Assembly: GCA_017412925.1 (NCBI GenBank)
Contig: JAFPVP010000095.1
Span: 9,981-73,980, forward strand
Reading direction: 5' to 3'
Source: Selenomonadaceae bacterium
Lineage (GTDB): Bacteria; Bacillota; Negativicutes; Selenomonadales; Selenomonadaceae
Length of the DNA: 64,000 nt
The notes under the pieces were generated by a model, which was given only the letters and a program-made list of their open reading frames with translations, ran no database searches and was not told where the DNA came from. Position numbers and translations under genes: made by a program. Of the stretch, positions 1 through 64,000 are shown piece after piece. How positions within the stretch are numbered: the first letter of the stretch is position 1; the number at the start of each line of letters is the position of its first letter.

Positions 1-90
1 TTTCGGCAGGTCGTAAGCTTGAGCAACGCCACTAGTCACGAGTAGGGCTGTTAGCAGTGCCGCCGATATTTTTTTGAGCACGCGACTCAC
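1..90 (-). CDS. 5' end of an exported protein (partial, runs off window start)
   Basis: Minus-strand reading from GTG at 90-88 gives VSRVLKKISAALLTALLVTSGVAQA/YDLPK. This is a typical Sec signal peptide with a basic n-region, hydrophobic core and AQA cleavage motif. GTGA overlap with the stop of the upstream YopX-like ORF suggests co-transcription. Confidence 0.35.
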   Translation of the reverse strand, partial: MSRVLKKISAALLTALLVTSGVAQAYDLPK

Positions 91-572
91 TCCCTCGCAA
101 TGAAGCTCGGTTCAAATTCGGGCATTCCGAGTTCTTGTTCTTCCGGTTCGTTTTTTTTTGGCGCGGTAGTGCTAACGAGCAATTCGGGATTCTCGAAGCG
201 ATTGCCTAGAATTGTCATGTTCCAATCTTGCACGTCGTAGAGAGCCTGCCGGGCACCGCTGCCGTAATTGACAACGAAACAGCCGTCATGAAAATTCACA
301 ACGCCGATTCGCCCGTTTTCTAGAGAGATAATATCGTCTTCGTAAATTTCTTTGCCTGTGCTGTCGACGAGCCCCGTAAATTGCCCAATCGTCTTCGAGT
401 CCACGCGATAGCCTTCGTAACCGTTCTCGTAAACGAAAATATGCGCTTGCGGACCGGGGTCGCCGTATGTGCCGCGCTTAAGGTAAAAACCGTAGATCCA
501 AACGCTCTTCTTTTCGCCGCTGAATATTTGAAAAGTTTTTAAGCCGCGATATTTGATTTCACGTTCAGCCAT
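87..572 (-). CDS. YopX-family (phage-associated) protein
   Basis: 161-aa ORF with a GGAGG RBS upstream of the ATG. The body and the ...ILGNRFENPELL motif near the C-terminus match the YopX domain as I recall it. Confidence 0.7.
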   Translation of the reverse strand: MAEREIKYRGLKTFQIFSGEKKSVWIYGFYLKRGTYGDPGPQAHIFVYENGYEGYRVDSKTIGQFTGLVDSTGKEIYEDDIISLENGRIGVVNFHDGCFVVNYGSGARQALYDVQDWNMTILGNRFENPELLVSTTAPKKNEPEEQELGMPEFEPSFIARE

Positions 573-622
573 GAAAGGACACCTCCGACTTTTTTAACAG
601 ATCCAAATTTTCAATGCCCGAA

Positions 623-631
623 ATTATAACA
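623..631 (-). promoter_or_regulatory. putative extended -10 promoter element (TGTTATAAT) for the YopX-like gene
   Basis: The minus strand reads GGTGTTATAATTTCGGG about 50 nt upstream of the ATG at 572. No good -35 was seen. Confidence 0.3.
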
Positions 632-820
632 CCAAAAAAATTTTTTTCCATAGGTGCGGCAAAAAATTTTATGGTTTATAAAAAGTTTATCGGGCGTCAG
701 CGAAGTTAGTCGATAGCCAAACCTCCTTTCTAAAGTTAAAACAAATTGACATCCTGCTTTTAAATTTTAAGTTCTTTCTATCTCCAGGCGAAAAATTCCT
801 GCAAGCGATAAAAAATTTTT

Positions 821-1945
821 TCAGAGATTCGACAGAAAATTTTGCAGGGTGATGCTCTTCACGTCGCCCAAATTTTTCTCCGGCTTCTTCGTGATTAAAA
901 TTTTCTCTACGTCACTTGGCAAGGCGCGCAAAGGTCGCGAGGCTTTTCGGGCGGAAGGATAATCCGCCGTCATTATCTGAACAAAAACTTTTTTGCCGTC
1001 GCGCTCCCCAACAAAACTAATATCCATCTTGCCGAACTTCACGCTGCTCACGTCGTAGCCGCGCTGCCAAAGTTCAACGCAAACCGCATTCTCTATCAAA
1101 ATATTTTCATTGAGCGTGGCAAACACAGAAAGCAAACCGTTGTCGACGCAGTAAAATTTTTCAAAGCCGTTTAAAAACTTTTCTGCCTTTGCGTCGAAGC
1201 GCGGAATTTTTCTGAAGAGACCCATGGCGCAACTCGAATAATTTTTAATCGTGCTGAACGTGGAGCCAAATTGCGCGGCTAACTGATTTAAATTAATCGA
1301 CTTGCCGATATTATGCGCGAAAGTTTTTATCAGCAAACGGAAAATGTCAGCCCGCTGCAAAGAATTTTTCTCGACAAGCTCAAAAAGCATCTCGTAAGCC
1401 GCGCCGCGCAGAATTCTTTGCCAAGAATTTTTGTTCGCGCCGAACGTGGCTGGCAACCCGCCGAAGTGCAGATAATTTTGCAGAACCTCCTCCGACGACG
1501 GGAAATGTGTTTTGTATTCGGCAAAAGACGGCGGGTATATTCTCAACACGTCGCAGTTATCGGGCAGGAGCGCGGAAATTTTTTCGGCTAGTAGCTCGCT
1601 TGAACACGTCACGTAAATTTCGGCGGGCGCACCGACGAACAGCGCGTTAATCGCCTTTTCGCATTCGCTGACGCGGTCAATCTCGTCGACCAGCAAGAAA
1701 AATTTTTCCAAATCCGCCGTCTGCGTCGCCACGAATTCATAAAACGCTTGGAAATTTCTGAGCCGCTCGTCCGCCTCGCAATCGATTGAAATTATTTCCG
1801 CCGTGCTGACTCCCTCCGCGCGCAATTTTTCCGCGAACGCCTTCAGCAAAGTTGTCTTGCCGACGCCGCGCACGCCCGAAATTATTTTCACGGAGAAATT
1901 GCTTTTCAACTTTAACAGCTTTTCGAGATAAAAACTTTGCTCCAA
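821..1945 (-). CDS. AAA-family ATPase (DUF4143-type ATP-binding protein)
   Basis: 374-aa ORF with Walker A GVRGVGKTTL near the N-terminus and a Walker B-like LLVDEID. Overall layout resembles the widespread AAA_14/DUF4143 ATPases. Confidence 0.7.
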   Translation of the reverse strand: MEQSFYLEKLLKLKSNFSVKIISGVRGVGKTTLLKAFAEKLRAEGVSTAEIISIDCEADERLRNFQAFYEFVATQTADLEKFFLLVDEIDRVSECEKAINALFVGAPAEIYVTCSSELLAEKISALLPDNCDVLRIYPPSFAEYKTHFPSSEEVLQNYLHFGGLPATFGANKNSWQRILRGAAYEMLFELVEKNSLQRADIFRLLIKTFAHNIGKSINLNQLAAQFGSTFSTIKNYSSCAMGLFRKIPRFDAKAEKFLNGFEKFYCVDNGLLSVFATLNENILIENAVCVELWQRGYDVSSVKFGKMDISFVGERDGKKVFVQIMTADYPSARKASRPLRALPSDVEKILITKKPEKNLGDVKSITLQNFLSNL

Positions 1946-2012
1946 AGTGATTCACCACGCTACAAATTTTTTTCAATTTTATAACAGACGGCGGCTTTTA
2001 TCAAGCGGCATA

Positions 2013-2040
2013 TTGACAAAGCGTCTTCGCAGTGTAAAAT
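2013..2040 (+). promoter_or_regulatory. putative sigma70-type promoter of the flbD-flhA operon
   Basis: TTGACA (2013-2018), 16-nt spacer, TAAAAT (2035-2040), about 95 nt upstream of flbD. The upstream gene is divergent. Confidence 0.45.
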
Positions 2041-2135
2041 ATTCCTGCGAAAATTTTTGATTTGATATTTAAAGGGTTTTGCAAATTTGCGGCGAAGATT
2101 TTTAAACCAAAAGGCAGTTTACAGGAGGTCAATTC

Positions 2136-2336
2136 ATGATTAAGCTTACGAAATTTAATTCGGACTCGAACAAGCGCGGGGAATTCATTCTCAACGCCGA
2201 ATTGATTCAGACAATCGAGTCCACGCCCGACACCGTCATCACGCTTGTCAACGAGAAAAAACTTATCGTCGAAGAGCCGACCGAAGAAGTTGTGCGCCGC
2301 GTGATGAAATATCGCCGCGCCTTGAGACAATTTTAA
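2136..2336 (+). CDS. flbD: flagellar protein FlbD
   Basis: 66 aa: MIKLTKFNS...EFILNAELIQTIESTPDTVITLVNEKKLIVEEPTEEVVRRVMKY matches the FlbD family pattern. AGGAGG RBS. Sits directly upstream of fliL. Confidence 0.8.
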   Translation: MIKLTKFNSDSNKRGEFILNAELIQTIESTPDTVITLVNEKKLIVEEPTEEVVRRVMKYRRALRQF

Positions 2337-2354
2337 TCGTGGAGGGAAAAGATT

Positions 2355-2897
2355 ATGCCTGATGAAGAAAAGGACATCGATACAGTAGCTCCGCCTCCTC
2401 CCGACCCTGCAAAATCCAAAAAGAAAACGATAATATTAATCGTCGTGCTGGTGATAGTTGGTTTGGCGTTGGCGGCGGGCATTTCGCTTTTCGTCGTGAC
2501 AAAAGTTATGGGCGACATACCTGCCGGCTCGGAGGATGAAGATTCGGGACCGCGCTACCATGACGCCGGAGTTTTCGTCAAGTTGGGCGACCCGAAGGAA
2601 GGAATTTTAGTCAACGTCGGCGGTCCGCGCAGCGGAAAATATCTTAAAGCCAGCATTATCGTCGAGTATAACCCCGGCAAAAAATCTGTCATAAACGAAG
2701 AGACGCACGCCCTGCAGCCCGACGCCGAAGTTAAAGTTAATGACGTTGCCACGCAATTTTTGCGCTCGACTTCTATGGAAGATTTCGACGCCGATAAGCA
2801 GGACGAATTTAAAAAGCAACTCAAAGACGCGCTCAACGCCGCGCTCGGTGGCGGTTCCGTTTACGACGTTTACGTTACGAGTTTCCTCTTGCAATGA
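2355..2897 (+). CDS. fliL: flagellar basal-body-associated protein FliL
   Basis: 180 aa with a single N-terminal TM helix (IILIVVLVIVGLALAAGISLFVV) followed by a FliL-like periplasmic domain (FVKLGD...ILVNVGG...KYLKASIIVEYN). Synteny between flbD and fliM. Confidence 0.75.
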   Translation: MPDEEKDIDTVAPPPPDPAKSKKKTIILIVVLVIVGLALAAGISLFVVTKVMGDIPAGSEDEDSGPRYHDAGVFVKLGDPKEGILVNVGGPRSGKYLKASIIVEYNPGKKSVINEETHALQPDAEVKVNDVATQFLRSTSMEDFDADKQDEFKKQLKDALNAALGGGSVYDVYVTSFLLQ

Positions 2898-2912
2898 CGG
2901 GAGGGAAATAAC

Positions 2913-3920
2913 TTGTCCGTTGATGTTTTAACTCAAGAGCAGATAGACGCGCTACTTGCCGCCGCCAATGACGAATCGACTGACTTGGAGGAGCTAAAGA
3001 AGGAAGAGACTACCCGGAAAATTAAAACTTACGACTTCAAACGCCCCGATAAATTTTCCAAAGACCAAATCCGAACGCTCTACATGCTCCACGAAAGTTT
3101 TGCGCGGCTGTTGAATACTTACATGAGTTCGCACCTGCGCACGCTGGTCAATGTCGACGTGGCGTCGGTCGAACAGCTCACCTATCAAGAATTCGTTCAA
3201 TCGCTGATGAATCCCAGCGTTATAACAATACTTGGCGTCCCGCCGCTCAAGGGCAACATAATTTTTGAAATGAGCACGGAGATTGCCTTTGCTTATCTTG
3301 ACCGCGTGTTCGGCGGCGACGGCTCCACGGCAATGAAAACGCGCGTCTTAACGGAAATTGAAGATGCGGTTATGCGCCGTTTCGTTAATTCGGCAATGGA
3401 GCGTTTCAAAGAATCTTGGTCGAACGTCACGCCGATGAACCCCGTGCTTGAGGCGACGGAATCAAATCCGCAGTTCACGCAAATCGTCCCGCCCAATGAC
3501 ATGGTCGTTGTCATCACGATGAACACCAAACTCGGCGAGGTCGAAGGCTTGATGAATATCTGCATACCCTACCTTGTGCTGGAGCCGATTATGTCGAAGC
3601 TGACGACGACTTTCTGGGTCGCCGCCTCCGCCGCCAAAGACGAGAGCGGAGGTCACGCGGATATTATTCGCAAGCAACTAAACAGAACGAAAGTTCCGTT
3701 CGTCGTCGAAGTCGGGCGCGTGCAAATTACAATTCGCGAATTCCTGACGTTGGGTTTCGGCGACGTGCTTCAGCTAAATACTAAGGTCAAAGAAGATTTC
3801 CCCTGCATGATTGGCACGAACGCGAAATTTCTTTGCAGACCGGGCACTTTCGGCAAAAAGCTGGCGGTGCAAATAACTCAAGTCGTGCAAAAAGGAGAGG
3901 ATGCGGCTGATGATGAGTGA
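2913..3920 (+). CDS. fliM: flagellar motor switch protein FliM
   Basis: 335 aa, TTG start after a GGGAGGGA RBS. N-terminal VLTQEQIDALL CheY-P binding-type motif, FliM middle domain and C-terminal SpoA-like domain. Confidence 0.9.
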   Translation: MSVDVLTQEQIDALLAAANDESTDLEELKKEETTRKIKTYDFKRPDKFSKDQIRTLYMLHESFARLLNTYMSSHLRTLVNVDVASVEQLTYQEFVQSLMNPSVITILGVPPLKGNIIFEMSTEIAFAYLDRVFGGDGSTAMKTRVLTEIEDAVMRRFVNSAMERFKESWSNVTPMNPVLEATESNPQFTQIVPPNDMVVVITMNTKLGEVEGLMNICIPYLVLEPIMSKLTTTFWVAASAAKDESGGHADIIRKQLNRTKVPFVVEVGRVQITIREFLTLGFGDVLQLNTKVKEDFPCMIGTNAKFLCRPGTFGKKLAVQITQVVQKGEDAADDE

Positions 3921-5148
3921 TTTGTCTCAAGCTGAAATTGATGCGCTGTTGGCGGGAGCCGGCGGTGATTCAAATGATAATCCTTCGGGCGGCGATTTTG
4001 TCGGCGGCGACAATACAGACGACCTTTTATCGCCGATAGAAAAGGACGCGCTCGGAGAAATCGGAAATATTTCCATGGGCAGTGCAGCGACGACTTTGTC
4101 CACTCTGCTCGGTCACAAAGTTTCCATAACGACGCCGTCGGTTACTGTCGCGCCGATGAATGTCATTCAGCAACATTACCCGTTGCCTTATCTTGTCGTC
4201 GAAGTCGCTTACACCGTGGGCATTGACGGCAGTAACGTTTTTGCAATTCAAGCGTCGGACGCCGCAGTTATCGCCGATTTGATGATGGGCGGCGACGGCA
4301 CCAATCCCGACCCCGAACTCAACGAAATTCACATGAGCGCGGTCGGCGAGGCGATGAATCAGATGATGGGCGCGGTCGCAACGAGCTTGTCGACCATGTT
4401 CAGTAAAAAAATTGATATTTCTCCGCCCAAAGTTAATCTCGTCGATTTCGGCAAGGAAGATTTGCCGGACAAGGACAGAACTGAACCAGTTGTTCGCGCC
4501 GCGTTCCGCATGGAAGTTGACGGCTTAATCGACAGCGAGATTATGCAAATTATCACGCTCAAGGTTGCAAAGGAAATGGTCGATTCGTTAATGGGCGGCG
4601 GCGAAGAAGAACCTGCGCCAGCTCCGGCTCCGGCTCCGGCACCGACTCCCGCGCCTCCTCCGACACCGCAACCACCGCCCGCGCAGCAACCTGTCGCACC
4701 GCCTGCACCACAGCAGAATTATCCGCCGCCGCAAACAAATTATCCACCGCCACCGCCTCAGCAAGGTTACACACCACCGCCTGGCTATGGATATGGGGGA
4801 AATCAAATGCAGCCTAACGTCGTAACAAATATGCCTGTCTCGCCCGCGCAATTCACGCCCCTTTCAACGGAGCCGGTACAAATCAACGAGGCGAATATCG
4901 GATTAATTTTGGACGTGCCGCTTCAAGTGACGGTTGAGCTTGGGCGCACGAAAAAGACAATCAAAGAAATTCTCGACCTGTCAACCGGCTCGATTGTGGA
5001 GCTGGATAAATTGGCAGGCGAACCCGTGGAGATTCAAGTAAACGGACACTTTTTGGCGAAGGGCGAAGTCGTCGTTATCGATGAAAACTTCGGTGTGAGG
5101 ATAACGGAAATTGCTACGCCCGCCGAACGCGCCGCGCATTTGAAGTAA
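3910..5148 (+). CDS. fliY: flagellar motor switch phosphatase FliY (CheC-like domains + FliN/SpoA domain)
   Basis: Two CheC-type motifs (EKDALGEIGNISMGSAATTLS and EIHMSAVGEAMNQMMGAVATSLS) and a C-terminal FliN domain (LDVPLQVTVELGRT...VELDKLAGEPVEIQVNG). Start placed at ATG 3910, 10 nt after GGAGAGG; the ORF-track ATG at 3901 abuts the RBS. Confidence 0.85.
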   Translation: MMSDLSQAEIDALLAGAGGDSNDNPSGGDFVGGDNTDDLLSPIEKDALGEIGNISMGSAATTLSTLLGHKVSITTPSVTVAPMNVIQQHYPLPYLVVEVAYTVGIDGSNVFAIQASDAAVIADLMMGGDGTNPDPELNEIHMSAVGEAMNQMMGAVATSLSTMFSKKIDISPPKVNLVDFGKEDLPDKDRTEPVVRAAFRMEVDGLIDSEIMQIITLKVAKEMVDSLMGGGEEEPAPAPAPAPAPTPAPPPTPQPPPAQQPVAPPAPQQNYPPPQTNYPPPPPQQGYTPPPGYGYGGNQMQPNVVTNMPVSPAQFTPLSTEPVQINEANIGLILDVPLQVTVELGRTKKTIKEILDLSTGSIVELDKLAGEPVEIQVNGHFLAKGEVVVIDENFGVRITEIATPAERAAHLK

Positions 5149-5162
5149 GTGGGGAAATTTTT

Positions 5163-5813
5163 ATGTTCTATAAAGCTGAAGATGTTCGCGCTGTGTTTCA
5201 ACTTTTAAACGATTACAAAATAAATTATCTGCTTACGAAAAATATCGCGGATGAACTTCCCGACAAGCTCAAACTCGGCAAAGACATTGATTTAATCGTG
5301 CATATTAAAGATTACGAAAAATTTCAAGCCGTATTGAATCACTTCGGCTGGCAAAGAATCATTCACCCGCACGGCAAGGAACGCGGCTGGATTTTTATGT
5401 ACGGTGCTCACGAAAATTTTTTCATGACAAATCCTGCAAACGGCTTGATTGTGGACTTTTACGCCGAACTTTGCACGAAAAGCATCGAAAGAAATGCTTG
5501 GTTGCCGCTCGATAAAGTTATCCAGAAATCCATTTGGGAAAATAAAGTTTGGGACGCCGCCAATCAATGGTGGATCATGGACGATGAGAACATGGTCGTT
5601 TATCTCTTGACTAGGAGCATCTTTGAAAAAAATGGCTTTTCCGATGCTTACGTTCGCGAGATTGAGAAGCGCAAAAAATTCTTGGCTAATCCGACTGCGC
5701 GGCAGAAATTGGAAAAAGTTTTCTTCAAGTTCACGGATACTCTTATCGAAAAGGTAAATGGGGGGGGGTATGGAAAGATTCTTCTTTCCTACCTCACATT
5801 CACGGATTATTGA
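5163..5813 (+). CDS. nucleotidyltransferase-fold protein (NTP_transf_5-like), function unknown
   Basis: 216 aa. GKDIDLIV matches the hG[GS]...D-h-D-h NTase signature, in a context (LLNDYKINYLLTKN...FQAVLNHFGW) resembling the uncharacterised nucleotidyltransferase family. Visibly more AT-rich than the flanking flagellar genes. Contains a G9 tract at 5760-5768. Confidence 0.5.
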   Translation: MFYKAEDVRAVFQLLNDYKINYLLTKNIADELPDKLKLGKDIDLIVHIKDYEKFQAVLNHFGWQRIIHPHGKERGWIFMYGAHENFFMTNPANGLIVDFYAELCTKSIERNAWLPLDKVIQKSIWENKVWDAANQWWIMDDENMVVYLLTRSIFEKNGFSDAYVREIEKRKKFLANPTARQKLEKVFFKFTDTLIEKVNGGGYGKILLSYLTFTDY

Positions 5814-6049
5814 CGGAGGAAGAAATTTTGGGAGAAGTTTTGAAAGTCCTAAAAGAAACTAAACTCGGCGGCGGAAAACTTTTAGTCGAATTGAACGAAC
5901 CGCTGGCAAAAGGTGCTCCAAGAATCATACACTTGCAAAACGACAAATTCCGCATGGAAATGATAGAGCCGGAATTTTTGAAAATCGCTGGCGCGGTTGC
6001 TTATGCCCGAAAAAGATTTGACGACATGAAAGGTTGGGGAGCGCAATGA
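5810..6049 (+). CDS. hypothetical small protein (79 aa)
   Basis: The ORF overlaps the upstream stop by 4 nt (TTG start) and the downstream start by ATGA. No recognisable motif. It could be a C-terminal extension of the upstream ORF after a +1 slip in the G9 tract. Confidence 0.35.
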   Translation: MTEEEILGEVLKVLKETKLGGGKLLVELNEPLAKGAPRIIHLQNDKFRMEMIEPEFLKIAGAVAYARKRFDDMKGWGAQ

Positions 6050-6708
6050 GCAACCCTGGCGTAATTCAACTTTTTGGTTTTAATTATAAAATTAATGACG
6101 TTTCCCATTCGTTCCGCGTGGAAGACAATATCGGCGAAGCGATTCATTTCCACTTCGACAATTTCAGGCTCGACCTTACAGTCAAGGAGTTCCGCGCTTT
6201 TGCCGACGATATGTTGGACGCGATAACCGCCGCCGTTAATGTTGAAGGTTTCGACGCGCGAAAACAGGATTTAGAATCTTTATTTCGACACGCCAACCAG
6301 CTTTCTTTTCTCCGTGAAGTCAGAATTGAGTACATGCCCGTAAAAAACATCATCGTTGACACGCTAGATAAAAGCGGGAACGTTGTATACAAATATCTCA
6401 AACATTCCCGCGTAGTGAAGGCTTTGCGCGGCGATTACGCCGAAAATGACGTGCACTACCAGCAAAATCTTATCGGGCAAAATAATCTGCAACGACTTTT
6501 CTCAATCTTTGAGAGCGTGCGGAAAAACGGATACCCGCTTAACGGAGAACTTATTACTTTATACAATAATCAAAACATTATACATGACGGACAACACAGA
6601 GCCGCCTCGATTTATGTTTTGAATCCCGAAGCCGTGGTTCCGATTCAGCGTTGGATTTTTTATAACAATGCTTTCAGTGTACCGAATCCTGTATTTGATT
6701 TAAGCTGA
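6046..6708 (+). CDS. ParB/sulfiredoxin-fold (ParB-like nuclease domain) protein
   Basis: The C-terminal half (VKNIIVDT...SVRKNGYPLNGELITLYNNQNIIHDGQHRAASIYVLN) shows the ParB/Srx pattern, including the DGxHR motif. Start placed at ATG 6046 (ATGA overlap, GGGGAG RBS); the ORF-track TTG is at 6034. Confidence 0.5.
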   Translation: MSNPGVIQLFGFNYKINDVSHSFRVEDNIGEAIHFHFDNFRLDLTVKEFRAFADDMLDAITAAVNVEGFDARKQDLESLFRHANQLSFLREVRIEYMPVKNIIVDTLDKSGNVVYKYLKHSRVVKALRGDYAENDVHYQQNLIGQNNLQRLFSIFESVRKNGYPLNGELITLYNNQNIIHDGQHRAASIYVLNPEAVVPIQRWIFYNNAFSVPNPVFDLS

Positions 6709-6720
6709 GCAAAAAATACC

Positions 6721-6749
6721 TTGCCGATTGTCAAATTATCGTTTATAAT
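6721..6749 (+). promoter_or_regulatory. putative internal promoter ahead of cheY
   Basis: TTGCCG (6721-6726), 17-nt spacer, TATAAT (6744-6749), in the 110-nt gap that follows the inserted cassette. Confidence 0.4.
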
Positions 6750-6819
6750 CAAAAGCCTAGAATGCTTAGTGTTGTGATTGAAATTAAAACTAAATTCTTT
6801 TAAACGGGAGAGATGGATT

Positions 6820-7182
6820 ATGGCAGTACGAGTTTTAGTCGTCGACGACGCGGCTTTCATGAGAATGATGGTCAAGGATATTCTTTCCAAAAACGGATAT
6901 GAAGTCGTCGGCGAGGCCGAAAACGGAATGAAGGCAGTCGAAAAATTTGCCGAACTGCGCCCCGATTTGGTGACGATGGACATCACGATGCCCGAAATGG
7001 ACGGAATCTCCGCAGTCAAGGCGATTAGGAAAATCGACCCGAAAGCTAAAATCGTCATGTGCAGTGCCATGGGACAGCAGGCGATGGTTATAGAGGCAAT
7101 TCAAGCGGGCGCACGCGACTTTATTGTTAAACCTTTCCAAGCAGACCGCGTGCTCGAAGCAGTGCGCAAAGCCGTCGGCTGA
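6820..7182 (+). CDS. cheY: chemotaxis response regulator CheY
   Basis: MAVRVLVVDDAAFMR...DLVTMDITMPEMDG...KIVMCSAMG...FIVKPF: a full receiver domain with the DD/D/T-S/K residues. Start at ATG 6820 after a GGGAGAG RBS; the ORF-track start at 6778 has no RBS. Confidence 0.9.
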   Translation: MAVRVLVVDDAAFMRMMVKDILSKNGYEVVGEAENGMKAVEKFAELRPDLVTMDITMPEMDGISAVKAIRKIDPKAKIVMCSAMGQQAMVIEAIQAGARDFIVKPFQADRVLEAVRKAVG

Positions 7183-7700
7183 TGGCAGAAAAGATAAAGT
7201 TTTATCTCCCGACTGCGCTTGTGCTTTTTTGTTTGATTTATTTTGGCGGCTCTGCCGTGGAGGCTGCGGGCGGCTACTTGGAGGGCTACGAAGAAGTTGA
7301 CCCAAGACCGACCGCCGTCTCCTGGTGGTCGACGCTCGCCTATCTTGTTAGCTTGCTTGCCGTCTTTGCCGTCGTGCTGGTTATGGCGTATTTCGCCGCA
7401 AGATTTATCGGCGGACGTTTTAACGCGGCGCGGCTTTCGGCTAGCGGCGGCAGAATTCTGGAAAATTTACCACTCGGACCTAATCGCTCTGTCTGCACAG
7501 TTGAAATGGCCGGCAGGGTGTTTTTGTTAGGCGTGACTGACCACAACATAAATCTTTTGGGCGAGATAACCGACAAAGATTTAATCGAACACCTGCACGC
7601 ACAAGCAATGAATTCGGGCGATATGTTTTCTCAAGAATTCGGCACGCTGTCGGGATTGGTTAAAAAAATTCCACTGTTTAAAAGAGGTAGTGGAAAGTGA
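7182..7700 (+). CDS. fliO: flagellar biosynthesis protein FliO/FliZ
   Basis: 172 aa with a signal-like N-terminus plus one TM helix (LAYLVSLLAVFAVVLVMAYFAA), then GRILENLPLGPNRSVCTVEMAGRVFLLGVTDHNINLL, typical of FliZ/FliO. Position is immediately upstream of fliP. Confidence 0.7.
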   Translation: MAEKIKFYLPTALVLFCLIYFGGSAVEAAGGYLEGYEEVDPRPTAVSWWSTLAYLVSLLAVFAVVLVMAYFAARFIGGRFNAARLSASGGRILENLPLGPNRSVCTVEMAGRVFLLGVTDHNINLLGEITDKDLIEHLHAQAMNSGDMFSQEFGTLSGLVKKIPLFKRGSGK

Positions 7701-8437
7701 CAAGATTTTTTTTAATCTGCGCGGTCGGCGTGCTTTTGACGAACTGCACGGAGGCGGCACCGATTATCCCAAGCGTCAACGTGGAAGTCGGCACGGCAGA
7801 AAATCCCGAACAAGTCGCCTCGACGTTGCAGGTTATCGCAATTTTGACGCTGGCGACGCTCGCGCCGGGAATTTTGATGATGACAACTTCCTTTGTGCGA
7901 ATCGTCGTGATAATCGGCTTCCTAAGAAACGCGCTCGCCACGCAGAACGTCCCGCCGAACCAAGTTATCGTGTCGCTGGCGTTGTTCCTGACGTTTTACA
8001 TCATGGCTCCTTACTGGTCGCAGGCGAACGACAACGGCTTACAACCATATTTAGCGGGACAAATCACGCAGGAAGAAGCGATAACCAACGTCCTCGAACC
8101 AATGCGCGAATTCATGTTCCGTCAAACGCGCGAATCGGACTTAGCACTTTTTGTGAACTTGTCGGAGGCTGAACGCCCGAATTCGCAGGAAGATGTTTCG
8201 ACGTTCACGCTAATTCCCGCGTTCATAATCAGCGAGCTAAAAACCGCGTTCCAAATCGGCTTTATGTTGTACGTGCCGTTTATCGTCATAGATATGATTG
8301 TCGCGACGACGCTAATGTCAATGGGTATGATGATGTTGCCGCCCGTCATGATTTCCTTGCCGTTCAAAATTTTGCTGTTCGTTATGATTGACGGCTGGCA
8401 TTTGCTGATTCAGTCGATAATCGTGAGTTTCCGATAG
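7697..8437 (+). CDS. fliP: flagellar export apparatus protein FliP
   Basis: 246 aa. Conserved FliP blocks (TLAPGILMMTTSFVRIVVIIGFLRNALATQNVPPNQV; LIPAFIISELKTAFQIGF). GTG start overlaps the fliO stop. Confidence 0.92.
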   Translation: MTRFFLICAVGVLLTNCTEAAPIIPSVNVEVGTAENPEQVASTLQVIAILTLATLAPGILMMTTSFVRIVVIIGFLRNALATQNVPPNQVIVSLALFLTFYIMAPYWSQANDNGLQPYLAGQITQEEAITNVLEPMREFMFRQTRESDLALFVNLSEAERPNSQEDVSTFTLIPAFIISELKTAFQIGFMLYVPFIVIDMIVATTLMSMGMMMLPPVMISLPFKILLFVMIDGWHLLIQSIIVSFR

Positions 8438-8449
8438 CGGAGGTGCGTC

Positions 8450-8719
8450 ATGTCGGGAGATTTGGTAATTCAGCTGGGGCAAGAGGCGTTGATGATCGTT
8501 TTAATCGTGTCCGCGCCCATGCTCGGCTTGGGCTTGACGGTCGGCTTGATGGTCAGCGTCTTTCAAGCGACAACTTCAATTCAAGAGCAGACGCTGGCTT
8601 TTATCCCGAAGATTATCGCGGTCTTCGTGGCGATTTTGATTTTCGGACCGTGGATGCTTAGAATCATGGTTGAATTTTTTTCAGATATATTTATCGGCTT
8701 GCCGTCGCGTATCGGCTGA
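8450..8719 (+). CDS. fliQ: flagellar export apparatus protein FliQ
   Basis: 89 aa with two TM helices. ...GLTVGLMVSVFQATTSIQEQTLAFIPKI... is the FliQ signature. GGAGG RBS. Confidence 0.9.
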   Translation: MSGDLVIQLGQEALMIVLIVSAPMLGLGLTVGLMVSVFQATTSIQEQTLAFIPKIIAVFVAILIFGPWMLRIMVEFFSDIFIGLPSRIG

Positions 8720-8749
8720 GCAAAGTCACTTTGTCAGGAGGTCGAAGGC

Positions 8750-9544
8750 TTGACAGAAATTGATTTTTTCGACATTCTTCAAGGGCAGGTGGCGTGCTTT
8801 CTGCTCGTGCTGACACGGACGAGCGGCATTTTTTTTATTTCGCCATTCTTCGGCAGCTTGAACGTTTCGGCAAGGTTAAGAGCCGGCGCGGCGATTTTGC
8901 TGGCGACGTTGCTTTTTCCGGTCGTCGTGAAAATGTACGTCGTAGAAGCTCCCGCAAATCTGATAATGTTCGCGTTCACCGTCGTCAAAGAACTTTTCGT
9001 CGGCTGGCTTATCGGGCTTGTCGGCTACATAACTTTAGCCGCAGTGAACATGGCGGGCAAAATTATGGATATGCAAGTCGGCTTCGCGGTCGTGCAGATG
9101 ATGGATCCAACTACGCAACATCAAAGCGGCATGATTGGAACTTTTCTTTACAACTTGACGATAATTTACTTTATTGTAACGAACGGGCACCACGTGATAC
9201 TTTCCGCGTTGACGGAGAGTTTCCGAATTATCCCGCTGGACGCCATGCTTTGGAATCAATCGCTTTCCGAACTTATGATTGACTTGACGGCGGGAATTTT
9301 TATGAACGGCATGAAAATCGCAATGCCCGTGACTTTTGCAATCCTGCTGACGAACGTCGGAATGGGTATCCTCGCCCGCACCATGCCGCAGATGAATATT
9401 TTTGTTGTCGGCATTCCGCTCCAGCTGACCATTGGCACAAGTATGCTGTCGATGGTTCTGCCGTTTTACATTCTCTTTTTGGACGTGATTTTTAATGAAA
9501 TGTACGCAAACATTTCCATTGCCCTCAAAGCCCTCGCGCCCTGA
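8750..9544 (+). CDS. fliR: flagellar export apparatus protein FliR
   Basis: 264-aa polytopic membrane protein in the fliPQR position. TTG start after an AGGAGG RBS. Confidence 0.9.
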   Translation: MTEIDFFDILQGQVACFLLVLTRTSGIFFISPFFGSLNVSARLRAGAAILLATLLFPVVVKMYVVEAPANLIMFAFTVVKELFVGWLIGLVGYITLAAVNMAGKIMDMQVGFAVVQMMDPTTQHQSGMIGTFLYNLTIIYFIVTNGHHVILSALTESFRIIPLDAMLWNQSLSELMIDLTAGIFMNGMKIAMPVTFAILLTNVGMGILARTMPQMNIFVVGIPLQLTIGTSMLSMVLPFYILFLDVIFNEMYANISIALKALAP

Positions 9545-10634
9545 CGACGAGCTAAAAAATTTCGTCTTCGACCTGCAACGTTTCGACGGCGAAAAAACCG
9601 AAGAGCCGACCGATAAAAAGCGGCAGGACGCGCGCAAGAAAGGTCAAGTCGCAAAGAGCCAAGAGCTAAATACGGCGTTCGTCCTGCTTATCGGCTTTTT
9701 GATTCTGCGAATTTTGTGGGAGTTCATTTACGGCAACATCGCCGAGTACACAGTTTATCTTTACTCGCACCTGTCAAACAGCGCGTCGACCGAGGCAATC
9801 TCCGAACTTTTTATCGGGATAATGCTTCTTTTGGCAAAAACAGTTATGCCCGTGATGTTCGCGATTTTAATCGTCGGACTCGCCATAAATTGTTTCCAAG
9901 TCGGCTTAATGGTGTCGACGGAAAAATTGGAGCCGAAACTCAGCAACCTAAACCCGATTAACGGCTTCGGGAGAATTTTTTCCAAGCGGTCAATCGTCGA
10001 GCTATTCAAGTCGCTGTTCAAAATAATTGTTATCGGCTACTTCCTCTATCTTTATCTCAAAGAGCAAATCCCGCTCCTGCCGCAATTTATTTTCTTCGAC
10101 TTGCCGCATTCACTGGCGACGGCGGCGGATATTATCTTCACAATGGCGTTTCAAGTTATCGGCGTGATATTCATCATGGCGGTAGCGGACTATGCCTATC
10201 AAAAATGGCAGACGACGCAGGATTTGAAAATGAGCAAGCAGGAAGTCAAAGACGAATTCAAGCAAATGGAAGGTGACCCGCAAATCAAGGGCAAAATTAA
10301 ACAGAAACAGCGTCAGATGGCAATGCAGCGCATGATGCAGGAAGTGCCCAAAGCTGACGTCATCGTCACGAACCCGACGCATTTAGCGGTTGCGCTCCAA
10401 TACAAAAAGGGAATGGTCGCGCCGCTCGTCGTGGCTAAAGGTCAAGACCTCGTTGCGGAGAAAATAAAGGAAATCGCCCGCGAACATCATATCCTAATCG
10501 TCGAAAACAAACCTGTGGCGCGTGCGCTATTTGAAGCCGTCGACGTGGGCGGCACAGTTCCCGCAGAACTTTATCAAGCCGTGGCAGAAATTCTCGCTTA
10601 CGTCTACAGAATCAAACACCGCAAAGCCGCATGA
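9495..10634 (+). CDS. flhB: flagellar export switch protein FlhB
   Basis: N-terminal FDLQRFDGEKTEEPTDKKRQDARKKGQVAKSQEL and the NPTH autocleavage motif (VIVTNPTHLAVAL). The only in-frame start is ATG 9495, which overlaps the fliR 3' end by 50 nt. Confidence 0.9.
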   Translation: MKCTQTFPLPSKPSRPDDELKNFVFDLQRFDGEKTEEPTDKKRQDARKKGQVAKSQELNTAFVLLIGFLILRILWEFIYGNIAEYTVYLYSHLSNSASTEAISELFIGIMLLLAKTVMPVMFAILIVGLAINCFQVGLMVSTEKLEPKLSNLNPINGFGRIFSKRSIVELFKSLFKIIVIGYFLYLYLKEQIPLLPQFIFFDLPHSLATAADIIFTMAFQVIGVIFIMAVADYAYQKWQTTQDLKMSKQEVKDEFKQMEGDPQIKGKIKQKQRQMAMQRMMQEVPKADVIVTNPTHLAVALQYKKGMVAPLVVAKGQDLVAEKIKEIAREHHILIVENKPVARALFEAVDVGGTVPAELYQAVAEILAYVYRIKHRKAA

Positions 10635-10646
10635 CGGAGGTTTTAA

Positions 10647-11039
10647 GTGATGACTATTGAACAATTCGCCGAAAGATATTATCTACACGACAGTAGCTTG
10701 GAGAAGGTTGACTTCGACGCCGATAAAAAAATTCTCGCGCTAACAATCGAATTCTGTTTCTGGATGCAAAATTGGTACGATAAATCCGAGCCGACTAACG
10801 GTTTGATTCGCGCGACGTTCAAGGACGTTTCGATTTTTGAATACGACGACTGCATTGCCGAAAAAATTTTTTCCAACATCGACAGCGAAATTCGCTACGG
10901 CAAAATCGACGCGGACGGAAATTTTATTCTGTTCGCAGTCGAGGCGGCTGACTACGCGGAGCAGGACGATATTTATTTTCTGCTCAAAATCAGCGCGGCG
11001 AGCGTCGACGTTGAAGAATTGGAGCGATACAATTTATAA
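10647..11039 (+). CDS. hypothetical cytoplasmic acidic protein inserted between flhB and flhA
   Basis: 130-aa ORF with an ACGGAGG RBS (the ATG at 10650 is equally possible). No TM helix, no signal peptide and no flagellar family motif that I recognise. Confidence 0.45.
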   Translation: MMTIEQFAERYYLHDSSLEKVDFDADKKILALTIEFCFWMQNWYDKSEPTNGLIRATFKDVSIFEYDDCIAEKIFSNIDSEIRYGKIDADGNFILFAVEAADYAEQDDIYFLLKISAASVDVEELERYNL

Positions 11040-11069
11040 GAAAAATTTTTCCCGACGGAAAATCAATCG

Positions 11070-11099
11070 TTGAAGTCAACGCGGATATTGTGTTATAGT
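11070..11099 (+). promoter_or_regulatory. putative promoter ahead of flhA
   Basis: TTGAAG (11070-11075), 18-nt spacer, TATAGT (11094-11099), preceded by TG. Confidence 0.3.
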
Positions 11100-11127
11100 A
11101 GTAAAAAATTTTTTAGGAGAAAACTAA

Positions 11128-13215
11128 ATGGCCGCACCCGCAGATATTTTAGAGAGCGAGCCCCAAACATTAGGCTCGTTTATCCAAAGGTACAGTGACG
11201 TTATAATCGCGGTGACGCTCGTCATGATTGTTATCATGATGATTATCCCGTTGCCGACGCCGCTTTTGGACTTGCTAATCTGTTTGAACATCACAATCGC
11301 CCTAGTCGTCATCATGAGCGCGATTTACAACGAGGAGGCTCTGGACTTATCCGTCTTCCCGTCGCTACTTTTGGTGACGACGCTTTTCCGATTGGCTCTG
11401 AACATTTCCTCCACGCGCCTGATTTTGATTAACGGCTACGCGGGCGAAGTCATCACGGCGTTCGGAAATTTCGTCGTCGGCGGCAATCCTGTCGTCGGCT
11501 TCATCATGTTTATCATCTTGGTTATCATCAACTTTATCGTCATAACCAAAGGCTCCGAACGTGTCGCTGAAGTTTCGGCGCGTTTCACTTTGGACGCAAT
11601 GCCTGGTAAGCAAATGGCAATCGACGCGGACTTGAATCAGGGCGCGATAAACGACGAAGAGGCTAAGGAACGCCGCACGAAAATTCAGCGCGAGGCGGAC
11701 TTCTTCGGCGCGATGGACGGTGCTTCCAAGTTCGTCAAGGGCGACGCCATTGCCGCGATTATCATCATGTTGATTAATATCGGCGGCGGTTTCGTTATCG
11801 GCATGGCGCAAAAGGACATGGACGCCGCGACCGCGCTCCAAACTTACACGCTGCTGACCGTCGGCGAAGGTCTCGTCAGCCAAATTCCCGCGCTGTTAAT
11901 TTCCACGGCGACAGGTATCATCGTCACGCGCGCCGCCTCGGAGGGCAATCTCGGTGCCGACCTCGTCAAGCAACTTTTCAACAACGAAAGAATTTTCTTC
12001 ATCAATACGGGCGTCCTGCTCATGCTGTCAATCGTCCCTGGCTTGCCCGGCATTCCGTTCGCGTCGCTGGCGGCTATCTGCGCGTTTATCGGCTACAGCT
12101 TGCACAAGAAAAATATCGTGCCGGAAGAAGTCAAGGAAGAACAAGCTCAAGCTAAGGAAAAAACGGAGGCGACGCGCCCCGAAAATATTATCTCGCTGTT
12201 GCAAGTCGACCCAATGGAATTGGAAATTGGTTACTCATTGATTCCGCTCGTCGACACGGGGCAGGGCGGCGATTTGCTCGACCGTATCGTCATGATTCGA
12301 CGACAATGCGCCCTTGAACTCGGTTTGGTTGTCCCGACGATTCGTATCCGCGATAACATTCAGATTAAACCGAACGCCTATATCATCAAGCTAAAGGGCA
12401 TGGAGATTGCTCGCGGCGAATTAATGCTAGACCATTTCTTGGCAATGAACAGCGGCACGGTTTTTGAAGAAATTCCTGGCATTGAAACTGTTGAGCCGGC
12501 TTTTGGACTGCCCGCGCTGTGGATTCCCGAAAGTCAACGCGAACAGGCGGAACTCAGCGGCTATACTGTCGTCGACGCCGTCTCGGTGCTCGCTACGCAT
12601 TTAACGGAGGTCATCAAGCAACACGCCTCGGAAATTCTCGGTCGTCAAGAAACTCAAAACCTTATCGACAATCTTGCAAAGTCAAATCGCGGGCTCGTCG
12701 ACGAAGTTGTCCCCGAACTTTTGGGTATCGGCGAAATTCAAAAGGTCTTGGCGAATTTGCTCAACGAACGAGTTTCAATCCGCGATATGGCTACGATTAT
12801 GGAAGTGCTCGCCGATTACTCACGCGCCACGAAAGACCCCGAAATTTTAACGGAATATGTGCGCCACGCCATGGGCAGACAAATTACGCATCAAGTTGTT
12901 CAAGGAAATACTCTGCCTTGCGTCACGCTCGACCCTGCGCTGGAAAATCGGATTGTCGGCGCGATTCAGCGCACAGATCACGGCTCCTACGTCAGCCTCG
13001 ACCCCGATTCTATGCGCCGCATGGTTTCTTCGATCAACAACGAGATAGAAAAGCTCGCAAATCAAGGTTATCCCGCCGTCGTGCTCACAAGTCCCGCCGT
13101 GCGTCTCTATTTCCGCAAACTCGTCGAACGTTCGGTTCAAGGTCTTACAATCGTCTCGCACGCTGAAATTGACCAGTCCGTTGAGATTCAAATTATCGGC
13201 GTCATCAGAATTTAA
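11128..13215 (+). CDS. flhA: flagellar export apparatus protein FlhA
   Basis: 695 aa with the FHIPEP signature region (RVAEVSARFTLDAMPGKQMAIDADLNQG...EREADFFGAMDGASKFVKGDAIA) and an FlhA-type C-terminal cytoplasmic domain. Confidence 0.95.
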   Translation: MAAPADILESEPQTLGSFIQRYSDVIIAVTLVMIVIMMIIPLPTPLLDLLICLNITIALVVIMSAIYNEEALDLSVFPSLLLVTTLFRLALNISSTRLILINGYAGEVITAFGNFVVGGNPVVGFIMFIILVIINFIVITKGSERVAEVSARFTLDAMPGKQMAIDADLNQGAINDEEAKERRTKIQREADFFGAMDGASKFVKGDAIAAIIIMLINIGGGFVIGMAQKDMDAATALQTYTLLTVGEGLVSQIPALLISTATGIIVTRAASEGNLGADLVKQLFNNERIFFINTGVLLMLSIVPGLPGIPFASLAAICAFIGYSLHKKNIVPEEVKEEQAQAKEKTEATRPENIISLLQVDPMELEIGYSLIPLVDTGQGGDLLDRIVMIRRQCALELGLVVPTIRIRDNIQIKPNAYIIKLKGMEIARGELMLDHFLAMNSGTVFEEIPGIETVEPAFGLPALWIPESQREQAELSGYTVVDAVSVLATHLTEVIKQHASEILGRQETQNLIDNLAKSNRGLVDEVVPELLGIGEIQKVLANLLNERVSIRDMATIMEVLADYSRATKDPEILTEYVRHAMGRQITHQVVQGNTLPCVTLDPALENRIVGAIQRTDHGSYVSLDPDSMRRMVSSINNEIEKLANQGYPAVVLTSPAVRLYFRKLVERSVQGLTIVSHAEIDQSVEIQIIGVIRI

Positions 13216-13278
13216 CGGTAAAATTTATTCCACGCTCTTTGTCCACTTTTCAAAAGTGGCGGCGTCATCAGAATTTAA
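13197..13278. repeat. 19-nt direct repeat (CGGCGTCATCAGAATTTAA) duplicating the flhA 3' end, flanking a 44-bp segment with a 17-nt palindrome
   Basis: Copies at 13197-13215 (contains the flhA stop) and 13260-13278. Palindrome CCACTTTTCAAAAGTGG at 13243-13259. Confidence 0.8.
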
Positions 13279-13281
13279 ACC

Positions 13282-13322
13282 AAAAAAATTAACCTCCGCG
13301 CAACTTGCGGAGGTTTTTTTGT
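13282..13322. terminator. bidirectional intrinsic terminator shared by flhA (+) and RTX gene 1 (-)
   Basis: A7 run, stem CCTCCGC (13293-13299) / GCGGAGG (13307-13313), then a T9 run. Confidence 0.7.
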
Positions 13323-13337
13323 TACCGCTGATTTTTT

Positions 13338-16160
13338 TTACTGCTTAACAAGTTTTTCGTCGCTGACGGTGTAAGTTTCGCCGTTAATATTTATGTTTTC
13401 AAAGTATCCGCCGTCGAAAACGACTTTGCCGCCGCCCGAAATTGTAAGCGTGAGTTTGTTGTCGACAAATCCAGAATCACTGAACGTGCCGCCCTCCGAG
13501 CCGTCCTTATTGAGAATCTTCAACATGTCGCCGTCGCTTTCATAGTAATCCAAAATCGTATCGGTGCCTTCGCCTGGCTTATAAATGAAAATATCTGCGT
13601 CGCCGCCGCCGTCAAGATAATCATCGCCTGCGCCGCCCCAGAGAGTATCCTTGTCGTAACCACCAAAAATCCAATCAGCACCTGCGCCGCCCAATAAATA
13701 ATCATTTCCGGCGTGACCTTCCAGATAATCATCGCCTGCGCCGCCGTCGAGATAATCATTGTCATCTTGCCCCAAAAGCGTATCGTCGTTCGCGCCGCCG
13801 AATAAAGAATCTTTGCCGGCATCACCGCTGATTAAATCTGCGCCCGCGCCGCCGTTAATATAATCGTTGCCGTCGTCACCGTTAAGATAATCATCGCCCG
13901 CATTGCCGAGAAGGCTATCATTTCCTGCGCCGCCGCTTATCGTATCATTAGCTTTGCCGCCGCTTATGGAGTTTGCAAGCGTGTTGCCGGTAATTTCAAT
14001 GGCGGTCGTGCGTTTGGCGGCGTTGACAACTTTAACTTTAGAGCCGATAGTCAACGGAGATTCGGTTGCATTCGTTATTGCCAGCGTCGTAGTATTTGCG
14101 GGCGTTGCGGAATAAGTTTTGGTAGTTTCTTCGCCGTTCTCGTCAACGATTGTAATTTTCTTGCCCGTACCATTTTTAACGGTGAGCGTGCCGCTGCCAA
14201 CCGTAAAAACGACGTTTGAGCCGCTGATTGTTGATTTAGAAATCGCCGCGCTGAATTTAATTTTATCGCCCGCCGCATAGTCGCTGATAACGTCTTTGCC
14301 TGCCGTATAAACGAAAATATCTTTGCCGTCGCCGCCAGTGAGCGTGTCATTGCCTTTTCCGCCGTCCAAAACGTCTGCGCCGGCGTCACCCAAAAGTTTA
14401 TCGTTGCCCGCGTTGCCGAGAAGGGTATCATTGCCCGCCCCGCCGTGAATTATATCGTTTTTCGTGCCGCCGCTTATGGAATTTGCAAGAGTGTTGCCGA
14501 TAATTTCAATAGCTTTCGTGCGTTTGGTCGCGTTGACGACTTTTATCTTGGAGCCGATAGTCAGCGGCGATTCAGTCGAATTCGTAACGGTCAGCGTCGT
14601 TGATTCGGCGGAATAAGTTTTGGTAGTTTCTTCGCCGTTCTCGTCAACGATTGTAATTTTCTTGCCCTTGCCATTTTTAACGGTGAGCGTGCCGCTACCA
14701 ACCGTGAAAACGACGTTTGAGCCGCTGATTGTTGATTTAGAAATCGCCGCGCTGAATTTAATTTTATCTTCCGCCGAGTAGTCGCTGATAACGTCTTTTC
14801 CAGCCGTGTAAACGAAAATATCTTCGCCGTCGCCGCCAGTGAGCGTGTCATTGCCTTTTCCGCCGTTTAAAGTGTCGTTTCCTTTGCCGCCGTCGATTAA
14901 ATCGTTACCGGAGCCGCTTACGATTGAATTATTCTTGGCGTTGCCGATAATTGTAATGTCGTTCTTGAGTTTGGAGGCGTTGACGGTTTTAACGGTGCTT
15001 TCAAAGTCCGCCAAGTCGATTGTGTCGCCCTTAAATGCTGTCGAAGCCGTCAAGACCGTTTTATTTTTGTTATAACTTAGTCCTGCGGGTAGTTCGTCTT
15101 CATCGGGCAAGCCGTCCGAATAATTTTTGGCAAGATAGCGCAAAAATCCATAGCCAAGAGCTTGAGGATTCCCAGAATAACGAGAATCATCTTGGAATTC
15201 TGCTATGTCAAACAAGTAGCCGCCGCTGTCAAAGCCACCAACAATTTCACAAAGTCCGGCTCTAATTTCACTAGGAAGATTATAAGCGTAGCTAACATTA
15301 GATTTTATCGCCACTTCAGTTAGTGTTTGCAAAATGATTCTGTCGAGATAATTGCTGAAATATGTTGTATGGTCGGAGTAGTCTGTATGAGGAATATTTA
15401 ATTTTCCATAAGCACTTCCTGAAAAATTAATTCTACCATAAAAATTTGAGTAAATGGCTTTATTGCCTTCGAGCGTGCCGTTTTTGTCGTCGGCGGTCAT
15501 GTTATAAAGAATTCTAGGATTTATACACAACGTAACACTTGATGCGCGCCCCATATCATAACTAATGTTATTAATTGACGTTGCGTATGGATTATTATTA
15601 AAACCATCATCGAAGACAATGTTAATCTCGTTAATGGAGGCGCGACCGTCGGTAAAATTAATTCCGAGCGATTTATTGATAAGATCGAGTGATTCGGGAA
15701 TCCACCAATTATAAAGCGCACGAACGACAAGTTTTTGTTTCTCCAGATAAGTTTCGCCGCTGTAATTAAATTTTTCGCCGGCGTCAACGTCGCCTTTTTC
15801 GTTGTAAGTGATATTGACGGTCAATCCGTTCTTCGTGAAGGATTTGTACTGCGCGGCGGTGAGTTCTTTAGCTTTGGCGGTTTCCGGAACGATACTTTCG
15901 GCGGTTTTAGTAGTGGAGCCGCCCGCGTCCGAGCCGGTAATTGCGCCCGTGTCGGTGTTGTTTACGCGAATGCCGCATTTTTGCTCAAGAAAATCCTGCG
16001 TGCCCAAGCCGGACTTCGCTGCGTTGAATTTTTGCCTGAAAATGCCGTAACTGACTGCGCCGACGGATTTAAAAGCCTCATCAGCAGCGGCTTCGCCTTG
16101 CGCGGAAGTCTTTGTCAGTGTGTCGACAAATTTTTTGATAATGCCAACGGGTGTAGACAT
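13338..16160 (-). CDS. RTX-type calcium-binding repeat protein, paralog 1 (N-terminal ~370-aa non-RTX domain)
   Basis: 940 aa, AAGGAGA RBS, no Sec signal. Many GGxGxD nonapeptides ([24 protein letters not shown]...). Two ~167-aa internal repeats. The N-terminal domain is homologous to that of paralog 3. The C-terminal tail is related to the family tail and ends ...VSDEKLVKQ. Confidence 0.85.
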   Translation of the reverse strand: MSTPVGIIKKFVDTLTKTSAQGEAAADEAFKSVGAVSYGIFRQKFNAAKSGLGTQDFLEQKCGIRVNNTDTGAITGSDAGGSTTKTAESIVPETAKAKELTAAQYKSFTKNGLTVNITYNEKGDVDAGEKFNYSGETYLEKQKLVVRALYNWWIPESLDLINKSLGINFTDGRASINEINIVFDDGFNNNPYATSINNISYDMGRASSVTLCINPRILYNMTADDKNGTLEGNKAIYSNFYGRINFSGSAYGKLNIPHTDYSDHTTYFSNYLDRIILQTLTEVAIKSNVSYAYNLPSEIRAGLCEIVGGFDSGGYLFDIAEFQDDSRYSGNPQALGYGFLRYLAKNYSDGLPDEDELPAGLSYNKNKTVLTASTAFKGDTIDLADFESTVKTVNASKLKNDITIIGNAKNNSIVSGSGNDLIDGGKGNDTLNGGKGNDTLTGGDGEDIFVYTAGKDVISDYSAEDKIKFSAAISKSTISGSNVVFTVGSGTLTVKNGKGKKITIVDENGEETTKTYSAESTTLTVTNSTESPLTIGSKIKVVNATKRTKAIEIIGNTLANSISGGTKNDIIHGGAGNDTLLGNAGNDKLLGDAGADVLDGGKGNDTLTGGDGKDIFVYTAGKDVISDYAAGDKIKFSAAISKSTISGSNVVFTVGSGTLTVKNGTGKKITIVDENGEETTKTYSATPANTTTLAITNATESPLTIGSKVKVVNAAKRTTAIEITGNTLANSISGGKANDTISGGAGNDSLLGNAGDDYLNGDDGNDYINGGAGADLISGDAGKDSLFGGANDDTLLGQDDNDYLDGGAGDDYLEGHAGNDYLLGGAGADWIFGGYDKDTLWGGAGDDYLDGGGDADIFIYKPGEGTDTILDYYESDGDMLKILNKDGSEGGTFSDSGFVDNKLTLTISGGGKVVFDGGYFENININGETYTVSDEKLVKQ
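13960..14880. repeat. intragenic tandem duplication (two ~0.5-kb near-identical copies) inside RTX paralog 1
   Basis: Sequence blocks at about 13960-14375 and 14470-14880 align with an offset of 501-510 bp. For example GGAATAAGTTTTGGTAGTTTCTTCGCCGTTCTCGTCAACGATTGTAATTTTCTTGCCC occurs at 14109 and 14610. Confidence 0.85.
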
Positions 16161-16192
16161 AAAACCATCTCCTTAAACTTTTTACAAAAGTT

Positions 16193-16218
16193 ATTATACC
16201 TGTTTTTTTTTTTGACAA
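16193..16218 (-). promoter_or_regulatory. putative promoter of RTX paralog 1 with an A-run in the spacer
   Basis: Minus strand: TTGTCA (16218-16213), 14-nt spacer (A10 + CAGG), TATAAT (16198-16193). The spacer is sub-optimal as sequenced. Confidence 0.4.
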
Positions 16219-16241
16219 TTCCCCACCGCAAATTTTTTTGC

Positions 16242-16271
16242 AAAAAAAAATTTCCCGCCGCAATGACGGGA
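16242..16271 (-). terminator. intrinsic terminator of RTX paralog 2
   Basis: Minus strand: TCCCGTC-ATTGC-GGCGGGA hairpin followed by AAA and T9. Confidence 0.65.
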
Positions 16272-16294
16272 AAAAATTTTTTTCCGCGCAGATT

Positions 16295-19200
16295 TTATTG
16301 CTTTTTTAAAGTGGAGCCGCTGATTTTATACGTTTCGTCGTTTATGTGGAAAGTTTTGGCGGTGAAATCTTTAAGAGTGACGGAGCCGCCACTGACTTTG
16401 AAAGTAATCGTGCCTTTGGATTTATTGTAAGAGGTCGTGAAGTCCAATCCGTCAAGTGTCAACGTGTCCTTAGAATCGAAGCCGAAGATTATATCTTTGC
16501 CGTCGCCGCTGTTGTAAATGAAAATATCCGCGCCGGCGTCGCCCCAGAGCGAATCATTGCCCGCGCCGCCAATGAGCGTGTCATTTCCTGCGTCGCCGTA
16601 AAGTTTATCATTGCCCGCGTTGCCGATGATTGAATCGTTGCCCGCCGCGCCATAGATCGTATCGGCTTTCGTGCCGCCGCTAATTATATTGTCAAGCGCG
16701 TTGCCCGTGATTTTAATGCCCTTTTTGAGCGCGGAGGCGTCGATAATTTTTGTTGTCAAATCAACGGTTACGGGCGAGGAAGTTTTACTTGTTACAATCA
16801 AACGCTTTGTGCCCGTGATGTTGAGCTTGTCCGAGTCAGCCGCACCGACCAAAGTTATCTTGCCCTTGCCGACCGTGACGATAATATTTTTGTTACTTGT
16901 CGTTGTCGAATAATAATCGCCCGAAACTGCAAGCGTCGAGGTCTTGTCGAAACCGTAAATAATATCGTTGCCGTCGCCCGACTTGTAATTAATCAAATTG
17001 TTCGCGCTCTCAAGTGAGATGCGATCATTGCCTTTGCCGCCCGTTATCGTCGCCGCCGTGCCGAAGACGCTGATTGTATCGTTGCCCTTGCCGCCGTCGA
17101 TTAAATTGTTCGCGGAGTTTGAGTTGCCGTAAATATAATCGTTACCGTCGCCGCCGAGAATGGTCGCATATTCTGCGCGGCTGTAAACGGAATCATTTCC
17201 CGCGCCGCCGTTTATTGAAGTTTTCGCGCCGCTGTTGGTAATGTAATCATTTCCTTTGTTTGCGTTGATTTTTACGGAGCCGGTTGCGTTCTCAATGTAA
17301 TCATCTTTTGTCGTGCCCTTGACGAGGGAGGAGCCGTCCCGGTTGCGGATAATGTTCCAAGTTTTATTAACGTCACTTATCGACGAAACGACATTAACTT
17401 TTTCCGCTCCGTAATCCGTCAACGTCAACTTTTTATTGTTGCTGAGCTTGAGGGTAATTTTATCGTTTGAACGCGAGGTAGCTTTTACTTTGAGCGAGCC
17501 GAGGACGATTGTATCGATTGCGTCAAAGCCGTTGAGTGTGTCGTTGCCCGCGCTGTAGACATAAGCCGTGCCGATACCTTCCTGCTTTGCAACATAATCA
17601 TTGCCCGTGCCGCCCGCAATCGTGTTGTAATCGCCGTAAGAGAAGACAGAATCATTGCCAGCCCCGCCGACGATTGAGGAATTCGCGCCGTTGTTGGTAA
17701 TGGAGTCATTGCCTTTGCCGCCGTCAATCACAGATTTTAATCCGTTGCTCGTGACAGTATCGTTATCGTCGCCGCCTTTGATTGTAACTTTCGAGCCGGC
17801 ACTGTAAATATAATTTTTCCCTGCGCCGCTGTTGATTGAAACGTTGCTGCCCGTGTTGGTGATTGAGTCGTTGCCCGCGCCGCCGTTCAATGTCACGTTG
17901 GATTCGCTGTTTACAATGGAATCGTTACCTTTGCCCGCGCTTATATTGAGTTTCTTTAACTTCGCCGCGCCGACTAAAGTTATCTTCCCGTCGCCGACCG
18001 TGATAATTAAATCGTCGCCGCTCTTGCTCTGAATGTAGGTGCCTTTGCCGCCGTCGATTTGGAGCGTCGAGGTCGTGTTGAAACCTTGAATAATGTCGTT
18101 GCCGTCGCCCGTCGTGTACTTGAATAAAACTTTCGAGCCGCCATTAGTAATGTAATCGTTGCCCGTGCCGGCGGTGATTGTGACTTTGGAGCCGCTGTTA
18201 GAAATGGTATCGTCACCTGCGCCCGCAGTGATTGTTGCATTTTCACCGTCGTAAGAGTTGGAAATATAATCGTTGCCCGCGCCGCTGTCGAGTTTTGCCT
18301 TTGTGCCCTCGTTGACGATTGAGTCGTTGCCGTCGCCGACGAGGATTTTTGCGCCGCTTCCCTTGTTATCAACAGAATCATTGCCCGCCCCGCCGACGAT
18401 TGAGACGTTCGCGCCGCTGTTAGTAATGTGGTCATCGTCTGCGCCGCCGTTTATCGTAACTTTTTGAGCGTCTTTGTTGATGATTATATCTTTACCTGCG
18501 CCGCCGTCAATTAAAGCTGTTGCGCCGCTGTTGCTGATTGAATCGTTGTCTGCCCCGCCGTTGATTGTCGAACTTGCGCCGCTGTTGCTAACGGTATCAT
18601 TGCCCGCGCCGCCATTGATTAAAACTTTCGAGCCGCTGTTGATAATTTTATCGTCGCCGTCGCCCGCGTCGAGTGTCGAATTCGTGCCGCTGTTTTTAAT
18701 TGAGTCGTTGCCCGCGCCGCTGACGATTGAGACGTTCGCGCCGCTGTTGCTAATTGTATCTTTGCCCGTGCCGCCGATAATGCTAACTTTTTTGCCGCCA
18801 GCGTTCGTGATTAAATTATCTCCGTTGCCGCCGTCAAGTGTCGAAGTCGCGCCGCTGTTGATTATGGTGTCGTTGTCGTCGCCGCCGCTGATTGAAACTT
18901 TGATGCCGCTGTTGCTGATTGAATCATTTCCGCCGCTACCGCTGATTGAGACGTTATCCGCATCGTTGAGCACGGTATCATTGCCCGCGCCGCCGACGAT
19001 TGTTTCTTGCGAGGAGTTGTTCTGGACATAATCGCCGTTATCGCTCAAATACGTTACGACCCTTTTGAATATCCCGTTAATGCTCACGGAAGGCAAAGAC
19101 GCCGCGCCGAGCAGAGTTATCTTGCTGTCGCCGACCGTTACGAAGATGTCATTACCGCTCGTCCGCCTAGCATAAGTGCCGGTGCCGTCGCCGATTACAA

Positions 19201-20473
19201 GGATTGCGCTTTCGTTAAAGCCTTCGATAGTGTCGTTACCGTCGCCCGTCGTATACTTGAACAGAACTTTTTCGCCGTCGTAGTTGCGAATGTAATCATC
19301 ACCTGCGCCGCTTTCGATTGTAGCTCTTTCATTCCATTGGTTAATGATTGTATCATTGCCCGCGCCGCCGACGATTGACGAGCTGTCGCCGCCGTAGCCG
19401 TTGTCAATGTAATCATCACCCGCGCCCGAATTAATTGTAGCTTTAGAACCGCCGTTGCTGATTGAGTCGTTGCCTGCGCCGCCATTGATTGACATGTTCG
19501 AGCCGGCGTCATGAGTACCTCCGTCGTAAAAGCCATTTTCGATCGTGTCGTTGCCGTCCCCGCCGTCGACTATAGAGTTATCGCCGCTGTGGTAAATTAA
19601 ATCATTACCCGCGCCGCCATTTATTGAAACTTGCGAGCCTTCGTTATAGATATAATCGTTACCGTCGCTGGCGTTGATTGAAACGTTTTCGCCGCCGTCG
19701 TTGCGAATGGAATCGTCGCCCGCGCCACCGTCGATTGTAACTTTTGAGCCGCCGCTGTTTTTAATGGAATCATTGCCCGCACCGCTAACGATTGACGAGT
19801 TTTCGCCTTCGTTTTCAATAGTGTCTGCGCCGTCGCCGCCAAGGAGCGTCGCAAAGTCGCTTTCGTATCTGTTAAATATGTAGTCATTGCCGTCGCCACT
19901 ATCGACTAAGCTGTTCTTGCCTTCGTTCCAAATGGAATCATTGCCCGCACCGCTGACGATTGACGAGTTTTCGCCGCCGTTTTCAATGGTATCGTTGCCT
20001 TCGCCGCCGTCGATTAAGCTGTTCTCGCCTTCCCAGCGGTTGTAAATGTAATCATCGCCCGCGCCCGCCTCGATTGAAACGTTCGAGCCGGCGTCGTAAG
20101 AGTAAGCGTCGTAGGAGCCGTTTTTAATCGTGTCGTCACCGTCGCCTCCGACGAGCAGAGCATAGTCGCCCTTCTCGTTTTCAATGTTGTCGTTGTCCGC
20201 GCCGCCGTAAATTTGAACATAAGCCGCCTCATCATTCCAGAAGGAGCCGTTGCCGCGCATAATCCTGTTGTCGCCCGAAATGATAATGTCGTCGCCTTCT
20301 TCAGGGTTGCCGTCCTCGTCGTAGTTGATCGTGTATCCGATGACGAGTTCCTTGTAATTGAAATTGCTTGGCGCGTAATAACGCTCAGTTGTCGAGTCAT
20401 TGAAAGTCTTTGTGCCCGTCGTGAATTCATAAGTAGCCGAGAACCTTTGGAGATTAAACGTGAACACCTTCAT
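16295..20473 (-). CDS. giant RTX-like calcium-binding repeat protein, paralog 2
   Basis: 1392 aa from ATG 20473 (AAGGAGAGG RBS 6 nt upstream; the ORF-track start at 20521 has none). Long arrays of ~19-aa units of the type xVSI(N/D)GGAGND(S/T/Y)IxNxGxx. Three GDGND-I-x-GF...ITL(V/L)GAA modules. Family C-terminal tail ...TFHINDETYKISGSTLKKQ. No Sec signal. Confidence 0.85.
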   Translation of the reverse strand: MKVFTFNLQRFSATYEFTTGTKTFNDSTTERYYAPSNFNYKELVIGYTINYDEDGNPEEGDDIIISGDNRIMRGNGSFWNDEAAYVQIYGGADNDNIENEKGDYALLVGGDGDDTIKNGSYDAYSYDAGSNVSIEAGAGDDYIYNRWEGENSLIDGGEGNDTIENGGENSSIVSGAGNDSIWNEGKNSLVDSGDGNDYIFNRYESDFATLLGGDGADTIENEGENSSIVSGAGNDSIKNSGGSKVTIDGGAGDDSIRNDGGENVSINASDGNDYIYNEGSQVSINGGAGNDLIYHSGDNSIVDGGDGNDTIENGFYDGGTHDAGSNMSINGGAGNDSISNGGSKATINSGAGDDYIDNGYGGDSSSIVGGAGNDTIINQWNERATIESGAGDDYIRNYDGEKVLFKYTTGDGNDTIEGFNESAILVIGDGTGTYARRTSGNDIFVTVGDSKITLLGAASLPSVSINGIFKRVVTYLSDNGDYVQNNSSQETIVGGAGNDTVLNDADNVSISGSGGNDSISNSGIKVSISGGDDNDTIINSGATSTLDGGNGDNLITNAGGKKVSIIGGTGKDTISNSGANVSIVSGAGNDSIKNSGTNSTLDAGDGDDKIINSGSKVLINGGAGNDTVSNSGASSTINGGADNDSISNSGATALIDGGAGKDIIINKDAQKVTINGGADDDHITNSGANVSIVGGAGNDSVDNKGSGAKILVGDGNDSIVNEGTKAKLDSGAGNDYISNSYDGENATITAGAGDDTISNSGSKVTITAGTGNDYITNGGSKVLFKYTTGDGNDIIQGFNTTSTLQIDGGKGTYIQSKSGDDLIITVGDGKITLVGAAKLKKLNISAGKGNDSIVNSESNVTLNGGAGNDSITNTGSNVSINSGAGKNYIYSAGSKVTIKGGDDNDTVTSNGLKSVIDGGKGNDSITNNGANSSIVGGAGNDSVFSYGDYNTIAGGTGNDYVAKQEGIGTAYVYSAGNDTLNGFDAIDTIVLGSLKVKATSRSNDKITLKLSNNKKLTLTDYGAEKVNVVSSISDVNKTWNIIRNRDGSSLVKGTTKDDYIENATGSVKINANKGNDYITNSGAKTSINGGAGNDSVYSRAEYATILGGDGNDYIYGNSNSANNLIDGGKGNDTISVFGTAATITGGKGNDRISLESANNLINYKSGDGNDIIYGFDKTSTLAVSGDYYSTTTSNKNIIVTVGKGKITLVGAADSDKLNITGTKRLIVTSKTSSPVTVDLTTKIIDASALKKGIKITGNALDNIISGGTKADTIYGAAGNDSIIGNAGNDKLYGDAGNDTLIGGAGNDSLWGDAGADIFIYNSGDGKDIIFGFDSKDTLTLDGLDFTTSYNKSKGTITFKVSGGSVTLKDFTAKTFHINDETYKISGSTLKKQ

Positions 20474-20519
20474 AAAAATCCTCTCCTTATACAAAAATTT
20501 TTTGGGGTGTTTTATATGC

Positions 20520-20549
20520 ATTATAGTAATTGTTTTTTTTTTTTGTCAA
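20520..20549 (-). promoter_or_regulatory. putative strong sigma70 promoter of RTX paralog 2 with an A-run in the spacer
   Basis: Minus strand: TTGACA (20549-20544), 18-nt spacer (A11 + CAATTAC), TATAAT (20525-20520). Confidence 0.55.
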
Positions 20550-20573
20550 TTCCCTACCGCAAATTTTTTTCGC

Positions 20574-20601
20574 AAAAAAAAATTCCCGCCTTTCGACGGG
20601 A
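20574..20601 (-). terminator. intrinsic terminator of RTX paralog 3
   Basis: Minus strand: TCCCG-TCGAAAGG-CGGGA hairpin followed by a T-run (A9 on the + strand at 20574-20582). Confidence 0.55.
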
Positions 20602-20620
20602 AAAAATTTCCGCGCAGATT

Positions 20621-22636
20621 TTATTGCTTAACGAGCTTTGAACCGCTGATTTTATACGTGTCGTCGTTTATGTTGAAAGTTTTGGCGGTAAAATCTTTCA
20701 GCGTTAAAGTTCCGTCTTCAAATTTAAACGTGACGGCAGAATTTTTATAAGTCGCCGTGAAATCAAGAGAATCAAGCGTCAAAGTGTCCTTTGCGTCGAA
20801 GCCGAAGATAATATCTTTGCCGGTGCCCGCCGAGTAAATGAAAACGTCCGCGCCGGCGTCGCCCCAGAGTGAATCATTGCCCGCGCCGCCGATAAGCGTA
20901 TCATTTCCCGCGCCGCCTTTGAGCGTGTCGCTACCAAGTCCGCCGTAAAGTTTATCGTTGCCCTTGTTGCCGATAATCGAATCGTTTCCGCCCTCGCCGT
21001 AAATTATATCGTTCTTGCTACCGCCCAAAATCACGTTGTCGAGCTTGTTGCCGACGATTTTAACCGCCGACGTGCGTTTAGAGGCGTCCGCCGTTCCAAT
21101 ATCCGCCGAAAGTGTCACGGGTGAAGTTGTTTTGTTATTAATCGTCAAAGTCGTCGCGCCGCTGACAACCGTCGTGTATTCCTTGCCTTTGGAATTAATC
21201 ATGCTGAGTTTTTTATCCGCGCCGTTTTTAACAGTCAACGTGCCCTTGCCGATAGTGAAGACGACATCGGAGCCGCTTAAAGTCGCCTTTGAAATCGCCG
21301 AGCCGACGGAAATTTTATCGCCCGCCGAATAATCGCTGATAACGTCCTTGCCCGCCGTGTAAATGAAAATATCGTTGCCTGCGCCGCCTTTTAACGTGTC
21401 ATTGCCCTTTCCGCCGTTCAAAGTGTCGTTTCCTTTGCCGCCGAGCAAATAATCGTTGCCCGCGCCGCTGATAATTGAATTTTCAAGCGCGTTGCCCGTG
21501 ATTTTTATATTTTTCTTGAGCGCGGAGGCTTTAACGTGCTTAACGGTGCTTTCAAAGTCCGCCAAATCCAGCGTGTCTTCCGTGTAGTCCGCCGTGACAG
21601 TCAAAACCGTTTTCTTTGCATTATAAGAGACGCCGTCGGGCACGCCGTCCGAATAATTTTTTGCGAGATAACGAAGACGAGTATACCCTGTAACTGAATT
21701 ATTGTTGTCCCTGTTGACAAAATCGCCATAGTTTTGCGAGGCGTCATCATAACCGCCGACGATTGCGCAAAGTCCCTCAAAAACATCTTTTGGCAAGTCT
21801 TCGAGATAGGCGATATTGGACTTCAAAGCAATTTCTGTAAAAGCCATTAAAAATAATCTGTCCAGATAGTTGGTAAATGGCGCAGTGTTGCCGTAACCTG
21901 TTGTCACATAAGGATAAGCCGTGCGATTGTAATATTGTTTACTGTCTAACGTTCCGTTTTTGTCGTTTTCGGTTAAATTATTGAGCAAATTGGCGTTGAG
22001 TATAATTTTAGCCTTGGAAAGGCGTCCCAAATCGTATTCAAAGTATATTGACATCGCGGTATGAATATTCATCGGATTCCAGTAGTCAAATTCTATGTCG
22101 ACTTCTTTGAGATTAGATGAATCGTCTGTAAAATTTATTCCGAGTGATTCGTTAATCAAGTCGACGGATTCGGGAATCCACCAATTATAAAGCGCACGAG
22201 TGACGAGTTTTTGTTTCGCGAGGAAATTTGCGCCGCTGTAGCCGAAATTTTCTCCGGCATCGACATCACTTTTCTCGACGTAGCTTATATTGAATTTTAA
22301 ACCGTTTTTCGTGAAGGAGTTGTATTGTGAGTTGGTGAGTTTTGTAGCCTTTGCGCTTTCGGGAACGATAGATTCGGCAGTTTTGGTAGTTTTACCACCG
22401 GCATCCGAACCTGTTATCGCACCTGTATCGGTATTAGTAATGCGAACGCCGCAATTTTGTTCGGCAAAATTTTGAGAAGCAACACCATAAGACGCATTGG
22501 TATATTTCTCTCTAAACACGTCATAACTGATTGCGCCCACAGCTTTAAAAGCCTCATCGGCAGCTTCTTCGCCGGTTTTTTTTGTTTCCACGAGAGTCTT
22601 GACGAATTTTTTGATAACTCCAACGGGTGTTGACAT
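20621..22636 (-). CDS. RTX-type calcium-binding repeat protein, paralog 3 (same N-terminal domain as paralog 1)
   Basis: 671 aa, AAGGAGA RBS. The N-terminus MSTPVGVIKKFV...NTDTGAITGSDAGG...ALYNWWIPESVDLINESLGINFTD aligns with paralog 1. RTX nonapeptides present. Family tail ...[19 protein letters not shown]. Confidence 0.85.
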   Translation of the reverse strand: MSTPVGVIKKFVKTLVETKKTGEEAADEAFKAVGAISYDVFREKYTNASYGVASQNFAEQNCGVRITNTDTGAITGSDAGGKTTKTAESIVPESAKATKLTNSQYNSFTKNGLKFNISYVEKSDVDAGENFGYSGANFLAKQKLVTRALYNWWIPESVDLINESLGINFTDDSSNLKEVDIEFDYWNPMNIHTAMSIYFEYDLGRLSKAKIILNANLLNNLTENDKNGTLDSKQYYNRTAYPYVTTGYGNTAPFTNYLDRLFLMAFTEIALKSNIAYLEDLPKDVFEGLCAIVGGYDDASQNYGDFVNRDNNNSVTGYTRLRYLAKNYSDGVPDGVSYNAKKTVLTVTADYTEDTLDLADFESTVKHVKASALKKNIKITGNALENSIISGAGNDYLLGGKGNDTLNGGKGNDTLKGGAGNDIFIYTAGKDVISDYSAGDKISVGSAISKATLSGSDVVFTIGKGTLTVKNGADKKLSMINSKGKEYTTVVSGATTLTINNKTTSPVTLSADIGTADASKRTSAVKIVGNKLDNVILGGSKNDIIYGEGGNDSIIGNKGNDKLYGGLGSDTLKGGAGNDTLIGGAGNDSLWGDAGADVFIYSAGTGKDIIFGFDAKDTLTLDSLDFTATYKNSAVTFKFEDGTLTLKDFTAKTFNINDDTYKISGSKLVKQ

Positions 22637-22764
22637 ACAAATCTCATCTCCTTAAAGGTTTCTCCAATGATATTACTAAAAATAACTTAATGAAAGAAAC
22701 CATAGGTAATACTTTTTGAACATTATACAGGTCGGAAAAAATTTTTGGTGTCCTGCCGGGACAC

Positions 22765-22791
22765 AAAAAAATCCCGCCGCTTTGACGGGAT
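22765..22791 (-). terminator. intrinsic terminator of RTX paralog 4
   Basis: Minus strand: ATCCCGTC-AAAGC-GGCGGGAT followed by T7. A second hairpin, GTGTCC-CGGCA-GGACAC, follows at 22748-22764. Confidence 0.65.
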
Positions 22792-22811
22792 TAAAAGTTT
22801 CAGTGCAGATT

Positions 22812-24755
22812 TTATTGTTTTTTGAAGCTTGAGCCGCTGATTTTATACGTTTCGTCGTTAATGTTAAAGGTTGTGGCTGTAAAATTCTTCAAAGTGATTG
22901 AACCGCTGCCAACCGTCAACGTAACAGCTCCATTTTTGTAAGCGGGCGTGAAATCGTCCATAATTTGTAAGAAATCGTCGTTGTCAAAGCCGAAAATAAC
23001 ATCTTTGCCGTCGCCGGTCATGTAAACAAAAGTATCTGCGCCCGCGTCGCCCCAAAGACTGTCATTTCCTTTGCCGCCCCAAATATTATCGTCGCCGTCG
23101 CCGCCGTAAATCTTATCGTTGCCAGCATTGCCGAGCAAATAATCATTTCCGCCCGCGCCGCGAATTGTATCGCCCTTCGAGCCGCCGTTTATCGTGTTTG
23201 CGATGTCGTTGCCGATAATTTCAACGGCGGTTTTGCGTTTCGAGGCATTTATAACTTTAATCGTGCTCCCCGCCGTGATTGGCGACTTTATATCGTCGGT
23301 TATGCTCAAAGTCGTGCCTCCAACAACCGTAACATAAGATTCTCCGTCAGAATCAGTCATTTTGAGCGTTTTTCCTTTGCCATCTTTGATAGTTAGGGTG
23401 CCTTTGCCGACTGTGAAGACAACATTAGAGCTTTTTACCGCAGATTTGGAGATTTCCGCGCCTAAAGCAATCGTATCGCCCGTTTCGTAGTCGGTGATCG
23501 TATCTTTTCCGCCCGTGTAGAAGAAAATATCGTTGCCCGCACCGCCCGTGAGCGTGTCATTGCCCGTTCCGCCCGCAAGTGAATCGTTTCCAGCACCGCC
23601 GAGGAGTTTATCATTGCCTTTTCCGCCGCTTAAAGTATCATTTCCAGCATCTCCCGCGAGTGAATCGTTGCCTGACTCGCCGAAAAGTTTATCGTTGCCC
23701 TTGCCGCCGCGAATTGTATCGTTATTTGAGCCGCCGTTTATCGTGTTTGCGATGTTATTGCCGATTATTTGAATTGGAGTCGTGCGTTTCGTGGCATTTA
23801 TAACTTTTATCTCGTTTCCTGCCGTCACGGGCGATTTTGTCTTGTCATTTACGGTCAATTCGGTCTCTCCGCTGACAATCGTATCATATTCCTTGCCAGA
23901 CGAATTAATAATGCTCAATTTCTTGCCTTTGCCGTCTTTAACAGTCAAATTTCCATTGCCAATAGTAAAAATAACGTCCGAACCGCTTAAATTTGCCTTT
24001 GAAATCGCCGCGGAGAGCTTAATTTTGTCTTCGCCCGCCGAATAATCGCTGATAACGTCCTTTCCACCCGTATAAATGAAAATATCGTTGCCTGCGCCGC
24101 CTGTAAGTGAATCATTTCCAGCTCCGCCGGTCAGACTGTCGTTGCCTTTGCCGCCTTTAATCAAATCATTGCCGCTACCGCCGATTAAGTAATCATTGCC
24201 GCTGCCGCCGACGATTGAATTATTCAGCGCGTTGCCCGTGATTTTTATAGCTTTGGTACGTGAGGAAGCGTCGATTTTTTCAATATCGGAGTCGACAGTT
24301 ATTTTTGAAGGGTCTGCATTAGTAATTTTCAAAAAATACGGCGTATCCCATTCGCAAATGAAATAATCGCCGCTGAAGAAGTACCTGTCATTCCATTTAT
24401 CTATGAACTTTCCATTTCTGGGAACAATACATGCATAATTTTCTGCTCCACGTTCACCATGATTATTTGGCTCACCACTTGCCCAATTTGTGTATGTTAC
24501 GGCTTCGCCCGTTACCCAAGTCCAATTTCCTTCATGTTCGGCATCGCTAAATCCAATGTAATATATCTTGTCTTCATTTCGACTGAAAAGATAGCTAACG
24601 ATTGCATTATTCTCTTCAGAATCATTGATAACAGCGAGGTGCCCGCCAAGAGATTCGCAATAAGCTTCTGCCGCTTCCCAAGTATCGGCTACATTCGAGT
24701 AGACATAATATTTGTGTCCGTCGTAAACGAAGGCGTCGGAAGGAATTTTATTCAT
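22812..24755 (-). CDS. C-type-lectin-domain / RTX calcium-binding repeat fusion protein, paralog 4
   Basis: 647 aa. The N-terminal ~135 aa has CTLD hallmarks (WEAAEAYCESLGGHLAVINDSEEN...WTW..G....YTNWASGEPNN...ENYACI...WNDRYF...FICEW). The rest is RTX repeats plus modules shared with paralogs 1 and 3. Family tail ...TFNINDETYKISGSSFKKQ. Confidence 0.85.
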   Translation of the reverse strand: MNKIPSDAFVYDGHKYYVYSNVADTWEAAEAYCESLGGHLAVINDSEENNAIVSYLFSRNEDKIYYIGFSDAEHEGNWTWVTGEAVTYTNWASGEPNNHGERGAENYACIVPRNGKFIDKWNDRYFFSGDYFICEWDTPYFLKITNADPSKITVDSDIEKIDASSRTKAIKITGNALNNSIVGGSGNDYLIGGSGNDLIKGGKGNDSLTGGAGNDSLTGGAGNDIFIYTGGKDVISDYSAGEDKIKLSAAISKANLSGSDVIFTIGNGNLTVKDGKGKKLSIINSSGKEYDTIVSGETELTVNDKTKSPVTAGNEIKVINATKRTTPIQIIGNNIANTINGGSNNDTIRGGKGNDKLFGESGNDSLAGDAGNDTLSGGKGNDKLLGGAGNDSLAGGTGNDTLTGGAGNDIFFYTGGKDTITDYETGDTIALGAEISKSAVKSSNVVFTVGKGTLTIKDGKGKTLKMTDSDGESYVTVVGGTTLSITDDIKSPITAGSTIKVINASKRKTAVEIIGNDIANTINGGSKGDTIRGAGGNDYLLGNAGNDKIYGGDGDDNIWGGKGNDSLWGDAGADTFVYMTGDGKDVIFGFDNDDFLQIMDDFTPAYKNGAVTLTVGSGSITLKNFTATTFNINDETYKISGSSFKKQ

Positions 24756-24807
24756 AAAATCATCTCCTCTTCAAAATATTGTTATTGTTATTACTAAACT
24801 CAGCCAT

Positions 24808-24868
24808 AAAATAGCCTCCTCACTAAAAATAAACGATATCGACAGAAATTTTTGCCGTGCAGACCTCC
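24808..24868 (-). promoter_or_regulatory. conserved 5' leader, copy 1 (upstream of the lectin-RTX gene)
   Basis: About 60 nt, nearly identical to 30010-30072. Minus strand: GGAGGTCTGCACGGCAAAAATTTCTGTCGATATCGTTTATTTTTAGTGAGGAGGCTATTTT-ATG. Confidence 0.6.
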
Positions 24869-24908
24869 TTTTTTACTAAAGAACAAAGAAAACAATACTT
24901 TCCCGCTT

Positions 24909-24939
24909 ATTATCCCCCCCCCCAATGCCCCGTTGTCAA
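24909..24939 (-). promoter_or_regulatory. putative promoter of the lectin-RTX gene with a G-run in the spacer
   Basis: Minus strand: TTGACA (24939-24934), 19-nt spacer (ACGGGGCATT + G9), GATAAT (24914-24909). The C10 run on the + strand is at 24914-24923. Confidence 0.45.
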
Positions 24940-24989
24940 GACTTTTTATAAAAAATTTTAAAAAAAACATGCGCGGCACTTAAAATAAT

Positions 24990-25023
24990 AAAAAAAAGCG
25001 GCTCCGCCATGTGACGAAGCCGT
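24990..25023 (-). terminator. intrinsic terminator of RTX paralog 5
   Basis: Minus strand: CGGCTTCG-TCACATGG-CGGAGCCG (one mismatch) followed by T8. Confidence 0.6.
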
Positions 25024-25046
25024 TATTTTTGTGTTTAAGCAGATTT

Positions 25047-27014
25047 TTATTGCTTAACGAGCTTTGAACCGCTGATTTTATACGTGTCGCTGTTAATGTG
25101 GAAGGTCGTAGCGGTAAATTCTTTAAGAGTGACCGAACCACCGCTAACTTTGAACGTAATCGCGTCATTTTTACTGTTGTAAGACGCCGTGAAGGCTAAA
25201 TTATCAAAAGTGAGCGTGTCTCCGTCTTCAAAACCGTAAATTATATCCTTGCCGTCGCCTTTCGCGTAGTAAAAATTATCTTTTCCGTCGTCGCCCCATA
25301 AACTGTCATTTCCTGCGCCACCCCACAACGAATCTCTGCCCGTGCCGCCTTTTATGCAGTCATTTCCTACGCCGCCGAGTAAAATATCGCCGTCTGCGCC
25401 GCCGTCGAGCGTGTCATTGCCTTTTCCGCCAACTAAACTGTCGTTTCCAGCCTCGCCAAGCAATTTATCATTGCCATCGCTGCCGTCAATCGTATCATTG
25501 CCCGCTCCTCCGAGCAAATTATCATTTCCTTTGCCGCCGTTAATCGTATCGTTGCCTTTGTCGCCGTTTAAGCTGTCATTTCCCGCGCCGCCGACTAATG
25601 TATCGTCATCATCGCCGCCAGAAATCGTATCGTCGCCATTTCCGCCAACTAAACTGTCATAACCCTTGTCTCCGAGTAAAATATCGTCGTCATCGCCGCC
25701 GGAAAGCGTATCGTCGCCTTGTCCGCCGCTTAAACTGTCATTTCCCTCGTCGCCAATCAAAATATCGTCGCCAGTGTAGCCTGAAAGCGTGTCATTGCCT
25801 TCGCCGCCGTTTAAACTGTCATTTCCTGCGCCGCCAAGCAAAATATCGTTATCATCGCCGCCGTCTAGCGTATCATTGCCCGCTCCGCCGTTTAAACTGT
25901 CGTGATTCGTGCCGCCGAGCAAAATATCATTGCCCGCGCCGCCGGAAAGCGTATCTTTTCCGTCTCCGCCGTACAAACTATCGTTTCCGCCGTTTCCGAA
26001 CAGTTTATCGTTGCCAATTCCGCCCCAAAGCGTATCTTTAGCCTTGCCGCCGACTATAGAATTGTTTTGCTCGTTGCCTTTTATCTTGATTGCCTTCGTT
26101 CGAGCCGTTCCGTCGATTGTTACGATGTCCGAATTGACCGTTACGACAGATTTATCCGAGTTCGTGACGATTTTAAGCGCAGTTTCTGCTTTTTTGCTGA
26201 CAATGTTGACCTTCGACAAGTCAGCCGCGCCGATTAAAGTAATTTTTCCGTCTCCAACAGTGATAATAACATCATTACCGCTCTTAGTCGTTGATAAATT
26301 CGCACCAGAAATGCTAAGAGTCGAAGTTTCGTTAAAACCTTCGATTGAATCGTTGCCGTCGCCATTTTTATAGGTAAGTAAAGCCTCTCTGCCGTTTCCG
26401 TACAAAATAATTTGGTCGTCGCCCTTGCCGCCAGTGATAGTTGCTTTATTCGCTCCGTTTTTAATGACATCAGCACCGTTTCCGCCGTCGAGTGTCATAC
26501 AAGATGCCCAGCCGTTTGAAATTGTATCCGCTCCATCGCCGCCGTAAATCGCTGTCAGCGAGCTGTAACTGTAATAATTGACAATTAAATCGTAACTCGC
26601 GCCGCCGTATATCGTTACTTCCGCGCCTTGATTAGAAATAGTGTCTGCGCCGTCGCCGCCGTCAATTTTGCAGCGATAACCGTAGTTTGAAATGTTATCT
26701 TCGCCTTCGCCGCCATAAATTGAAGTTAGCGAGGCGGAACTTTGGTAGTTGTAGAGATAATCTTTTCCCGATTCGCCGTCAATTATAGTTTTTGCAGCGT
26801 AGTTTAAGATTTTATCTGCGCCGTCGCCGCCATAAACCGCACTAATCGAGCCGTTACTGTCGTTGCAAAGGAAATCATCGCCGGATTTGCCATTTATCGT
26901 TACTTTCACGCCGCCAGAACAATCAATACTCAACCAATCGCCATTAAAAATTGAATCATCGCTGTTTGTGCCGGCAAGCAATGTATTCGAGGCGGTATTT
27001 TCTATCGTCGCCAT
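25047..27014 (-). CDS. RTX-type calcium-binding repeat protein, paralog 5
   Basis: 655 aa, AAGGAGG RBS. N-terminus [20 protein letters not shown]. Dense GGxGNDxL / GGDDDD repeats. The C-terminal half is near-identical to paralog 6. Tail ...[19 protein letters not shown]. Confidence 0.85.
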
Positions 27015-27031
27015 GAATTTAGCCTCCTTAT

Positions 27032-27057
27032 AAAAAAATCCCGCCGATTTGACGGGA
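27032..27057 (-). terminator. intrinsic terminator (possibly leaky) between RTX paralogs 6 and 5
   Basis: Minus strand: TCCCGTC-AAATC-GGCGGGA followed by T7. It is followed at once by the RBS of paralog 5, with no separate promoter visible. Confidence 0.6.
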
Positions 27058-27079
27058 AAAAAAGTTTCAGTGCAGATTT

Positions 27080-28798
27080 TTATTGCTTAACGAGCTTTGA
27101 ACCGCTGATTTTGTACGTGTCGCTGTTAATGTTGAATGTTGTCGCGGTGAAATCTTTAAGAGTGACCGAACCACCGCTGACTTTGAATGTAATTGCGTCA
27201 TTTTTACTGTTGTAAGACGCCGTGAACGCGAGATTATCAAAAGTGAGCGTGTCTTTGCTGTCGAAGCCGAAAATAACGTCTTTGCCGTCGCCTTTTGCGT
27301 AGAAAAATTTATCCGCGCCGTCGTCGCCCCATAAACTGTCATTTCCTGCGCCGCCCCACAAAGAATCTTTGCCCGTTCCGCCTTTTATGCAGTCATTTCC
27401 CGCGCCGCCGACTAATTTATCGCTATCCGCGCCACCGTCGAGCATATCATTGCCTTTTCCGCCGTTTAAGCTGTCATTTCCCGCGCTTCCGAGCAAATTA
27501 TCATTTCCCGCGCCGCCGTCGAGCGTATCATTGCCTTTTCCGCCGTTTAAGCTGTCATTTCCCGCGCCGCCGAACAATTCATCATCATCATCGCCGCCGG
27601 AGAGCGTATCGTTGCCATTTCCGCCTACTAAACTGTCATAACCCTTGTCTCCGAGTAAAATATCGTCGTCATCGCCGCCAGAAATCGTATCGTCGCCTTG
27701 TCCGCCGCTCAAACTGTCATTTCCCTCGTCGCCAATCAAAATATCGTCGCCAGTGTAGCCTGAAAGCGTATCATCGCCCTCTCCGCCGTTTAAACTGTCA
27801 TTTCCTGCGCCGCCGAGTAAAATATCGTCGTCATCGCCGCCGTCGAGCGTGTCATTGCCGATTCCGCCGTTCAAACTGTCATCATTACTGCCTCCGAGCA
27901 GAAAATCATTGCCTTTTCCGCCGTCGAGCGTATCTTTTCCGTCTCCGCCGTACAAACTATCATTTCCAGCGTTTCCGAGCAAAATATCGTTGCCGACGCC
28001 GCCCCAAAGTGTATCTTTTCCGCTTCCGCCGCTTATCGAGTTCGCTAATTTGTTGCCTTTTATCTTGATTGCCTTAGTTCTGGCGGTCGCGTTGATTGTT
28101 ACCACCGAAGAATTGACCGTTACAAGCGCGGCGTCAGAATTTGTGACAGTTTTAAGCGCAGTTTCCGACGGAGTGCCCTTTATGTTGATAGAATAGTTGC
28201 TAGACGCGCCGACGAGCGTAATATTCCCCGTTCCGACCGTGACGATGACATTATCGCCGCTTTTTTTGGTTGCGTAGGTGCCGCTCGCGATTGAAAGCGT
28301 GTCATTGTCGTTGAAACCGTAAATTATATTCTTTCCGTCGCCGTCATTGTAAATAATTACGTTTTTATCGGCATTCGCGCCCAAACTTATTTGATTATTG
28401 CCCGCACCGGCGTTGATTGTAGCATTTTCACTTTCATTTATAATGGTATCCGAGCCGGATTCACCATTTATTTTAATATTTGTGCCTTCTGAACCTTCAT
28501 TATATATATAATCGTTACCTTCGCCGGCGTTTATCGTTACGTTATAGCCATTTGATGTGCTGTGAATTGAATCATTACCTTTTCCGCCATTTATTGTGAC
28601 ATTATCGGCTCCATTATAAATGTCATCGTTGCCATCACCGCCGTAGATTATAACTTTTTCTGCAGCAGAATAATTACTAACTTCATCATCGCCATTTGCA
28701 GCACTAATCGTGACGTTTGAGCCGTTATTTTCGATATAATCATCGCTACTCGTGCCTGCAACCAGAGTATTGTTATCCCAATTACTAAAATTAGCCAT
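27080..28798 (-). CDS. RTX-type calcium-binding repeat protein, paralog 6
   Basis: 572 aa from ATG 28798 (AGGAGG RBS; the ORF-track start at 28846 lies inside the Uma2 3' end). N-terminus [20 protein letters not shown]. Tail ...[19 protein letters not shown]. Confidence 0.85.
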
Positions 28799-28830
28799 AA
28801 AACTACCTCCTAAATAAAAATCTTTAAAAA

Positions 28831-29415
28831 TTATCTGTAACCCCACTTGAAAATATATTTTAGCGGTATTTTTAAGCCTTCGAGAGTTTTAACCGGCACT
28901 TCATGCTTAATTTCGGCTTTTTCCTCGTCCGTCAGCAACTCCAATTCTTTATCGTCGAAGAGAATATATTCATCATCAAGATAATATTTGCCTTCATGCA
29001 GAAAATAAACGCTAATTACCTTCATGTACGGGTCGATAATCCAATATTCGCTAACGCCTTGAGCCTCATAAATGTCTTTTTTAATAGTGAGGTCATTTTT
29101 GCGCGTAGATTTCGATAAAACTTCGACGATCATATCAGGAACTCCATAAATTCCTCTGAACCAGTCGATAATCGACGAATTTTTTTCCGTAACGACTGAC
29201 AAATCGGGCTTTAAAGTTGTACCGTCTGGAAAATGAACGTCGGTATTGTCAGAAAACACGTATCCGCTATCGTTTTCGTCCAAAAAGCTCCCGATAATCA
29301 TTCCTAGACGCATAATTACTCCACCGTGAGTGGGATTCGGTGCAGGTGCCATAATTTTTTTACCTCTGATGATTTCATAGGACGGATAAAGAAGTCGTTC
29401 ATTGATAACCTCCAT
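28831..29415 (-). CDS. Uma2-family (DUF820, PD-(D/E)XK) putative endonuclease
   Basis: ...PDLSVV...[39 protein letters not shown]... is the Uma2 core pattern. ATG 29415 preferred, with an AGGAAG RBS. Confidence 0.8.
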
Positions 29416-29427
29416 AAAAACCACTTC

Positions 29428-30009
29428 CTATTCAAAGTACCAGCCAAAAATATTTCTAATTTTGACCTTGAAGCCGTCCAAAACAGCAACTGGAATTTCA
29501 AATTGGACTTCAGCGCGTTCTTCATCAGTCATATTCTCTAAATCATTGTCTTTGTAGTTCTGATATACATTGTCGAGAAAATATTTGCCGTCGCGAAGAA
29601 GATAAACTTCAATGCTCTCGCTCCAAGGATTGATAAGCCAATATTCTTTGACACCGTTGCGCTCGTAAACGTCTTTTTTAATCGTCATGTCTCGTTTCAT
29701 GGTTGAACGGGAAAAAATTTCTGCAACCATATCTGGTACGCCATAAAAATTTTCATCTTCATTGTTGAAGACGATATTATCATTTGCCGCGCCGATAAAT
29801 ATAAAATCTGGGCGCAAAGTATTTCCGTCGGGGAGATTAACATCAAAGTTATCGGAAAATGACGAGCCAAGCTTGTTAATGAATGCATGATTGCCAATCG
29901 TGAACATTAATCTGCCTACAATTTTACCATGACGCTTAAAAGGACTCGGTGCCATAAATTTTTCCCCCTCGATAAGCTCATAATCGTCGCGAATATCGAA
30001 AGCGAGCAT
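29428..30009 (-). CDS. Uma2-family (DUF820, PD-(D/E)XK) putative endonuclease, tandem paralog
   Basis: ...RPDFIFI...GVPDMVAEIFSRSTMKRDMTIKKDVYERNGVKEYWLINP... AAGGAGG RBS. Confidence 0.8.
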   Translation of the reverse strand: MLAFDIRDDYELIEGEKFMAPSPFKRHGKIVGRLMFTIGNHAFINKLGSSFSDNFDVNLPDGNTLRPDFIFIGAANDNIVFNNEDENFYGVPDMVAEIFSRSTMKRDMTIKKDVYERNGVKEYWLINPWSESIEVYLLRDGKYFLDNVYQNYKDNDLENMTDEERAEVQFEIPVAVLDGFKVKIRNIFGWYFE

Positions 30010-30072
30010 AAAATCACCTCCTTAACTAAAAATCAACCGACATCGACAGAAATTTTTGCCATTCACACCTCC
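30010..30072 (-). promoter_or_regulatory. conserved 5' leader, copy 2 (upstream of the Uma2-Uma2-RTX operon)
   Basis: Minus strand: GGAGGTGTGAATGGCAAAAATTTCTGTCGATGTCGGTTGATTTTTAGTTAAGGAGGTGATTTT-ATG. Aligns with 24808-24868 through the start codon. Confidence 0.6.
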
Positions 30073-30112
30073 TCCGCGCCGAAAAACCAATGGAAACGAG
30101 ATTTTCACAACG

Positions 30113-30140
30113 ATTATACACTATCGCGCCGATTTATCAA
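30113..30140 (-). promoter_or_regulatory. putative sigma70 promoter of the Uma2-Uma2-RTX6(-RTX5) transcription unit
   Basis: Minus strand: TTGATA (30140-30135), 16-nt spacer, TATAAT (30118-30113). Confidence 0.5.
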
Positions 30141-30145
30141 GGTTT

Positions 30146-30470
30146 CCAATGAAAATTTAAGTGTTGAGCTGAAATTTTTTGTTTTGAAACTGATTTTCTG
30201 GCTGTGAAACTGCTTTTCGGGCGTCGAAACCGATTTTTTGGCTGTGAAACGGATTTTGGAGCTGTGAAACGGATTTTTGAGTGTTGAAACGGATTTTTGA
30301 GTGTTGAAACGGATTTTTGAGCCGCGAAACGGAATTTTGAGCCTCGAAACGGAATTTTGAGCCTCGAAACGGAATTTTGAGCTGTGAACGGGCTTTGAAA
30401 GTGATTTTCGGGCGTTGAAAGTGATTTTGGGGCTCGAAAGTGGGGTTTGAGGGTGCGATTTTAGGGTCAA
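30146..30470. repeat. phased 20-bp tandem repeat array (~16 units, consensus GAAACGGATTTTTGAGYNNN), non-coding
   Basis: Unit starts fall exactly every 20 bp at 30186, 30206 ... 30386. There are two perfect adjacent duplicates (30266/30286 and 30326/30346). Units degenerate toward both ends. Confidence 0.85.
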
Positions 30471-30621
30471 AGTGCAAATTCCCATATTTGGGAATTGAAC
30501 ACTAAAAAAAGCCGCGTCACAATGCGGTTTTTTCGGGCATAAAAAAAACCCCCTGTTTTTGGGGTGATTTTGAGCGTGCAAAGTTCCAATTCCCAAATAC
30601 GGGAATTTGACATTTGGGCGC

Positions 30622-30651
30622 AAAAAAAGCCCCCGACGCTTTGTCGAGGGC
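30622..30651 (-). terminator. intrinsic terminator of the GH32 gene
   Basis: Minus strand: GCCCTCGAC-AAAGC-GTCGGGGGC followed by T7. Confidence 0.7.
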
Positions 30652-30663
30652 GAAAAACTTCTT

Positions 30664-32214
30664 TTAGTCTTTAAGGAACGGGAATTTTTCTTTCAAATCT
30701 TCGGGCGTGTCCTTAATGTGGGGGTGCGGCAGTCCGAAATCGAGTTTGTAATACTCCAGCGAATCAATTACAAGCGTTTCAGCCTCTGGCGTGAAGATAA
30801 TCTTCTGGGAAGTGCGTTTAGGATAAATTCTCGCCGAAATAACTTCCTCGCCGTCGTTGATGAAGACTTCGATGCTTGATCTGTCGATAAAAATATGGAG
30901 TTTGAGCTTATCTTGGGGTTCGATTTGAATTTCGCGGACGGAAGCAATGCCGTTAATGACTTCTCCGGCGTTTGTGCGGTCGAGTTTAAAGATTCCGTTC
31001 GCATTGTAAGTCAAAATGGTCTGTTCGAGTTCGGAAGCGCGCAAGGCGATAGAAAATTTCTTAGATTTTGCGGCGTCAATCGTCAAAACGAGTTCATAAG
31101 CCTCGCCGGAAACGCCTTCAAAGGTTGTCGCCTCGTCAATCACAAGGTTTCCGAAGGTAATTGGCTTCCATTTGCGGAGTTTTTCGAGTTCTTTAGCGGG
31201 CGTGGAGAAAATTTTGCCGTTTTTAACGTGGAGTACGCGCGGAACAGTCATCATACCAGCCCAACCGTCCTTAGCTTCGTGCATATCGACGTTCCACATG
31301 TCAAGCCAGGCAATCATAATGGTTCGACCGTCGGGAGTTTGCATAATTTGGGGCGCGTAGAAGTCAAAACCCCTGTCGAGGTACTGAAAATCGCCGTGTT
31401 TAAAGATTCCGGTCTTATAATTGAGCTTACCGATAAGAACTCCGGCTGCTTTGTCGTGATAAAAGGTTCCGTCGTCGGTTTTCAAGTCCATAGGCGAGAA
31501 AATCAGGACATCTTGCCCGTCAATTTCCGCAAAGTTGGGACATTCCCACATTCCGCCGAGATTTCCTTCAGAACGGGCGGAAATTGCTTTTAATCGCCAA
31601 GAATTGGTCAAATCTTTGGAAACGAACAGCAAAATTTGCCCGTGAGCCATATCTGGGGTGCGCGAGCCGAGAACGGCGTAATATTTTCCGTTATGTTCCC
31701 AAACTTTGGGGTCGCGAATGTCATTTATAGAAATTTCTTCGCTTTTAACGTCGCTGTCCTCGATAACGGGATTTTTTTCGGATTTTTCAAAGTGGATGCC
31801 GTCTTCGGAGGACGCTAGGCACTGAAATTCGATATGCCCGTAACCGACAGCGGCTTCTTCTTCGGGAGTTGCGCTCAAATGACCGGTGTACATGAGGTAA
31901 AGTTTGCCATCTTTCTCGATAGCGGAGCCGGAAAAGCAGCCGCCGCCCTGTTCATAGGGTTTTTCGGGCTTCAAAGCGATGGGCAAGTGCTTCCAATAGG
32001 CTAAATCGTCTGAAACGGCGTGTCCCCAGTGCATCGGACCCCATTGCGGCGCGTAGGGGTAATGCTGATAGAAAAAATGGTACTGATTTTTGTAAAAACA
32101 CATGCCGTTAGGGTCATTGCACCAACCAAACGGCGCGGCGAGGTGATAACGCGGATACCAGCGGGCGTCCGTCACCTGCGAAAAGGTTTTGAAGTCTAAA
32201 ATTGCTTCTGACAT
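30664..32214 (-). CDS. GH32 sucrose-6-phosphate hydrolase / beta-fructofuranosidase
   Basis: 516 aa with the GH32 catalytic motifs WCNDPNG (nucleophile block), RDPKV and MWECPNF. AGGAGG RBS. Confidence 0.9.
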   Translation of the reverse strand: MSEAILDFKTFSQVTDARWYPRYHLAAPFGWCNDPNGMCFYKNQYHFFYQHYPYAPQWGPMHWGHAVSDDLAYWKHLPIALKPEKPYEQGGGCFSGSAIEKDGKLYLMYTGHLSATPEEEAAVGYGHIEFQCLASSEDGIHFEKSEKNPVIEDSDVKSEEISINDIRDPKVWEHNGKYYAVLGSRTPDMAHGQILLFVSKDLTNSWRLKAISARSEGNLGGMWECPNFAEIDGQDVLIFSPMDLKTDDGTFYHDKAAGVLIGKLNYKTGIFKHGDFQYLDRGFDFYAPQIMQTPDGRTIMIAWLDMWNVDMHEAKDGWAGMMTVPRVLHVKNGKIFSTPAKELEKLRKWKPITFGNLVIDEATTFEGVSGEAYELVLTIDAAKSKKFSIALRASELEQTILTYNANGIFKLDRTNAGEVINGIASVREIQIEPQDKLKLHIFIDRSSIEVFINDGEEVISARIYPKRTSQKIIFTPEAETLVIDSLEYYKLDFGLPHPHIKDTPEDLKEKFPFLKD

Positions 32215-32226
32215 GAAATTCCTCCT

Positions 32227-32433
32227 TTAAATGAATCCGTGGTGCTTTAATTGGCGATAAACGGAGTAAATCGCGATAGGAAAGCCCAAAATTATTCCGA
32301 TAATCCTGCCTTTGCCGCCGAGTTGAAAAAAATCGTCGACGAGCCCGCCCAAATACAAACAAATAAAAATTACGGCGGCGATATAAATCCCAACGCCTGA
32401 GAGAATCGCCGCCGCCTTCCAAAAATTATTCAT
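32227..32433 (-). CDS. small two-TM membrane protein (AtpZ/AtpI-like)
   Basis: 68 aa with two hydrophobic helices separated by LGGLVDDFFQLGGKG. Resembles the AtpZ/AtpI small-protein family. Starts 3 nt after the pfkA stop. Confidence 0.4.
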   Translation of the reverse strand: MNNFWKAAAILSGVGIYIAAVIFICLYLGGLVDDFFQLGGKGRIIGIILGFPIAIYSVYRQLKHHGFI

Positions 32434-32436
32434 GCC

Positions 32437-33399
32437 TTAGACGAGCACGCTCGCCAAACGAACAAGTTCAGGGTCGAGCGGCTTTTTATTATTAACGGAA
32501 TCGAACAGATTAATCGAAACAACTTTGCCTTCGTCGAAGCCGAAAACGACATTGGAGACGCCGGAAATAATTGCAAGAGCTGCGCGTTCGCCGAGTTGGG
32601 AAGCCTTCATGCGGTCTTCGACAGTCGGGGAGCCGCCGCGCTGAATGTGTCCGAGAATGGAAACGCGGGTATCAATGCCGGTCTTCTCCTGCACGACGTT
32701 TTTCAAGCCGACACCAGAGCACGCGCCCTCCGCCACGACGATAATCGTATAGCGGCGACCTTTCTTGTAAGATTCGACAATTTCTTCGCACATTTCGTCG
32801 ATATTGTATTTGACTTCGGGAACGATGATATATTCCGCGCCGGAAGCGATGCCCGAAACCATAGCGAGCCAGCCGGAAGTGTGCCCCATGACTTCGACGA
32901 CCATGATGCGTTTGTGCGCCGAGGCAGTGTCGCGCAATTTGTTTATAGCTTCAACGGCGGTGTTGGCGGCGGTGTCGCAGCCGATTGTATAATCCGTGCC
33001 CCAAACGTCGTTGTCAATCGTGCCAGGCAAGCCGACAATCGGAATGCCGCCCATCTTCGACAGCAACGAGCCGCCCGTCAAGGAGCCGTCGCCGCCGATA
33101 ATTACAAGTCCTTCAATGCCGTGTTTCTGGAGATTATCCAAGCCCTTGCGACGACCTTCCTCCGTCTTGAACTCCTTGCAACGAGCCGTGCCAAGAAAAG
33201 TGCCGCCGCGCTGAATCAAATCGCTGACGCTCTTGCGTTGAAGTTCGATTATCTCGTCGTTGAGCATGCCTTTGTAGCCGTTTTGAATTCCGAAAACCTT
33301 TACGCCTTCATAAAGCGCAGTTCTGACGACCGCACGCGCCGCCGCGTTCATGCCGGGGCTATCGCCGCCAGAAGTCATTACCGCTATCGCATTTAACAT
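32437..33399 (-). CDS. pfkA: ATP-dependent 6-phosphofructokinase
   Basis: MLNAIAVMTSGGDSPGMNAAARAVVR..., GGDGS, PGTIDND and MGHTSGWLA motifs. Start at ATG 33399 after a GGGAGGGG RBS; the ORF-track start at 33441 has none. Confidence 0.92.
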   Translation of the reverse strand: MLNAIAVMTSGGDSPGMNAAARAVVRTALYEGVKVFGIQNGYKGMLNDEIIELQRKSVSDLIQRGGTFLGTARCKEFKTEEGRRKGLDNLQKHGIEGLVIIGGDGSLTGGSLLSKMGGIPIVGLPGTIDNDVWGTDYTIGCDTAANTAVEAINKLRDTASAHKRIMVVEVMGHTSGWLAMVSGIASGAEYIIVPEVKYNIDEMCEEIVESYKKGRRYTIIVVAEGACSGVGLKNVVQEKTGIDTRVSILGHIQRGGSPTVEDRMKASQLGERAALAIISGVSNVVFGFDEGKVVSINLFDSVNNKKPLDPELVRLASVLV

Positions 33400-33491
33400 A
33401 AATTGTCCCCTCCCGCTCAAGTTTCTAAGGTTAAAATCCACAGCGTTATTTTAAAAAATTTTCTAAGAATTGTAAAGCAAATTTTGAACCG

Positions 33492-36400
33492 TCAAGCCTC
33501 CAAAATTTCCACGAACTTTTTTTCAAGCAAGCGGCAATATTTAATCGGGTCTAGTGCCGCCGAATTTATGAACATGCCGCGCAGATTTTTATGCAGAAGG
33601 TCAAGCGTCTCAAAATCATTCGCCAAGCCGACCGCATTATTGATGTAATCTTCCACGTCGTTGACTGCCAGCTCGCTCAGCCCGACGCTGTTTAAAATAC
33701 TTTTGCCAAAGCGCGTGCTGTGCCTTGCGCCGTAAAAACTTATCACGGGGACGCCCATATACAGCGCGTCCAAAGTCGTCGCGCCGCCCACGTAAGGATA
33801 GCTGTCAAGGAGAATGTCAAGCTCGCTTATCGCGTCGAAATAATCCGGAACGGCGGGGCGGAAAATAACTCTGTCCATGTCGCAGCCGAGAGATTTTAGT
33901 TTGTTATAAAGTTCGTCGACAGTTTTGTTGCTGATGAATTCCTGCGCGCGCATTAAAAGTTTGGCGGTCGGCACGCGCTTTAAAATCTCCGTCCAAATCG
34001 TGAGCATTTCGTCGGTCATCTTCGAGTAGCGGCAAATCGTCCCGAAAGTCACGTAGCCATTTTTAACGCACGCCGCGCCGTCGGGAGTCAAAACATTTTC
34101 GCGGCGGGCGTAGCTGAACTGCGCGGGCATGTAAAGGAGTTTCTCGGAAAAATATTCGTCGTGTTCGCCGGGCGGGTCGAGCACCTCGTCGGTTATAAAA
34201 TAATCAATCGCCTTTAAGCCCGTCGTCGACATGTAGCCCAGCCCGCTGATTTGTACGGGCGCAGGACGATAAGCCAGCGCGGGCAAGCCGTTATAGCCCG
34301 TGTGCCCCGCCAAATCAAAGGCAATGTCAATCTCGTCGTCGTGAATTTTTTGGGCGATTTCGGCGGCGGAAAGTTTCTGCACGTTGATAAAATGTTCGGC
34401 GGCTTTCCTGTAAAGTTCGGTGAATTCGTCGTCCTTTTTATTTCTGCTGTAGCAAAAAATTTCAAACTTGCTCCTGTCGTGGCAAGAAATAAATCCGAAC
34501 GTGACCGCGAACGCCGCGTGCCGCCTGAAGTCTCCGGAAATGTAGCCAATCTTTATCCGCCCGCGCCGCTCGTGATAAGTCGTGAACGGCTTAACGTCCT
34601 CGAAAAATTTTTGGTAGTCGAAATGGAACGCCGCCATCTCCGCGTTGGAAATGTCAAGGAAATGCAAGCCCAAAAGTATCGCGTCGTAAACTTCAAGCCG
34701 ACTATCTTCCTCTGCGATAAGCTCAAAAGCCTTGCGGTCGTTCTCTATGCCCTCGACGTGGTTGCGGTTGTCGTGCGCGTACTTCGCCATTTTTTTATGA
34801 CACTCCGCGACAAAATCTTGCGGATATTTTTTCTCGGCGTAAATGTAATCCATGGTCTCGCGCATCGCCTCATACGCGCCGATATTGTCGTTCAACATGT
34901 AGCGGCGGTCGGCTATCGTCAACATCAACTTAGCGTCGCGTTTGGATTTACACTGCGCGGCAAGTTCGGCATAATACAACGTGCGCTTGAAATCAAAGCG
35001 GCTCTCAAATTTGCTCTCGCCAATTTTATCTTCCAGCGCAATGTATTCGTCCGCCCGCCCGCGATATTTATCGGAAAGCTCCTCCGTGATTGGCTCCGGC
35101 TCCTGTGGGAAATCGGGCAACGGCTTGCCATTAACCCACGCCGTGAAAATTTTTTCGTAGGCTTGCTCAACTTCGCCCATGTAAATTGTATCGTTCATGA
35201 CGGGCGATTGCTCCATTTTGCGCCGAATTGTTAAATGGTACTCGCGGATTCTGTCCCAATCGTTGCCAAGCTCAATCGCCTTTTGAACGTATTCTTCCTC
35301 ACTGAAGGCGCAAAGCTCCGCCAAGCCGATATTCATCAGCAAAGAATAGCCGAAGCGCGAATTGTGCCGCTCGCCGACCAAAGTTATCACGGGGACGCCC
35401 ATATACAGCGCGTCGCAAGTGGTGCCGCCGCCAGGGTAAGGGAAAGTGTCCAGCGCGATGTCCGTCTCCTCATATTTTTGCGTGTATTCGTCTTCGTTGA
35501 CTTCAAGGCGCACGCGCTCAAGGTCAATGCCAACCGCCCTAAGCCGCTTCTTGACGAACTCAAGCCCCCTGCCCTCAAAAAGAGCGTAGTGCTTAAGATA
35601 AAGTTTGGAATTCGGCACGCCGTCCAAAATTCGCGCCCAGAGCTTCAACATTTCGTCGGTAACTTTATTTAGATTGTTGAAACTCACGAACGTTACGTAG
35701 CCGGCTTTGGTGCACGGGGCGGGGGCGACAGGGTGCTGAATATCATGCCAAACGTAGCAGAAATGACTGTGTTGCAGACGCAAGATTTTCTCCGTGAAAA
35801 ATTTTTCGTTCAAGCCTTCGGGGTCGGTGAATTTATCGGCAAAAAAATAATCAATCGTGTCAAGCCCCGTCGAATCAATGTAGCCAATGCCCGACATTTG
35901 AATCGGCGCGGGTTTGTACGCCATGACGGGCAGAGAATTATCCGCCGTGTGTCCCGCCAAGTCAACCAAAATATCAATTTCATCTGCCATAATCTGCGCG
36001 GCGACTTCTTTAGCGGGCTTGCCTAAAATATTTCGGAAGGCGTCGACGTTTGCGCGGAATTTTTCGGAGATATTGTCCTCCTCGTTGTTGGCGTAGATAA
36101 AAACTTCAAAGCGCGTCCTGTCGTAGCTCGTGAAGAGATGATAAACGAAAAACGCCACCACGTGAAACCGAACGTCCGGAGAAATGTAGCCGACGCGAAT
36201 TTTTTTGTGCGCGGCGTGTTTCTTGCGATTGTGTTTGAAGCGGGGAATGTGCGCGAGGAGTTTGTTAAAGCCGAGCGTCTCCTCGAAAATTTTTTCGCGG
36301 CTGAAGTTGCGATTGTGCATGTTGAAGAGCATATTGTTATAATCTTCGCGCCGCATTTTTTCTGCCTGCGGAAAGCTCGGAGTATTTTTCACCGGCGCAA

Positions 36401-37868
36401 GATTTCTTTTGGCGTTGGTCGCATAATATTTGAGCGCGTTATCAATATCGCCGATACGCCAATGAGCCTGCCCCAAGGTGTTGCAAAGCATCATCGTCGT
36501 CATAAAATTGCCGTCGTCAGCGTCAAGCGCAGGTTTCGCAATTTTTATGGCTTCTAAGTGATTTTTCTTGAGTATGTAACCTTGAGCTTGAAGCAAGGAA
36601 CGGTATCGCGTCGGCGGGAAATTTTTTTTCAGATAATCCAAGACCTCGAAAGCCGCCACAAGTTTGCATTGAGTGTAAATGGAGGCGACTCTTTCCACGG
36701 GTTCAGGCTCGTCCGGTTTAAGCGCGAAAATTTTTCCGGCAATGCGTATCGCCGCGTTCGTGTCGTTCAAAATGTCCACGCAATGAATCAGCTCTTGTGT
36801 CAGCCGCGAAACTTCAAGGCGTTTTTCTTCGGGCGTGAAAATAATTTTCCCGCGCCATTCGTCAATCATCATCTGCGCGGCGTGTAATCTGACCTCGTCA
36901 AAATTCGTCGACTCGAATTGTTCGCCGTAGTTTTTGAACTTGTCAATCGCCCACGTCATTTCCGCCACTGCCCCGCGATAATCGCCCTGCCGCGCCAAAC
37001 AATCGGCAAGCACTGCGGAAAATTCCGGCACCTTCGGATAACGTTCGACTGCCAGCTTAGCGATCTCAAAACATTCCTCGAAACGCGACGAATCTTTTTC
37101 CAAAATCTCAAGCAAAATACTAATGGGGCGGTTCGACGGATTTTTTCGCGCCGCCAAGTCAAGCCGCGCAAATTTCTCCGCGTTCCTCCAATCTTCCACG
37201 GCATAGTAAGCGTCAACCAAATAGGCGTAAATTCTTTCGGGCTTGTCGGAAGTGTTCAGCTCTTCAAGCAGGAGTTTCAAATTCCGTTCTGCCTTAGCAC
37301 GCGAAATCGTCGCCGAATAGCCCGTATGATAAAGTGTCAGCAAATCGGCGGAAATCATTGCGCGGTTCAAAGGTTCGTCGTCCAAATAAACGTCCTCATG
37401 AATTTTGCCGACGTAACGGACGCCCTCCGTCTTCTCAAAAATCCTCAGCACGTAGGTCGCGTTGATAATTTTGTTGTCGTTGTCCGCGTCGACGTTCACC
37501 CACTTGACGAGGAGCCCCGGAATATTTTTGTTCTTTGCCTGCTTTATGGCGGCGCGGAGATTTTTGGTGGTGTTGTTTATAAAATATTCGTCGGAGTCGA
37601 TAAAAACAATCCAATCGCCCGTCGCCTCACGGAGAGCAACATTGCGCGGAGCGGAGAAATCATCTTGCCATGGTTCGTGAAAAATTTTCGCGCCGAATTC
37701 TTCCGCGACCGCAACAGTTGAATCCGTCGAGCCGGTATCAACAACAATAATTTCGTCGACGCACTTAACCAAACTTTCCAGCGAGCGGCGCAAATCGTTC
37801 GCGGCGTTCTTGACTATGTAGCACGCGGAAATTTTTAGCTTGCCGAATTTCTTTTTATGTTTAGCCAA
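33492..37868 (-). CDS. multidomain glycosyltransferase: GT2 + TPR region + two GT41 (OGT/SPINDLY-like) domains
   Basis: The N-terminal GT2 block is ISACYIVKNAANDL...IIVVDTGSTDSTV...FIDSDEYF. TPR-like helical repeats follow. Two copies of the OGT-type C-terminal catalytic region are present (RVGYISPDVRFHVVAFF...YKPAPIQMSGIGY...TFPYPGGGTTCDALYMGVPVITL and KIGYISGDFRRHAAFAV...YRPAPVQISGLGY...SYPYVGGATTLDALYMGVPVISF). Start moved to TTG 37868, 6 nt after GGAGGAG; ORF-track start is 37883. Confidence 0.8.
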   Translation of the reverse strand: MAKHKKKFGKLKISACYIVKNAANDLRRSLESLVKCVDEIIVVDTGSTDSTVAVAEEFGAKIFHEPWQDDFSAPRNVALREATGDWIVFIDSDEYFINNTTKNLRAAIKQAKNKNIPGLLVKWVNVDADNDNKIINATYVLRIFEKTEGVRYVGKIHEDVYLDDEPLNRAMISADLLTLYHTGYSATISRAKAERNLKLLLEELNTSDKPERIYAYLVDAYYAVEDWRNAEKFARLDLAARKNPSNRPISILLEILEKDSSRFEECFEIAKLAVERYPKVPEFSAVLADCLARQGDYRGAVAEMTWAIDKFKNYGEQFESTNFDEVRLHAAQMMIDEWRGKIIFTPEEKRLEVSRLTQELIHCVDILNDTNAAIRIAGKIFALKPDEPEPVERVASIYTQCKLVAAFEVLDYLKKNFPPTRYRSLLQAQGYILKKNHLEAIKIAKPALDADDGNFMTTMMLCNTLGQAHWRIGDIDNALKYYATNAKRNLAPVKNTPSFPQAEKMRREDYNNMLFNMHNRNFSREKIFEETLGFNKLLAHIPRFKHNRKKHAAHKKIRVGYISPDVRFHVVAFFVYHLFTSYDRTRFEVFIYANNEEDNISEKFRANVDAFRNILGKPAKEVAAQIMADEIDILVDLAGHTADNSLPVMAYKPAPIQMSGIGYIDSTGLDTIDYFFADKFTDPEGLNEKFFTEKILRLQHSHFCYVWHDIQHPVAPAPCTKAGYVTFVSFNNLNKVTDEMLKLWARILDGVPNSKLYLKHYALFEGRGLEFVKKRLRAVGIDLERVRLEVNEDEYTQKYEETDIALDTFPYPGGGTTCDALYMGVPVITLVGERHNSRFGYSLLMNIGLAELCAFSEEEYVQKAIELGNDWDRIREYHLTIRRKMEQSPVMNDTIYMGEVEQAYEKIFTAWVNGKPLPDFPQEPEPITEELSDKYRGRADEYIALEDKIGESKFESRFDFKRTLYYAELAAQCKSKRDAKLMLTIADRRYMLNDNIGAYEAMRETMDYIYAEKKYPQDFVAECHKKMAKYAHDNRNHVEGIENDRKAFELIAEEDSRLEVYDAILLGLHFLDISNAEMAAFHFDYQKFFEDVKPFTTYHERRGRIKIGYISGDFRRHAAFAVTFGFISCHDRSKFEIFCYSRNKKDDEFTELYRKAAEHFINVQKLSAAEIAQKIHDDEIDIAFDLAGHTGYNGLPALAYRPAPVQISGLGYMSTTGLKAIDYFITDEVLDPPGEHDEYFSEKLLYMPAQFSYARRENVLTPDGAACVKNGYVTFGTICRYSKMTDEMLTIWTEILKRVPTAKLLMRAQEFISNKTVDELYNKLKSLGCDMDRVIFRPAVPDYFDAISELDILLDSYPYVGGATTLDALYMGVPVISFYGARHSTRFGKSILNSVGLSELAVNDVEDYINNAVGLANDFETLDLLHKNLRGMFINSAALDPIKYCRLLEKKFVEILEA

Positions 37869-37881
37869 CGTCTTCTCCTCC

Positions 37882-37924
37882 AAAAAATTTTAGGGATTAG
37901 GAACGAAAAGCTCCTAACCCCTAA
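37882..37924 (-). terminator. intrinsic terminator of the symporter gene
   Basis: Minus strand: TTAGGGGTTAGGA-GCTTTTCG-TTCCTAATCCCTAA (13-bp stem, one G-T pair) followed by AATTTTTT. Confidence 0.7.
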
Positions 37925-37938
37925 TTCTTGACGAGTAA

Positions 37939-39318
37939 TTATTTTCCTTGCGCGATAAAATTCTTTTGGTAATCGAAACATTCATTGGCAACGTCTTTGC
38001 TGAGAATCAGTAGGCAAAGCAAGTTTGGAATCGCCATCAAGCCGTTCATCGTGTCGGAGAAATTCCAAACCACGTCGAGCGTTTGCGTCGCGCCGATAAA
38101 AGTTATCAGGCTGAAAATAATTCTGTAGCCGATAATCACGGGGCGCGCTTTGACGAGATACTCAAGCGACTTTTCGCCGTAATATTCCCAGCCGAGAATC
38201 GTAGAGTAAGCAAACAGCGCGAGGGCAATCGAGACGATATATTTCGCGCCCTCGCCGTAAACCGTGCTGAACGCCAGAATTGTCAGCGGTGCGCCCGAAA
38301 TTAATTTGCCGGTTTCAGGGTCGACGGTGCCGAGCACGCCCGAACTTGCGATAACCAAGCCCGTCAAAAAGCAGATAATCATCGTGTCGAAGAAAGTGCC
38401 CGTCATGTTGACGTAGCCTTGACGGGACGCATGGTCAGTTCTTGCCGCCGCCGCCGCGATTGGTGCCGAACCTAAGCCCGCCTCATTCGAGAAGACGCCG
38501 CGCGCCACACCCCAACGCATTGCCGTCAACATGCTCGCGACGATTGAACCGCCGACGCCGCCCGCGACTGCCTCAGGGGCAAACGCCATTTGGAACATTG
38601 TTGCTAAGCCGCTCGGTACATTGCCAAAATTTTTTATAACAATTATCAGCGTGAACAGGATATAGAAGAACGCCATGCTCGGCACGATAAAACTTGAGAC
38701 TTTGCCGATAGAACGGACACCGCGAATCAAAACCGCCAGCGAGCACACGACAAGGATAATCCCTGTGACTTCAGTAGATATGCCAAGGGAACTAAACGCG
38801 GAGCTGATAGAATTCGCCTGCGTCATGTTGCCGATACCGAACGAGGCGCACACCGCGAACAGCGCGAACAACGTCGCCATAATTTTGCCGAAGCCGCCGC
38901 CGATACCGTTTTTCATGGCGTACATCGGACCGCCAGCCATTTCGCCGACGGGGTTTATTTCACGATATTTGACTGCCAGAACCGATTCAGCGTATTTCGT
39001 CGACAGCCCGAACGCCGCGCTTATCCACATCCAAACAATCGCGCCCGGTCCGCCGAGCACCATTGCCGTTGACACGCCGACAATATTACCTGTGCCGACA
39101 GTCGCGCTAAGTGCCGTCATGAGCGATTGGAACGGCGACAGGTCGCCTTTGTTGTCCGCCTTGTGGAGCATGATCATTTTGATTGCGTAAATCAGATTGA
39201 TCCACGGCAAAAATTTCAGGCGGATTGTTAAGAAAATGCCCGTGCCGACCAGGAACGCCAGCATTATCGGACCCCAAACAAAATCGTTCACATCGGTCAA
39301 GAGTTGCGATAGATCCAT
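37939..39318 (-). CDS. alanine/glycine:cation symporter (AGCS family)
   Basis: 459 aa, polytopic. SPFQSLMTALSATVGTGNIVGV and GGPGAIVWMWISAAFG are AGCS signatures. ATG 39318 after an AGGAGGG RBS. Confidence 0.9.
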   Translation of the reverse strand: MDLSQLLTDVNDFVWGPIMLAFLVGTGIFLTIRLKFLPWINLIYAIKMIMLHKADNKGDLSPFQSLMTALSATVGTGNIVGVSTAMVLGGPGAIVWMWISAAFGLSTKYAESVLAVKYREINPVGEMAGGPMYAMKNGIGGGFGKIMATLFALFAVCASFGIGNMTQANSISSAFSSLGISTEVTGIILVVCSLAVLIRGVRSIGKVSSFIVPSMAFFYILFTLIIVIKNFGNVPSGLATMFQMAFAPEAVAGGVGGSIVASMLTAMRWGVARGVFSNEAGLGSAPIAAAAARTDHASRQGYVNMTGTFFDTMIICFLTGLVIASSGVLGTVDPETGKLISGAPLTILAFSTVYGEGAKYIVSIALALFAYSTILGWEYYGEKSLEYLVKARPVIIGYRIIFSLITFIGATQTLDVVWNFSDTMNGLMAIPNLLCLLILSKDVANECFDYQKNFIAQGK

Positions 39319-39370
39319 GAAAAAAAATCCCTCCTGCAAAATCTAAACGATAAAACTTTTCATGCCATAA

Positions 39371-39399
39371 ATTATATTTAATTTTGCATAGCCTGTCAA
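39371..39399 (-). promoter_or_regulatory. putative sigma70 promoter of the symporter gene
   Basis: Minus strand: TTGACA (39399-39394), 17-nt spacer, TATAAT (39376-39371). Confidence 0.55.
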
Positions 39400-39463
39400 A
39401 TTTTCGGCAATGAATACAAAAAAGACGCGCAAAATTTTGCACGCCTTTATTTCGGGAAGAACT

Positions 39464-39997
39464 TCACAGATTAAATTTTTCGCGATGAATATTTTTGAAC
39501 GGCAAATCTTTTTCAGCCCGCGCAGATTTATTTTCGCCCTTGCCGCCCAATGCCACGACGTTTAGCACGGAAAAATTATCGGGCACACCGAGCAGTTGCC
39601 GAATTTCTTTATCGGCGGAGAGATGTTGCCCTGCGCGGTTGCGAATGTGAATCCAGCACGCGCCAACGTCGAATTGTTCCGCCGCGAGCAAAATGTAAGT
39701 CGAGGCAACGGCGGCGTCTTCAATCCAAAGTTCCAAGCCCGCCGTGTTCGCCATGACGACGATAGCAACGTCGGCTTGCGACAGAGGACCCGCGCCCATG
39801 CGTTTGCAGCGGGCAATTTTTTTTATCATATCTTTATCGCGGACGACGACAAATTCAATCGGGTGCCCGCCCCAAGATGACGGCGCGAGCAGAGCAACTT
39901 TTAAAATTTCGTCAACGATTTCGTCGGGAATTTTTTCGCCGGAATATCTTCTGCAAGAACGCCGCCGCCTTGCCAGCTCGAAAAGTTCATTTGTCAT
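39464..39997 (-). CDS. nitroreductase-family protein
   Basis: 177 aa. RRRSCRRYSGEKIPDE...LLAPSSWGG...VVV matches the nitroreductase fold pattern. Confidence 0.85.
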   Translation of the reverse strand: MTNELFELARRRRSCRRYSGEKIPDEIVDEILKVALLAPSSWGGHPIEFVVVRDKDMIKKIARCKRMGAGPLSQADVAIVVMANTAGLELWIEDAAVASTYILLAAEQFDVGACWIHIRNRAGQHLSADKEIRQLLGVPDNFSVLNVVALGGKGENKSARAEKDLPFKNIHREKFNL

Positions 39998-40006
39998 GAC
40001 GCAACC

Positions 40007-40657
40007 TCAATCAAAAATGTACTCAAAAGAATTTTTCTCGGCGTAGAGTTGCCAATAAGCTTCGGCAATATTTTTCGGCGCGAAGTGTTCATTGCTGCCG
40101 ACCACGCCCATGATCTGCACGACGCCCGCGAAAATTCCTTTGTCCTTGAGTTCGGCGTTAAGCATTTGAGCCAGCGCACGCAAAGCCGCCTTGTCCATCG
40201 ACATGCACGCAAAGTCAAAATTCGCGTTGGGATAGACGCCGAATAAGCCGCCCGTGAAAATTATTGCGCCGTCGCCGCGCTCAATTTGTTTAGGCAAAAC
40301 TTGTTGGACGCAGTGAATCGCTCCCGCCACGTCAACTTTGAAATGTTCGACCGCCTCCGCTACAGAAATTTCAGACGCGCGACCGCCGCTCATAAACGCC
40401 GCGTTATAAATCAGCACGTCGACCGCGCCGATTTCCGCAAAAAGTTTCGTCAGCGATTCGGCGTCGGAAACGTCAGCCGCTTTGCCAATAACGTCGTAGC
40501 CCTGCGCACAAAGTTCAGCCGCGTATTCGTCCAAAAGTTTTTGCCGACGCGCAACCAACACCACGCGGAAATTTTCTTTTGCGAACCGTTCGGCGATGTG
40601 ATTGCCCATGCCGCGCCCCGCGCCGATTACTACCGCCAATTTTTTCATGCCGCTCAC
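40007..40657 (-). CDS. SDR-family oxidoreductase
   Basis: 216 aa. Rossmann motif VVIGAGRGMGNHIA and NAA motif (LIYNAAF). Confidence 0.85.
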   Translation of the reverse strand: MSGMKKLAVVIGAGRGMGNHIAERFAKENFRVVLVARRQKLLDEYAAELCAQGYDVIGKAADVSDAESLTKLFAEIGAVDVLIYNAAFMSGGRASEISVAEAVEHFKVDVAGAIHCVQQVLPKQIERGDGAIIFTGGLFGVYPNANFDFACMSMDKAALRALAQMLNAELKDKGIFAGVVQIMGVVGSNEHFAPKNIAEAYWQLYAEKNSFEYIFD

Positions 40658-40661
40658 CCCG

Positions 40662-41792
40662 TCATAAAAATGTATTCTTAATCAAATAATCTTCCGCCGC
40701 GCGAACAAGTTCAGTAATATCCTTGCCCGTCTTGTCGATAATTCGCCCCTCAATCCACGTCTTGCCGGTCTCACGTCCCGCCAAAAATTGCAGCCCGCGA
40801 TAGTAGCCGTTCTCCGCCTGAATCACGAATCCATTGGCATTTTGAACCATGATTGAGTTGTAGGCGTCGAGCACGGCGGCGACCGGCATTCCGTTTTCGC
40901 AAATATTTTCGTAAATGCTAAAGTCACTGCGCGCGACTGGTCCGCTCTCCTTGAAAATTTTCACGGCGTCGAAGAGCAAAGATTTTTCTTCGGCGGACAG
41001 CGGCACAAAATTTTTCGCGAGCGCGATGTTGTCTTTGACCTGCGCCAAACTCGACATGCCCGACAAAATAATTTCCACGCCGTCAAGCCCCGCCGCGAAT
41101 CTGAAACCGTAGGAAGCGTCGGAGGCGGCAGGATTTATTTTTTGTAAGGCGTCGTGAATCTGCGCGGGCAATTTGGCAAGCAAGCCGCCCTTGACCGGCT
41201 CCATGACAAAAATTTTCACGCCGTGCCGCCGAGCAACTTCATAACTGCGCCGCGCCTGAATAAACGGACTTTCCCAATCGTAATAATTTATGACGAGCTG
41301 GACAAAATCCGTTTCGGGGTGCTCAGTCAGCACTCTGTCCAAAATTTCGGGCGTGTCGTGGAAGGAAAAGCCGAATTCGCGAATTCTGCCCTGCCGCTTC
41401 ATTTCCTGCCCGAACTCGAACATATCATACGCGAGAATTTTGCTGTCGTAGGTCGTGGAGTAAATGCTGTGCAGGAGGTAGCGATCAAGATAATCGACGC
41501 CGAGATTTTTTAACTGCTCCTCGAAAGTCGCCCGAACTTTTTCCTTTGAATCCATAAAGAACGTTGGCAATTTCGTCGCCAGCTCAAAGTCGTCGCGCTT
41601 ATGCCGTTCAACCAAAACTTTGCGGACGGTCTCCTCGTTGTGCCCGCCCTGATAAACGTAGCTCGTATCGAAATATTTTCCGCCGCTGCTCAAAAATTCG
41701 TCGACCATGGCGCACGATTCACTAAAATTAATCGCGCCGTCGCTTTGAGAGGGCAAGCGCATCATTCCGAATCCCAACTTATAATTGCTCAT
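40662..41792 (-). CDS. aldo/keto reductase
   Basis: 376 aa. LGFGMMRLP...FDTSYVYQGGHNEE...DYLDRYLLHS is typical of AKR enzymes. Confidence 0.85.
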   Translation of the reverse strand: MSNYKLGFGMMRLPSQSDGAINFSESCAMVDEFLSSGGKYFDTSYVYQGGHNEETVRKVLVERHKRDDFELATKLPTFFMDSKEKVRATFEEQLKNLGVDYLDRYLLHSIYSTTYDSKILAYDMFEFGQEMKRQGRIREFGFSFHDTPEILDRVLTEHPETDFVQLVINYYDWESPFIQARRSYEVARRHGVKIFVMEPVKGGLLAKLPAQIHDALQKINPAASDASYGFRFAAGLDGVEIILSGMSSLAQVKDNIALAKNFVPLSAEEKSLLFDAVKIFKESGPVARSDFSIYENICENGMPVAAVLDAYNSIMVQNANGFVIQAENGYYRGLQFLAGRETGKTWIEGRIIDKTGKDITELVRAAEDYLIKNTFL

Positions 41793-41877
41793 TTCAATTC
41801 ACCTCGCCGAAATTTTATGTTTAGAATTTGCGCGGCGTCGAATACATTTTGATTCATGGGAGGATAAACGCAAGGTT

Positions 41878-42714
41878 ATGATTTCGCACAGCTTGAAAAT
41901 TTTTTTGAGCGTCGCCGAAAAAGGCAGCGTCACAGAGACGGCGAACGAACTTTTTATTTCCCAGCCCGCCGTAAGCAAGACGATTAAAACTTTGGAGCAG
42001 AAATTGAACTTGAAACTTTTTTATCGCGATAAACGGCGCGGCTTAATTCTCACTGACGCGGGCGAAAAAATTTTGTTGCTCGCTCGGCAAATGGAAAATC
42101 TGGAAGAGCGGATTTATCAGACGGCTTTTAGCGAAAATAATTTTCTCGGCGGCAAAGTGCGCGTCGCTTCCGTGCCGATTGCCACGACTTTGATTTTATC
42201 CGGAGCTTTGAAAGATTATCGCGCAAAATATCCTGCGGTGACCGTCGAACTCAAAGAGGGCACGCCCGCCAATGTTCAAAAGATGTTGGAAAATTATATC
42301 GTCGACTTCGCGATAACTTATTCGCCGTTCGGGAATTTTGATTCGGAAATTTTGCTTGAAGATGAGATGGTCGGCACTGGCTCCGCGAAAAATTCCGTCG
42401 AGCTTGGTGACGGCGTCGAGAATTTAATTTTTTGCCGCGCAGGTTTCGAGGTCGTGCGGAAAATTTTCGACATCGACGCGGATAAAAATCTCGTGGTGCA
42501 AAATGCCGAGACTGCCGTTAAATTTGTTGAGGCGGGCAACGGCGTTGGCGTCATATCGAAATTGGTTTTGGCGACGACAAACGGGCGAGTAAAAATTTGT
42601 CGTGTCGAGCCGTCAATCAAAATGCAACTGGGCTTGGCGGCGCACGACTTGAAAGATTTACCGCCACTTGCCGCCGAACTTGTGCGCCTGATAAAAAATC
42701 ATATCGCCGCGTGA
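41878..42714 (+). CDS. LysR-family transcriptional regulator (divergent from the AKR/SDR/nitroreductase operon)
   Basis: HTH block LKIFLSVAEKGSVTETANELFISQPAVSKTIKTLEQKL. Start placed at ATG 41878; the ORF-track start at 41785 overlaps the divergent gene. Confidence 0.85.
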   Translation: MISHSLKIFLSVAEKGSVTETANELFISQPAVSKTIKTLEQKLNLKLFYRDKRRGLILTDAGEKILLLARQMENLEERIYQTAFSENNFLGGKVRVASVPIATTLILSGALKDYRAKYPAVTVELKEGTPANVQKMLENYIVDFAITYSPFGNFDSEILLEDEMVGTGSAKNSVELGDGVENLIFCRAGFEVVRKIFDIDADKNLVVQNAETAVKFVEAGNGVGVISKLVLATTNGRVKICRVEPSIKMQLGLAAHDLKDLPPLAAELVRLIKNHIAA

Positions 42715-42767
42715 ATAATTTTTGCGCAAACAAAAAATGCCCGCCGATTGTGACGAGCGTTTTTTGT

Positions 42768-44849
42768 TTAGAAAGAAGTGCCAACGGTGAAATGGAATCT
42801 GCCGCCTTGAGAGCCGCGCCCATAATCCAGACGCATAGGTCCCATTGGCGTATTCATCGCGACGCCGATACCATAGCTGCCTTTTAAGTTTCGCGGACGC
42901 AAGCCCGTATCCCACACGCCGCCAAAGTCCGCGAAGAGTGCGCCTTGAACTTTTTTATACAGCGGGAAACGATATTCAATAGAGCCGAGAATCAATCTGT
43001 CGCCGCGGAATTGGTCATCGCGGTAGCCGCGCAGGGAGCCTTGTCCGCCGAGCCTGAACTGGTTAAATTCCGTCAAGTCGCCGCGCCCGTAGCCGTACAT
43101 GCCGCGAAATGCCCAAACTTGATTGTGGTCGCCGGCAGGACGATAGTGCTGATGTTCAATCGACACCTTTTGGAAATTGAAATCGCCGCCGAAAGTTCCG
43201 ACTTCCAGCGCGAGATTAACTTTGTTGCCCGTTGTCGGTTCGTAGATGTTGTCGCGGGTATCGGTGACGTGTTCTAAGGTAATGGAGCGCGTCAAGCCGA
43301 AATTTTTCTTGCGCCAATCGCTAAAGGCTTCTGTGCTGCGGTCGCCCATGTTGCCGCTTGAAACGTGGCGAACATATCTATCTTTGCGGTTGCGGAAGGT
43401 GATAAAGTTCGTCGAATACTCGCTGACGGGACGGCTAACCGTAATTTCGCCGCCGACATATTTGCGCATGTATTCTTCCTTGAAATGTCCGCGCGTATCG
43501 TAATCGTTGTAAGCGTAGGTGCGGTTGTAAACTTGAAGTCTAACTGCGGTCTCGTGACGATCAATCCACGGGTGGCGGTAAGTAAAGCTGTAGCCGTGAG
43601 CGTCGTTCTCGTCGCCGCTCTTTTCGTACATGATGGCAATCGTATCGCCGACGCCGCGAAAGTTCGTGTCGCTGACGCTGACCATGCCGATTATGCCGTC
43701 GGAAGTGGAATAGCCCGCGCCTATGCCGAAAGTGCCCGTGCGTTTTTCCTTGACGTTGACCTCCATGATGACCGCGTTAGGCTCAACGCCAGGATTCATC
43801 TTTAAGTTGACGTCCTCGAAAAAGCCTAGGTTGTAGACACGCTGCATACTGCGCCGCGCTAACTTTGCATTAAAAGGCGTGCCGACTTCTTGGCGCATTT
43901 CGCGCAGGATAACTTTGTCCTTGGTCTTCTTGTTGCCCTTGACGGCGTAACCTTCCAAAATGCCCTCGTTGATTCTAAGCGTGAGGACGCCTTCCTTGTC
44001 GATATTCATGTCGGTAACTTTCATGAGGATAAAGCCTTCGTTGCGATAATCCTCCTGAATCGCCGAAATGTTGTCGTGCAGGGTGTTGCTGTTGAGAATT
44101 TCGCCCTTCTTAAGCGTGACGATATGGTCAAGTTCTTCCTTGGTGTAGAGCGTGTTGCCCGTGTAGACAATGTCCTTGAGAATCGGATTTTCCAGCACGT
44201 GGAAAGTTATGACGATGCCTTCGGGGATTTCCTCGAAAGTCTGATAAGCCTCATAAAAATAGCCCGTGTTGACAAGAGCGTTTCTGTCGCGAAGAGCCGC
44301 CGCCGCGCTGAAGGTGTCGCCGACGTGTTCTGTCACAGCAACTTTGACGGTGGGCAAGGTCGCTTCGCTCGCGCCCTCGAATTCAATATCGACAATCGTC
44401 TTGCCCTCGAATTGTTTCATGTAGTCAAGGATGACCGTGTCGACTTGCGAACGATAAGGTTCGGGGACGGGCTCGCTTTGCTCCACAGTCGGAGCACCGG
44501 GCGCAGTCGCGTCAGCTTTTGCCGTGTCGCTCTTTGAAGTGTCAACGGGTTTGTCCGCAGGCTGTTCCGTCGGCTTAGTTTCCGCCGGAGTCTCGACAGG
44601 TTGAGCCGGTGCCTCGACGGGTTGAGCGGGAGTCTCGGCAGGTTGAGTGGGAGTTTCGACGGGTTGAGCTTTAAGCTTAGACTGTTCGGGGTCAACGACT
44701 TCCACTTCCTTGTTATCTTCAAATGGTTGATTGACAACAGAGGACTGCGCGGGAGCCGCCTCACTTGTCGCGAATCCGAACATAAACGGCAACGTCATCG
44801 CCGCGATTAACGACGCTCGTCTCCTCCGCAAAAATTTTTTAGCTTTCAA
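42768..44849 (-). CDS. bamA: outer membrane protein assembly factor BamA (Omp85 family)
   Basis: 693 aa. Signal peptide, Pro/Thr/Glu-rich repeat linker, POTRA-like repeats, and a C-terminal beta-barrel ending ...RFHFTVGTSF (terminal Phe). Confidence 0.9.
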   Translation of the reverse strand: MKAKKFLRRRRASLIAAMTLPFMFGFATSEAAPAQSSVVNQPFEDNKEVEVVDPEQSKLKAQPVETPTQPAETPAQPVEAPAQPVETPAETKPTEQPADKPVDTSKSDTAKADATAPGAPTVEQSEPVPEPYRSQVDTVILDYMKQFEGKTIVDIEFEGASEATLPTVKVAVTEHVGDTFSAAAALRDRNALVNTGYFYEAYQTFEEIPEGIVITFHVLENPILKDIVYTGNTLYTKEELDHIVTLKKGEILNSNTLHDNISAIQEDYRNEGFILMKVTDMNIDKEGVLTLRINEGILEGYAVKGNKKTKDKVILREMRQEVGTPFNAKLARRSMQRVYNLGFFEDVNLKMNPGVEPNAVIMEVNVKEKRTGTFGIGAGYSTSDGIIGMVSVSDTNFRGVGDTIAIMYEKSGDENDAHGYSFTYRHPWIDRHETAVRLQVYNRTYAYNDYDTRGHFKEEYMRKYVGGEITVSRPVSEYSTNFITFRNRKDRYVRHVSSGNMGDRSTEAFSDWRKKNFGLTRSITLEHVTDTRDNIYEPTTGNKVNLALEVGTFGGDFNFQKVSIEHQHYRPAGDHNQVWAFRGMYGYGRGDLTEFNQFRLGGQGSLRGYRDDQFRGDRLILGSIEYRFPLYKKVQGALFADFGGVWDTGLRPRNLKGSYGIGVAMNTPMGPMRLDYGRGSQGGRFHFTVGTSF

Positions 44850-44869
44850 AAGTAAATCCTCCTTCTACT

Positions 44870-47800
44870 TCAGAACTTAAATCGTGCTTCTATGCCGAAA
44901 ATATAATCCTTACCTTCGCGATCTATTGTAAGACCTATATTGTCGTTGAAGTCGTATTGAATACCGAAGCGGTGAACTTTGTGGCTGCCGAAGCCGTGCG
45001 TGTAGCGAAACATAAATCTATCGCCGATATATTTTCCGACGGTGAAGTTGTAATCCTTGTCGCGGATATTGGCGTTTTGTTCGCCAGGATTGTGTTGCTC
45101 AAACATGGAGCCCGAACCTCTCGAAACCGTGAATTGATCGATTCCGAGCGTGCGTTTCAAAGCTTCTTCAATTCCGGAAAGAACCGTCATTTGCAAGCCG
45201 ATTGCAATCGCGTCCGCAGAGGTAAAGTTCAGTTCGCCGCCCTTTTGATAAGATTCGCGCAGGGTAAGCAACATGATAATTTCCTCCTGCGTCATTTCGG
45301 GGCTTGAAGTCAGGTTGAATACCATTTTATTTGGCGCGCCTTCCACGCTCAAGAAAATTTTTGTGGAAGCAACTCGCGTGTCGGCGGCAAAATGCACCGT
45401 CGGCATAAAAGTTCCGATTTGGTTGAAGTGCGCCTCGCCTTCACGAATATTAAACACTGATTCCAAATAAGTCAAGGTGCCGCCGCGTTTAACTGTGATT
45501 ATTCCCGCAGTTTTGGGATAATTGAGCGTGCCTTTGAAGTTCGTGCTACCCGTCAAATACATATCGCAGAGCCGTGGACTGTAAAGACGAACTTTGTCGC
45601 CGAGATTTATAGAAACGTCCAGAATAATATTCGGGAGCTCAGAATCGTCGTCGGGAATGTCTGGAATACCTATGCGGCATTTTTCCAAGTTAATTTGTCC
45701 CGATAACTTCGGCAGCTGGTTATGGAAAAAAGTACCCTCGCTGAAATTAAAGTTCGCGTTGAGGAGCCCCTTGTAAAGATCGCTCTTAATATCCAAATTG
45801 TTCGCCGCGAAGTCAAAGTTGTAATCTGTAATTTCAAGGTGTGGGAAACTGAAGCCGCCCGTCAGCGCGAAAGTGCCCGCGCCGATATTCCCCGAAAAAT
45901 TTTCCACGTCGAAACGCTCGCCCTTGAACAGCATGGAAATATTTATGTGCTCAATCAAGCTGTCCATGTCCTTAACTTTAATCGAGCCGTCGTTTAGGGA
46001 AATTGCGCCGTTGATTTGCGGATTGGCGGCGGTGCCCGTGATTTTAACTGCGCCGTCCAAATCGCCGACGCCCCATTTTATCATCTTGCTTAGAACCGGC
46101 AACAAGCTCAAATCCGCGTCGTCGAGTGACACGGTTAAGTTAAGCTGTTCGTCGTCGGGGAGATTTTCTTTACTGCGGGCAGTCAGAGCCTTCAGCGGAA
46201 TGAAACCTTCTGCCGTCGCGCCGTAAATTTTCCCGCCCAATTCGCGCTGAACAATCAATTCTTCGACGTTGACGCGCCAATCTTTTAACAGGAAATGACC
46301 GCGCAGGAGGTCGAAAGTCGAACCTTTAATGCCGCCCTTTGCCGTCCACAGCAGCTCGCCGAAAGGATTATCGACGGTGCCGCTAAGTTTGGCGATCATA
46401 TCCGACGTGCCGACCATTTCAACATCGTAGCCCGCCGCCTTGCTGAACATGCCCAGCGCAATTTCCCTAGCAACCAAAGTCAAATCGAGCGGTCCGCTCA
46501 AATTCGCCGAGCCGAGCAAGCTGAACGTGCCCTGTTCGCCCTGCTTGCCTTCAAGTCTGTTGACGTAGATGATATTGTTCAGGAGCCGCGCGTCTAGGGC
46601 TATGTCGTGAATGTCGTAGCCAGCCAGCGTGCCTTGCGGAATATCGCCCATAACAGAACCTTGCGGTTTTTTAAAAGTGCCGCTCACCAAAATTTTGCTG
46701 TTCAAAGTTCCGTCGAGCAATTCATTTTTCTGCCCGGCGATTATAAACATTCGGGCGATATTTGCGTCCGTCAAGTCGAGTTCGCCGCTGATGTTCTCGC
46801 TGTCTAAGTTCATGGAAAGTTGCATTTGGCAACGAGCCGCGCCGTCGCTGAAATGAAATTCGTCCAAGTAGACGTTCGCGCCGTTGGAAAGGATATGCCC
46901 GTAAATGTCAGTGAGCGCGACGCCGTTTAAAGTAATTTCTTCCGCCTTGAGTTCGCCGTCGAAAATCGGGACGTCGGGCGTGCCCTTGATGATTCCTTCA
47001 AAAGTCGTGTGACCTTCGGCGATATAATTTTCGGGGAGCTTGCCCTTGAAGCGTTCCAGATTAATATCCTTGCCCTCAACGACAAAATCCATTACCTGCG
47101 TATTTTTATTAATCGTGCCATTCAAAACCATGTCGACCATCGGCGAAGTAATTTCAAAGTTCTGCAGACGGAGGATGTCGCCTTCCAAAAAATAATCGCC
47201 CGTCATGCCGCTCAACAGCACGCCGCGATAGGAGCCGCGATTGAATTTGATGTTGCCGGCGACTTGCGGGTTATCTATTGTGCCGGTAATTTTGACGGTG
47301 TTGAAGACGTTGCCGGTTATCGGCTGGTCAGGGGCGACGAGCGCGGCAATATCTTCTGCGCGGACGGCGGTGGTGTCGAGTTGCAGATTAATTTTCCTTT
47401 CGCCCGTCAAGCCGACGTTGCCTTCGATAACCGTCCATCTTATTTTGCCGCCCTTTTCCAGATTAAATTTGTCTATGTTGACGCCGTCGAGACTGCCCGA
47501 AGCCGCCAGCTGAATCGAATCGAAGGGCTGCTTAAAAAATTTCCCGACGAAACGAGAGTTGTCCTCGGAGCGGTCGACGGCGGAAAGTTCTAAAGTCACG
47601 TTGGGATTGTCTGCATCGCCGTGAACAGTCCCCTTGAAATCGGTAAGCCCGCTCATGTCTAGCGCGGCGTTGAAATTTTTTAAAAGGGACATGTCGACGT
47701 GCGCGCCGTAAAAGTTCAGATTAAGATTGGTTATGTCGGTGATTGTGCCCTCAAGACCGAGCGTGCCGTTGCCGGGCAGTTTCGCACTGAGGTAGTCAAT

Positions 47801-49264
47801 CGTCAAGTCGTCGTCAACAAAATAAAAAGAGGCGTCCGCGTCGTTGATGTAGAAGCCCTCCACGTCGAGCCCCGACGCCTTCGCACTGCCGTAAATTTTA
47901 AATTGTTCAAGCTCCGAAACTCTGCCGTTAATGCCGACGTCCGCGAAAAGTCTGCCCGTGACAATTTTGTCAGAGCCGCCGAATTCCGATAAGGACGCCG
48001 CGTCGAGACCGTTCGCCTTGACGTGTGCATTAAAAGCAAAATCGTCCGTCTTAATCTCCGCCGAGCCGGTGACGGAGCCGCCGAAAACATTCGCGCTGGT
48101 ATCGGTCAGGTAAATCATCTCGCCGACGTAGCGGAGCCTTGTGGAAATATTTTGCGCGGAAAGATTTTCATAGCCGAGCCAATCGGAATAAATATCAGCG
48201 TCGACTTGGGGATTGCTCGCGGTGCCGACCAGATGCGCCCGAATGTTCGCCGCGCCCGCAATGCCTATGTCGCTGATAATCGCGGCGGGCGCAAAGCTAT
48301 CAGATTCGCCGTAAATATCAAAAAAAGGCTCGTCGGTGTCCAGGCGCACGGAGCCGCTCGCGGAGGCGTATTGTTCGTTAGCCGCCGCTGAAATGTCCAA
48401 AAAAATTTCGCGTTCGTTGAAAGTCAAATTGCCGTTGATGTTCTCCACGTTGGTCTCCTCAACTTTGACGGCGGCATTTTTAATTTGCGTGGAGCCGAGG
48501 TAAGTCAAAGCGTCGTCCTTGCGCAGGAGGTGGATAGAAAAATTTTCCGCCGCGCCACCGAGAATTTCCAAGCCTTCAGGGATTTTATCGGCGGGCAGAT
48601 ACGGCAGAATTTTATCAAAATTAATCGCGTCGACTTCGGCGTTGACAATCTGTTGATCCAAGCTGACTGTGCCCGAAGCGTTGACGGTCGCGCCCAAAGT
48701 TTTCGCGTTCAAAGTGGCGGGAATGGCGTTCATGTCCGTGCAATCAGCCTCGGCAGAAATTTCTTCCACAGAAATATTTTTCCCGTCGAAGCCGGCATTA
48801 AAAGTTCCGTGCGCCAAAGAAATTTTCGCGCCGAAAGTTGATTCGCCCTCGCTCTCCAACGTGATGTCGTTGACGTTCCAAGAATCGTCGTCGCGCTGTT
48901 TAAGGTTGACGGTCGCGCCGTCCAATTTAATTTCGTCGAGCGCGGCAACAGGGTCTTCCGTCAAGGCGAACAATTTAAAATTAACGTTCGCGGTGTCGAC
49001 GCGGGCAAGCAGTTCGTCGCTCTTGTCGAAAATTTCAATGTCGTGAATTGTTATATCGCTGAGTTTGTCGCGGTCAAAAAAATTTATATCGTTGAAATCA
49101 ACACTGCCGATTTTAACGGGCACGCCCAAAGTTTTGGAGGCAGTTTCTTCCGCCGCCATCAAAGCCCTTTCGATAATCTCCGCCCGCTGTGAATTTATGT
49201 AAAGCCCGCCGCATACTGCAAGAGCAATAAACGCGCCGCCCAGGATTTTTAGAAATTTCCACAC
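44870..49264 (-). CDS. tamB: TamB/AsmA-like translocation and assembly module protein
   Basis: About 1464 aa. N-terminal TM anchor, very long beta-rich body, and a DUF490-like C-terminus ending ...IFGIEARFKF. GTG 49264 preferred (9 nt after GAGGAG); the ORF-track TTG at 49273 abuts the RBS. Confidence 0.85.
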   Translation of the reverse strand: MWKFLKILGGAFIALAVCGGLYINSQRAEIIERALMAAEETASKTLGVPVKIGSVDFNDINFFDRDKLSDITIHDIEIFDKSDELLARVDTANVNFKLFALTEDPVAALDEIKLDGATVNLKQRDDDSWNVNDITLESEGESTFGAKISLAHGTFNAGFDGKNISVEEISAEADCTDMNAIPATLNAKTLGATVNASGTVSLDQQIVNAEVDAINFDKILPYLPADKIPEGLEILGGAAENFSIHLLRKDDALTYLGSTQIKNAAVKVEETNVENINGNLTFNEREIFLDISAAANEQYASASGSVRLDTDEPFFDIYGESDSFAPAAIISDIGIAGAANIRAHLVGTASNPQVDADIYSDWLGYENLSAQNISTRLRYVGEMIYLTDTSANVFGGSVTGSAEIKTDDFAFNAHVKANGLDAASLSEFGGSDKIVTGRLFADVGINGRVSELEQFKIYGSAKASGLDVEGFYINDADASFYFVDDDLTIDYLSAKLPGNGTLGLEGTITDITNLNLNFYGAHVDMSLLKNFNAALDMSGLTDFKGTVHGDADNPNVTLELSAVDRSEDNSRFVGKFFKQPFDSIQLAASGSLDGVNIDKFNLEKGGKIRWTVIEGNVGLTGERKINLQLDTTAVRAEDIAALVAPDQPITGNVFNTVKITGTIDNPQVAGNIKFNRGSYRGVLLSGMTGDYFLEGDILRLQNFEITSPMVDMVLNGTINKNTQVMDFVVEGKDINLERFKGKLPENYIAEGHTTFEGIIKGTPDVPIFDGELKAEEITLNGVALTDIYGHILSNGANVYLDEFHFSDGAARCQMQLSMNLDSENISGELDLTDANIARMFIIAGQKNELLDGTLNSKILVSGTFKKPQGSVMGDIPQGTLAGYDIHDIALDARLLNNIIYVNRLEGKQGEQGTFSLLGSANLSGPLDLTLVAREIALGMFSKAAGYDVEMVGTSDMIAKLSGTVDNPFGELLWTAKGGIKGSTFDLLRGHFLLKDWRVNVEELIVQRELGGKIYGATAEGFIPLKALTARSKENLPDDEQLNLTVSLDDADLSLLPVLSKMIKWGVGDLDGAVKITGTAANPQINGAISLNDGSIKVKDMDSLIEHINISMLFKGERFDVENFSGNIGAGTFALTGGFSFPHLEITDYNFDFAANNLDIKSDLYKGLLNANFNFSEGTFFHNQLPKLSGQINLEKCRIGIPDIPDDDSELPNIILDVSINLGDKVRLYSPRLCDMYLTGSTNFKGTLNYPKTAGIITVKRGGTLTYLESVFNIREGEAHFNQIGTFMPTVHFAADTRVASTKIFLSVEGAPNKMVFNLTSSPEMTQEEIIMLLTLRESYQKGGELNFTSADAIAIGLQMTVLSGIEEALKRTLGIDQFTVSRGSGSMFEQHNPGEQNANIRDKDYNFTVGKYIGDRFMFRYTHGFGSHKVHRFGIQYDFNDNIGLTIDREGKDYIFGIEARFKF

Positions 49265-49288
49265 GGCAGGCAACTCCTCTCAAAAAAT

Positions 49289-50803
49289 TTATTTAAAAGC
49301 ACCGTCCTTAGTCGTATCCTTTTCAACGTTTTCGGAAGGCAACGGCGACGGATTTTCAAAGTCAATCATCACGACGGGCGCGACTTCCTTGACTTCGGGG
49401 ACAGCAGCGGCTTCACTTGTCAAAGCGGCGTCTTCGCGGGACTGCGCGGCGGTCTTGCCTTCTTGCTCGGATTCGATATAGCGCACAACGTCAATTTCGA
49501 CGGGCACGCCCATATATCTATCGAGCGAGGCTTTGGCGGTGTTGTAGTTGTAAAGCGCGGTGAAATAATTCGAGCGAGCCTCCGTCAATTTGCGGGAAGC
49601 GTCCATGACGTCGAGGTTCGTGCCGACGCCCGCCGCATAACGAACTTGCGCGATTTTGTAGTTCTCTTCGCCGAGGACGACCGCCGCTTGAGTGGTGCCG
49701 ATATTTCTTTCGGCGGCGTGCAGGTCAAGGAAAGCGGATTGAACTTCAAGCTGAATTTGTTCGCGGGTTTGAGCGGCGACTTCCTGTGCGCGGGTAAGTT
49801 CGGCGTCCGCCTGATTAACTTGCGCCCGTGTTATTCCGCCGTCAAAAATATCCCACGACGCGCTGAAACCGATTGACCATTGGTCGGTGACTTTTTTGCT
49901 GACGAGATTTTCGTTAGTGTGCCCCTTTGAAATTGAAGCATTGACGCTCGGATACCAGCCCGACTTAGCAGATTTTTTTGCGGATTCGGCGCGCTTGACG
50001 GCATAATCAGCCATCGCGGCATCTGCGCGGTTTTCGAGCGCGTAAGCCGTGCAATCACCCAATTTCAAATCGTATCGCCTGTAAGTGAGCGTGTCTTGCG
50101 GACGAATCACGGTATCTGCGGGCAAGCCGATAAAATTATTCAAATTGGCAACGGCAACGTCGTAGCGGTTCTGAATGTTTACAAGGTTTTGCATGGCGTT
50201 GGCAAGTTCAACCTGCGACTCCAACACGTCGACTTTGGCGACCGTGCCGACGCGGAACTGAGCATTAACGTTGCGCAAATGCTCCTGCAATGTCAAAACT
50301 TCTTCCTCGTAAACCGCGATTAAATTTCTATACTGCAGAACGTCAAAGTAATAAACCGTCGATTGCAAGCGAACCTCCTGCATTGTATTTTCCAGCGACA
50401 AATCCGCCGAGCTCAAGGCGTAACGAGCAGCTTTGCGTCCTTCTCTAAGACGCCCGCCTTGATAAATCGGCATGGAAATTGTACCGCTGTTCGTAAAGGC
50501 GCGATGATAAGAATAATCTCTATATTGATCTCCGCCGAATTTTTGTCCGCTCATGTCCCACGTGACTTTCGGATTGGTCTGACGGCGCGCTTCACTCAAG
50601 CCCCAGAAAGCTCCTTCGCGTTCGGCAACCGACTCTTTAATCGTGCGGTTGTTTTCATAGGCGCGTTGGATTGTCTCGTCGAGTGTGATATTAATAGCAT
50701 CAGCGGCATCAACCGCTCCAAAAGAAAAAGTTATCACGCCCGCCGCGATTAATGCCGCCAGCCTTCTGCGAAAATTTTTCCGTATACGCTTGCAAATTTT
50801 CAT
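49289..50803 (-). CDS. tolC: TolC-family outer membrane channel protein
   Basis: 504 aa. Signal peptide, then two OEP-type repeats with long coiled-coil heptads (LDETIQRAYENNRTIK...; ...LEVQSAFLDLHAAERNI...). Confidence 0.85.
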   Translation of the reverse strand: MKICKRIRKNFRRRLAALIAAGVITFSFGAVDAADAINITLDETIQRAYENNRTIKESVAEREGAFWGLSEARRQTNPKVTWDMSGQKFGGDQYRDYSYHRAFTNSGTISMPIYQGGRLREGRKAARYALSSADLSLENTMQEVRLQSTVYYFDVLQYRNLIAVYEEEVLTLQEHLRNVNAQFRVGTVAKVDVLESQVELANAMQNLVNIQNRYDVAVANLNNFIGLPADTVIRPQDTLTYRRYDLKLGDCTAYALENRADAAMADYAVKRAESAKKSAKSGWYPSVNASISKGHTNENLVSKKVTDQWSIGFSASWDIFDGGITRAQVNQADAELTRAQEVAAQTREQIQLEVQSAFLDLHAAERNIGTTQAAVVLGEENYKIAQVRYAAGVGTNLDVMDASRKLTEARSNYFTALYNYNTAKASLDRYMGVPVEIDVVRYIESEQEGKTAAQSREDAALTSEAAAVPEVKEVAPVVMIDFENPSPLPSENVEKDTTKDGAFK

Positions 50804-50804
50804 A

Positions 50805-51776
50805 TCAATCTCTCCCTATTTTCTCTTTAAGCGGCGTGCCTTCGCGCAGATTGGTCAAGCCTTCGACAACAACCGAATCGCCCGCCTTCAAGCCGTCATT
50901 TACGATAAAATTATTTCCCAACTTGCCGCCGAGCGAAATTTTTTTCAAAGCGGCTTTTTTATCTGAATCGACGAAGACAAAATTTTCTCCGTCGCGTTGT
51001 TGAACAGCCCTTTCGGGCACGAGCAGGACATTTGAAATTTTCACGTCGCCAAGCTCAATCTGAACCGTGTTGCCCAAAAGTAAAAGTTCGTCGGGGTTGT
51101 CGAAGATTGCCTCGGCTGTCGTCGCGTCGGGGAAATTAAGCCTGCCCGGTCGGTTGTAAGCCATGCCGTCGATAAACTTCAAGGAAACTTTCGGCGAGCT
51201 TTCCGTCAAAAATTTTTTCTCCTCCGGCGAAATTTCAAAGCGGACGACAGCGGGATTTTTATTGCCGAGCGTCGCGAGAATCGTTTCATTTGCCTTTACC
51301 TCCGCGTTGAGTCGGGCGTTGTTTATTCCGAGTTGCCCTGCCACTGGCGCGTAAATCATTCCCGTCGCCGATTTCTCCTCCAAAATTTTTACGCGCTCTT
51401 GATGTTCGGCGATTTCGGCTTGCAGTTCGTCGACGGGATTTTTCTGCGCGAGTTCCTTAGCCAAATTTGTCATTGCTTCGGCGAGTGCCGCCTTTGTCTG
51501 CAGGAGTTCGGTTTCCTCTTCAAAGCTGCCAATTTTAAAAAGAGGTTGCCTTTCCGTCACGTCGTCGCCGTCCTTAAAATATTTTTCTATGACACTGCCT
51601 GACACCGGCGAAAAAATTTTTTTCTCGCTGCTCAAAGAAATTTTCCCTTCGTGCGTTAAAGTCAAAGCCGTATCCGCCAATAAAATTTTTTCCGTGGTGA
51701 CTTCGACGGTCGACTCATTTGAACAGCCCGCAAAAAAAATTATTGCCACGCTTATTAATGCCAAAAATTTTTTCAT
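50805..51776 (-). CDS. periplasmic adaptor (membrane fusion protein, HlyD/RND-MFP family) lipoprotein
   Basis: 323 aa. Lipobox IIFFAGC, biotinyl-lipoyl-like hairpin (SPVSGSVIEKYFKDGDDVTERQPLFKI), coiled-coil, and beta-barrel domain (APVAGQL...). Confidence 0.8.
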   Translation of the reverse strand: MKKFLALISVAIIFFAGCSNESTVEVTTEKILLADTALTLTHEGKISLSSEKKIFSPVSGSVIEKYFKDGDDVTERQPLFKIGSFEEETELLQTKAALAEAMTNLAKELAQKNPVDELQAEIAEHQERVKILEEKSATGMIYAPVAGQLGINNARLNAEVKANETILATLGNKNPAVVRFEISPEEKKFLTESSPKVSLKFIDGMAYNRPGRLNFPDATTAEAIFDNPDELLLLGNTVQIELGDVKISNVLLVPERAVQQRDGENFVFVDSDKKAALKKISLGGKLGNNFIVNDGLKAGDSVVVEGLTNLREGTPLKEKIGRD

Positions 51777-51777
51777 C

Positions 51778-53082
51778 CTAAAACTCCTGCTTCAGCCCGA
51801 AATAAAAGGCTCGGTCTTTCTTTTTGTTGACGTTGTGGAGTTCGCCGAGAATGTAAGTTGATTCAGCGACGCGAAATTGAGATTTCAAACGAACTCTGCC
51901 GTGGTTAAGGTCGTAGGCTTCGGCGGAGAATTTAAAGTTGTCGCCAGCGTAAGCGTCCAGCCCGATACCTGGTTTGCCCGCGATAACTCCGGCTCGCGCC
52001 CCGAAATCTGTCCCGAATTTTTTTCCGCCCTGCAAATTTAATTTCGTGTGGTTGCCTATATCCTCCGCGCCGAGTATCAAAGATTTATCGTCGCTCGTCA
52101 CGTCCAGATTAAAATTCGTTTTCCAGTTGTGCGCTTTGCCGCTGTATAATATATCAACCGAAGGCGTCACGTCAATCTTAGAAATTTTATCGGCGGTGCC
52201 CTCCACCTTGCCCAACAACTTATCGGCTCGTTCGGTTATGCTGCGGGCATTGCTCACCGTCGCTTTCAAGTCTTCGGCAACTTTCGGGTCGCCGGCGAAT
52301 TTGTTCATGTTGTCCGCCATGTTCGCCACGGAGCTTGAAGTTTTAGCAATGTTATCCAACGTAAATTTTAGTTCTTCGACGGTCTTAGGGTCGCCAGCGA
52401 ATTTATCTAAGTTTGCCGTCATGTGCTCGACGTTCGCCATAGCATTATTCATGCCGGTAATCGCGCTGTTCATCTGCGCAATCATGTCGTTGAAAATGTC
52501 TTCGTTCTGAACCGCGATTCTCTCAAAAGTTCCGGTCATGTTGTTCACATTTTCTGAAGCCTCTTCCATGTTTCTGCTCATCTCGACGACAGATTTTTTA
52601 AAAGTTTCGTCGCCGATTATCGCGTGCACGTCGTTTAAAAGAAGTTCGACCTTGTCCATAACTTTTGTCAGTCCGTCGAACATTTGCGCCATGCCTGCTT
52701 CGTCCACGCCGTAAAGATAATCGCCGTTCTGAAGATATTCGCCGTTGTCGACCTTAGGTTGAAAGTTTATAAATTTTTCGCCCATGACGCCGCTTGAGGT
52801 TATCATAACTTTGGATTGCTTAGGAATTTTCGCATCTTCGTTAATCGCCATCGTGACAGTAACGCCCGTGCCTTCAGTCGTGATTTGCGTGACCTTGCCG
52901 ACTAAAACGCCGCTCAAGCGAACGTCCGATTGTTGCTGAAGTCCGACGACCTGTTTAAAGCCCGCGTACAAAGTATAATCATCACTTCCGCCTATATGAA
53001 AATCTCCAAGACCCGCCGCCGCGCCGCCTAGCAACATTAGCCCACCGACCGTAAAAGCTCCGACCTTTGCTTCAACTGACAT
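51778..53082 (-). CDS. mlaD: long MlaD/MCE-domain protein with coiled-coil and C-terminal beta-barrel-like extension
   Basis: N-terminal TM plus MCE domain (YTLYAGFKQVVGLQQQSDVRLSGVLVGKVTQI). Helical repeats (KFAGDPKTVEELKFTLDNI / KFAGDPKVAEDLKATVSNA). The C-terminal ~130 aa has alternating beta-strand patterns and ends ...AFYFGLKQEF. ATG 53082 after GGGGAGG. Confidence 0.8.
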   Translation of the reverse strand: MSVEAKVGAFTVGGLMLLGGAAAGLGDFHIGGSDDYTLYAGFKQVVGLQQQSDVRLSGVLVGKVTQITTEGTGVTVTMAINEDAKIPKQSKVMITSSGVMGEKFINFQPKVDNGEYLQNGDYLYGVDEAGMAQMFDGLTKVMDKVELLLNDVHAIIGDETFKKSVVEMSRNMEEASENVNNMTGTFERIAVQNEDIFNDMIAQMNSAITGMNNAMANVEHMTANLDKFAGDPKTVEELKFTLDNIAKTSSSVANMADNMNKFAGDPKVAEDLKATVSNARSITERADKLLGKVEGTADKISKIDVTPSVDILYSGKAHNWKTNFNLDVTSDDKSLILGAEDIGNHTKLNLQGGKKFGTDFGARAGVIAGKPGIGLDAYAGDNFKFSAEAYDLNHGRVRLKSQFRVAESTYILGELHNVNKKKDRAFYFGLKQEF

Positions 53083-53597
53083 CACTTCGCCTCCCCTGTT
53101 TGCTTTTTAAATCTTGCTGATTCGGTTATCGGAATTCCAGCTTCCGTTGGAATGTAAATCACTTCGTTGCTCGATTCGCGCAGAGCTTCAATCCAAAGGT
53201 AATGAATGTAGGCTTCGTTGTTCTGCAGACTGTCGCCGATAATTTTATTTGCTTGGGCGACACCCTCGGCGCGAATAATTTCGGCGTTCGCAAGGGATTT
53301 TGCAGATTCTTCCTTGGCTCGCGCCTCTTGAATTGCTATTTGGCGATTTTGTTCGGCTCGTGCAAGTTCCGCCTCGCCTGCCTTGTTTTGTTGCCAGACA
53401 TAATATTGGGGCATCGCGAACAAAATTATCGTCGCCACGGCTGAAGTAAAAATCGCGCACGCCACGCCCGATTTGATAAAAAGTGTTGCGTTGCCCTTCT
53501 CGCGTTTGTTGGCTTCCTTCGCCGCGAAAAATGAAATCGCTAAAATCACGAAGCCGGCGACGAACAAGACCGCAGGTACAATAATCACAAAAATCAC
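53082..53597 (-). CDS. membrane-anchored SPFH/Band-7-like coiled-coil protein (weak call)
   Basis: 171 aa. Two N-terminal hydrophobic helices, then AGEAELARAEQNRQIAIQEARAKEESAKSLANAEIIRAEGVAQANKIIGDSL...YLWIEAL...VIYIPTE, which resembles the C-terminal part of prohibitin/HflC-type proteins. Overlaps both neighbours at start and stop. Confidence 0.4.
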   Translation of the reverse strand: MIFVIIVPAVLFVAGFVILAISFFAAKEANKREKGNATLFIKSGVACAIFTSAVATIILFAMPQYYVWQQNKAGEAELARAEQNRQIAIQEARAKEESAKSLANAEIIRAEGVAQANKIIGDSLQNNEAYIHYLWIEALRESSNEVIYIPTEAGIPITESARFKKQTGEAK

Positions 53598-54229
53598 CTG
53601 TCCAATCCATTATTCAGAATGTTTAAATCTTCGCTCCGATAAGCAAAATAATTTTCGTAGAAATAACTTGCGTCAAGCCCCTTCATAAAAATTTCGCGGT
53701 CGCTGATTTTTTCCGTCAAGGCGGCGGCAAGAAGTTTTTTTATTTCCGAATCGTCAATCGGACTGCGCTCCATTGCCTGAAGATATTTATTCTTGTCGAC
53801 CGCGCTCCAATCAATCACTTTGCCGAGGGAGCTTTTCAAAATATCGTCAAGCCAGAGCCGCATACTTCGTCCGTTGCCTTCGCGGAAAGGATGCGCAACG
53901 TTCATTTCAACATATTTCTCAACGATTTGCTCAAAAGTTTTCTGCGGCATTTTCTCGACACTCAAAATCGCCTCTCTAAGATAAAGCGCGGAAGCAAATC
54001 TGAAATTTCCCCTGCTTATATTTTCGTCGCGAATTTTCCCCGCGAAGTAATAAATTTCCTCGAACAATTTTTTATGAATCTGCGCGAGCTTTTCAAACGT
54101 CCCAGCTTGAAAATTTTTTAACTCGTCGCTTTTCCAAAGTTGAATTGCCTTTTGCTTGCTGATTTTTTCTTCCGCCCGCGCCAAGTCTGCAGGATTTTCA
54201 AGTCCTAATTTATTTTTCAACGCCCTCAC
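53594..54229 (-). CDS. fic: Fic-family AMPylase, class III-like (C-terminal inhibitory helix)
   Basis: Canonical Fic motif HPFREGNGRSMR. The C-terminal SYFYEN matches the (S/T)xxxE(G/N) auto-inhibition motif. Start GTG 54229 or TTG 54220. Confidence 0.85.
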   Translation of the reverse strand: MRALKNKLGLENPADLARAEEKISKQKAIQLWKSDELKNFQAGTFEKLAQIHKKLFEEIYYFAGKIRDENISRGNFRFASALYLREAILSVEKMPQKTFEQIVEKYVEMNVAHPFREGNGRSMRLWLDDILKSSLGKVIDWSAVDKNKYLQAMERSPIDDSEIKKLLAAALTEKISDREIFMKGLDASYFYENYFAYRSEDLNILNNGLDR

Positions 54230-54233
54230 CGCC

Positions 54234-54959
54234 TCAATTTATTATACGGAAAAATTCTTTGACGCGCGGGTCTTGAATTTTTTTGAAGTTTTCGGGCGTG
54301 TCGACGGCAATTAAATCGCCGTTGTAAACCATGGCAATTCTATCGGCAATGCGGCACGCGCTAACCATGTCATGAGTAACGACGACGCTCGTGACTTTCA
54401 AAGCGCGTTGCGTCTCGATAATCAGCTCGTCAATTCTGTTCGTGGTAATCGGGTCAAGCCCGCTGCTCGGCTCGTCATAAAAAATAATTTCCGGACCAAA
54501 GGCAATCGCCCGCGCCAAGGAAACTCTTTTCTTCATGCCGCCCGAAAGTTCGTTGGGCATACGATTTTCCACGCCCTCCAAGCCGACTTGATGAAGTTTT
54601 TCGCGGACGATGGATTGAATTTTTTCGCGGCTATAATCCGTGTGTTCGACAAGCCCGAAGGCAACGTTATCGCCGACCGTCATCGAATCGAACAGCGCGC
54701 TATATTGAAAGACCATGCCCATACGCAAACGGACGCGCATCATTTCCTTTTCGCTAAAGCGGGAAATTTCGTCGTCGCCAATCCAAATCTCTCCGCTCGT
54801 CGGCTGAATCAAACCAATCATCAAGCGGAGCAATGTCGACTTGCCGCTGCCCGAACCGCCGATAATCGCGAGCGTCTCCCCGTCGGCTATTTCCAAATTT
54901 ATATTATTCAGCGCAACTTTCTTGCCAAATTTTTTTGTGACATTAACAATCCTAATCAT
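54234..54959 (-). CDS. mlaF: ABC transporter ATP-binding protein MlaF-type
   Basis: 241 aa. Walker A GGSGSGKST, signature LSGGMKKRV, Walker B IIFYDEPSSGLD. Sits next to the MlaE permease. Confidence 0.88.
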   Translation of the reverse strand: MIRIVNVTKKFGKKVALNNINLEIADGETLAIIGGSGSGKSTLLRLMIGLIQPTSGEIWIGDDEISRFSEKEMMRVRLRMGMVFQYSALFDSMTVGDNVAFGLVEHTDYSREKIQSIVREKLHQVGLEGVENRMPNELSGGMKKRVSLARAIAFGPEIIFYDEPSSGLDPITTNRIDELIIETQRALKVTSVVVTHDMVSACRIADRIAMVYNGDLIAVDTPENFKKIQDPRVKEFFRIIN

Positions 54960-54962
54960 CGT

Positions 54963-55736
54963 TCACCTATAGATAATAAACGTCAAAAGTGCGTTCAAAA
55001 TAAAAATTACGATAATCGACGTGACGACGGTTTTAGTTGTGGCTATGCCAACACCTTCCGCGCCGTCGGGGCAATTCAAGCCGTAGTAGCAACCGAGCAC
55101 CGCGATAACATTGCCGAAGAAAATCGCTTTAATCATGCCGCCCGTCAAGTCGTAAATGTCCGCGAACATCTTAATCGAGTTTGTAAAAAGATAGGAACTG
55201 ATGCCCGAATATTGCGTGGCGACGAGCCAGCCGCCCGCGACGCCGATAATATCGCCAAAGACCGTAAGAATCGGGACGACTATCATGCAGGCTATCATGC
55301 GCGGAACGATTAGATAATTGACGGGGCTGACTGCCATGACTTTGAGCGCGTCAATTTGTTCGGTGACTTTCATTGTACTAATCTCCGCTGTTATCGCCGC
55401 GCCAACACGCCCCGCACAAACTACGCCGACTAAAACCGGTCCCAGCTCTCTGCCGATTGCGATTGCAATTACTCCGCCGACCGTCGACTGTGCGCCGAAA
55501 CGAATAAATTCGTGTGCCGTCTGCAACGTGAAAACCACGCCCGTAAATAAAAGCGTCAGCGAAACTATAGTCAGCGAGTCAACGCCCAAATGCGACATCT
55601 GCGCGAGGATAAGTTTGATTCGCGGCTTGTGCAGAACTTGTTTCATCGTGTCGACGTAGAGTAAAATTATTGTGCCGAATTCTTCAAAGCGTCGTATCAT
55701 GAACGCGCCGATAAGCTCAAAAAATTTCGTCAGCAA
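54963..55736 (-). CDS. mlaE: ABC transporter permease MlaE-type
   Basis: 257 aa. Conserved MlaE block GRELGPVLVGVVCAGRVGAAITAEISTMKVTEQIDALKVMAVSPVNYLIVPR. TTG start 8 nt after GGAGG. Confidence 0.88.
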   Translation of the reverse strand: MLTKFFELIGAFMIRRFEEFGTIILLYVDTMKQVLHKPRIKLILAQMSHLGVDSLTIVSLTLLFTGVVFTLQTAHEFIRFGAQSTVGGVIAIAIGRELGPVLVGVVCAGRVGAAITAEISTMKVTEQIDALKVMAVSPVNYLIVPRMIACMIVVPILTVFGDIIGVAGGWLVATQYSGISSYLFTNSIKMFADIYDLTGGMIKAIFFGNVIAVLGCYYGLNCPDGAEGVGIATTKTVVTSIIVIFILNALLTFIIYR

Positions 55737-55760
55737 TGCGCCGCCTCCTTTCGGGCAAGT

Positions 55761-55769
55761 ATTATATCA
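55761..55769 (-). promoter_or_regulatory. putative extended -10 (TGATATAAT) promoter element of the mla operon
   Basis: The minus strand reads TTTTATGATATAATACTTGCC about 25 nt upstream of the mlaE start. Confidence 0.35.
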
Positions 55770-55912
55770 TAAAATCTGTTTGTACATGGATAGCGGCTGA
55801 AAAAATTTTCTTGAAAAAATTTTGCTGAACCACTTGATAATTATTATCATGCGTGCTATACTTCGTGTAGGCTTTCGTTAAAGCTCTCCTAAAATATAAT
55901 ACACATACGCTT

Positions 55913-55950
55913 AAAAAAAAGCTCCGTGCTGCTCACGCGGAGCTTTTTTT
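55913..55950. terminator. strong bidirectional intrinsic terminator-like hairpin
   Basis: A8 run, stem GCTCCGTG (55921-55928), 7-nt loop, CGCGGAGC (55936-55943), then T7. Confidence 0.7.
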
Positions 55951-55965
55951 GACGGCATAATCACA

Positions 55966-56697
55966 ATGAAAAATTTTTGGCAGGATATTTTCCGCCGCAA
56001 CAAGAATATCAAGGTTAACTTTTTTGGGGAGGTTGAAAATTTGATTCACATAGTGATTGATTTGGAGATGAACCCCGTCAGTAAAACTTTTAAGGACGTG
56101 CGCAGGTTCACCACCGACGAAGTTATAGAAATCGGCGCGGTTAAGCTCGACGACAACTACGACATGATCGACGAGTTTCAATGCTACGTCAAGCCCGAAT
56201 ACGGCGAGATAACCAAACACATAACCAAGTTGACGGGCATAACTCAAGAGACCGTCGCCGATAAACCGACTTTTGCCGAAGCGTTTCAAAATTTTATGGA
56301 TTGGATAGGGACGTGGGACATGACGCTTTACTCGTGGAGCAATTCGGATATAAATCAGCTGCGCGACGAATGCCGCTTTAAAATGCCCAAATATGAAATT
56401 GGTAAGTTGGAGCGGAAGTGGCGCGATTTGCAGAAGGCGTTCGACGACCGAATTGGTCTGCATTCCAGCTTGGCACTCAAGCACGCAATCGGCGCGATGA
56501 ATCGTGACTTCGAGGGCACCGAACACACCGCCCTTGCCGACGCCGCCAACACCGCCGCAATTCTCGCGCTGATGCAGGACGACGAAGAATTTTTCCGCGT
56601 AATGCAACCGGTTATCGACTTGCTAAAGCCCAAGGAACTTTCGCAATCAATCGGCGACCTTTTCCCCGAACTTAGCAAACTGAAATTTGGTGATTGA
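55966..56697 (+). CDS. DEDDh 3'-5' exonuclease (KapD/ERI-1-like)
   Basis: ExoI block VIDLEMNP, the middle blocks, and the ExoIII block HTALADAANTA. The true start may be the in-frame TTG at 56041, 8 nt after GGGGAGG; ATG 55966 has no RBS and sits 15 nt after a terminator. Confidence 0.8.
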   Translation: MKNFWQDIFRRNKNIKVNFFGEVENLIHIVIDLEMNPVSKTFKDVRRFTTDEVIEIGAVKLDDNYDMIDEFQCYVKPEYGEITKHITKLTGITQETVADKPTFAEAFQNFMDWIGTWDMTLYSWSNSDINQLRDECRFKMPKYEIGKLERKWRDLQKAFDDRIGLHSSLALKHAIGAMNRDFEGTEHTALADAANTAAILALMQDDEEFFRVMQPVIDLLKPKELSQSIGDLFPELSKLKFGD

Positions 56698-56698
56698 C

Positions 56699-57550
56699 AT
56701 GAAGACTTTAGGAATCCTCGGACCGCGCGGCACCCATTCGGAGGAGGCGGCTCTTTGGCTGAAAAAATTTTCGCGGGAAGAATTTAAACTGGAAATCTGC
56801 GCGGACATCTTCGACATATTGACGGCGGTCAAGGAGCGCACATTGGACGCGGGATTGGTGCCCGTGGAAAATTCGCTGGAAGGCTCGATAAACATCACGC
56901 TCGACACGCTGGCAAGGAGCGACACGTTGACAGTCGGGCGCGAACTCGTCTGGCCAGTGAAAAATTTTTTGATGACAAAGCCGCTCGTCGACGTTCAAAC
57001 GGTAAAAAAAATTTTCTCGCACACTCAACCGCTCGCGCAGTGCAGAAAATTTCTCCGTAAAAATTTCCCCGACGCCGAAATTATTTCCACGAACTCGACT
57101 GCCCGCGCCGCTGAAATTGTTGCCGCCTCTGACGAAAATTTTGCCGCCATCTGCACCGAACGCGCCGGCAAATTAAACGGACTGGCAATCGCCGCAAAAA
57201 ATATTCAGGACAACCCGAACAACTCCACGCGCTTTTTTGAAATTCGCTACCGCCCGCGCGCCGCCGCCCCGATTGAAACTTTCGACGGCGACAAAGTTTT
57301 AATCATCTGCCAGATTGACGGCTCCCGCGCAGGTTCCCTTTGCGACGTGCTCAATGAATTTGCCAAGCGCGGCGTGAACATGACCCGAATCGAATCGCGA
57401 CCCGCCCGGACAATTTTGGGCGCGTACATTTTTTTCTTCGAGCTGGAAACTGACGCCGGCGACGACGCGCTAAAAGAATCAATCCGCGCCGTTTACGACA
57501 AAAGCATTTGGCTGAAAAATCTGGGCGTCTTCCCCGTCATATACGCTTAA
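56699..57550 (+). CDS. pheA: prephenate dehydratase
   Basis: 283 aa. PDT domain (LGILGPRGTHSEEAA...VPVENSLEGSI...) and C-terminal ACT domain with an ESRP motif (MTRIESRPAR). ATG 56699 comes just after the exonuclease stop. Confidence 0.9.
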   Translation: MKTLGILGPRGTHSEEAALWLKKFSREEFKLEICADIFDILTAVKERTLDAGLVPVENSLEGSINITLDTLARSDTLTVGRELVWPVKNFLMTKPLVDVQTVKKIFSHTQPLAQCRKFLRKNFPDAEIISTNSTARAAEIVAASDENFAAICTERAGKLNGLAIAAKNIQDNPNNSTRFFEIRYRPRAAAPIETFDGDKVLIICQIDGSRAGSLCDVLNEFAKRGVNMTRIESRPARTILGAYIFFFELETDAGDDALKESIRAVYDKSIWLKNLGVFPVIYA

Positions 57551-57554
57551 AGAA

Positions 57555-57590
57555 AATCCCTCCCGACTCCGAGAGGGATTCTTCTTTTTT
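57555..57590 (+). terminator. intrinsic terminator of the exonuclease-pheA unit
   Basis: Stem AATCCCTC (57555-57562) / GAGGGATT (57573-57580), followed by a T-rich run. Confidence 0.7.
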
Positions 57591-57653
57591 ACTGAAAAAA
57601 TTTTGAAGACAGCGCGGCGAATTCATGATAAAATAATTTAAACGATAGCGGAG

Positions 57654-59048
57654 GTGAAAATTTTTTTGGAAAATAAAACTAAGGCGACGGCGACATTGGC
57701 GACGAGCGCGCTCTTTGCAATCTCGACACTGCCGGAAATTTCGCCGCTGAAATTCATATTGACGGGCGCGACGGGCAATTTTATTCTCGGTTTGCTCAAT
57801 CACGGATTTTTGGCGGCGACAATCGGCGGCATGGCTGACTGGTTCGGCGTGACGGCTCTTTTCCGCAAACCGCTGGGCATTGGCTTCCACACGGAAATTT
57901 TGCGGCGCAATCGCGGGCGAATCATGGACGCAATCGTCGAATTCGTCGGCACCGATTTGCTTAACACGAAAAATATTATGGAGACCGTCAAGGACGAAAA
58001 CACCGCGCAACTTTTAATCGACTACTTTGAACAAAACAAGGGGCGCGCCAAAACTAAAACGCTCGTGCGCGAAGTTTTGACGGAACTTTTTAACGAACTC
58101 GACACGCAAAAAATTTCAAAGAACGTCGCGCCGATTCTGGAGAACGAAATTAAAAATCTCGACGCGGAAAAACTTTTCAACGCGGTGATTAAAGTCGCAA
58201 CTAACGACAAGCACAGCCGCAAAATTTTAATCACGCTCTTCGACACGGGGCACAAAATTTTACGCAGTCCGCACATGCAGGAAGAAATTTTAAAAAAGAT
58301 AACCGAACTGCGCGAGGCTTACGAGGGCGATTCGGCGGGGCGTGCGCTGGTGCTGTCGACCATGGACTTGACCGACGAAAAAATTTTGAACATCTTAAAC
58401 GAAACCGTCGAGAAAAAAATCAGCGACGCGGAAAAAATTTTGAACACGACGGGCGCACTTGTTGACAGCGAGACGGCTCAAGCGGCTGACGAGATGATTA
58501 AAATGTTCGGCGGCTTCGTGAATTCGGCGGCGGGCAATCTTAACACTAAAAAATTTCTCAACGATTTGCTGAAACTTTTCCTGCAGAAATTCGACACGGA
58601 GGGTTTCGTCAAGACGTGGCTCGACGTTAATGTTAAGGGCGAGACCGATCCGAAAATTTTGGAGAAATTGCGGCGGCAACAGGCGGCTAATCCGAACACT
58701 CCGCGCGTCGTCGAAGTCGAACGCAAGCCCGTCATTTGGAAGGAGGCAGTAAATTATCTCGTCGACGCAAAGATTGACGAATTCATTAAGGATACCGAAC
58801 TTCAGCGGAAATTCGACAAGCTGATAAAAGATTTTATAGAAAACCTGCTGAACGAATACCGCGGGCAAATTCCGATGATGATTCGCGAACGGCTCGACAA
58901 GTTCAGCGACGACGAACTGACGGAATTTGTCGAAGGGCACGTGGCGGACGATTTGCAGATGATTCGTATCAACGGCTCGATTTGCGGCGGGCTGGTCGGC
59001 ATGTTTTTATTTATCGTCTCGCAGATTATTGAACATTTTGCGCATTAA
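57654..59048 (+). CDS. DUF445-family membrane protein
   Basis: 464 aa. GGMADWFGVTALFRKPLG near the N-terminus and ...IRINGSICGGLVGMFLFIVSQ at the C-terminus are DUF445 hallmarks. The start is uncertain: GTG 57654 overlaps the RBS, and TTG 57666 is plausible. Confidence 0.75.
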   Translation: MKIFLENKTKATATLATSALFAISTLPEISPLKFILTGATGNFILGLLNHGFLAATIGGMADWFGVTALFRKPLGIGFHTEILRRNRGRIMDAIVEFVGTDLLNTKNIMETVKDENTAQLLIDYFEQNKGRAKTKTLVREVLTELFNELDTQKISKNVAPILENEIKNLDAEKLFNAVIKVATNDKHSRKILITLFDTGHKILRSPHMQEEILKKITELREAYEGDSAGRALVLSTMDLTDEKILNILNETVEKKISDAEKILNTTGALVDSETAQAADEMIKMFGGFVNSAAGNLNTKKFLNDLLKLFLQKFDTEGFVKTWLDVNVKGETDPKILEKLRRQQAANPNTPRVVEVERKPVIWKEAVNYLVDAKIDEFIKDTELQRKFDKLIKDFIENLLNEYRGQIPMMIRERLDKFSDDELTEFVEGHVADDLQMIRINGSICGGLVGMFLFIVSQIIEHFAH

Positions 59049-59070
59049 TTTTTTTGAGGAGTGAATTACT

Positions 59071-60561
59071 TTGGCACAAGGATTTTCATTTCCGATTTCA
59101 CGGCGGGATTTATTGAAGCTTGCGGGCGTGACGGCGGCGGGCGTCGTCTTGAGCGGCTCAGTCGAAATTAATCGCGCGGAGGCGGCTGAAAAAATTTCTG
59201 GCGCGGCAATTAAATACGGCGACAAAAAAATTCCCGTGCTGTGTTCGGTCGACGTTTGCATTTGCGGCGGTGGACCTGCAGGCACGGCGGCGGCTGTCAA
59301 CGCTGCCAAAAACGGCGCGGAAACTCTTTTAATCGAACGCGGCATTGCGCTCGGCGGGCTGGGAGTTTTGGGTTGCGTCTATCCCTTCATGGACACGCAC
59401 GCGCCAAATTCCGACACGCCCTATCTTGTCGAACTCAAAAATCGTCTTCGCGCAAAGGGTATTGAACCTTTCGACGGCGTCACTCAACAGACGTGGCACA
59501 ATCCAGAAATTTTAGCGGAGATTCATGACGAAATGTGCGCGGAGGCGGGCGTCAACATTTTATATCAAGCGGTCGTCGTCGATTCGATTTCGAGCGGCGG
59601 AAAAATTTCTGCGGTGATTGTTCAAACTATCGCGGGGCTGACGGCGGTCAAGGCGAAAATTTTCATTGACGCGACGGGCGACGCTTATCTTGCACGTAAT
59701 GCCGGCGTCGATTATGAGCGCGGCTACGAGAAGACCGGCAACAATCAGCCGCTAAGTTTCCGCTTTGAAATGGGCGGCATCGACACGGAGAAACTTTATA
59801 AATACGTGGCGATTGAACTGCAGGAGGATTGGTGCAAGTCGAAGTTGCCGTACTTTGAAATTGCCGAAGCCATGCACCGCAAGCAACGCTACAAGCTGGA
59901 AGATTTCATGGCGCGCGGCGTAGAGAGCGGCGAAATTACTCAAGACGAGGCGGAATACATGCAGGGCTACACGATTATTGGCAAGAACGGCGTGATGAGT
60001 ATGAACTGCCCCGAAATTCCTGTGAAATTTTCTGCGACCGACCCCGTCAGCTACAGCAAGGCGGTTTCCTTCGGGCGCAAGATGATGCGCAACATTGCCC
60101 GCTATCTGATTAAACATTTGCCCGGCTTTGAGAACGCTTTTATCAGCCGCGAAGCCGTCATGCTCGGTGCCCGCGAATCGTGGCGCATTAAAGGCAAATA
60201 TTACATGGTCGAGGACGACTATCACAACCAAAGCCGTTTCCCCGACGCGGTTTGTCGCACGGCTTGGTTTATCGACGCGCACGGCGAAAAAGTTTCCGAG
60301 AAACTTCCTGCGGGCGGCTTTTATGAAATTCCCTACCGAGCACTCGTCACGGATAAAATTTCCAACTTAATCGTCGCGGGCAGGTGTATCAGCGCGAGTT
60401 TCATTTTGCAGGCGTCGATGAGAATTCAGCCGACGTGCGCCAGTATCGGCGAGGCGGCGGGCATTGCTGCGGCTTACGGTCTGGAAAACGGAATTGCTGC
60501 CAACGCGATTGATTGGGCGAAAATTCCCGCGCACATTCGCAGTTACGTCAGCAAAGGGTGA
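59071..60561 (+). CDS. Tat-exported FAD-dependent oxidoreductase
   Basis: Twin-arginine signal (ISRRDLLKLAGVTAAGVVL), dinucleotide-binding motif VCICGGGPAGTAAAVNAAKNG, then a long FAD_oxidored-type body. TTG start 8 nt after GAGGAG. Confidence 0.8.
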   Translation: MAQGFSFPISRRDLLKLAGVTAAGVVLSGSVEINRAEAAEKISGAAIKYGDKKIPVLCSVDVCICGGGPAGTAAAVNAAKNGAETLLIERGIALGGLGVLGCVYPFMDTHAPNSDTPYLVELKNRLRAKGIEPFDGVTQQTWHNPEILAEIHDEMCAEAGVNILYQAVVVDSISSGGKISAVIVQTIAGLTAVKAKIFIDATGDAYLARNAGVDYERGYEKTGNNQPLSFRFEMGGIDTEKLYKYVAIELQEDWCKSKLPYFEIAEAMHRKQRYKLEDFMARGVESGEITQDEAEYMQGYTIIGKNGVMSMNCPEIPVKFSATDPVSYSKAVSFGRKMMRNIARYLIKHLPGFENAFISREAVMLGARESWRIKGKYYMVEDDYHNQSRFPDAVCRTAWFIDAHGEKVSEKLPAGGFYEIPYRALVTDKISNLIVAGRCISASFILQASMRIQPTCASIGEAAGIAAAYGLENGIAANAIDWAKIPAHIRSYVSKG

Positions 60562-60567
60562 TTTATA

Positions 60568-62055
60568 ATGGAGAAAAATTTTCTTATTCCGATTAGTCGC
60601 CGCGAACTTTTGAAGCTTGCGGGCGTGACGGCGGTCGGAGTTGCTCTTGGCTCTGATAAAAATGTCGAGGCGGCGGAAACTCCTAAACCGCAAAATTTTA
60701 GTTTTAACGGCGCACAAATTCCCACTTTGCTCCGCGCTGATGTCTGCGTATGTGGCGGCGGTCCTTCGGGCACGGCGGCGGCTGTCACTGCGGCTAGGAA
60801 CGGTTTAAAAGTCGTTCTTATCGAGCAGGGAACTGTTTTGGGCGGTCTGCAAACGCAAGGGCTGGTTTATCCCGCCATGCCCACAAAAGTTTTGAACAGC
60901 GACACGCCCTACATAACCGACTTGAACAAAAGATTCGCCATGCACGGCATAAACGTCAGCTTCACCGACGACGCGAAATATAAAAACGGCGGCGACGCTC
61001 GCGAATATACGCCCGAACTTTTAGCTTTTATTTACGACGAACTTTGCGCCGATTACAACGTCGAAGTTCTCTACAACGCGACTTTAATTGGAGCAAACAC
61101 TTCAGGCGGGAAAATTTCTGCGGCGATTGTTCACACGGTCGAGGGTCTTAGCAAAATCGAAGCAAATATTTTTATTGACGCGACGGGCGACGCTACGCTC
61201 TCCAGATTTGCGGGCGTCAAAGTCGAGCGCGGCTCCGAACACACGGGACGCAATCAGAAGATGAGTTTCCGCTTTGAAATGGGCGGCGTCGAGGAGATGA
61301 AAGTCTACAAATTTTTTGTCAAGAAACTCAAAGACGGCTGGTGCGAAACCAAACCGCCCGAATTTGAATTCGCTAAGACGACGCACACCGAAAAATTTTA
61401 TTACGAGGGAATTCAGCGCGGCGAAGTCACTAAAGACGACGTTGCGTATATTCAAGCGTTCACAATTCTTGGCAAGCCTGGCGTCATGTCGATGAATTGC
61501 CCCGAAGTTTCGCCGTATCTTTACAGTTCGACAAGCGCATTGGACAGGAGCAAAGCCATTCGTCAAGGGCGCATTATGATTCGGCGGCTGGCGCATTTCT
61601 TCCGGAAAAATATTCCAGGCTTCAAGAACGCTTACATAAGCCGCGAGGCGTCAATGCTGGGCGTGCGCGAATCGTGGCGCATTCACGGAAAATATTACAT
61701 GACCGGCGAAGATTATTTCAACGCGCAAAAATTCCCCGACGCCGTCTGTCGCTCTGCTTATCCGATTGATATTCATGACGAAGTGTTGAATCTCGAAAAA
61801 AAGCTTGCCAAGGGCGAATTCTACGAAATTCCCTACCGCGCACTTATCACGAACGAAATTTCAAACTTGATTGTCGTCGGCAGGTGTATCAGCGCGAATT
61901 TTGCCGCACAAGCCGCCGTGCGAATTCAGCCGTCGTGCATGAGCATGGGCGAGGCGGCGGGCATTGCTGCGGCTTACGGCTTGAAAAACGGAATTGCTGC
62001 CAACGCGGTTGATTGGATGAGCATTCCGAATCGCAGTTATGTAAGCGCAGGATAA
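60568..62055 (+). CDS. Tat-exported FAD-dependent oxidoreductase, tandem paralog
   Basis: ISRRELLKLAGVTAVGVAL and VCVCGGGPSGTAAAVTAARNG. Collinear similarity to 59071-60561 along the full length. Confidence 0.8.
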   Translation: MEKNFLIPISRRELLKLAGVTAVGVALGSDKNVEAAETPKPQNFSFNGAQIPTLLRADVCVCGGGPSGTAAAVTAARNGLKVVLIEQGTVLGGLQTQGLVYPAMPTKVLNSDTPYITDLNKRFAMHGINVSFTDDAKYKNGGDAREYTPELLAFIYDELCADYNVEVLYNATLIGANTSGGKISAAIVHTVEGLSKIEANIFIDATGDATLSRFAGVKVERGSEHTGRNQKMSFRFEMGGVEEMKVYKFFVKKLKDGWCETKPPEFEFAKTTHTEKFYYEGIQRGEVTKDDVAYIQAFTILGKPGVMSMNCPEVSPYLYSSTSALDRSKAIRQGRIMIRRLAHFFRKNIPGFKNAYISREASMLGVRESWRIHGKYYMTGEDYFNAQKFPDAVCRSAYPIDIHDEVLNLEKKLAKGEFYEIPYRALITNEISNLIVVGRCISANFAAQAAVRIQPSCMSMGEAAGIAAAYGLKNGIAANAVDWMSIPNRSYVSAG

Positions 62056-62067
62056 ATTCCTAAAGAG

Positions 62068-62232
62068 GTGAAAATTTTTGAACAGGTGGAACACGGCGGA
62101 TAGCCGCTTTAAAAGCGGCGGAACAGTTAGCGCGATTAATCGCTCGAAACTTTTAGCTTGTCGCCGCGATTGGAATTATCATTGCTCTTGAAAGGTCGTG
62201 AAATTTTTTGAATAGGTGGAACACGGCGGATA
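62068..62232. repeat. 35-nt direct repeat duplicating the RBS/start of the second DUF445 gene, 130 bp apart
   Basis: GTGAAAATTTTTGAACAGGTGGAACACGGCGGATA (62068-62102) versus GTGAAATTTTTTGAATAGGTGGAACACGGCGGATA (62198-62232). The intervening segment contains the palindrome GCCGCTTTAAAAGCGGC (62103-62119). Confidence 0.8.
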
Positions 62233-63485
62233 CAATTTTGCTCTGCGCCGCGTTGTTTTTCTTAATGGCAGTCGGCTTTAAAATCGTCTTCCCTGGCAAC
62301 GTCGCGGCGGAGGGATTTTTATTCGTGACGGAGGCGGCACTCGTCGGCGGCATTGCTGACTGGTTCGCGGTAACTGCGCTCTTTAAAAAGCCGCTGGGAT
62401 TTTCCTTCCACACGGCGATACTCCCGCGCAGAAGAAAAGATTTCGTCAAGGCGTCGGTCGTCATGGTTCAGCAAGAATTTTTTTCTCGGCGCACGATTTT
62501 TAAAAAACTCGGCGACTTCAAACTCATGCCGCGCATCGTCGACTACTTTGCCCGCGAAGAAACGCGCAAGATGGTCGTCGAAGAACTCTTCGGCATGGTG
62601 AAAAAGTTCGTCGCCGCGCAGAACAAAGAGACGCGCTCCAAGGCGATTGCCAACGAGTTGCGCCGAATTTTACGCGACATTCCCGCGCAAGGTTTGATTA
62701 ACGATTTCGGCGCGCACTTCAAACGCAACGACAAAGACCGCGAACTTTTTATCAGCATCGTCAAAGCGATGAGACGCACCGCCGCTAAGCCCGAAACTTG
62801 CGACAAACTCCAAGAAATTTTGGAGGAATACGCCAACGAGAAAACTAAAAACATGGGCGGCTTTTCAATTTTAATGGCGGGGCTGGCGCAAATGTTGGAC
62901 TTGGTGAACTTCGAGGAAGCCGCGCGAATCATGCAGGTTCAGCTGCTGAAACTTCTTGACGAACTCGCCGCCGATACGCAACTGCACCGCCGCACGCTCA
63001 ACGAATGCCGCTTGAAAATTTCGGAGCTGAGTGACACGCCAGAATTTAAAGATTTAGTCGAACGAATTCAAATGGACGCCGCGACTGCCCTGCCGCTGGA
63101 GGAGGCGATTGAACTCGCGCTGTTTCATTTGGAAAATCAAATTAAATCGCCCGACGCTCGCAACCTCGGCGGCTTGATAAAAAAACTTTTCGACGACGAA
63201 TACGGCAGATTTTTACGGCTCCTGCGCGAAGACACCGCCGCCAAAGTCGCCTTTGAAAAATTTATCGACGAGCTGACAGCGCGGGCAGCCCTCCATGCTC
63301 AACCGCTGGTCGGCGTCGTCGCAAAGTCGGCGCTCGACAAATTGACGGAAGAACAGCTCAACAATCTGGTTTACGACAAGGCGGAGCAAGATTTTATCTG
63401 GATAAGATTAAACGGCTCAATCGTCGGGTCTGTCGTCGGGCTTGCGATTTTTATTTTAATCAAGGCGGCGGGGCTCAGCGTATGA
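62208..63485 (+). CDS. DUF445-family membrane protein, paralog
   Basis: 425 aa. GGIADWFAVTALFKKPLG and ...IRLNGSIVGSVVGLAIFILIK. Same architecture as 57654-59048. Confidence 0.75.
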   Translation: MNRWNTADTILLCAALFFLMAVGFKIVFPGNVAAEGFLFVTEAALVGGIADWFAVTALFKKPLGFSFHTAILPRRRKDFVKASVVMVQQEFFSRRTIFKKLGDFKLMPRIVDYFAREETRKMVVEELFGMVKKFVAAQNKETRSKAIANELRRILRDIPAQGLINDFGAHFKRNDKDRELFISIVKAMRRTAAKPETCDKLQEILEEYANEKTKNMGGFSILMAGLAQMLDLVNFEEAARIMQVQLLKLLDELAADTQLHRRTLNECRLKISELSDTPEFKDLVERIQMDAATALPLEEAIELALFHLENQIKSPDARNLGGLIKKLFDDEYGRFLRLLREDTAAKVAFEKFIDELTARAALHAQPLVGVVAKSALDKLTEEQLNNLVYDKAEQDFIWIRLNGSIVGSVVGLAIFILIKAAGLSV

Positions 63486-64000
63486 AGATAGCGTTTTTCG
63501 ATTCGGGAATGGGCGGGCTTAGCGTCCTGCACCACGCGCGAAAAATTTTGCCGCAGGAGGAGTTCATCTTTTTTGCTGACGAGGACAACGTCCCCTACGG
63601 CACGAAATCGCCCGAAGAAGTTTTGCGTTTTGTCGACGCGGCGTTCAAATTTTTAATCGCGCAAAAAGTTTCGGCAATCGTCGTGGCGTGCAACACGGCA
63701 ACATCGGTGGCAGTCAAAGCCATGCGCGAAAAATATTCCTTGCCGATAATCGGAATGGAGCCAGCGTTAAAAGTCGCGTTGGACACGTTCCCGAACAGAA
63801 AAGTTTTGGTGGCGGCGACAGCGATAACAATCACGGGCAAAAAAATTCGGCGGCTGATTGAACGACTGCACGCAGAAAATTTCGCGGAGCTTAGGGCGTT
63901 GCCGCAGCTGGTCGAATTTGCGGAGCGGCAAGAATTCAAATCGGCGGCAGTGGAAAAATATCTGCGCGGGGAGCTTGCAGATTACGATTTTGAAAAATTT
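63482..64000 (+). CDS. murI: glutamate racemase (partial, runs off window end)
   Basis: MKIAFFDSGMGGLSVL...FFADEDNVPYGTKS...IVVACNTATS...IIGMEPA. ATGA overlap with the upstream stop. Absent from the ORF track because no stop lies in the window. Confidence 0.9.
   Translation, partial: MKIAFFDSGMGGLSVLHHARKILPQEEFIFFADEDNVPYGTKSPEEVLRFVDAAFKFLIAQKVSAIVVACNTATSVAVKAMREKYSLPIIGMEPALKVALDTFPNRKVLVAATAITITGKKIRRLIERLHAENFAELRALPQLVEFAERQEFKSAAVEKYLRGELADYDFEKF

Follow-up and report, generated by a model that had tools for sequence, protein, structure and literature searches.

The row of six RTX-type genes situated next to the flagellar gene flhA in a rumen Selenomonadaceae bacterium raises the question by which route their products may leave the cell and which function they may perform outside it. 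In the window analysed here (64,000 nucleotides of GCA_017412925.1), all six open reading frames, p1 to p6, are intact and co-oriented on the minus strand, span positions 13338-28798 and contain 940, 1392, 671, 647, 655 and 572 codons (4877 in total), which agrees with the six minus-strand genes and about 4,877 codons reported in the first-pass annotation. The gene flhA occupies 11128-13215 on the plus strand, and the RTX genes are convergent with it across a bidirectional terminator (13291-13315, terminator scan) common to flhA and p1. This orientation, together with conservation of the position across the family, speaks against the former view that the array was inserted where the flagellar export operon ends. 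Each gene has its own Shine-Dalgarno site and its own terminator, and recognizable promoters precede four of them. All six proteins are acidic, cysteine-poor and match PF00353 (HemolysinCabind) far beyond the cut-off (E from 1e-20 to 6e-85). Signal peptides were not found in any of them, the maximal 10-residue Kyte-Doolittle hydrophobicity within the first 50 residues being at most 1.4, and their N-termini contain no twin-arginine motif; thus calcium-binding repeats in all six and the lack of Sec or Tat signals, both noted previously, are confirmed.

The proteins are assembled from a limited set of parts. p1 (13338-16160; PF00353, E = 7.6e-56) starts with a flagellinolysin-like, presumably inactive N-domain and, after two units of RTX block plus cap module, continues with a long RTX block and the tail in a diverged form. 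In p2 (16295-20473; PF00353 and SMc04171-type repeat model), long beta-roll repeats of 18 residues (double nonapeptides with a spacing of 54 nt) and four cap modules between them precede canonical RTX repeats and the tail; a longer frame starting at 20521 is excluded, because the -10 element of the p2 promoter lies at 20520-20525. p3 (20621-22636) combines a flagellinolysin-like domain, again presumably inactive (aa 1 to ~345), with two RTX blocks, the first of which has a cap, and the tail. In p4 (22812-24755) a C-type lectin domain (aa 24-135, nt 24351-24686; PF00059, 63.9 bits at a cut-off of 22.6) lies N-terminally, ahead of two RTX plus cap units and the tail, while in p5 (25047-27014; PF00353, E = 2e-76) degenerate beta-roll repeats and a single cap module precede a long canonical RTX block and the tail. 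p6 (27080-28798; PF00353, E = 6e-85) has a p5-like architecture, and 84-88% nucleotide identity over the 3′ half marks p5 as its recent paralog. Immediately upstream of p6, in the same orientation, there are two tandem Uma2-family (PD-(D/E)XK nuclease-like) genes (28831-30009; PF05685, E = 1e-27 and 6e-28) with a promoter-like site at 30113-30140. Since p6 starts 32 nt past the Uma2 stop, it is probably co-transcribed with this pair; Uma2 genes directly precede tail genes in four further loci.

A tail of ~75 aa is common to p2-p6 (16298-16522, 20624-20842, 22815-23030, 25050-25274 and 27083-27307, all on the minus strand; alignment and HMM domain table), matching the tail HMM with 125-136 bits over positions 1-73 and up to the last residue, whereas its diverged counterpart in p1 (13341-13589, minus strand, same sources) gains only 16 bits and retains the extreme end, ...ETYTVSDEKLVKQ; a tail common to p2-p6 and diverged in p1 had been described before, with a length of ~60 aa. 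According to the consensus over ~100 tails from other genomes, it represents an RTX cap module joined to a family-specific end finishing with (V/K)K(Q/K). Two internal non-RTX modules were located where they had been proposed: “DVISDY...” in p1 (449-507 and 616-674), p3 (424-477) and p4 (226-282 and 414-468), and “GDGND.I.GF...” in p2 (405-454, 784-834, 971-1030 and 1163-1209), p5 (214-261) and p6 (149-197). Each module is a homolog of the first 50-60 tail positions. Because the matches of these modules to the tail HMM end at about position 55, only the terminus contains the last ~15-20 residues, and these are kept even in the diverged p1 tail. Curated NCBIfam models of type I secretion target domains are not matched by the tail; its position and conservation lead us to propose that the terminus may act as a type I secretion signal. 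Tail DNA of most paralogs is 67-73% identical, with identical codons at 54-67% of identical residues, so that the conservation operates at the protein level. The p5/p6 pair (88%) is the exception, and recent gene conversion, which had been suggested for the family, is not supported.

Downstream of the genes the similarity is also uneven. The sequence CAATAAAA(A)TCTGC directly follows the stop codon in p2-p6, as was claimed for five of the six genes, but the terminator family TCCCGTC-loop-GGCGGGA, for which the same number was given, is found by the terminator scan behind four only: p2 (16251-16273), p3 (20583-20602), p4 (22770-22792) and p6 (27039-27057). The terminators of p5 (24999-25022) and p1 are different hairpins. 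In other genomes, 26 out of 97 tail genes are followed by a conserved 3′ flank, AATCTGCGCGG..TCCCGTC..GGCGGGA.

A genome scan with the tail gave 246 confirmed stretches, the best 80 of which all belong to ruminant Selenomonadaceae/Quinella MAGs, so far as hits were seen the apparent limits of the family; one MAG contains at least 21 tail ORFs. At E<=1e-10, 646 representative clusters match the tail, and in most of the best cluster matches the top stretch spans the complete profile and reaches the C-terminus of the protein. As a reading of the family, the early suggestion of secreted or surface proteins exported by a C-terminal signal is a plausible one that finds support here. Comparison of the region downstream of flhA revealed that related species have just one tail gene in the interval from GH32 to flhA, against six, plus two Uma2 genes, in this strain, and p3 is the ortholog of the lone flhA-adjacent gene in three relatives. 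One gene there against six here means that the locus has expanded, in line with the earlier idea of an expanding family, and its predicted status as accessory and expanded in this strain is supported. One lineage is 97% identical through flhA without the array. The repeat number of p1 and p6 differs between strains, the former being 940, 1096, 1108 or 1109 aa long and the latter having a variant of 545 aa in one other strain.

The search for an exporter within the window confirmed the reported lack of a HlyB-type ABC protein, as tblastn with type I secretion components hits just the nucleotide-binding domain of MlaF. The TolC-family gene noticed before is indeed present (49289-50803), but the adjacent MFP (50805-51776), formerly taken for an orphan, passes the RND-adaptor model TIGR01730 and not the type I HlyD model, and the ABC ATPase neighboring it is MlaF, located beside MlaD and MlaE. 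In relatives that possess this tail family there is a conserved ABC (711 aa)-MFP (451 aa)-ABC (765 aa) locus with ~80-85% identity across Selenomonadaceae. Both ABC proteins pass TIGR01846 (731 and 847 bits, cut-off 725.55), the adaptor passes TIGR01843 (335 bits, cut-off 208.65), and the C39-like domains of the exporters are non-catalytic, with catalytic Cys replaced (DTG and RTG). Quinella 1Q5 combines this locus with at least eight tail genes, while Red_deer_mag_170 has it ~50 kb apart from the flhA-tail locus on one contig, on the flhA-locus side beyond the extent of our window. The presence of HlyB/HlyD-type genes in tail-family relatives makes ordinary type I secretion the most likely export route, which had been left open at first pass; judging from these relatives and the conserved gene order, we infer the same locus in the genome studied here. 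Since the operon in relatives also includes two glycosyltransferase genes and lies near a flagellin gene, it might serve another cargo. Nevertheless, the puzzle of the missing exporter can be regarded as largely solved by an ordinary type I system encoded elsewhere in related genomes.

Vibrio cholerae MARTX is reportedly exported by a four-component type I system, RtxB-RtxD-RtxE (Boardman and Satchell 2004). The locus of the relatives resembles it in that two genes for HlyB-family exporters flank one for a HlyD-family adaptor (gene order ABC-MFP-ABC) and in the outer-membrane factor encoded elsewhere. It differs in being absent from the window, unlinked to its putative substrates and followed by two glycosyltransferase genes, and the substrates would be many mid-sized proteins instead of one giant toxin. 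With classical RTX substrates (serralysin/PrtC/AprA proteases, LipA lipases of Pseudomonas and Serratia, CyaA RTX blocks) the array proteins share beta-rolls of GGxGxD nonapeptides with a capping structure, the uncleaved C-terminal signal region proposed here, and acidic, cysteine-poor composition without an N-terminal signal peptide. Foldseek neighbors of the p3 AF2 model (pLDDT 92) are type-I-secreted RTX proteins in all cases: Pseudomonas/Serratia lipases, CyaA RTX blocks IV/V with capping structure, serralysins and AlgE R-modules, classical substrates being at the top. Yet no curated family model reaches its cut-off, the tail constitutes its own family (among hits seen only in ruminant Selenomonadaceae), the passengers are of another kind and a diderm Firmicute is the host. 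The mannuronan epimerases AlgE1-7 of Azotobacter vinelandii form a clustered family of type-I-secreted paralogs whose modular structure arises from the shuffling of A and R modules. The likeness concerns clustering, shuffling and the R-module as RTX block plus cap (those of AlgE4 and AlgE6 match the p3 model), whereas the epimerase A-module is missing here, the passengers are apparently non-enzymatic, and members of the family share conserved cassettes on the 5′ side (promoter/leader) and on the 3′ side (tail/UTR).

Homology to a domain embedded in true flagellins extends over the N-terminal ~345 aa of p1 and p3, which match two such flagellins with E ~1e-29 to 1e-27. In flagellinolysins, or proteolytic flagellins, a metallopeptidase domain is embedded in the hypervariable region (Eckhard et al. 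2017, PMC5595980), and it is to this domain that p1 and p3 correspond, although they lack flagellin N/C domains, carry it fused to RTX repeats and score only 44 and 36 bits with the flagellinolysin model NF033876 (cut-off 205). Its HExxH motif is replaced by Q-T-L-T-E in p1 and by M-A-F-T-E in p3, where the third ligand Glu is also gone; the motif is lost across the whole p1/p3 clade and retained in nearly all distant homologs aligned. The domain is thus, as predicted from these residues, catalytically dead. Together with the C-type lectin of p4 and the long beta-rolls that form the passengers of p2, p5 and p6, it suggests, by domain type, that the array codes for binding proteins and not for toxins or enzymes.

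Promoters of p2 (20520-20549, minus strand; TTGACA-18-TATAAT, 12/12 matches) and p1 (16193-16218; TTGTCA-14-TATAAT) contain A12 and A11 tracts, respectively, both invariant in 6-7 strain contigs, and p3 has an extended -10 element (22722-22729, TGTATAAT). In the spacer of the p4 promoter (24909-24939, minus strand; TTGACA-N19-GATAAT) we observed a G10 tract (24914-24923), a feature absent from the first-pass annotation. Among near-identical contigs from other samples it reads G10, G9 or G8, being the sole difference in three, with the reservation that homopolymer lengths are prone to miscalling in short-read metagenome assemblies. The same poly-G cassette precedes nine tail genes in other species, and G/C runs of eight or more are found in front of 10 out of 78 tail genes but of none among 455 other ORFs (Fisher p = 2.7e-9). 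The polymorphism and the recurrence of the cassette suggest that p4 possesses a candidate phase-variable promoter controlled by tract length. Homopolymer-controlled phase-variable promoters are known for porA and opc of Neisseria meningitidis and vlp of Mycoplasma hyorhinis. As in these cases, the tract sits in the spacer that separates the -35 from the -10 hexamer, sets the length of this spacer at 17, 18 or 19 bp, varies between near-identical strains and drives a variable protein family, predicted here to be extracellular; a rumen commensal diderm Firmicute, putative type I substrates and switching at candidate level distinguish our case. Between this promoter and the p4 start there is a mini-ORF (24760-24807, minus strand; MAEFSNNNNNILKRR and stop). 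Its ATGGC... start recurs in orthologous cassettes and there runs on into p5/p6-type N-termini, which identifies the mini-ORF as a likely leftover 5′ end of such a paralog and hence a mark of passenger swap.

Retention of type-I-secreted products as a structural coat, either an S-layer-like lattice or a decoration of outer membrane or flagella resembling RsaA in Caulobacter, is an unlikely but serious alternative to a role as separate adhesins or lectins. Many paralogs per genome, the strong near-consensus promoters of p1 and p2, granular surface material covering some Quinella cells (PMC9585023) and tail genes near flagellar ones (flhA here and in relatives, flagellin beside one further tail gene) would fit it. 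However, that neighborhood is one conserved syntenic block rather than independent repeats, domain scans reveal neither S-layer-type nor LPS-anchoring domains, and sizes from ~250 to >4000 aa and the passengers are too heterogeneous for one lattice protein. RTX cytolysins or bacteriocin-like toxins directed against rumen competitors, protozoa or host cells seem quite improbable: toxin repertoires, too, typically come in variable multi-copy arrays, but the partial matches to the RTX-hemolysin model NF033943 reach 106-210 bits at a cut-off of 1000 and in the repeat region only, neither an RtxC-type acyltransferase gene among ORFs scanned around the array nor a pore-forming or other toxin domain in domain scans was detected, and the recognizable passengers are a lectin and an apparently dead peptidase.

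Adjacency to flhA in several species and homology of the p1/p3 N-domain to the hypervariable-region domain of true flagellins could point to export by the flagellar type III apparatus. This is highly improbable given that Flagellin_N and Flagellin_C domains are missing, the first residues of p1/p3 fall inside a globular domain that is internal in flagellins (~residue 155), the genes run towards flhA from sigma-70-type promoters without a sigma-28 motif nearby, and the conserved element is C-terminal, with a matching HlyB/HlyD system in relatives. Decaying repetitive DNA or an assembly artefact devoid of functional proteins is hardly credible at all; the region is highly repetitive and contigs of related MAGs often end inside such arrays, but the same six intact ORFs recur with 99.7-99.97% identity in independently assembled contigs from other samples (three spanning all six), Shine-Dalgarno sites and terminators accompany 6/6 genes, and the tail is conserved as protein though its DNA diverged.

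Altogether, the locus is quite probably a strain-variable, partly phase-variable array of type-I-exported Ca2+-binding RTX (beta-roll) binding proteins. Serial units of RTX block and beta-sandwich cap would be closed by the conserved cap and a terminus of 18-20 residues serving as uncleaved signal for a conserved, unlinked secretion system, in which two HlyB-type ABC proteins with non-catalytic C39-like domains flank a HlyD-type adaptor and cooperate with a TolC-family channel. The repeats would fold upon Ca2+ binding once exported, and the passengers would act in extracellular or surface binding. Besides the secretion locus of this genome, we infer from the sequences the role of the tail as signal, binding instead of cleavage and switching of expression by tract length, slipped-strand changes of poly-G in p4 probably altering the -35/-10 spacing. 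The repertoire also varies through gene number at the locus, copy number of repeat units and passenger exchange between conserved 5′ and 3′ cassettes, and the genes of the array look switchable and strain-variable.

The window derives from a diderm Firmicute of the Selenomonadaceae living in the ruminant gut; all of its closest protein and DNA matches belong to rumen Selenomonadaceae and Quinella MAGs, and contigs 99.3–99.97% identical to it were found in several independent metagenome assemblies. It encodes BamA, TamB, TolC, MlaDEF and a flagellar export operon running from FliL through FlhB and FlhA. Between flhB and flhA (10647–11039) lies an ORF of 129/130 aa having no Pfam family, which occupies the same place in all strain contigs and in several relatives. 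The six RTX genes of the array, p1 to p6 (13338–16160, 16295–20473, 20621–22636, 22812–24755, 25047–27014 and 27080–28798, all on the minus strand), were recovered exactly at the positions assigned to them in the first-pass annotation and sum to 4877 codons. Their GGxGxD-type repeats are substantiated by matches of all six products to PF00353 (73.6–278.9 bits, cut-off 23). The proteins are acidic and cysteine-poor; each gene has a Shine-Dalgarno sequence 7–10 nt before its ATG and a terminator hairpin of its own, and sigma-70-type promoters are recognisable for p1 to p4. Immediately upstream of the array and co-oriented with it lie two genes of the Uma2 family (PD-(D/E)XK nuclease-like; 28831–30009). 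Since p6 starts 32 nt past the stop of the nearer Uma2 gene, it is probably co-transcribed with the Uma2 pair as one transcript, and p5 follows ~25 nt downstream of the p6 terminator. Placement of the array at the end of the flhA operon, as originally proposed, turned out to be mistaken: flhA resides on the plus strand, and the RTX genes are therefore outside its operon, converging with flhA across a bidirectional terminator.

The C-terminal tail described as common to p2–p6 was confirmed over ~75 aligned residues ending in ...TYKISGS(K/T/S)(L/F)(V/K)KQ, and p1, which had been regarded as carrying a diverged version, keeps the extreme end alone. The HMM made from the tails matches both types of internal module as well, over HMM positions 1 to ~55 only; the modules are therefore elements of the same kind as the first two-thirds of the tail, predicted to be caps, i.e. 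beta-sandwich modules closing an RTX block, and unique to the C-terminus are the last 15–20 residues alone. In the AF2 model of p3 (pLDDT 92), a helical/mixed N-domain is followed by two beta-rolls, each ending in a small beta-sandwich, with regular short strands across residues 355–600. Searched with Foldseek, the model has as neighbours only RTX proteins that are secreted by type I systems, among them lipases of Pseudomonas (MIS38) and Serratia, serralysins, AlgE R-modules (that of AlgE4 included) and RTX blocks IV–V of CyaA, block V with a TM of 0.65 on target. Thus p3 is modelled as a parallel beta-roll fold with a C-terminal capping structure; the capping structure of CyaA block V is essential for folding. 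Units of 18 residues, composed of one canonical and one degenerate nonapeptide and visible as a 54-nt periodicity, make up p2 and the N-terminal parts of p5 and p6. The reported lack of Sec and Tat signals holds for all six proteins, in which neither a hydrophobic stretch at the N-terminus nor a twin-arginine motif is present, and together with a conserved, strictly C-terminal region, predicted to stay uncleaved, this is what is expected of type I substrates.

With the 88-aa tail as query, a word-indexed search retrieved no more than 24 short fragments at contig edges, and a genome scan and a profile search were used instead. Scanning one genome per species gave 246 confirmed tail-coding stretches, the best 80 of which are all in ruminant Selenomonadaceae/Quinella MAGs. 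Within these best 80 loci, tail ORFs number at least 21 in the RGIG2729 MAG and at least 8 in Quinella 1Q5, their products are between about 250 and 2000 aa long, and groups of 2–4 such genes often stand in tandem. The exhaustive profile search over 1.84 billion representative proteins yielded 646 tail clusters at E<=1e-10, and for most of the best matches the top-scoring stretch takes in the full length of the profile and runs to the C-terminal residue of the protein. The terminal consensus comprises 19 residues (letters not shown) followed by (V/K)-K-(K/Q). No match at E<=0.1 to a curated NCBIfam type I secretion target-domain model was obtained for any of p1–p6; the curated models of this kind include the VC_A0849 subclass, TIGR03661. 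By these comparisons the tail is a distinct family, standing apart from the NCBIfam secretion-target models.

Passenger parts, i.e. the non-RTX N-terminal portions, differ between the paralogs. Residues 24–135 of p4 match the C-type lectin domain PF00059 (63.9 bits against a gathering threshold of 22.6), so that p4 begins with a lectin domain, one that may bind carbohydrate. The N-terminal domain of p1 and p3 (~345 residues) is covered by no Pfam model, and it is homologous to the metallopeptidase domain inserted into the hypervariable region of true flagellins: phmmer links it to bona fide flagellins carrying the domain at E = 1e-29 and 2e-27, two such proteins (P0061 and P0087) possessing Flagellin_N, Flagellin_C and the motif AHEFTH, and an alignment of 57 sequences retains 16 invariant columns. 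The same domain is N-terminal in many non-flagellin proteins too. Assignment of p1 and p3 as flagellinolysins was considered and dismissed: their scores with NF033876 are weak (43.8 and 35.6 bits; cut-off 205), Pfam finds no flagellin helical domain (PF00669, PF00700) in any of p1–p6, and neither retains the complete catalytic set of HExxH plus a distal Glu zinc ligand. HExxH is replaced in p1, p3 and 21 out of 21 close homologs examined (Q-T-L-T-E, M-A-F-T-E and similar), which argues for a conserved pseudo-peptidase; HExxH together with the EGxAELxHG motif is kept in 33 of 34 distant homologs aligned. A confident AF2 model of the N-domain (pLDDT 90, pTM 0.90) has no significant PDB neighbour (best E = 2.4), and a sequence-profile search of PDB with the N-domain alignment gave matches in RTX and flagellin parts only. 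A 553-aa homolog, P0047, is oddly built as half a flagellin: its N-terminal domain is of the active flagellinolysin type, a partial copy of this domain is also present, and Flagellin_C occurs without Flagellin_N. Such an architecture hints that domains have moved between the flagellins and the secreted proteins of this group.

Pore-forming RTX toxins do not account for the array: the RTX-toxin model NF033943 reaches 106–210 bits against a cut-off of 1000 and only over the repeat regions of p1–p6, domain scans of the six proteins reveal no pore-forming domain, no RtxC-type acyltransferase family is present among the window ORFs scanned around the array, and models of toxin, protease and lipase families all score far under their cut-offs for p1–p6. 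Across 80 tail proteins Pfam detects hardly anything beyond RTX repeats: one CAP domain and a few beta-helix matches. Export by the flagellar type III apparatus or co-regulation with flagella, suggested by the neighborhood of flhA, is likewise rejected in view of the absence of flagellin terminal domains and the convergence with flhA; the sigma-28 motif occurs twice in the window against 0.8 expected, both times away from the RTX genes.

The route left for export appears to be an ordinary type I system encoded elsewhere. The window indeed lacks an HlyB-type exporter, its sole ABC ATPase being MlaF. Its TolC and what had been described as an orphan membrane fusion protein (MFP) were also considered as parts of such a system and rejected, as the latter passes TIGR01730 and is an RND-type adaptor beside Mla genes; the TolC-family protein alone could serve. 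In this stretch (49289–55736) TolC and the adaptor are followed by MlaD, a 171-aa ORF, a Fic-domain gene, MlaF and MlaE, and the whole adjoins TamB and BamA. The pair has no adjacent inner-membrane pump, and a similar pumpless pair follows tail genes in two contig stretches of other genomes (L025, L047). No secretion genes are adjacent to three p3 homologs (Quinella 3Q1, WOLF17 and RGIG6722). Screening of 79 tail loci for ABC domains led to a truncated exporter gene in one of them (L094), whose homologs form a tight group of ~765 aa, 79–85% identical, in Selenomonadaceae and Quinella; they combine Peptidase_C39, ABC_membrane and ABC_tran and are named by NCBI as type I secretion permease/ATPase. 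The conserved order in relatives is ABC (711 aa), MFP (451 aa), ABC (765 aa), which resembles RtxB-RtxD-RtxE of Vibrio cholerae. Scores of both ABC proteins exceed the cut-off of TIGR01846, the curated model for HlyB, and that of the adaptor exceeds the cut-off of TIGR01843, the one for HlyD. The catalytic Cys of C39 is replaced in both ABC proteins (DTG and RTG); non-catalytic C39-like domains are typical of RTX exporters such as HlyB. In every relative examined (L096 12317–15260, L094 1913–4856, L097–L099) the second ABC gene is followed by two glycosyltransferase genes, encoding a GT4-type protein of 411 aa and a Glyco_trans_1_2 protein of 565 aa, and then by NfeD, FloA and in some contigs a flagellin gene; the two enzymes might glycosylate the secreted cargo or flagellin. 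The exporter is linked to the cargo because Quinella 1Q5 has the secretion locus (L099) and at least 8 tail genes in one MAG and because Red_deer_mag_170 has both on one contig, the flhA-tail locus at 11–31 kb and, at 82–102 kb, the secretion locus with flagellin and a tail gene behind it. In the latter the secretion locus is on the side corresponding to the region beyond the left end of the window, and we infer that the genome of the window organism contains this ABC-MFP-ABC locus too. The puzzle of cargo without an exporter would thus receive an ordinary answer.

Comparison of the region downstream of flhA, recommended by the first-pass annotation, demonstrated that copy number and content differ between species and strains. 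Different species share the gene order GT41-PFK-GH32-[tail gene(s)]-flhA as a conserved block, and at the site between GH32 and flhA one tail gene is found in each of RGIG6722, Quinella 1Q5 and SRR1206671_bin.52, a 174-aa ORF bearing the full tail in Red_deer_mag_170, an array with two Uma2 genes interrupted by contig ends in RGIG2729, and six tail genes with two Uma2 genes in the window. A lineage 97% identical through flhA has there small ORFs only (one of them RTX-like) and an RND pump. Within the species p1 occurs with lengths of 940, 1096, 1108 or 1109 aa and p6 with 572 or 545 aa, reflecting repeat units gained or lost. All this makes the locus an accessory and expanded one (one versus six genes), yet the view of it as recently expanding survives only in part, most paralogs being old: p2, p3 and p5 have counterparts 80–88% identical in other species, some at other loci, and only the p5/p6 pair (84–88%) and an internal duplication in p1 (~86%) look recent. 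Recent gene conversion, proposed for this family, finds no support in the DNA of the tails, which is 67–73% identical between the paralogs, the p5/p6 duplication excepted. The same codon is used at only 54–67% of identical residues, and the tail is apparently maintained by selection on the protein. Pairing of Uma2 with tail genes, the former directly upstream and in the same orientation, recurs in four loci of other Selenomonadaceae genomes (L040, L057, L075 and L093), and a role of Uma2 in recombination at tail loci may be speculated upon.

Several other features of the surroundings deserve description. The GT41 member of the conserved block is in the window a giant protein of 1463 aa (33492–37883) uniting GT2, TPR and GT41 (O-GlcNAc-transferase-like) domains, and it keeps this place across species; in a relative (L013) GT41 genes and a FliB_C-domain gene adjoin a p3 homolog. 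NxS/T sequons number 15–52 per RTX protein. Between the GH32 gene and the Uma2 promoter (30174–30442) a 20-nt unit, ATTTTTGGCTGTGAAACGG, is repeated in tandem in ~11 copies, with ~3 copies of a variant unit. This array is inside a nominal 169-aa ORF (30114–30623) without a Pfam family match, and in strain contig L011 its length is 148 aa, an indication that copy number in the array varies.

The flanks of tail genes include conserved cassettes. The DNA claimed to be common past the stop codon was verified, CAATAAAA(A)TCTGC being 3' of the stop in p2–p6; the terminator family TCCCGTC...GGCGGGA, assigned to five genes, follows four only. In other genomes the 3' flank (AATCTGCGCGG...TCCCGTC-loop-GGCGGGA and a T run) is present after 26 of 97 tail genes. 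At the 5' side, the p4 promoter in the window reads TTGACA-ACGGGGCATT-G10-ATAAT, and in otherwise near-identical contigs of other samples the tract is G10, G9 or G8, giving −35/−10 spacers of 19, 18 and 17 bp, lengths that come from assemblies and for which homopolymer miscalls are to be excluded. In three contigs tract length is the sole difference from the window over 205 nt. Thus p4 has a homopolymer in its −35/−10 spacer with length polymorphism among close strains; such is the layout of known phase-variable promoters, e.g. Neisseria porA and opc, and by analogy the tract would switch p4 expression. A11 and A12 tracts in the promoter spacers of p1 and p2 exhibit no length variation among the available strain contigs. 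Nine tail genes of other species are likewise preceded by the poly-G promoter cassette, in which the tract is G8 to G11; behind it there usually come a conserved leader of ~100 nt and a start of the p5/p6 type. Of 78 tail genes, 10 have a G/C run of 8 or more upstream, against none of 455 other ORFs (p = 2.7e-9). In the window this leader (24810–24905) is conserved across species at the nucleotide level, has homologs in L040, L057, L065, L068 and L081 and includes an internal AAGGAGGT. It gave no convincing conserved RNA structure (−4.45 kcal/mol, covariation term unfavourable) and no match in Rfam, and its conservation may be due to no more than its linkage to the promoter cassette. In the window, the start codon of the cassette leads only into a 15-codon mini-ORF, MAEFSNNNNNILKRR, ahead of the lectin gene p4, whose passenger would evidently have been recombined into a p5/p6-type gene.

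One might assemble these elements into a system of programmed variation of type I secretion cargo, operating through the tail-RTX genes of rumen Selenomonadaceae. Conserved 5' cassettes (poly-G promoter, ~100-nt leader and first ~12 codons) and 3' cassettes (tail, 3' UTR and terminator) would then frame passengers swapped between them by recombination, possibly with the assistance of adjacent Uma2 nucleases and with the remnant start codons upstream of p4 as its trace; slippage in poly-G would switch individual genes, and the two glycosyltransferases of the secretion operon might glycosylate the cargo. Taken as a whole, this scheme seems to us rather unlikely; if true, it would provide in a commensal diderm Firmicute the counterpart of Mycoplasma vlp and Neisseria opa/por. 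We prefer the plainer interpretation, in which the array represents a large new family, specific to this lineage, of proteins that are probably type I secretion cargo and have passengers of binding type; it is arranged at a variable locus and probably subject to phase variation. Its variant features are the fusion to a pseudo-flagellinolysin, the conserved cassettes at the gene ends, and an exporter that has two ABC proteins and is accompanied by glycosyltransferases.

A survey of secretion systems from 2016 gives pT4SS and T5SS for Negativicutes, type I secretion not being listed (PMC4793230), and our literature search turned up no publication that deals with type I secretion or RTX proteins of Selenomonas or Quinella. 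The loci described here would accordingly supply genomic indications that type I secretion operates in Negativicutes, and abundant rumen bacteria, including the uncultured Quinella, would possess a large uncharacterised family of its probable cargo. The single conserved C-terminal tag could serve for secretome prediction and possibly for secretion engineering, and the peptidase domain embedded in flagellins appears to be reused, in a dead form, as a passenger of predicted secreted RTX proteins. As candidate phase-variable and strain-variable extracellular proteins of a gut commensal, the variable RTX proteins may matter for attachment to feed particles, for encounters with protozoa and phages, and for the coexistence of strains.

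What the first reader, a model, noticed from the sequence alone, without database searches (positions are those of the whole stretch)
20526..20549. A12 homopolymer in the spacer of a near-consensus promoter (TTGACA-N18-TATAAT) of the giant RTX paralog 2
Seen: the minus strand reads AGGGAATTGACA-A11-CAATTAC-TATAAT. TTGACA is at 20549-20544, TATAAT at 20525-20520, and the + strand T12 run at 20533-20544. About 60 bp, from the upstream terminator through the -35, is conserved with the paralog 1 intergenic region (GCAAAAAAATTTGCGGT(G/A)GGGAATTG(T/A)CA), but the two tracts and spacers differ in length (18 vs 14 nt).

Inference: two copies of one promoter module are fixed in different spacer states. 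That is what independent slippage-driven switching of family members would produce.
Basis: partly seen in the sequence, partly recalled or inferred. Interest (0 to 1): 0.65.

Follow-up and report, generated by a model that had tools for sequence, protein, structure and literature searches.

The report
Conserved poly-A-spaced RTX gene promoter
The run of 12 A's sits inside a real, strongly conserved promoter used by a family of secreted calcium-binding (RTX) protein genes in uncultured rumen bacteria related to Quinella, but it behaves as a mostly fixed spacer that changes length only slowly, not as the fast on/off switch proposed, whereas a neighbouring poly-G promoter does vary between near-identical strains.

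Summary
On the minus strand, TTGACA (20549-20544), A12 (20544-20533), CAATTAC and TATAAT (20525-20520) form a 12/12 consensus promoter with an 18-nt spacer. It lies 47 nt upstream of the 1392-aa RTX gene.

The switching interpretation is only partly supported.
- The A12 tract is identical in 6 near-clonal assemblies (99.1-100% identity). The paralog's A11 is identical in 6 assemblies, one from a 98% strain.
- In the same assemblies, a G tract in the neighbouring promoter (24923-24914) reads 8, 9, 9, 10 and 10.
- The core AA-TTGACA-A11-CAAYTAY-TATAAT recurs upstream of RTX genes in many rumen Selenomonadaceae. Of 28 distinct copies, 16 have exactly A12 and 19 have an 18-nt spacer. Three of those keep 18 nt despite a different or interrupted run.
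- Length variants do exist: runs of 8, 10, 11, 13 and 15. One ortholog pair with 97.8% protein identity has A13 versus A8, so slippage-type change happens on longer timescales.

Best reading: a conserved family promoter whose homopolymer sets the spacing. It is slowly tunable and has not been shown to be phase-variable.

The parts
20574..20602 (-). Intrinsic terminator of the upstream 671-aa RTX gene: hairpin 20602-20583 (TTCCCGTC-GAAA-GGCGGGAA) followed by T9 (20582-20574).
   Evidence: Terminator scan and sequence. It implies that the 1392-aa gene needs its own promoter.
20550..20573 (-). A/T-rich block plus GC-rich linker (GCGAAAAAAATTTGCGGTAGGGAA) just upstream of the -35. Possible UP-element-like region. 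The AA directly before TTGACA is nearly invariant in the family.
   Evidence: Information content is 1.0-1.4 bits at -19 to -15 and 1.8-2.0 bits at -2/-1 relative to the -35, across 26 modules. The UP-element role is inferred.
20544..20549 (-). -35 hexamer TTGACA
   Evidence: It is invariant in 27 of 28 family modules.
20533..20544 (-). A12 homopolymer (T12 on the + strand). Its first A is the last base of the -35.
   Evidence: Identical length in 6 near-clonal assemblies. 16 of 28 distinct family modules have exactly A12.
20526..20532 (-). Non-repeat part of the spacer, CAATTAC (family consensus CAAYTAY).
   Evidence: Information content is 0.9-2.0 bits per position across 28 modules.
20520..20525 (-). 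-10 hexamer TATAAT, 18 nt from the -35.
20471..20488 (-). RBS AAGGAGAGG (20488-20480) and start codon ATG (20473-20471) of the 1392-aa gene.
   Evidence: The gene is called from this start in public assemblies (1392 aa).
16295..20473 (-).
   Evidence: Pfam PF00353, translation. Homologs are only 30-45% identical, in Quinella/Selenomonadaceae MAGs.
16193..16218 (-). Degenerate copy of the module: TTGTCA (16218-16213), A11 (16213-16203), CAGG, TATAAT (16198-16193), spacer 14. It lies upstream of the 940-aa RTX gene 13338-16160.
   Evidence: A11 is invariant in 6 assemblies, including the 98% strain L222.
24909..24939 (-). Neighbouring promoter of a second class: TTGACA (24939-24934), acggggcatt, G10 (24923-24914), GATAAT (24914-24909). 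It lies upstream of the lectin-RTX gene 22812-24755. This is the tract that actually varies.
   Evidence: G8/G9/G9/G10/G10 in near-clonal assemblies. It is the only indel in 14 kb between L001/L003 and the window.

Best explanation
The A12 run is the spacer of a conserved housekeeping-sigma (sigma-70/SigA-type) promoter cassette, AA-TTGACA-A11-CAAYTAY-TATAAT. Rumen Selenomonadaceae related to Quinella place this cassette in front of many genes for RTX calcium-binding secreted or surface proteins.

In the window it follows the terminator of the 671-aa gene and drives the 1392-aa gene as its own transcription unit. Run length sets the -35/-10 distance, and selection holds that distance at 18 nt (modal A12).

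The run does change length by slippage or small indels. On the evidence available this happens on the timescale of strain and paralog divergence. It produces promoters with 14-, 15-, 16-, 19- or 20-nt spacers that are predicted to be weak or silent. It is not seen as rapid reversible switching within a lineage.

The window's second copy (TTGTCA-N14-TATAAT) is such a decayed variant. Most of its shortening lies outside the run. In this gene cluster the hypermutable element is the poly-G spacer of the neighbouring promoter at 24923-24914.

Shown: the anatomy, the conservation, the length distribution, invariance in near-clonal samples, and poly-G variation. Inferred: that the cassette is an active promoter, that 18 nt is the expressed state, and that other lengths reduce expression.
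For: Anatomy:
- 12/12 consensus hexamers with an 18-nt spacer, placed between a terminator and an RBS/ATG.

Family-wide conservation:
- 28 distinct modules upstream of RTX genes were found in many species (GTDB MAGs and metagenome contigs).
- The -35, the -10, the AA before the -35 and the last 7 spacer bases are conserved, while flanks are near random.
- 16 of 28 have a pure A12 and 19 of 28 have an 18-nt spacer.
- Three modules keep 18 nt despite a different or interrupted run: L059 (A10 + 9 nt), L067 (A15 + 4 nt) and L175 (A6-G-A5). This points to selection on spacing.

Orthologous checks:
- At the CodY-RTX-MscL locus, this organism and Quinella sp. 3Q1 (L217; L008 identical) both have A12. 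Their proteins are 94-95% identical, the flanks have diverged and the adjacent T run differs (T11 vs T8).
- The A12 at 20533 is invariant in 6 assemblies of 99.07-100% identity.
- A11 is invariant in 6 assemblies, including a 98% strain with substitutions in the flank.
- The CodY-locus A12 and T11 are invariant in 5 assemblies.

Contrast with poly-G:
- The G tract takes three lengths in the same assemblies and is the only indel in 14 kb between L001/L003 and the window.
- Non-modal observations are 3 of 5 for G versus 0 of 22 for the four A/T tracts (Fisher p=0.003). The samples are not independent.

Slow length change:
- Runs of 8, 10, 12 and 13 occur next to an identical CAATTAT-TATAAT.
- L073 has A13 and L219 has A8 at 97.8% protein identity; L220 has A12 at 84%.
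Against: - Only consensus assemblies were available, so minority length variants within populations would be invisible.
- The near-clonal set is small (5-6 samples, several from one study) and not independent.
- The G-class promoter also shows a conserved modal spacer (19 nt in 5 of 5 other species) yet varies among near-clonal samples. Conservation of a modal length therefore does not by itself exclude phase variation.
- A long pure homopolymer maintained across species, rather than any 18-nt sequence, could be selected for mutability.
- ORFs behind 14-nt-spacer promoters are intact (940/1108 aa in the window lineage, 907 aa in L219). That fits reversible silencing, or expression by other means.
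- 18 nt is one longer than the canonical 17-nt optimum, so the 'on' assignment is uncertain.
- There is no transcription data.
Confidence: 0.6

Rival explanations
1. True contingency locus. The A tract slips at high frequency, and each RTX paralog switches independently between expressed (A12, 18 nt) and silent lengths. Assemblies show A12 because the expressed state dominates in the rumen populations sampled.
For: - A homopolymer of 12 lies in a promoter spacer of a multigene family of secreted or surface proteins.
- The same architecture is repeated family-wide.
- Length variants differ only in the run, including A13 vs A8 in close orthologs.
- Intact ORFs sit behind off-length promoters.
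- A neighbouring promoter of the same cluster demonstrably varies.
Against: - There are zero length differences at four long A/T tracts in 22 observations from near-clonal assemblies that do differ at the G tract.
- Several paralogs within single MAGs all carry A12 (L010 and L014; L013 and L018), rather than a mix of states.
- A12 is retained between species at the CodY locus.
- The observed differences are -2, -4 and -5 nt, not the +/-1 steps typical of fast switching.
Confidence: 0.2
2. The A run plus CAAYTAY is a sequence- or shape-specific element: a rigid or bent A-tract, or the binding site of a regulator or nucleoid protein acting inside the spacer. It is conserved for that reason. Length variants are simply broken promoters, and length plays no regulatory role.
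For: - Spacer sequence, not only length, is conserved (0.9-2.0 bits over CAAYTAY, and a pure A run in 26 of 28 modules).
- The modal spacer is 18, not the optimal 17, as in promoters that need a factor to realign the hexamers.
- The G-class promoter likewise has a supra-optimal modal 19.
Against: - No dyad symmetry is conserved in the spacer. The AATTG...CAATT repeat is lost in the 8 modules with CAACTAT or TAACTAT.
- No candidate regulator was identified.
- L067 (A15 + CTAT), L059 and L175 (interrupted run) tolerate changed spacer sequence as long as 18 nt is kept.
Confidence: 0.15
3. Chance resemblance or non-functional relic. The run is a by-product of duplication of the intergenic region, and the hexamers are fortuitous.
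For: The stop-codon-to-tract segment was clearly duplicated together with the conserved 3' end of the upstream gene (85% identity).
Against: - About 0.009 runs of 12 or more are expected by chance.
- The match is 12/12 to consensus.
- The same core is conserved upstream of non-orthologous RTX genes in many species, while the flanks are randomised.
Confidence: 0.03

Closest known systems
Mycoplasma hyorhinis vlp promoters (poly-A tract in the promoter region of every vlp gene)
   Same: Both are multigene families of variable surface or secreted proteins in which each gene has its own highly similar promoter containing a homopolymeric A tract, so tract length changes would alter transcription (PMC10502178). 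That the vlp tract lies between the -35 and -10 with a single 'on' length is from my own knowledge of Citti and Wise 1995; I could not read the original.
   Different: vlp tracts switch at high frequency within clonal populations, and paralogs in one genome carry mixed lengths. Here the tract is invariant in near-clonal samples and mostly uniform (A12) among paralogs and species. The host is a diderm Firmicute of the rumen and the proteins are RTX, not lipoproteins.
Neisseria meningitidis nspA promoter poly-A (5A/6A)
   Same: An A tract upstream of the -10 whose length sets transcript level. The length differs between strains, but no phase variation could be detected experimentally (PMC6389960). 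It is therefore a fixed, lineage-level tuning polymorphism, which is the behaviour the data here suggest.
   Different: The nspA tract is much shorter (5-6 A), sits at a single gene rather than a family cassette, and its expression effect has been measured. Here the effect is only inferred.
Helicobacter pylori sabA promoter T-tract 'rheostat'
   Same: A homopolymeric A/T tract next to the -35 whose length variation among strains modulates promoter output gradually rather than on/off (PMC4081817, title and abstract).
   Different: As I recall, the sabA tract lies upstream of or adjacent to the -35, not between the hexamers, and changes the phasing of upstream elements. Here the tract is the spacer itself.
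Poly-G/C promoter-spacer phase variation in Neisseria (porA, opc)
   Same: A homopolymer between the -35 and -10 alters spacing and expression. It is the closest analogue of the neighbouring G10 promoter at 24923-24914, which does vary (17, 18 or 19 nt).
   Different: The finding's tract is poly-A and did not vary. The organisms and proteins are unrelated.

Membership tests
Sigma-70/SigA-type promoter | -35 TTGACA-like and -10 TATAAT-like hexamers separated by 16-18 nt | tested here: met
   12/12 match with an 18-nt spacer.
Sigma-70/SigA-type promoter | Position between an upstream terminator and the RBS/start of a gene | tested here: met
   The terminator is at 20602-20574. The -10 ends 47 nt before ATG 20473.
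Sigma-70/SigA-type promoter | Hexamers conserved in homologous upstream regions while flanks drift | tested here: met
   28 modules were compared. TTGACA is present in 27 of 28 and a TATAAT-like -10 in all, while flanks carry about 0-1 bit.
Sigma-70/SigA-type promoter | Mapped transcription start and activity | not testable with these tools
   No transcript data are available.
Simple-sequence-repeat contingency locus (transcriptional phase variation) | Repeat tract located where a length change alters expression (promoter spacer) | tested here: met
   The A12 lies entirely within the -35/-10 spacer.
Simple-sequence-repeat contingency locus (transcriptional phase variation) | Tract length differs among clonal or near-clonal isolates (hypermutability) | tested here: not met
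   A12 is 12 in 6 of 6 assemblies at 99.07-100% identity. A11 is 11 in 6 of 6. The CodY-locus A12 and T11 are invariant in 5 of 5. The positive control in the same assemblies, the G tract, reads 8/9/9/10/10. These are consensus sequences only.
Simple-sequence-repeat contingency locus (transcriptional phase variation) | Tract length polymorphic among strains or orthologs of the species group | tested here: met
   Runs of 8, 10, 11, 12, 13 and 15 occur among 28 modules. L073 has A13 vs L219 A8 at 97.8% protein identity. However, 16 of 28 modules are exactly A12.
Simple-sequence-repeat contingency locus (transcriptional phase variation) | Reversible, high-frequency on/off change of expression | not testable with these tools
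   This needs cultures, single-cell work or read-level data. The organism is uncultured.
RTX (repeats-in-toxin) calcium-binding protein family (the regulated genes) | GGxGxD nonapeptide repeats | tested here: met
   PF00353 hits in all six tandem genes, E from 1e-20 to 3e-80.
RTX (repeats-in-toxin) calcium-binding protein family (the regulated genes) | Uncleaved C-terminal secretion signal and a dedicated type I secretion system | not tested
   A conserved C-terminal domain of about 100 aa is shared by five of the six paralogs and by 247 loci in Selenomonadaceae genomes. No secretion genes were looked for.

The most novel reading that the evidence does not exclude
Quinella-like rumen bacteria control a large RTX surface or secreted protein repertoire with two families of homopolymer-spaced promoter cassettes. 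One is a poly-G class that switches fast. The other is a poly-A class that switches slowly, or at low frequency hidden below assembly consensus. Together they would form a two-speed contingency system for combinatorial expression in a commensal, perhaps as a defence against phages, protozoa or host antibodies. Under this reading the A12 tract is a genuine, reversible, low-rate switch whose expressed length is kept by selection.
Probability: 0.2. Interest if true: 0.6.

Novelty: new member of a known kind. Interest (0 to 1): 0.4.

Why it matters
Homopolymer tracts in promoter spacers are a classic route to phase or strength variation in host-adapted pathogens. They have hardly been looked at in uncultured gut or rumen commensals.

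This work defines a recognisable promoter cassette for an abundant RTX gene family in Quinella-like Selenomonadaceae. The Quinella genome paper does not mention RTX proteins or phase variation.

It also gives a natural side-by-side comparison. In the same gene cluster a poly-A spacer is stable in near-clonal populations while a poly-G spacer is not. That is a caution against calling every promoter homopolymer a switch. It also identifies which tract to follow, the G tract at 24923-24914, if one wants to study phase variation in these bacteria from metagenomic reads.

Tried and rejected
- Exact-pattern scans for the 23-24-nt upstream module found nothing in the species-representative genomes or the JGI metagenomes. 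This lineage is not represented there, so strain comparison relied on protein-anchored look-ups.
- The homolog search with the 1392-aa protein returned only 30-45% identical, repeat-driven hits. The exact A12 locus has no ortholog outside the near-clonal lineage.
- Orthologs of the upstream 671-aa gene (90%, 79% and 77% identity; L208-L211) use a different promoter and are not followed by the 1392-aa gene. They could not extend the tract comparison.
Most hits were unrelated AT-rich promoters. Only about 10 were family modules, so its length distribution is incomplete.
- The look-up with the FliY-like protein failed, probably because of a start-codon mismatch.
- The Rfam scan of 12500-31500 found no RNA family.
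- I considered and rejected three alternatives. A + strand terminator role for T12 fails because no GC-rich hairpin precedes it. The 5-bp inverted repeat AATTG/CAATT as a conserved operator fails because it is lost in the CAACTAT variants. A flagellar sigma-28 promoter fails because this module has no GCCGATAA.
- The original vlp papers could not be read.

Full report
**Observation**

On the minus strand the sequence reads GGGAA-TTGACA-A11-CAATTAC-TATAAT-G. TTGACA is at 20549-20544. The A run is at 20544-20533, which is 12 A counting the last base of the -35 and T12 on the + strand. TATAAT is at 20525-20520 and the spacer is 18 nt. The consensus scan ranks it as the only 12/12 site in 13000-29000.

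The site lies between an intrinsic terminator (hairpin 20602-20583 plus T9) that ends the 671-aa gene and the RBS AAGGAGAGG/ATG 20473 of a 1392-aa gene. The mechanical ORF start at 20521 is an artefact of the ATG inside TATAATG. Public assemblies also call the gene as 1392 aa.

All six tandem genes from 28846 to 13338 on the minus strand carry RTX nonapeptide repeats (PF00353). Five of the six share a conserved C-terminal domain of about 100 aa.

From the stop codon through the -35 the two intergenic regions are 85% identical. After the run they are 56% identical.

The two runs are the longest A/T homopolymers in the window, and about 0.009 runs of this length are expected by chance. Of the 4-nt spacer difference, only 1 nt is in the run (A11 vs A10 after the hexamer). 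The other 3 nt are in the non-repeat part (CAATTAC vs CAGG), and the shorter copy also has a mutated -35.

**Whose genome**

Homologs of the RTX proteins come almost only from rumen Selenomonadaceae MAGs, including Quinella sp. 1Q5, 1Q7 and 3Q1. A paralog of this organism at a CodY-RTX-MscL locus is 94% identical and syntenic with Quinella sp. 3Q1, GCA_015206825.1. The window is therefore from an uncultured Quinella-like diderm Firmicute. A TTGACA/TATAAT promoter model is appropriate for such an organism; this rests on established knowledge of Firmicute SigA promoters.

**Test 1: does the tract vary among near-identical strains?**

Protein-anchored look-ups recovered the locus from five independent metagenome assemblies (L001-L007, L221). 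They are 99.07-100% identical to the window over 9-14 kb.
- The A12 is 12 in all six sequences.
- The A11 is 11 in all six sequences that reach it. One of these is L222 (GCA_018396375.1), a 98% strain whose flank next to the -35 carries substitutions.
- A further A12 promoter of the same organism at the CodY locus, and the T11 terminator tail beside it, are unchanged in five assemblies.
- In the same assemblies, the poly-G run in the spacer of the neighbouring promoter reads 8, 9, 9, 10 and 10. That promoter is TTGACA 24939-24934, G10 24923-24914, GATAAT 24914-24909, upstream of the lectin-RTX gene.
- That run is the only indel in 14 kb between L001/L003 and the window.

Counting non-modal observations gives 3 of 5 for G against 0 of 22 for the four long A/T runs (Fisher p = 0.003). 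The samples are not independent and this is consensus data only. The same assemblies do reveal a hypermutable tract when one is present.

**Test 2: what happens across species and paralogs?**

I used an alignment of the family's C-terminal domain to fetch 80 loci from species-representative genomes. I added a gapped DNA pattern scan of metagenomes and further look-ups. Together these gave 28 distinct copies of one promoter core upstream of RTX genes: AA-TTGACA-A(n)-CAAYTAY-TATAAT.
- The hexamers, the AA before the -35 and the last seven spacer bases are conserved at 0.9-2.0 bits.
- Sequence 5' and 3' of the core is close to random, apart from an A/T block about 15-19 nt upstream of the -35 and an AAAAATTTTT-like stretch before the RBS.
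- Sixteen of 28 copies have a pure A12 and 19 of 28 have an 18-nt spacer.
- Three copies reach 18 nt by another route: L059 (A10 + 9 nt), L067 (A15 + 4 nt) and L175 (A6-G-A5 + GCATTAT). L175 is otherwise identical in its flanks to L193, which has A12.
- That compensation is the signature of selection on spacing.
- Paralogs in one MAG share A12 (L010 and L014; L013 and L018).
- The CodY-locus ortholog keeps A12 between this organism and Quinella sp. 3Q1, even though the flanks, the neighbouring T run (11 vs 8) and one spacer base have changed.

The remaining nine copies have 14-, 15-, 16-, 19- or 20-nt spacers. In six of them the only difference from the modal form is the run length: A8 in L096, L114 and L219; A10 in L111; A13 in L073 and L079. 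L073 (A13) and L219 (A8) precede proteins that are 97.8% identical, and L220 (84%) has A12. The run does therefore expand and contract, and such changes become fixed between strains.

**Interpretation**

The best-supported reading is a conserved SigA-type promoter cassette for the RTX family in which the homopolymer is the length-setting part of the spacer. The 18-nt state is maintained by selection and is most likely the expressed one.

Established promoter biology says activity falls steeply outside 16-18 nt. The 14-, 15- and 20-nt variants are therefore predicted to be weak or silent. This is inferred, not shown. Length change occurs by slippage or small indels, but at a rate not detectable among near-clonal populations. 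That behaviour resembles the nspA poly-A of N. meningitidis more than the vlp switch of M. hyorhinis. In nspA, 5A and 6A alleles set expression level and differ between strains, yet phase variation could not be detected (PMC6389960). In vlp, the promoter A tract of every family member flips at high frequency (PMC10502178).

The window's 14-nt copy is not the other state of a switch. It differs mainly outside the run, has TTGTCA, and is stable in a 98% strain.

**Caveats**
- Assemblies hide minority alleles.
- The G-class promoter also has a conserved modal spacer (19 nt in 5 of 5 other species, with run length compensated by adjacent bases) and still varies. A conserved mode alone therefore does not exclude switching.
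- Purity of the A run across species could itself be selected for mutability or for DNA shape.
- ORFs behind off-length promoters are intact.
- 18 nt (and 19 nt for the G class) is longer than the textbook optimum. This could mean altered helical geometry of homopolymer DNA or a factor acting on the spacer. I could not test either.
- I give 0.6 to the conserved, slowly tunable promoter, 0.2 to genuine phase variation, 0.15 to a structural or regulator element with no role for length, and 0.03 to chance.

**Comparison with known systems and novelty**

Homopolymers in or beside promoter spacers that tune or switch transcription are well known: vlp poly-A, nspA poly-A, the sabA T-tract rheostat (PMC4081817), and the Neisseria porA/opc poly-G/C tracts (from my own knowledge). 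This is a new member of that kind in a new setting, an RTX gene family of uncultured rumen Negativicutes. It has an unusually well conserved cassette.

The Quinella genome paper has no mention of RTX, calcium-binding proteins, S-layer, type I secretion or phase variation. Membership in the strict class of phase-variable contingency loci is not established. The location criterion is met and polymorphism among strains is met. Hypermutability in near-clonal samples was tested and not met. Reversibility and expression effects are untestable here.

**Verdict**

The sequence feature is real and functional-looking, and the phase-variation reading is overstated for this tract. Interest is moderate (0.4). 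The most useful outcomes are the definition of the family promoter cassette and the redirection of attention to the poly-G spacer at 24923-24914, which is the element that actually varies.

Noticed in passing
window 24909-24939 (minus strand); C10 on + at 24914-24923: A second promoter class sits upstream of the lectin-RTX gene (22812-24755): TTGACA-acggggcatt-G10-ATAAT. The G run reads 8, 9, 9, 10 and 10 in near-clonal assemblies, giving spacers of 17-19 nt. It is the only indel in 14 kb between L001/L003 and the window. Homologous promoters in five other species all have a 19-nt spacer with runs of 9-11. One copy (L070:2974) has T10 in place of the G run.
   Followed up: partly
window 5760-5768 (+), ORF 5163-5813: A G9 run lies inside a 216-aa ORF with a weak NTP_transf_5 nucleotidyltransferase match. 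With G8 or G11 the reading frame would continue to the stop codon now at 6046-6048, so this is a candidate translational frameshift switch. It is G9 in the window, L221 and L222. The insert of about 1.6 kb that carries it (about 5148-6720, between the FliY-like gene and a response-regulator gene) is absent from strain L223.
   Followed up: partly
window 13338-16160 (minus): The 940-aa RTX gene varies in size among near-identical strains: 940, 1096, 1108 and 1109 aa in L001, L222, L002 and L003. This fits copy-number change of its internal 501-bp direct repeat (14127-14426 vs 14628-14927, 85% identical).
   Followed up: partly
window 22748-22764 (minus) and L208-L211, L063, L012-L014, L096, L218: The palindrome GTGTCC-N5-GGACAC followed by CAAAAATTTTTT lies just upstream of the TATAAT of the 671-aa gene. 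It is conserved in that gene's orthologs, and also in long leaders downstream of some poly-A-class promoters. It may be an operator or an RNA hairpin.
   Followed up: no
window about 24834-24856 and about 30038-30060 (minus); also L070: A leader motif GGCAAAAATTTCTGTCGATRTCG...TTTTTAG is repeated upstream of the lectin-RTX gene and upstream of the first Uma2 gene. In the first case it is followed by a 15-codon mini-ORF, MAEFSNNNNNILKRR, that overlaps the RBS. No Rfam family matches.
   Followed up: partly
window 28831-30009 (minus): Two tandem Uma2-family (PF05685, putative restriction endonuclease-like) genes sit at the head of the RTX gene array. The first RTX gene's start overlaps the end of the second Uma2 gene.
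   Followed up: no
28 poly-A promoter modules in L008-L220 and the window: Run lengths favour even numbers: 12 in 16 modules, 8 in 4 and 10 in 3, against 13 in 2, 11 in 1, 15 in 1 and 9 in none; the 28th module (L175) has an interrupted run. Three independent copies share the A8, 14-nt-spacer state. This is unexplained and may be sampling.
   Followed up: no
L010 and L012, about 35-45 nt upstream of the poly-A module: A GCCGATAA motif, like the -10 of flagellar sigma-28 promoters, precedes the poly-A-class promoter in some species. The RTX arrays often adjoin flagellar genes: flhA in the window and flagellin genes in L209. This hints at a link between some family members and the flagellar regulon.
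   Followed up: no

What the first reader, a model, noticed from the sequence alone, without database searches (positions are those of the whole stretch)
24909..24939. G10 homopolymer in the spacer of the lectin-RTX gene promoter (TTGACA-N19-GATAAT)
Seen: the minus strand reads TTGACA-ACGGGGCATT-G9-GATAAT. The C10 run on the + strand is at 24914-24923, and the last G of the run is the first base of the -10 hexamer. The spacer is 19 nt, so loss of one or two G would bring it to the optimal 18-17 nt.

Established: poly-G/C tracts are the most slippage-prone simple repeats in bacterial contingency genes.

Inference: this is a third, sequence-unrelated homopolymer switch in the same island, controlling the only paralog that carries a carbohydrate-binding head.
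Basis: partly seen in the sequence, partly recalled or inferred. Interest (0 to 1): 0.7.

Follow-up and report, generated by a model that had tools for sequence, protein, structure and literature searches.

The report
Variable poly-G tract in lectin-gene promoter
A run of 8 to 10 G's sits between the two recognition boxes of the promoter of a secreted sugar-binding (lectin-RTX) protein in an uncultured rumen bacterium, and its length differs between almost identical populations, so it is very probably a classic slippage "volume knob" for that gene, found here in a bacterial group where none had been described.

Summary
The minus strand reads TTGACA (24939-24934), a 19-nt spacer ending in G10 (24923-24914), then GATAAT (24914-24909). 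This lies 50 nt after a strong terminator and about 147 nt before a 647-aa C-type-lectin/RTX gene.

The tract is not chance. The window has no other G/C run of 6-8 nt; only this C10 and one G9 exceed 5 nt.

The window comes from a rumen Selenomonadaceae MAG. Seven further ruminant-gut metagenome contigs encode the identical protein and show only 6 substitution events across 16.3 kb. Counting the window, tract lengths are G10 (5), G9 (2) and G8 (1), giving spacers of 19, 18 and 17 nt. All other homopolymers in these contigs, up to A12, are invariant.

A sister lineage (~95% identity) has the same terminator, AT-rich upstream block, TTGACA and GATAAT. Its spacer is an interrupted, non-repetitive 18 nt (GTGGTGTAG) and is identical in 5 samples.

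Best reading: a slipped-strand, promoter-spacer contingency locus of the porA/fetA type. Hypermutability and position are shown. The effect on transcription is inferred.

The two poly-A "switches" nearby did not vary. I rate it a new member of a known kind, of moderate interest.

The parts
24990..25022 (-). Intrinsic terminator of the upstream 655-aa RTX gene: a 10-bp stem with 7 GC pairs, a 4-nt loop, then C+T8. It isolates the lectin gene from upstream transcription.
   Evidence: best terminator hit in 13000-30200; same in L009. Conserved in the sister lineage.
24940..24962 (-). AT-rich UP-element-like block (TTTAAAATTTTTTATAAAAAGTC) immediately upstream of the -35 hexamer.
   Evidence: 13 of 14 specified positions match the UP consensus nnAAAWWTWTTTTnnnAAAnnn (consensus recalled from memory). 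Identical in all 8 samples, with one difference in the sister lineage.
24934..24939 (-). -35 hexamer TTGACA (perfect consensus).
   Evidence: Conserved in 8 samples and in 5 sister-lineage contigs.
24915..24933 (-). Promoter spacer, 19 nt in this window (ACGGGGCATT + G9). It is 18 nt in L011 and L012, and 17 nt in L009.
24914..24923 (-). Hypermutable poly-G tract (C10 on the + strand). Alleles G8, G9 and G10 are seen in nature.
   Evidence: It is the only homopolymer that varies. In the sister lineage it is replaced by the invariant GTGGTGTAG.
24909..24914 (-). -10 hexamer GATAAT (5 of 6).
24900..24902 (-). Predicted transcription start, placed 7 nt after the -10 hexamer. Not mapped.
   Evidence: Inference from promoter geometry only.
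24756..24899 (-). 5' leader of about 147 nt. It has no Rfam family and no unusual folding. Part of it (CAAAAATTTCTGTCGATATCGTTTATTTTTAGTGAGGAGG) is shared with the leader of an RTX paralog in the sister lineage.
24760..24807 (-). 15-codon upstream ORF MAEFSNNNNNILKRR* with a strong Shine-Dalgarno sequence. It is a relic of the start of an RTX paralog: compare [10 protein letters not shown] of the 572-aa gene and MASF of the sister-lineage 579-aa gene. Its stop codon lies next to the lectin gene's ribosome-binding site.
22812..24755 (-). 647-aa lectin-RTX gene. It has an N-terminal C-type lectin domain (EPN, E and WND calcium/sugar-site residues) followed by RTX nonapeptide blocks. The protein is identical in all 8 samples.

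Best explanation
The G tract is a simple-sequence contingency locus inside a sigma-70-type promoter. Slipped-strand mispairing during replication adds or removes G's. This changes the distance between a perfect -35 (TTGACA) and a good -10 (GATAAT) from 17 nt (G8) through 18 nt (G9) to 19 nt (G10). Because RNA polymerase needs 17 +/- 1 nt, the promoter should act as a heritable but reversible volume control. It would be strong at G8 and G9 (aided by an UP-like AT block) and weak at G10 and above or G7 and below. It controls a monocistronic, type-I-secreted, calcium-dependent mannose-type lectin fused to RTX repeats in a rumen Selenomonadaceae bacterium. Shown: the tract, its position between the hexamers, its natural length polymorphism in otherwise near-clonal DNA, and the fixed 18-nt non-repeat spacer in the sister lineage. 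Inferred: that these hexamers are the functional promoter, that length changes alter transcription, and that switching is frequent within one population.
For: (1) Anatomy. A strong terminator is followed 50 nt later by UP-like block / TTGACA / spacer / GATAAT, and no other promoter-like site on this strand lies between the terminator and the start codon.
(2) Polymorphism. Tract lengths are G10 in five samples (window, L010, L013, L014, L031), G9 in two (L011, L012) and G8 in one (L009), from different ENA samples and two assembly pipelines.
(3) Background. Over window 31000-14701 (16.3 kb) these sequences show only 6 substitution events, and every indel lies in a repeat. The tract changed at least twice, which is about 500 times the per-nucleotide substitution rate.
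(4) Internal controls. A12, A11, two A9 and two A8 runs in the same contigs never vary.
(5) Natural control. The sister lineage (94-96% identity in GH32, FlhA and PFK) has the orthologous terminator, UP block, TTGACA and GATAAT. There GTGGTGTAG replaces the G run, the spacer is 18 nt, and it is identical in 5 samples. Four of 9 tract positions differ between lineages against 6 of 137 flanking positions (Fisher p=0.0012).
(6) The run is a compositional outlier.
(7) The mechanism is established for fetA poly-C and porA poly-G in Neisseria (PMC5320596).
Against: There are no transcription data, so the TSS is unmapped and no allele has a measured expression level. The commonest allele (G10, 19 nt) is the predicted weak state, and I cannot say how weak. 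Only consensus assemblies were available, so within-population heterogeneity and reversibility are not shown. The sample is small (8) and independence is not fully verifiable: several contigs come from one study, and the window's MAG may derive from one of the same samples. Conservation of the hexamers in the sister lineage is not by itself significant at ~95% background identity. No G/C tract was found upstream of the RTX homologues examined in other Selenomonadaceae contigs (P0016, P0053, P0076 and P0002), so this is not a family-wide design.
Confidence: 0.75

Rival explanations
1. The tract is hypermutable but functionally neutral. It slips because it is a G run, yet promoter output is little affected, or the real promoter is elsewhere and the tract lies upstream of it or in an untranslated leader.
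For: No expression data exist. The predicted weak allele G10 is the most common. A G at position -14 is kept at every tract length and might buffer spacing effects (inference).
Against: The tract lies exactly between a perfect -35 and a 5-of-6 -10, preceded by an UP-like block and a terminator. No alternative promoter-like site exists on this strand before the start codon. The observed alleles cover 17-19 nt, around the 18 nt fixed in the sister lineage. Long G/C runs are otherwise absent from the window, which argues that such runs are not tolerated at random.
Confidence: 0.13
2. The length differences are sequencing or assembly artefacts at a homopolymer, and the tract is really fixed.
For: All data are short-read metagenome consensus contigs, and homopolymers are error-prone.
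Against: All three lengths occur within one pipeline (XIEF21 scaffolds: G8, G9, G10) and two within another (k141 contigs: G9, G10). Longer A12, A11 and A9 runs in the same contigs are never miscalled. A coding G9 is constant in 5 contigs. If 'XIEF21' denotes Xie et al. 2021, which I infer from the record name only, those libraries were PCR-free TruSeq on NovaSeq (PMC8199421). L009 and L012 share a linked SNP at 18313 and both carry shortened tracts.
Confidence: 0.04
3. The G run acts in some other way. It could be part of a sigma-28 (flagellar) promoter, since the island abuts the flagellar operon. It could be a G-quadruplex or regulator-binding element. It could be a frameshift site in a small ORF.
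For: GGGGATAA matches 6 of 8 positions of the sigma-28 -10 GCCGATAA (consensus from memory). A 59-codon GTG-initiated ORF (24979..24800) spans the tract.
Against: No TAAA lies 15 nt upstream at any allele length (sequence reading). The small ORF has no ribosome-binding site, is low-complexity, and overlaps the terminator tail and the promoter. GGGG-CATT-G10 cannot supply four G3 runs. The perfect TTGACA and the UP block fit sigma-70.
Confidence: 0.05

Closest known systems
Neisseria meningitidis porA (poly-G) and N. gonorrhoeae fetA (poly-C) promoter-spacer phase variation (van der Ende 1995; Carson 2000, as summarised in PMC5320596)
   Same: A G/C homopolymer of about 8-14 nt lies between the -35 and -10 hexamers. 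Length differs between strains. Spacer length sets graded expression of a surface or secreted protein.
   Different: The phylum differs (Negativicutes rumen commensal versus Betaproteobacteria pathogens), as does the controlled gene (lectin-RTX versus porin or siderophore receptor). Expression effects are measured there and only inferred here.
Mycoplasma hyorhinis vlp lipoprotein family (poly-A tract in each paralog's promoter plus in-frame repeat size variation); recalled from memory
   Same: Both have a tandem array of paralogous surface or secreted protein genes with homopolymers between promoter hexamers. In-frame repeat copy-number variation occurs in the coding regions (81-bp and ~500-bp variants).
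   Different: Here only one gene has a varying tract, and it is poly-G. The poly-A cassette promoters (A12, A11; A8 in L022) did not vary among near-identical samples.
Helicobacter pylori sabA promoter-proximal poly-T 'rheostat', Treponema pallidum tpr poly-G tracts (compare PMC7864442), and Bordetella pertussis fim poly-C; recalled from memory
   Same: Homopolymer length near or in a promoter tunes expression of an adhesin or surface antigen. sabA, like this gene, encodes a glycan-binding protein.
   Different: In sabA, tpr and fim the tract lies upstream of or beside the core promoter and acts through DNA bending or activator phasing. Here it lies within the core spacer.
RTX adhesins with sugar-binding ligand domains (for example the PA14 domain of the Marinobacter adhesin, PMC6650083)
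   Same: A type-I-secretion-type RTX protein carrying a calcium-dependent carbohydrate-binding module.
   Different: The module here is a metazoan-type C-type lectin domain with EPN/WND, at the extreme N-terminus of a small (647-aa) protein. It is not a PA14 domain near the tip of a giant fibrillar adhesin. No N-terminal retention module was recognised.

Membership tests
SSR-mediated transcriptional phase variation (promoter-spacer homopolymer, porA/fetA type) | Uninterrupted G/C homopolymer long enough to slip (about 7-8 nt or more) | tested here: met
   G10 at 24914-24923. It is a compositional outlier.
SSR-mediated transcriptional phase variation (promoter-spacer homopolymer, porA/fetA type) | Tract lies between recognisable -35 and -10 hexamers upstream of the regulated gene | tested here: met
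   TTGACA-N17/18/19-GATAAT, 11 of 12 matches, after a terminator and an UP-like block. The orthologous promoter in the sister lineage has a fixed 18-nt spacer.
SSR-mediated transcriptional phase variation (promoter-spacer homopolymer, porA/fetA type) | Tract length differs among closely related strains while the flanks stay constant | tested here: met
   G8, G9 and G10 occur in 8 samples with 6 substitution events per 16.3 kb. Other homopolymers are invariant.
SSR-mediated transcriptional phase variation (promoter-spacer homopolymer, porA/fetA type) | These hexamers are the functional promoter (TSS about 7 nt after the -10) | not testable with these tools
   No transcript data. Needs 5'-RACE or metatranscriptomes.
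SSR-mediated transcriptional phase variation (promoter-spacer homopolymer, porA/fetA type) | Expression level depends on tract length, and switching is frequent and reversible within a clone | not testable with these tools
   Only consensus contigs were available. At least 2 independent length changes are inferred from linked SNPs.
RTX / type I secretion substrates | Blocks of GGxGxD calcium-binding nonapeptide repeats | tested here: met
   PF00353, E=9.7e-50, 7 stretches.
RTX / type I secretion substrates | Cognate ABC transporter, membrane-fusion protein and TolC-like channel, plus a C-terminal secretion signal | tested here: inconclusive
   A TolC-family gene lies at 49289-50803. No ABC or MFP pair was identified in the window. 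The C-termini of several paralogs end similarly in ...KLVKQ or ...FKKQ, but the signal was not tested.
C-type lectin carbohydrate-recognition domain | Sequence membership (Pfam Lectin_C above the gathering score; similarity to solved CRDs) | tested here: met
   PF00059, 63.9 bits against a cutoff of 22.6. PDB hits include SP-D, mannose receptor, MBP-A and DC-SIGN at E=1e-11 to 1e-31.
C-type lectin carbohydrate-recognition domain | Calcium-site-2 sugar-binding residues (EPN or QPD, E, WND) | tested here: met
   The sequence reads ...NWASGEPNNHGERGAENYAC...KWNDRY.... EPN implies mannose-type specificity, by established knowledge of C-type lectins. Binding itself was not tested.
C-type lectin carbohydrate-recognition domain | Two conserved disulfides (four cysteines) | tested here: inconclusive
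   The domain has only three cysteines (in AYCES, YACIV and FICEW), and the Cys that usually follows WND is absent.
   A12 (20533-20544) and A11 (16203-16213) are invariant in 5-6 samples. The cassette does differ between paralogs and lineages: A12 versus A8 in L022.

The most novel reading that the evidence does not exclude
The region between the GH32 gene and flhA is a dedicated diversity island for secreted RTX proteins in rumen Selenomonadaceae. It would combine several independent layers of rapid variation. One is a poly-G promoter rheostat on the lectin-headed paralog. Another is exchange of N-terminal heads, with the 15-codon uORF as the scar of such a swap. Others are in-frame repeat copy-number changes, whole-gene content differences between ~95%-identical lineages, and a variable 20-bp tandem array upstream of the operon promoter. 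The poly-G tract would have been created by selection (4 substitutions in 9 nt) to make lectin display stochastic. That would let subpopulations switch attachment to mannose-type glycans of feed particles, fungi, protozoa or host mucus. It would be the first SSR contingency system in Negativicutes and in a rumen commensal.
Probability: 0.3. Interest if true: 0.65.

Novelty: new member of a known kind. Interest (0 to 1): 0.45.

Why it matters
Simple-sequence contingency loci are known almost entirely from host-adapted pathogens such as Neisseria, Haemophilus, Campylobacter, Helicobacter, Mycoplasma and Treponema. Full-text searches here found no report of SSR phase variation for Selenomonas or other Negativicutes.

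This case suggests that an abundant, uncultured rumen commensal uses the same strategy. The evidence comes purely from public metagenomes, including a natural negative control in a sister lineage. The regulated gene is unusual: a metazoan-type, EPN C-type lectin fused to RTX repeats.

It gives a concrete and cheap hypothesis to test, namely read-level tract counts and metatranscriptomes from existing rumen datasets. It also flags the lectin as a probable niche-attachment factor whose display is under fluctuating selection.

Tried and rejected
Searches and checks that led nowhere:
- An exact-flank pattern scan of JGI metagenomes with a variable gap gave 0 hits.
- Protein-seeded scans of GTDB representative genomes and of JGI metagenomes each returned only one distant (27-34% identity) RTX relative, L006 and L017.
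- Looking up the upstream 655-aa protein collapsed to 2 places and added nothing.
- The FliY lookup failed because that exact product is not on record.
- The Uma2 lookup found only short extra contigs that stop before the promoter.
- Rfam had no family near its gathering score in 24600-25100.
- The leader folds no better than shuffled sequence, z=-0.5. A riboswitch or attenuator reading is therefore dropped.

Readings considered and rejected:
- A sigma-28 promoter: no TAAA at the right distance.
- A frameshift switch in a small ORF across the tract: no ribosome-binding site and low complexity.
- A G-quadruplex: too few G runs.
- Poly-G as a family-wide feature: no G/C run of 6 or more lies upstream of P0016, P0053 (a lectin-containing homologue) or either RTX gene in L022. 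Contigs carrying P0076 and P0027 have no G/C run of 7 or more, except the conserved coding run noted separately.
- The poly-A tracts as active switches: invariant in all samples, so unsupported although not excluded.

Full report
**1. Observation.**
On the minus strand, a perfect -35 hexamer TTGACA (24939-24934) is followed by ACGGGGCATT and nine G's. A tenth G (24914) is the first base of GATAAT (24914-24909). The spacer is 19 nt, and the + strand C10 is at 24914-24923.

The run is a clear outlier. The window has 7 G/C runs of 5 nt, none of 6-8, then one G9 and this C10. A first-order Markov model expects about 0.02 runs of 10 or more per window.

**2. Context.**
The tract lies in a 291-nt intergenic region of a tandem array of six same-strand RTX genes, from about 28797 down to 13338.
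- The upstream 655-aa gene ends with the strongest intrinsic terminator of the region: 25022-24999 followed by C and T8 (24997-24990).
- Next comes an AT-rich block that matches the UP-element consensus at 13 of 14 specified positions (consensus recalled from memory).
- Then come the -35, the spacer and the -10.
- A leader of about 147 nt follows, with no Rfam family and no unusual fold.
- The leader contains a 15-codon upstream ORF, MAEFSNNNNNILKRR*, with a strong ribosome-binding site.
- The 647-aa gene follows (24755..22812).

That protein has an N-terminal C-type lectin domain: Pfam Lectin_C E=2.6e-17, and PDB matches to SP-D, mannose receptor, MBP-A and DC-SIGN. It carries the canonical EPN, E and WND calcium/sugar ligands (sequence), followed by RTX nonapeptide blocks. 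No other paralog has a recognisable carbohydrate-binding domain.

The organism is an uncultured rumen Selenomonadaceae MAG; the protein is NCBI II857_06345, with relatives in Quinella. It is a diderm Negativicute, consistent with FliY, FlhA, FlhB, BamA and TolC in the window.

**3. Is the tract variable?**
Exact-protein look-ups retrieved seven further contigs from different ENA ruminant-gut metagenome assemblies that encode the identical lectin-RTX protein.

| Tract | Spacer | Samples |
|---|---|---|
| G10 | 19 nt | window, L010, L013, L014, L031 |
| G9 | 18 nt | L011, L012 |
| G8 | 17 nt | L009 |

These sequences are nearly clonal. Over window 31000-14701 (16.3 kb) there are only 6 substitution events. 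Every indel lies in a repeat: the G tract, an 81-bp RTX-repeat unit, a 20-bp tandem array and a ~500-bp domain repeat.

L009 (G8) and L012 (G9) share a linked SNP at 18313 that L011 (G9) lacks, so at least two slippage events are required. That is roughly 500 times the per-nucleotide substitution rate.

Several points argue against artefact:
- All three lengths occur among scaffolds from one pipeline (the XIEF21 records), and two among MEGAHIT k141 contigs.
- If XIEF21 denotes Xie et al. 2021, which I infer from the record name only, those libraries were PCR-free on NovaSeq.
- Longer A12, A11, A9 and A8 runs in the same contigs never differ.
- A coding G9 is constant in five contigs.

**4. A natural control.**
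A look-up of homologue P0027 happened to return the syntenic island (GH32 ... RTX genes ... flhA) of a sister lineage. That lineage is 94-96% identical in GH32, FlhA and PFK.

Its second RTX gene is preceded by the orthologous region: the same terminator, AT block, TTGACA and GATAAT. The spacer, however, is ACGGGGTATTGTGGTGTA, 18 nt. GTGGTGTAG stands where the window lineage has G8-10. This interrupted version is identical in all five samples that cover it.

Three things follow:
- The promoter module is older than the homopolymer and normally has an 18-nt spacer.
- Length variation appears only where the run is uninterrupted.
- The observed alleles (17, 18 and 19 nt) bracket the fixed value.

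Four of the 9 tract positions differ between lineages, against 6 of 137 flanking positions (Fisher p=0.0012). This fits either selected creation of a mutable tract or its decay by interruption in the sister lineage. The direction is unknown.

In the sister lineage the promoter drives an RTX gene starting MASF.... The uORF in the window is homologous to that start and to the start of the 572-aa paralog ([10 protein letters not shown]). The lectin-headed gene therefore arose by replacement of the 5' part of an RTX gene. In other homologues the lectin domain is internal.

**5. Mechanism.**
The best explanation is a slipped-strand promoter-spacer contingency locus. G8 or G9 gives an optimal 17-18 nt and G10 gives 19 nt, so the tract would act as a heritable, reversible volume control on a monocistronic lectin-RTX gene.
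- Shown: the anatomy, the hypermutability and the comparative control.
- Inferred: the TSS (about 24900-24902), the effect on transcription, and reversibility within a population.

The same mechanism is documented for fetA and porA in Neisseria (PMC5320596).

Rival readings are given less weight for the reasons listed with each: a neutral hypermutable tract, an assembly artefact, a sigma-28 promoter, a frameshift in a small ORF, and a G-quadruplex.

**6. The 'third switch' claim.**
Two other paralogs share a homologous promoter cassette, GGAATTGACA-(A)n-CAATTAC-TATAAT.
- For the 1392-aa gene it is a perfect TTGACA-N18-TATAAT with A12 (20549-20520).
- For the 940-aa gene it is TTGTCA-N14-TATAAT with A11, which is too short to work as written.
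- A related contig, L022, has the cassette with A12 and with A8, giving spacers of 18 and 14 nt.

The A tracts therefore differ between paralogs and lineages. They did not vary in any of the 5-6 near-identical samples.

**7. Comparison and novelty.**
The locus meets every sequence-level criterion of porA/fetA-type transcriptional phase variation. The functional criteria could not be tested. It is therefore a new member of a known kind.

What is new is the host, the evidence type and the regulated product. The host is a Negativicutes rumen commensal, for which full-text searches found no SSR phase-variation reports. The evidence is metagenome-derived polymorphism with a sister-lineage control. 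The product is an EPN C-type lectin fused to RTX repeats, whereas the one characterised RTX sugar-binding module I retrieved is a PA14 domain (PMC6650083).

Interest is moderate at 0.45: the mechanism is textbook, but the case is clean and directly testable with existing data.

Noticed in passing
window 30174-30442 (minus-strand orientation), just upstream of TTGATA-N16-TATAAT at 30140-30113: About 13 copies of a 20-bp tandem repeat (unit about CTCAAAATTCCGTTTCGAGG) lie directly upstream of the promoter of the Uma2-Uma2-RTX572-RTX655 operon. Copy number differs between samples (-1 unit in L012, -2 in L013). The array is also present in the sister lineage (L038, about 5880-6050). The 169-aa ORF called across it is probably spurious. 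Its function is unknown; repeated regulator sites or phased A-tract bending are possibilities.
   Followed up: partly
window 24760-24807 (-): A 15-codon uORF, MAEFSNNNNNILKRR*, with a strong Shine-Dalgarno sequence. It is homologous to the first codons of RTX paralogs, so it is a scar of an N-terminal head replacement. Its stop codon lies 4 nt before the lectin start codon and next to the lectin gene's ribosome-binding site, so translational coupling is possible.
   Followed up: partly
window 5760-5768 (+), inside ORF 5163..5813: This is the only other long G/C run (G9). It lies near the 3' end of a 216-aa ORF (weak NTP_transf_5 match) inserted in the flagellar operon between fliY and the cheY-like/fliO genes. 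Its length is 9 in all 5 contigs that cover it, including the sister lineage. It may be a translational contingency site or simply conserved.
   Followed up: partly
window about 5163-6708; loci L025 and L027: The flagellar export operon carries variable non-flagellar inserts. Here they are 216-, 73- and 220-aa ORFs. They are absent in L025. L027 has a 143-aa Lectin_C protein plus a 384-aa protein between the fliO and fliP positions.
   Followed up: no
window 20520-20549 and 16195-16225 (-); L022 about 5670-5720 and 7920-7960: A shared promoter cassette, GGAATTGACA-(A)n-CAATTAC-TATAAT, sits upstream of several RTX paralogs. Tracts are A12 (spacer 18), A11 with a shortened right half (spacer 14), and A8 (spacer 14). 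They were invariant among near-identical samples but differ between paralogs.
   Followed up: yes
window about 27556-27640 (572-aa gene) and about 14283-14770 (940-aa gene): In-frame repeat copy-number variants occur between samples. An 81-bp unit (27 aa, three RTX nonamers) is lost in L010, giving a 545-aa product. A ~504-553-bp block is gained in L010, L011 and L031, giving 1108- or 1109-aa products in L010 and L011.
   Followed up: partly
window 13338-30009 versus L038 5694-12652: The island between the GH32 gene and flhA has different gene content in lineages that are ~95% identical elsewhere. The window has two Uma2 genes and six RTX genes; the sister lineage has three RTX genes and no Uma2. 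In another Selenomonadaceae MAG (L015) a Uma2 gene also directly precedes an RTX gene.
   Followed up: partly
window 27015-27079 (-): The 655-aa RTX gene has no promoter of its own. A terminator-like hairpin (27057-27039) is followed immediately by a Shine-Dalgarno sequence and ATG. This suggests partial read-through or attenuation from the 572-aa gene.
   Followed up: no
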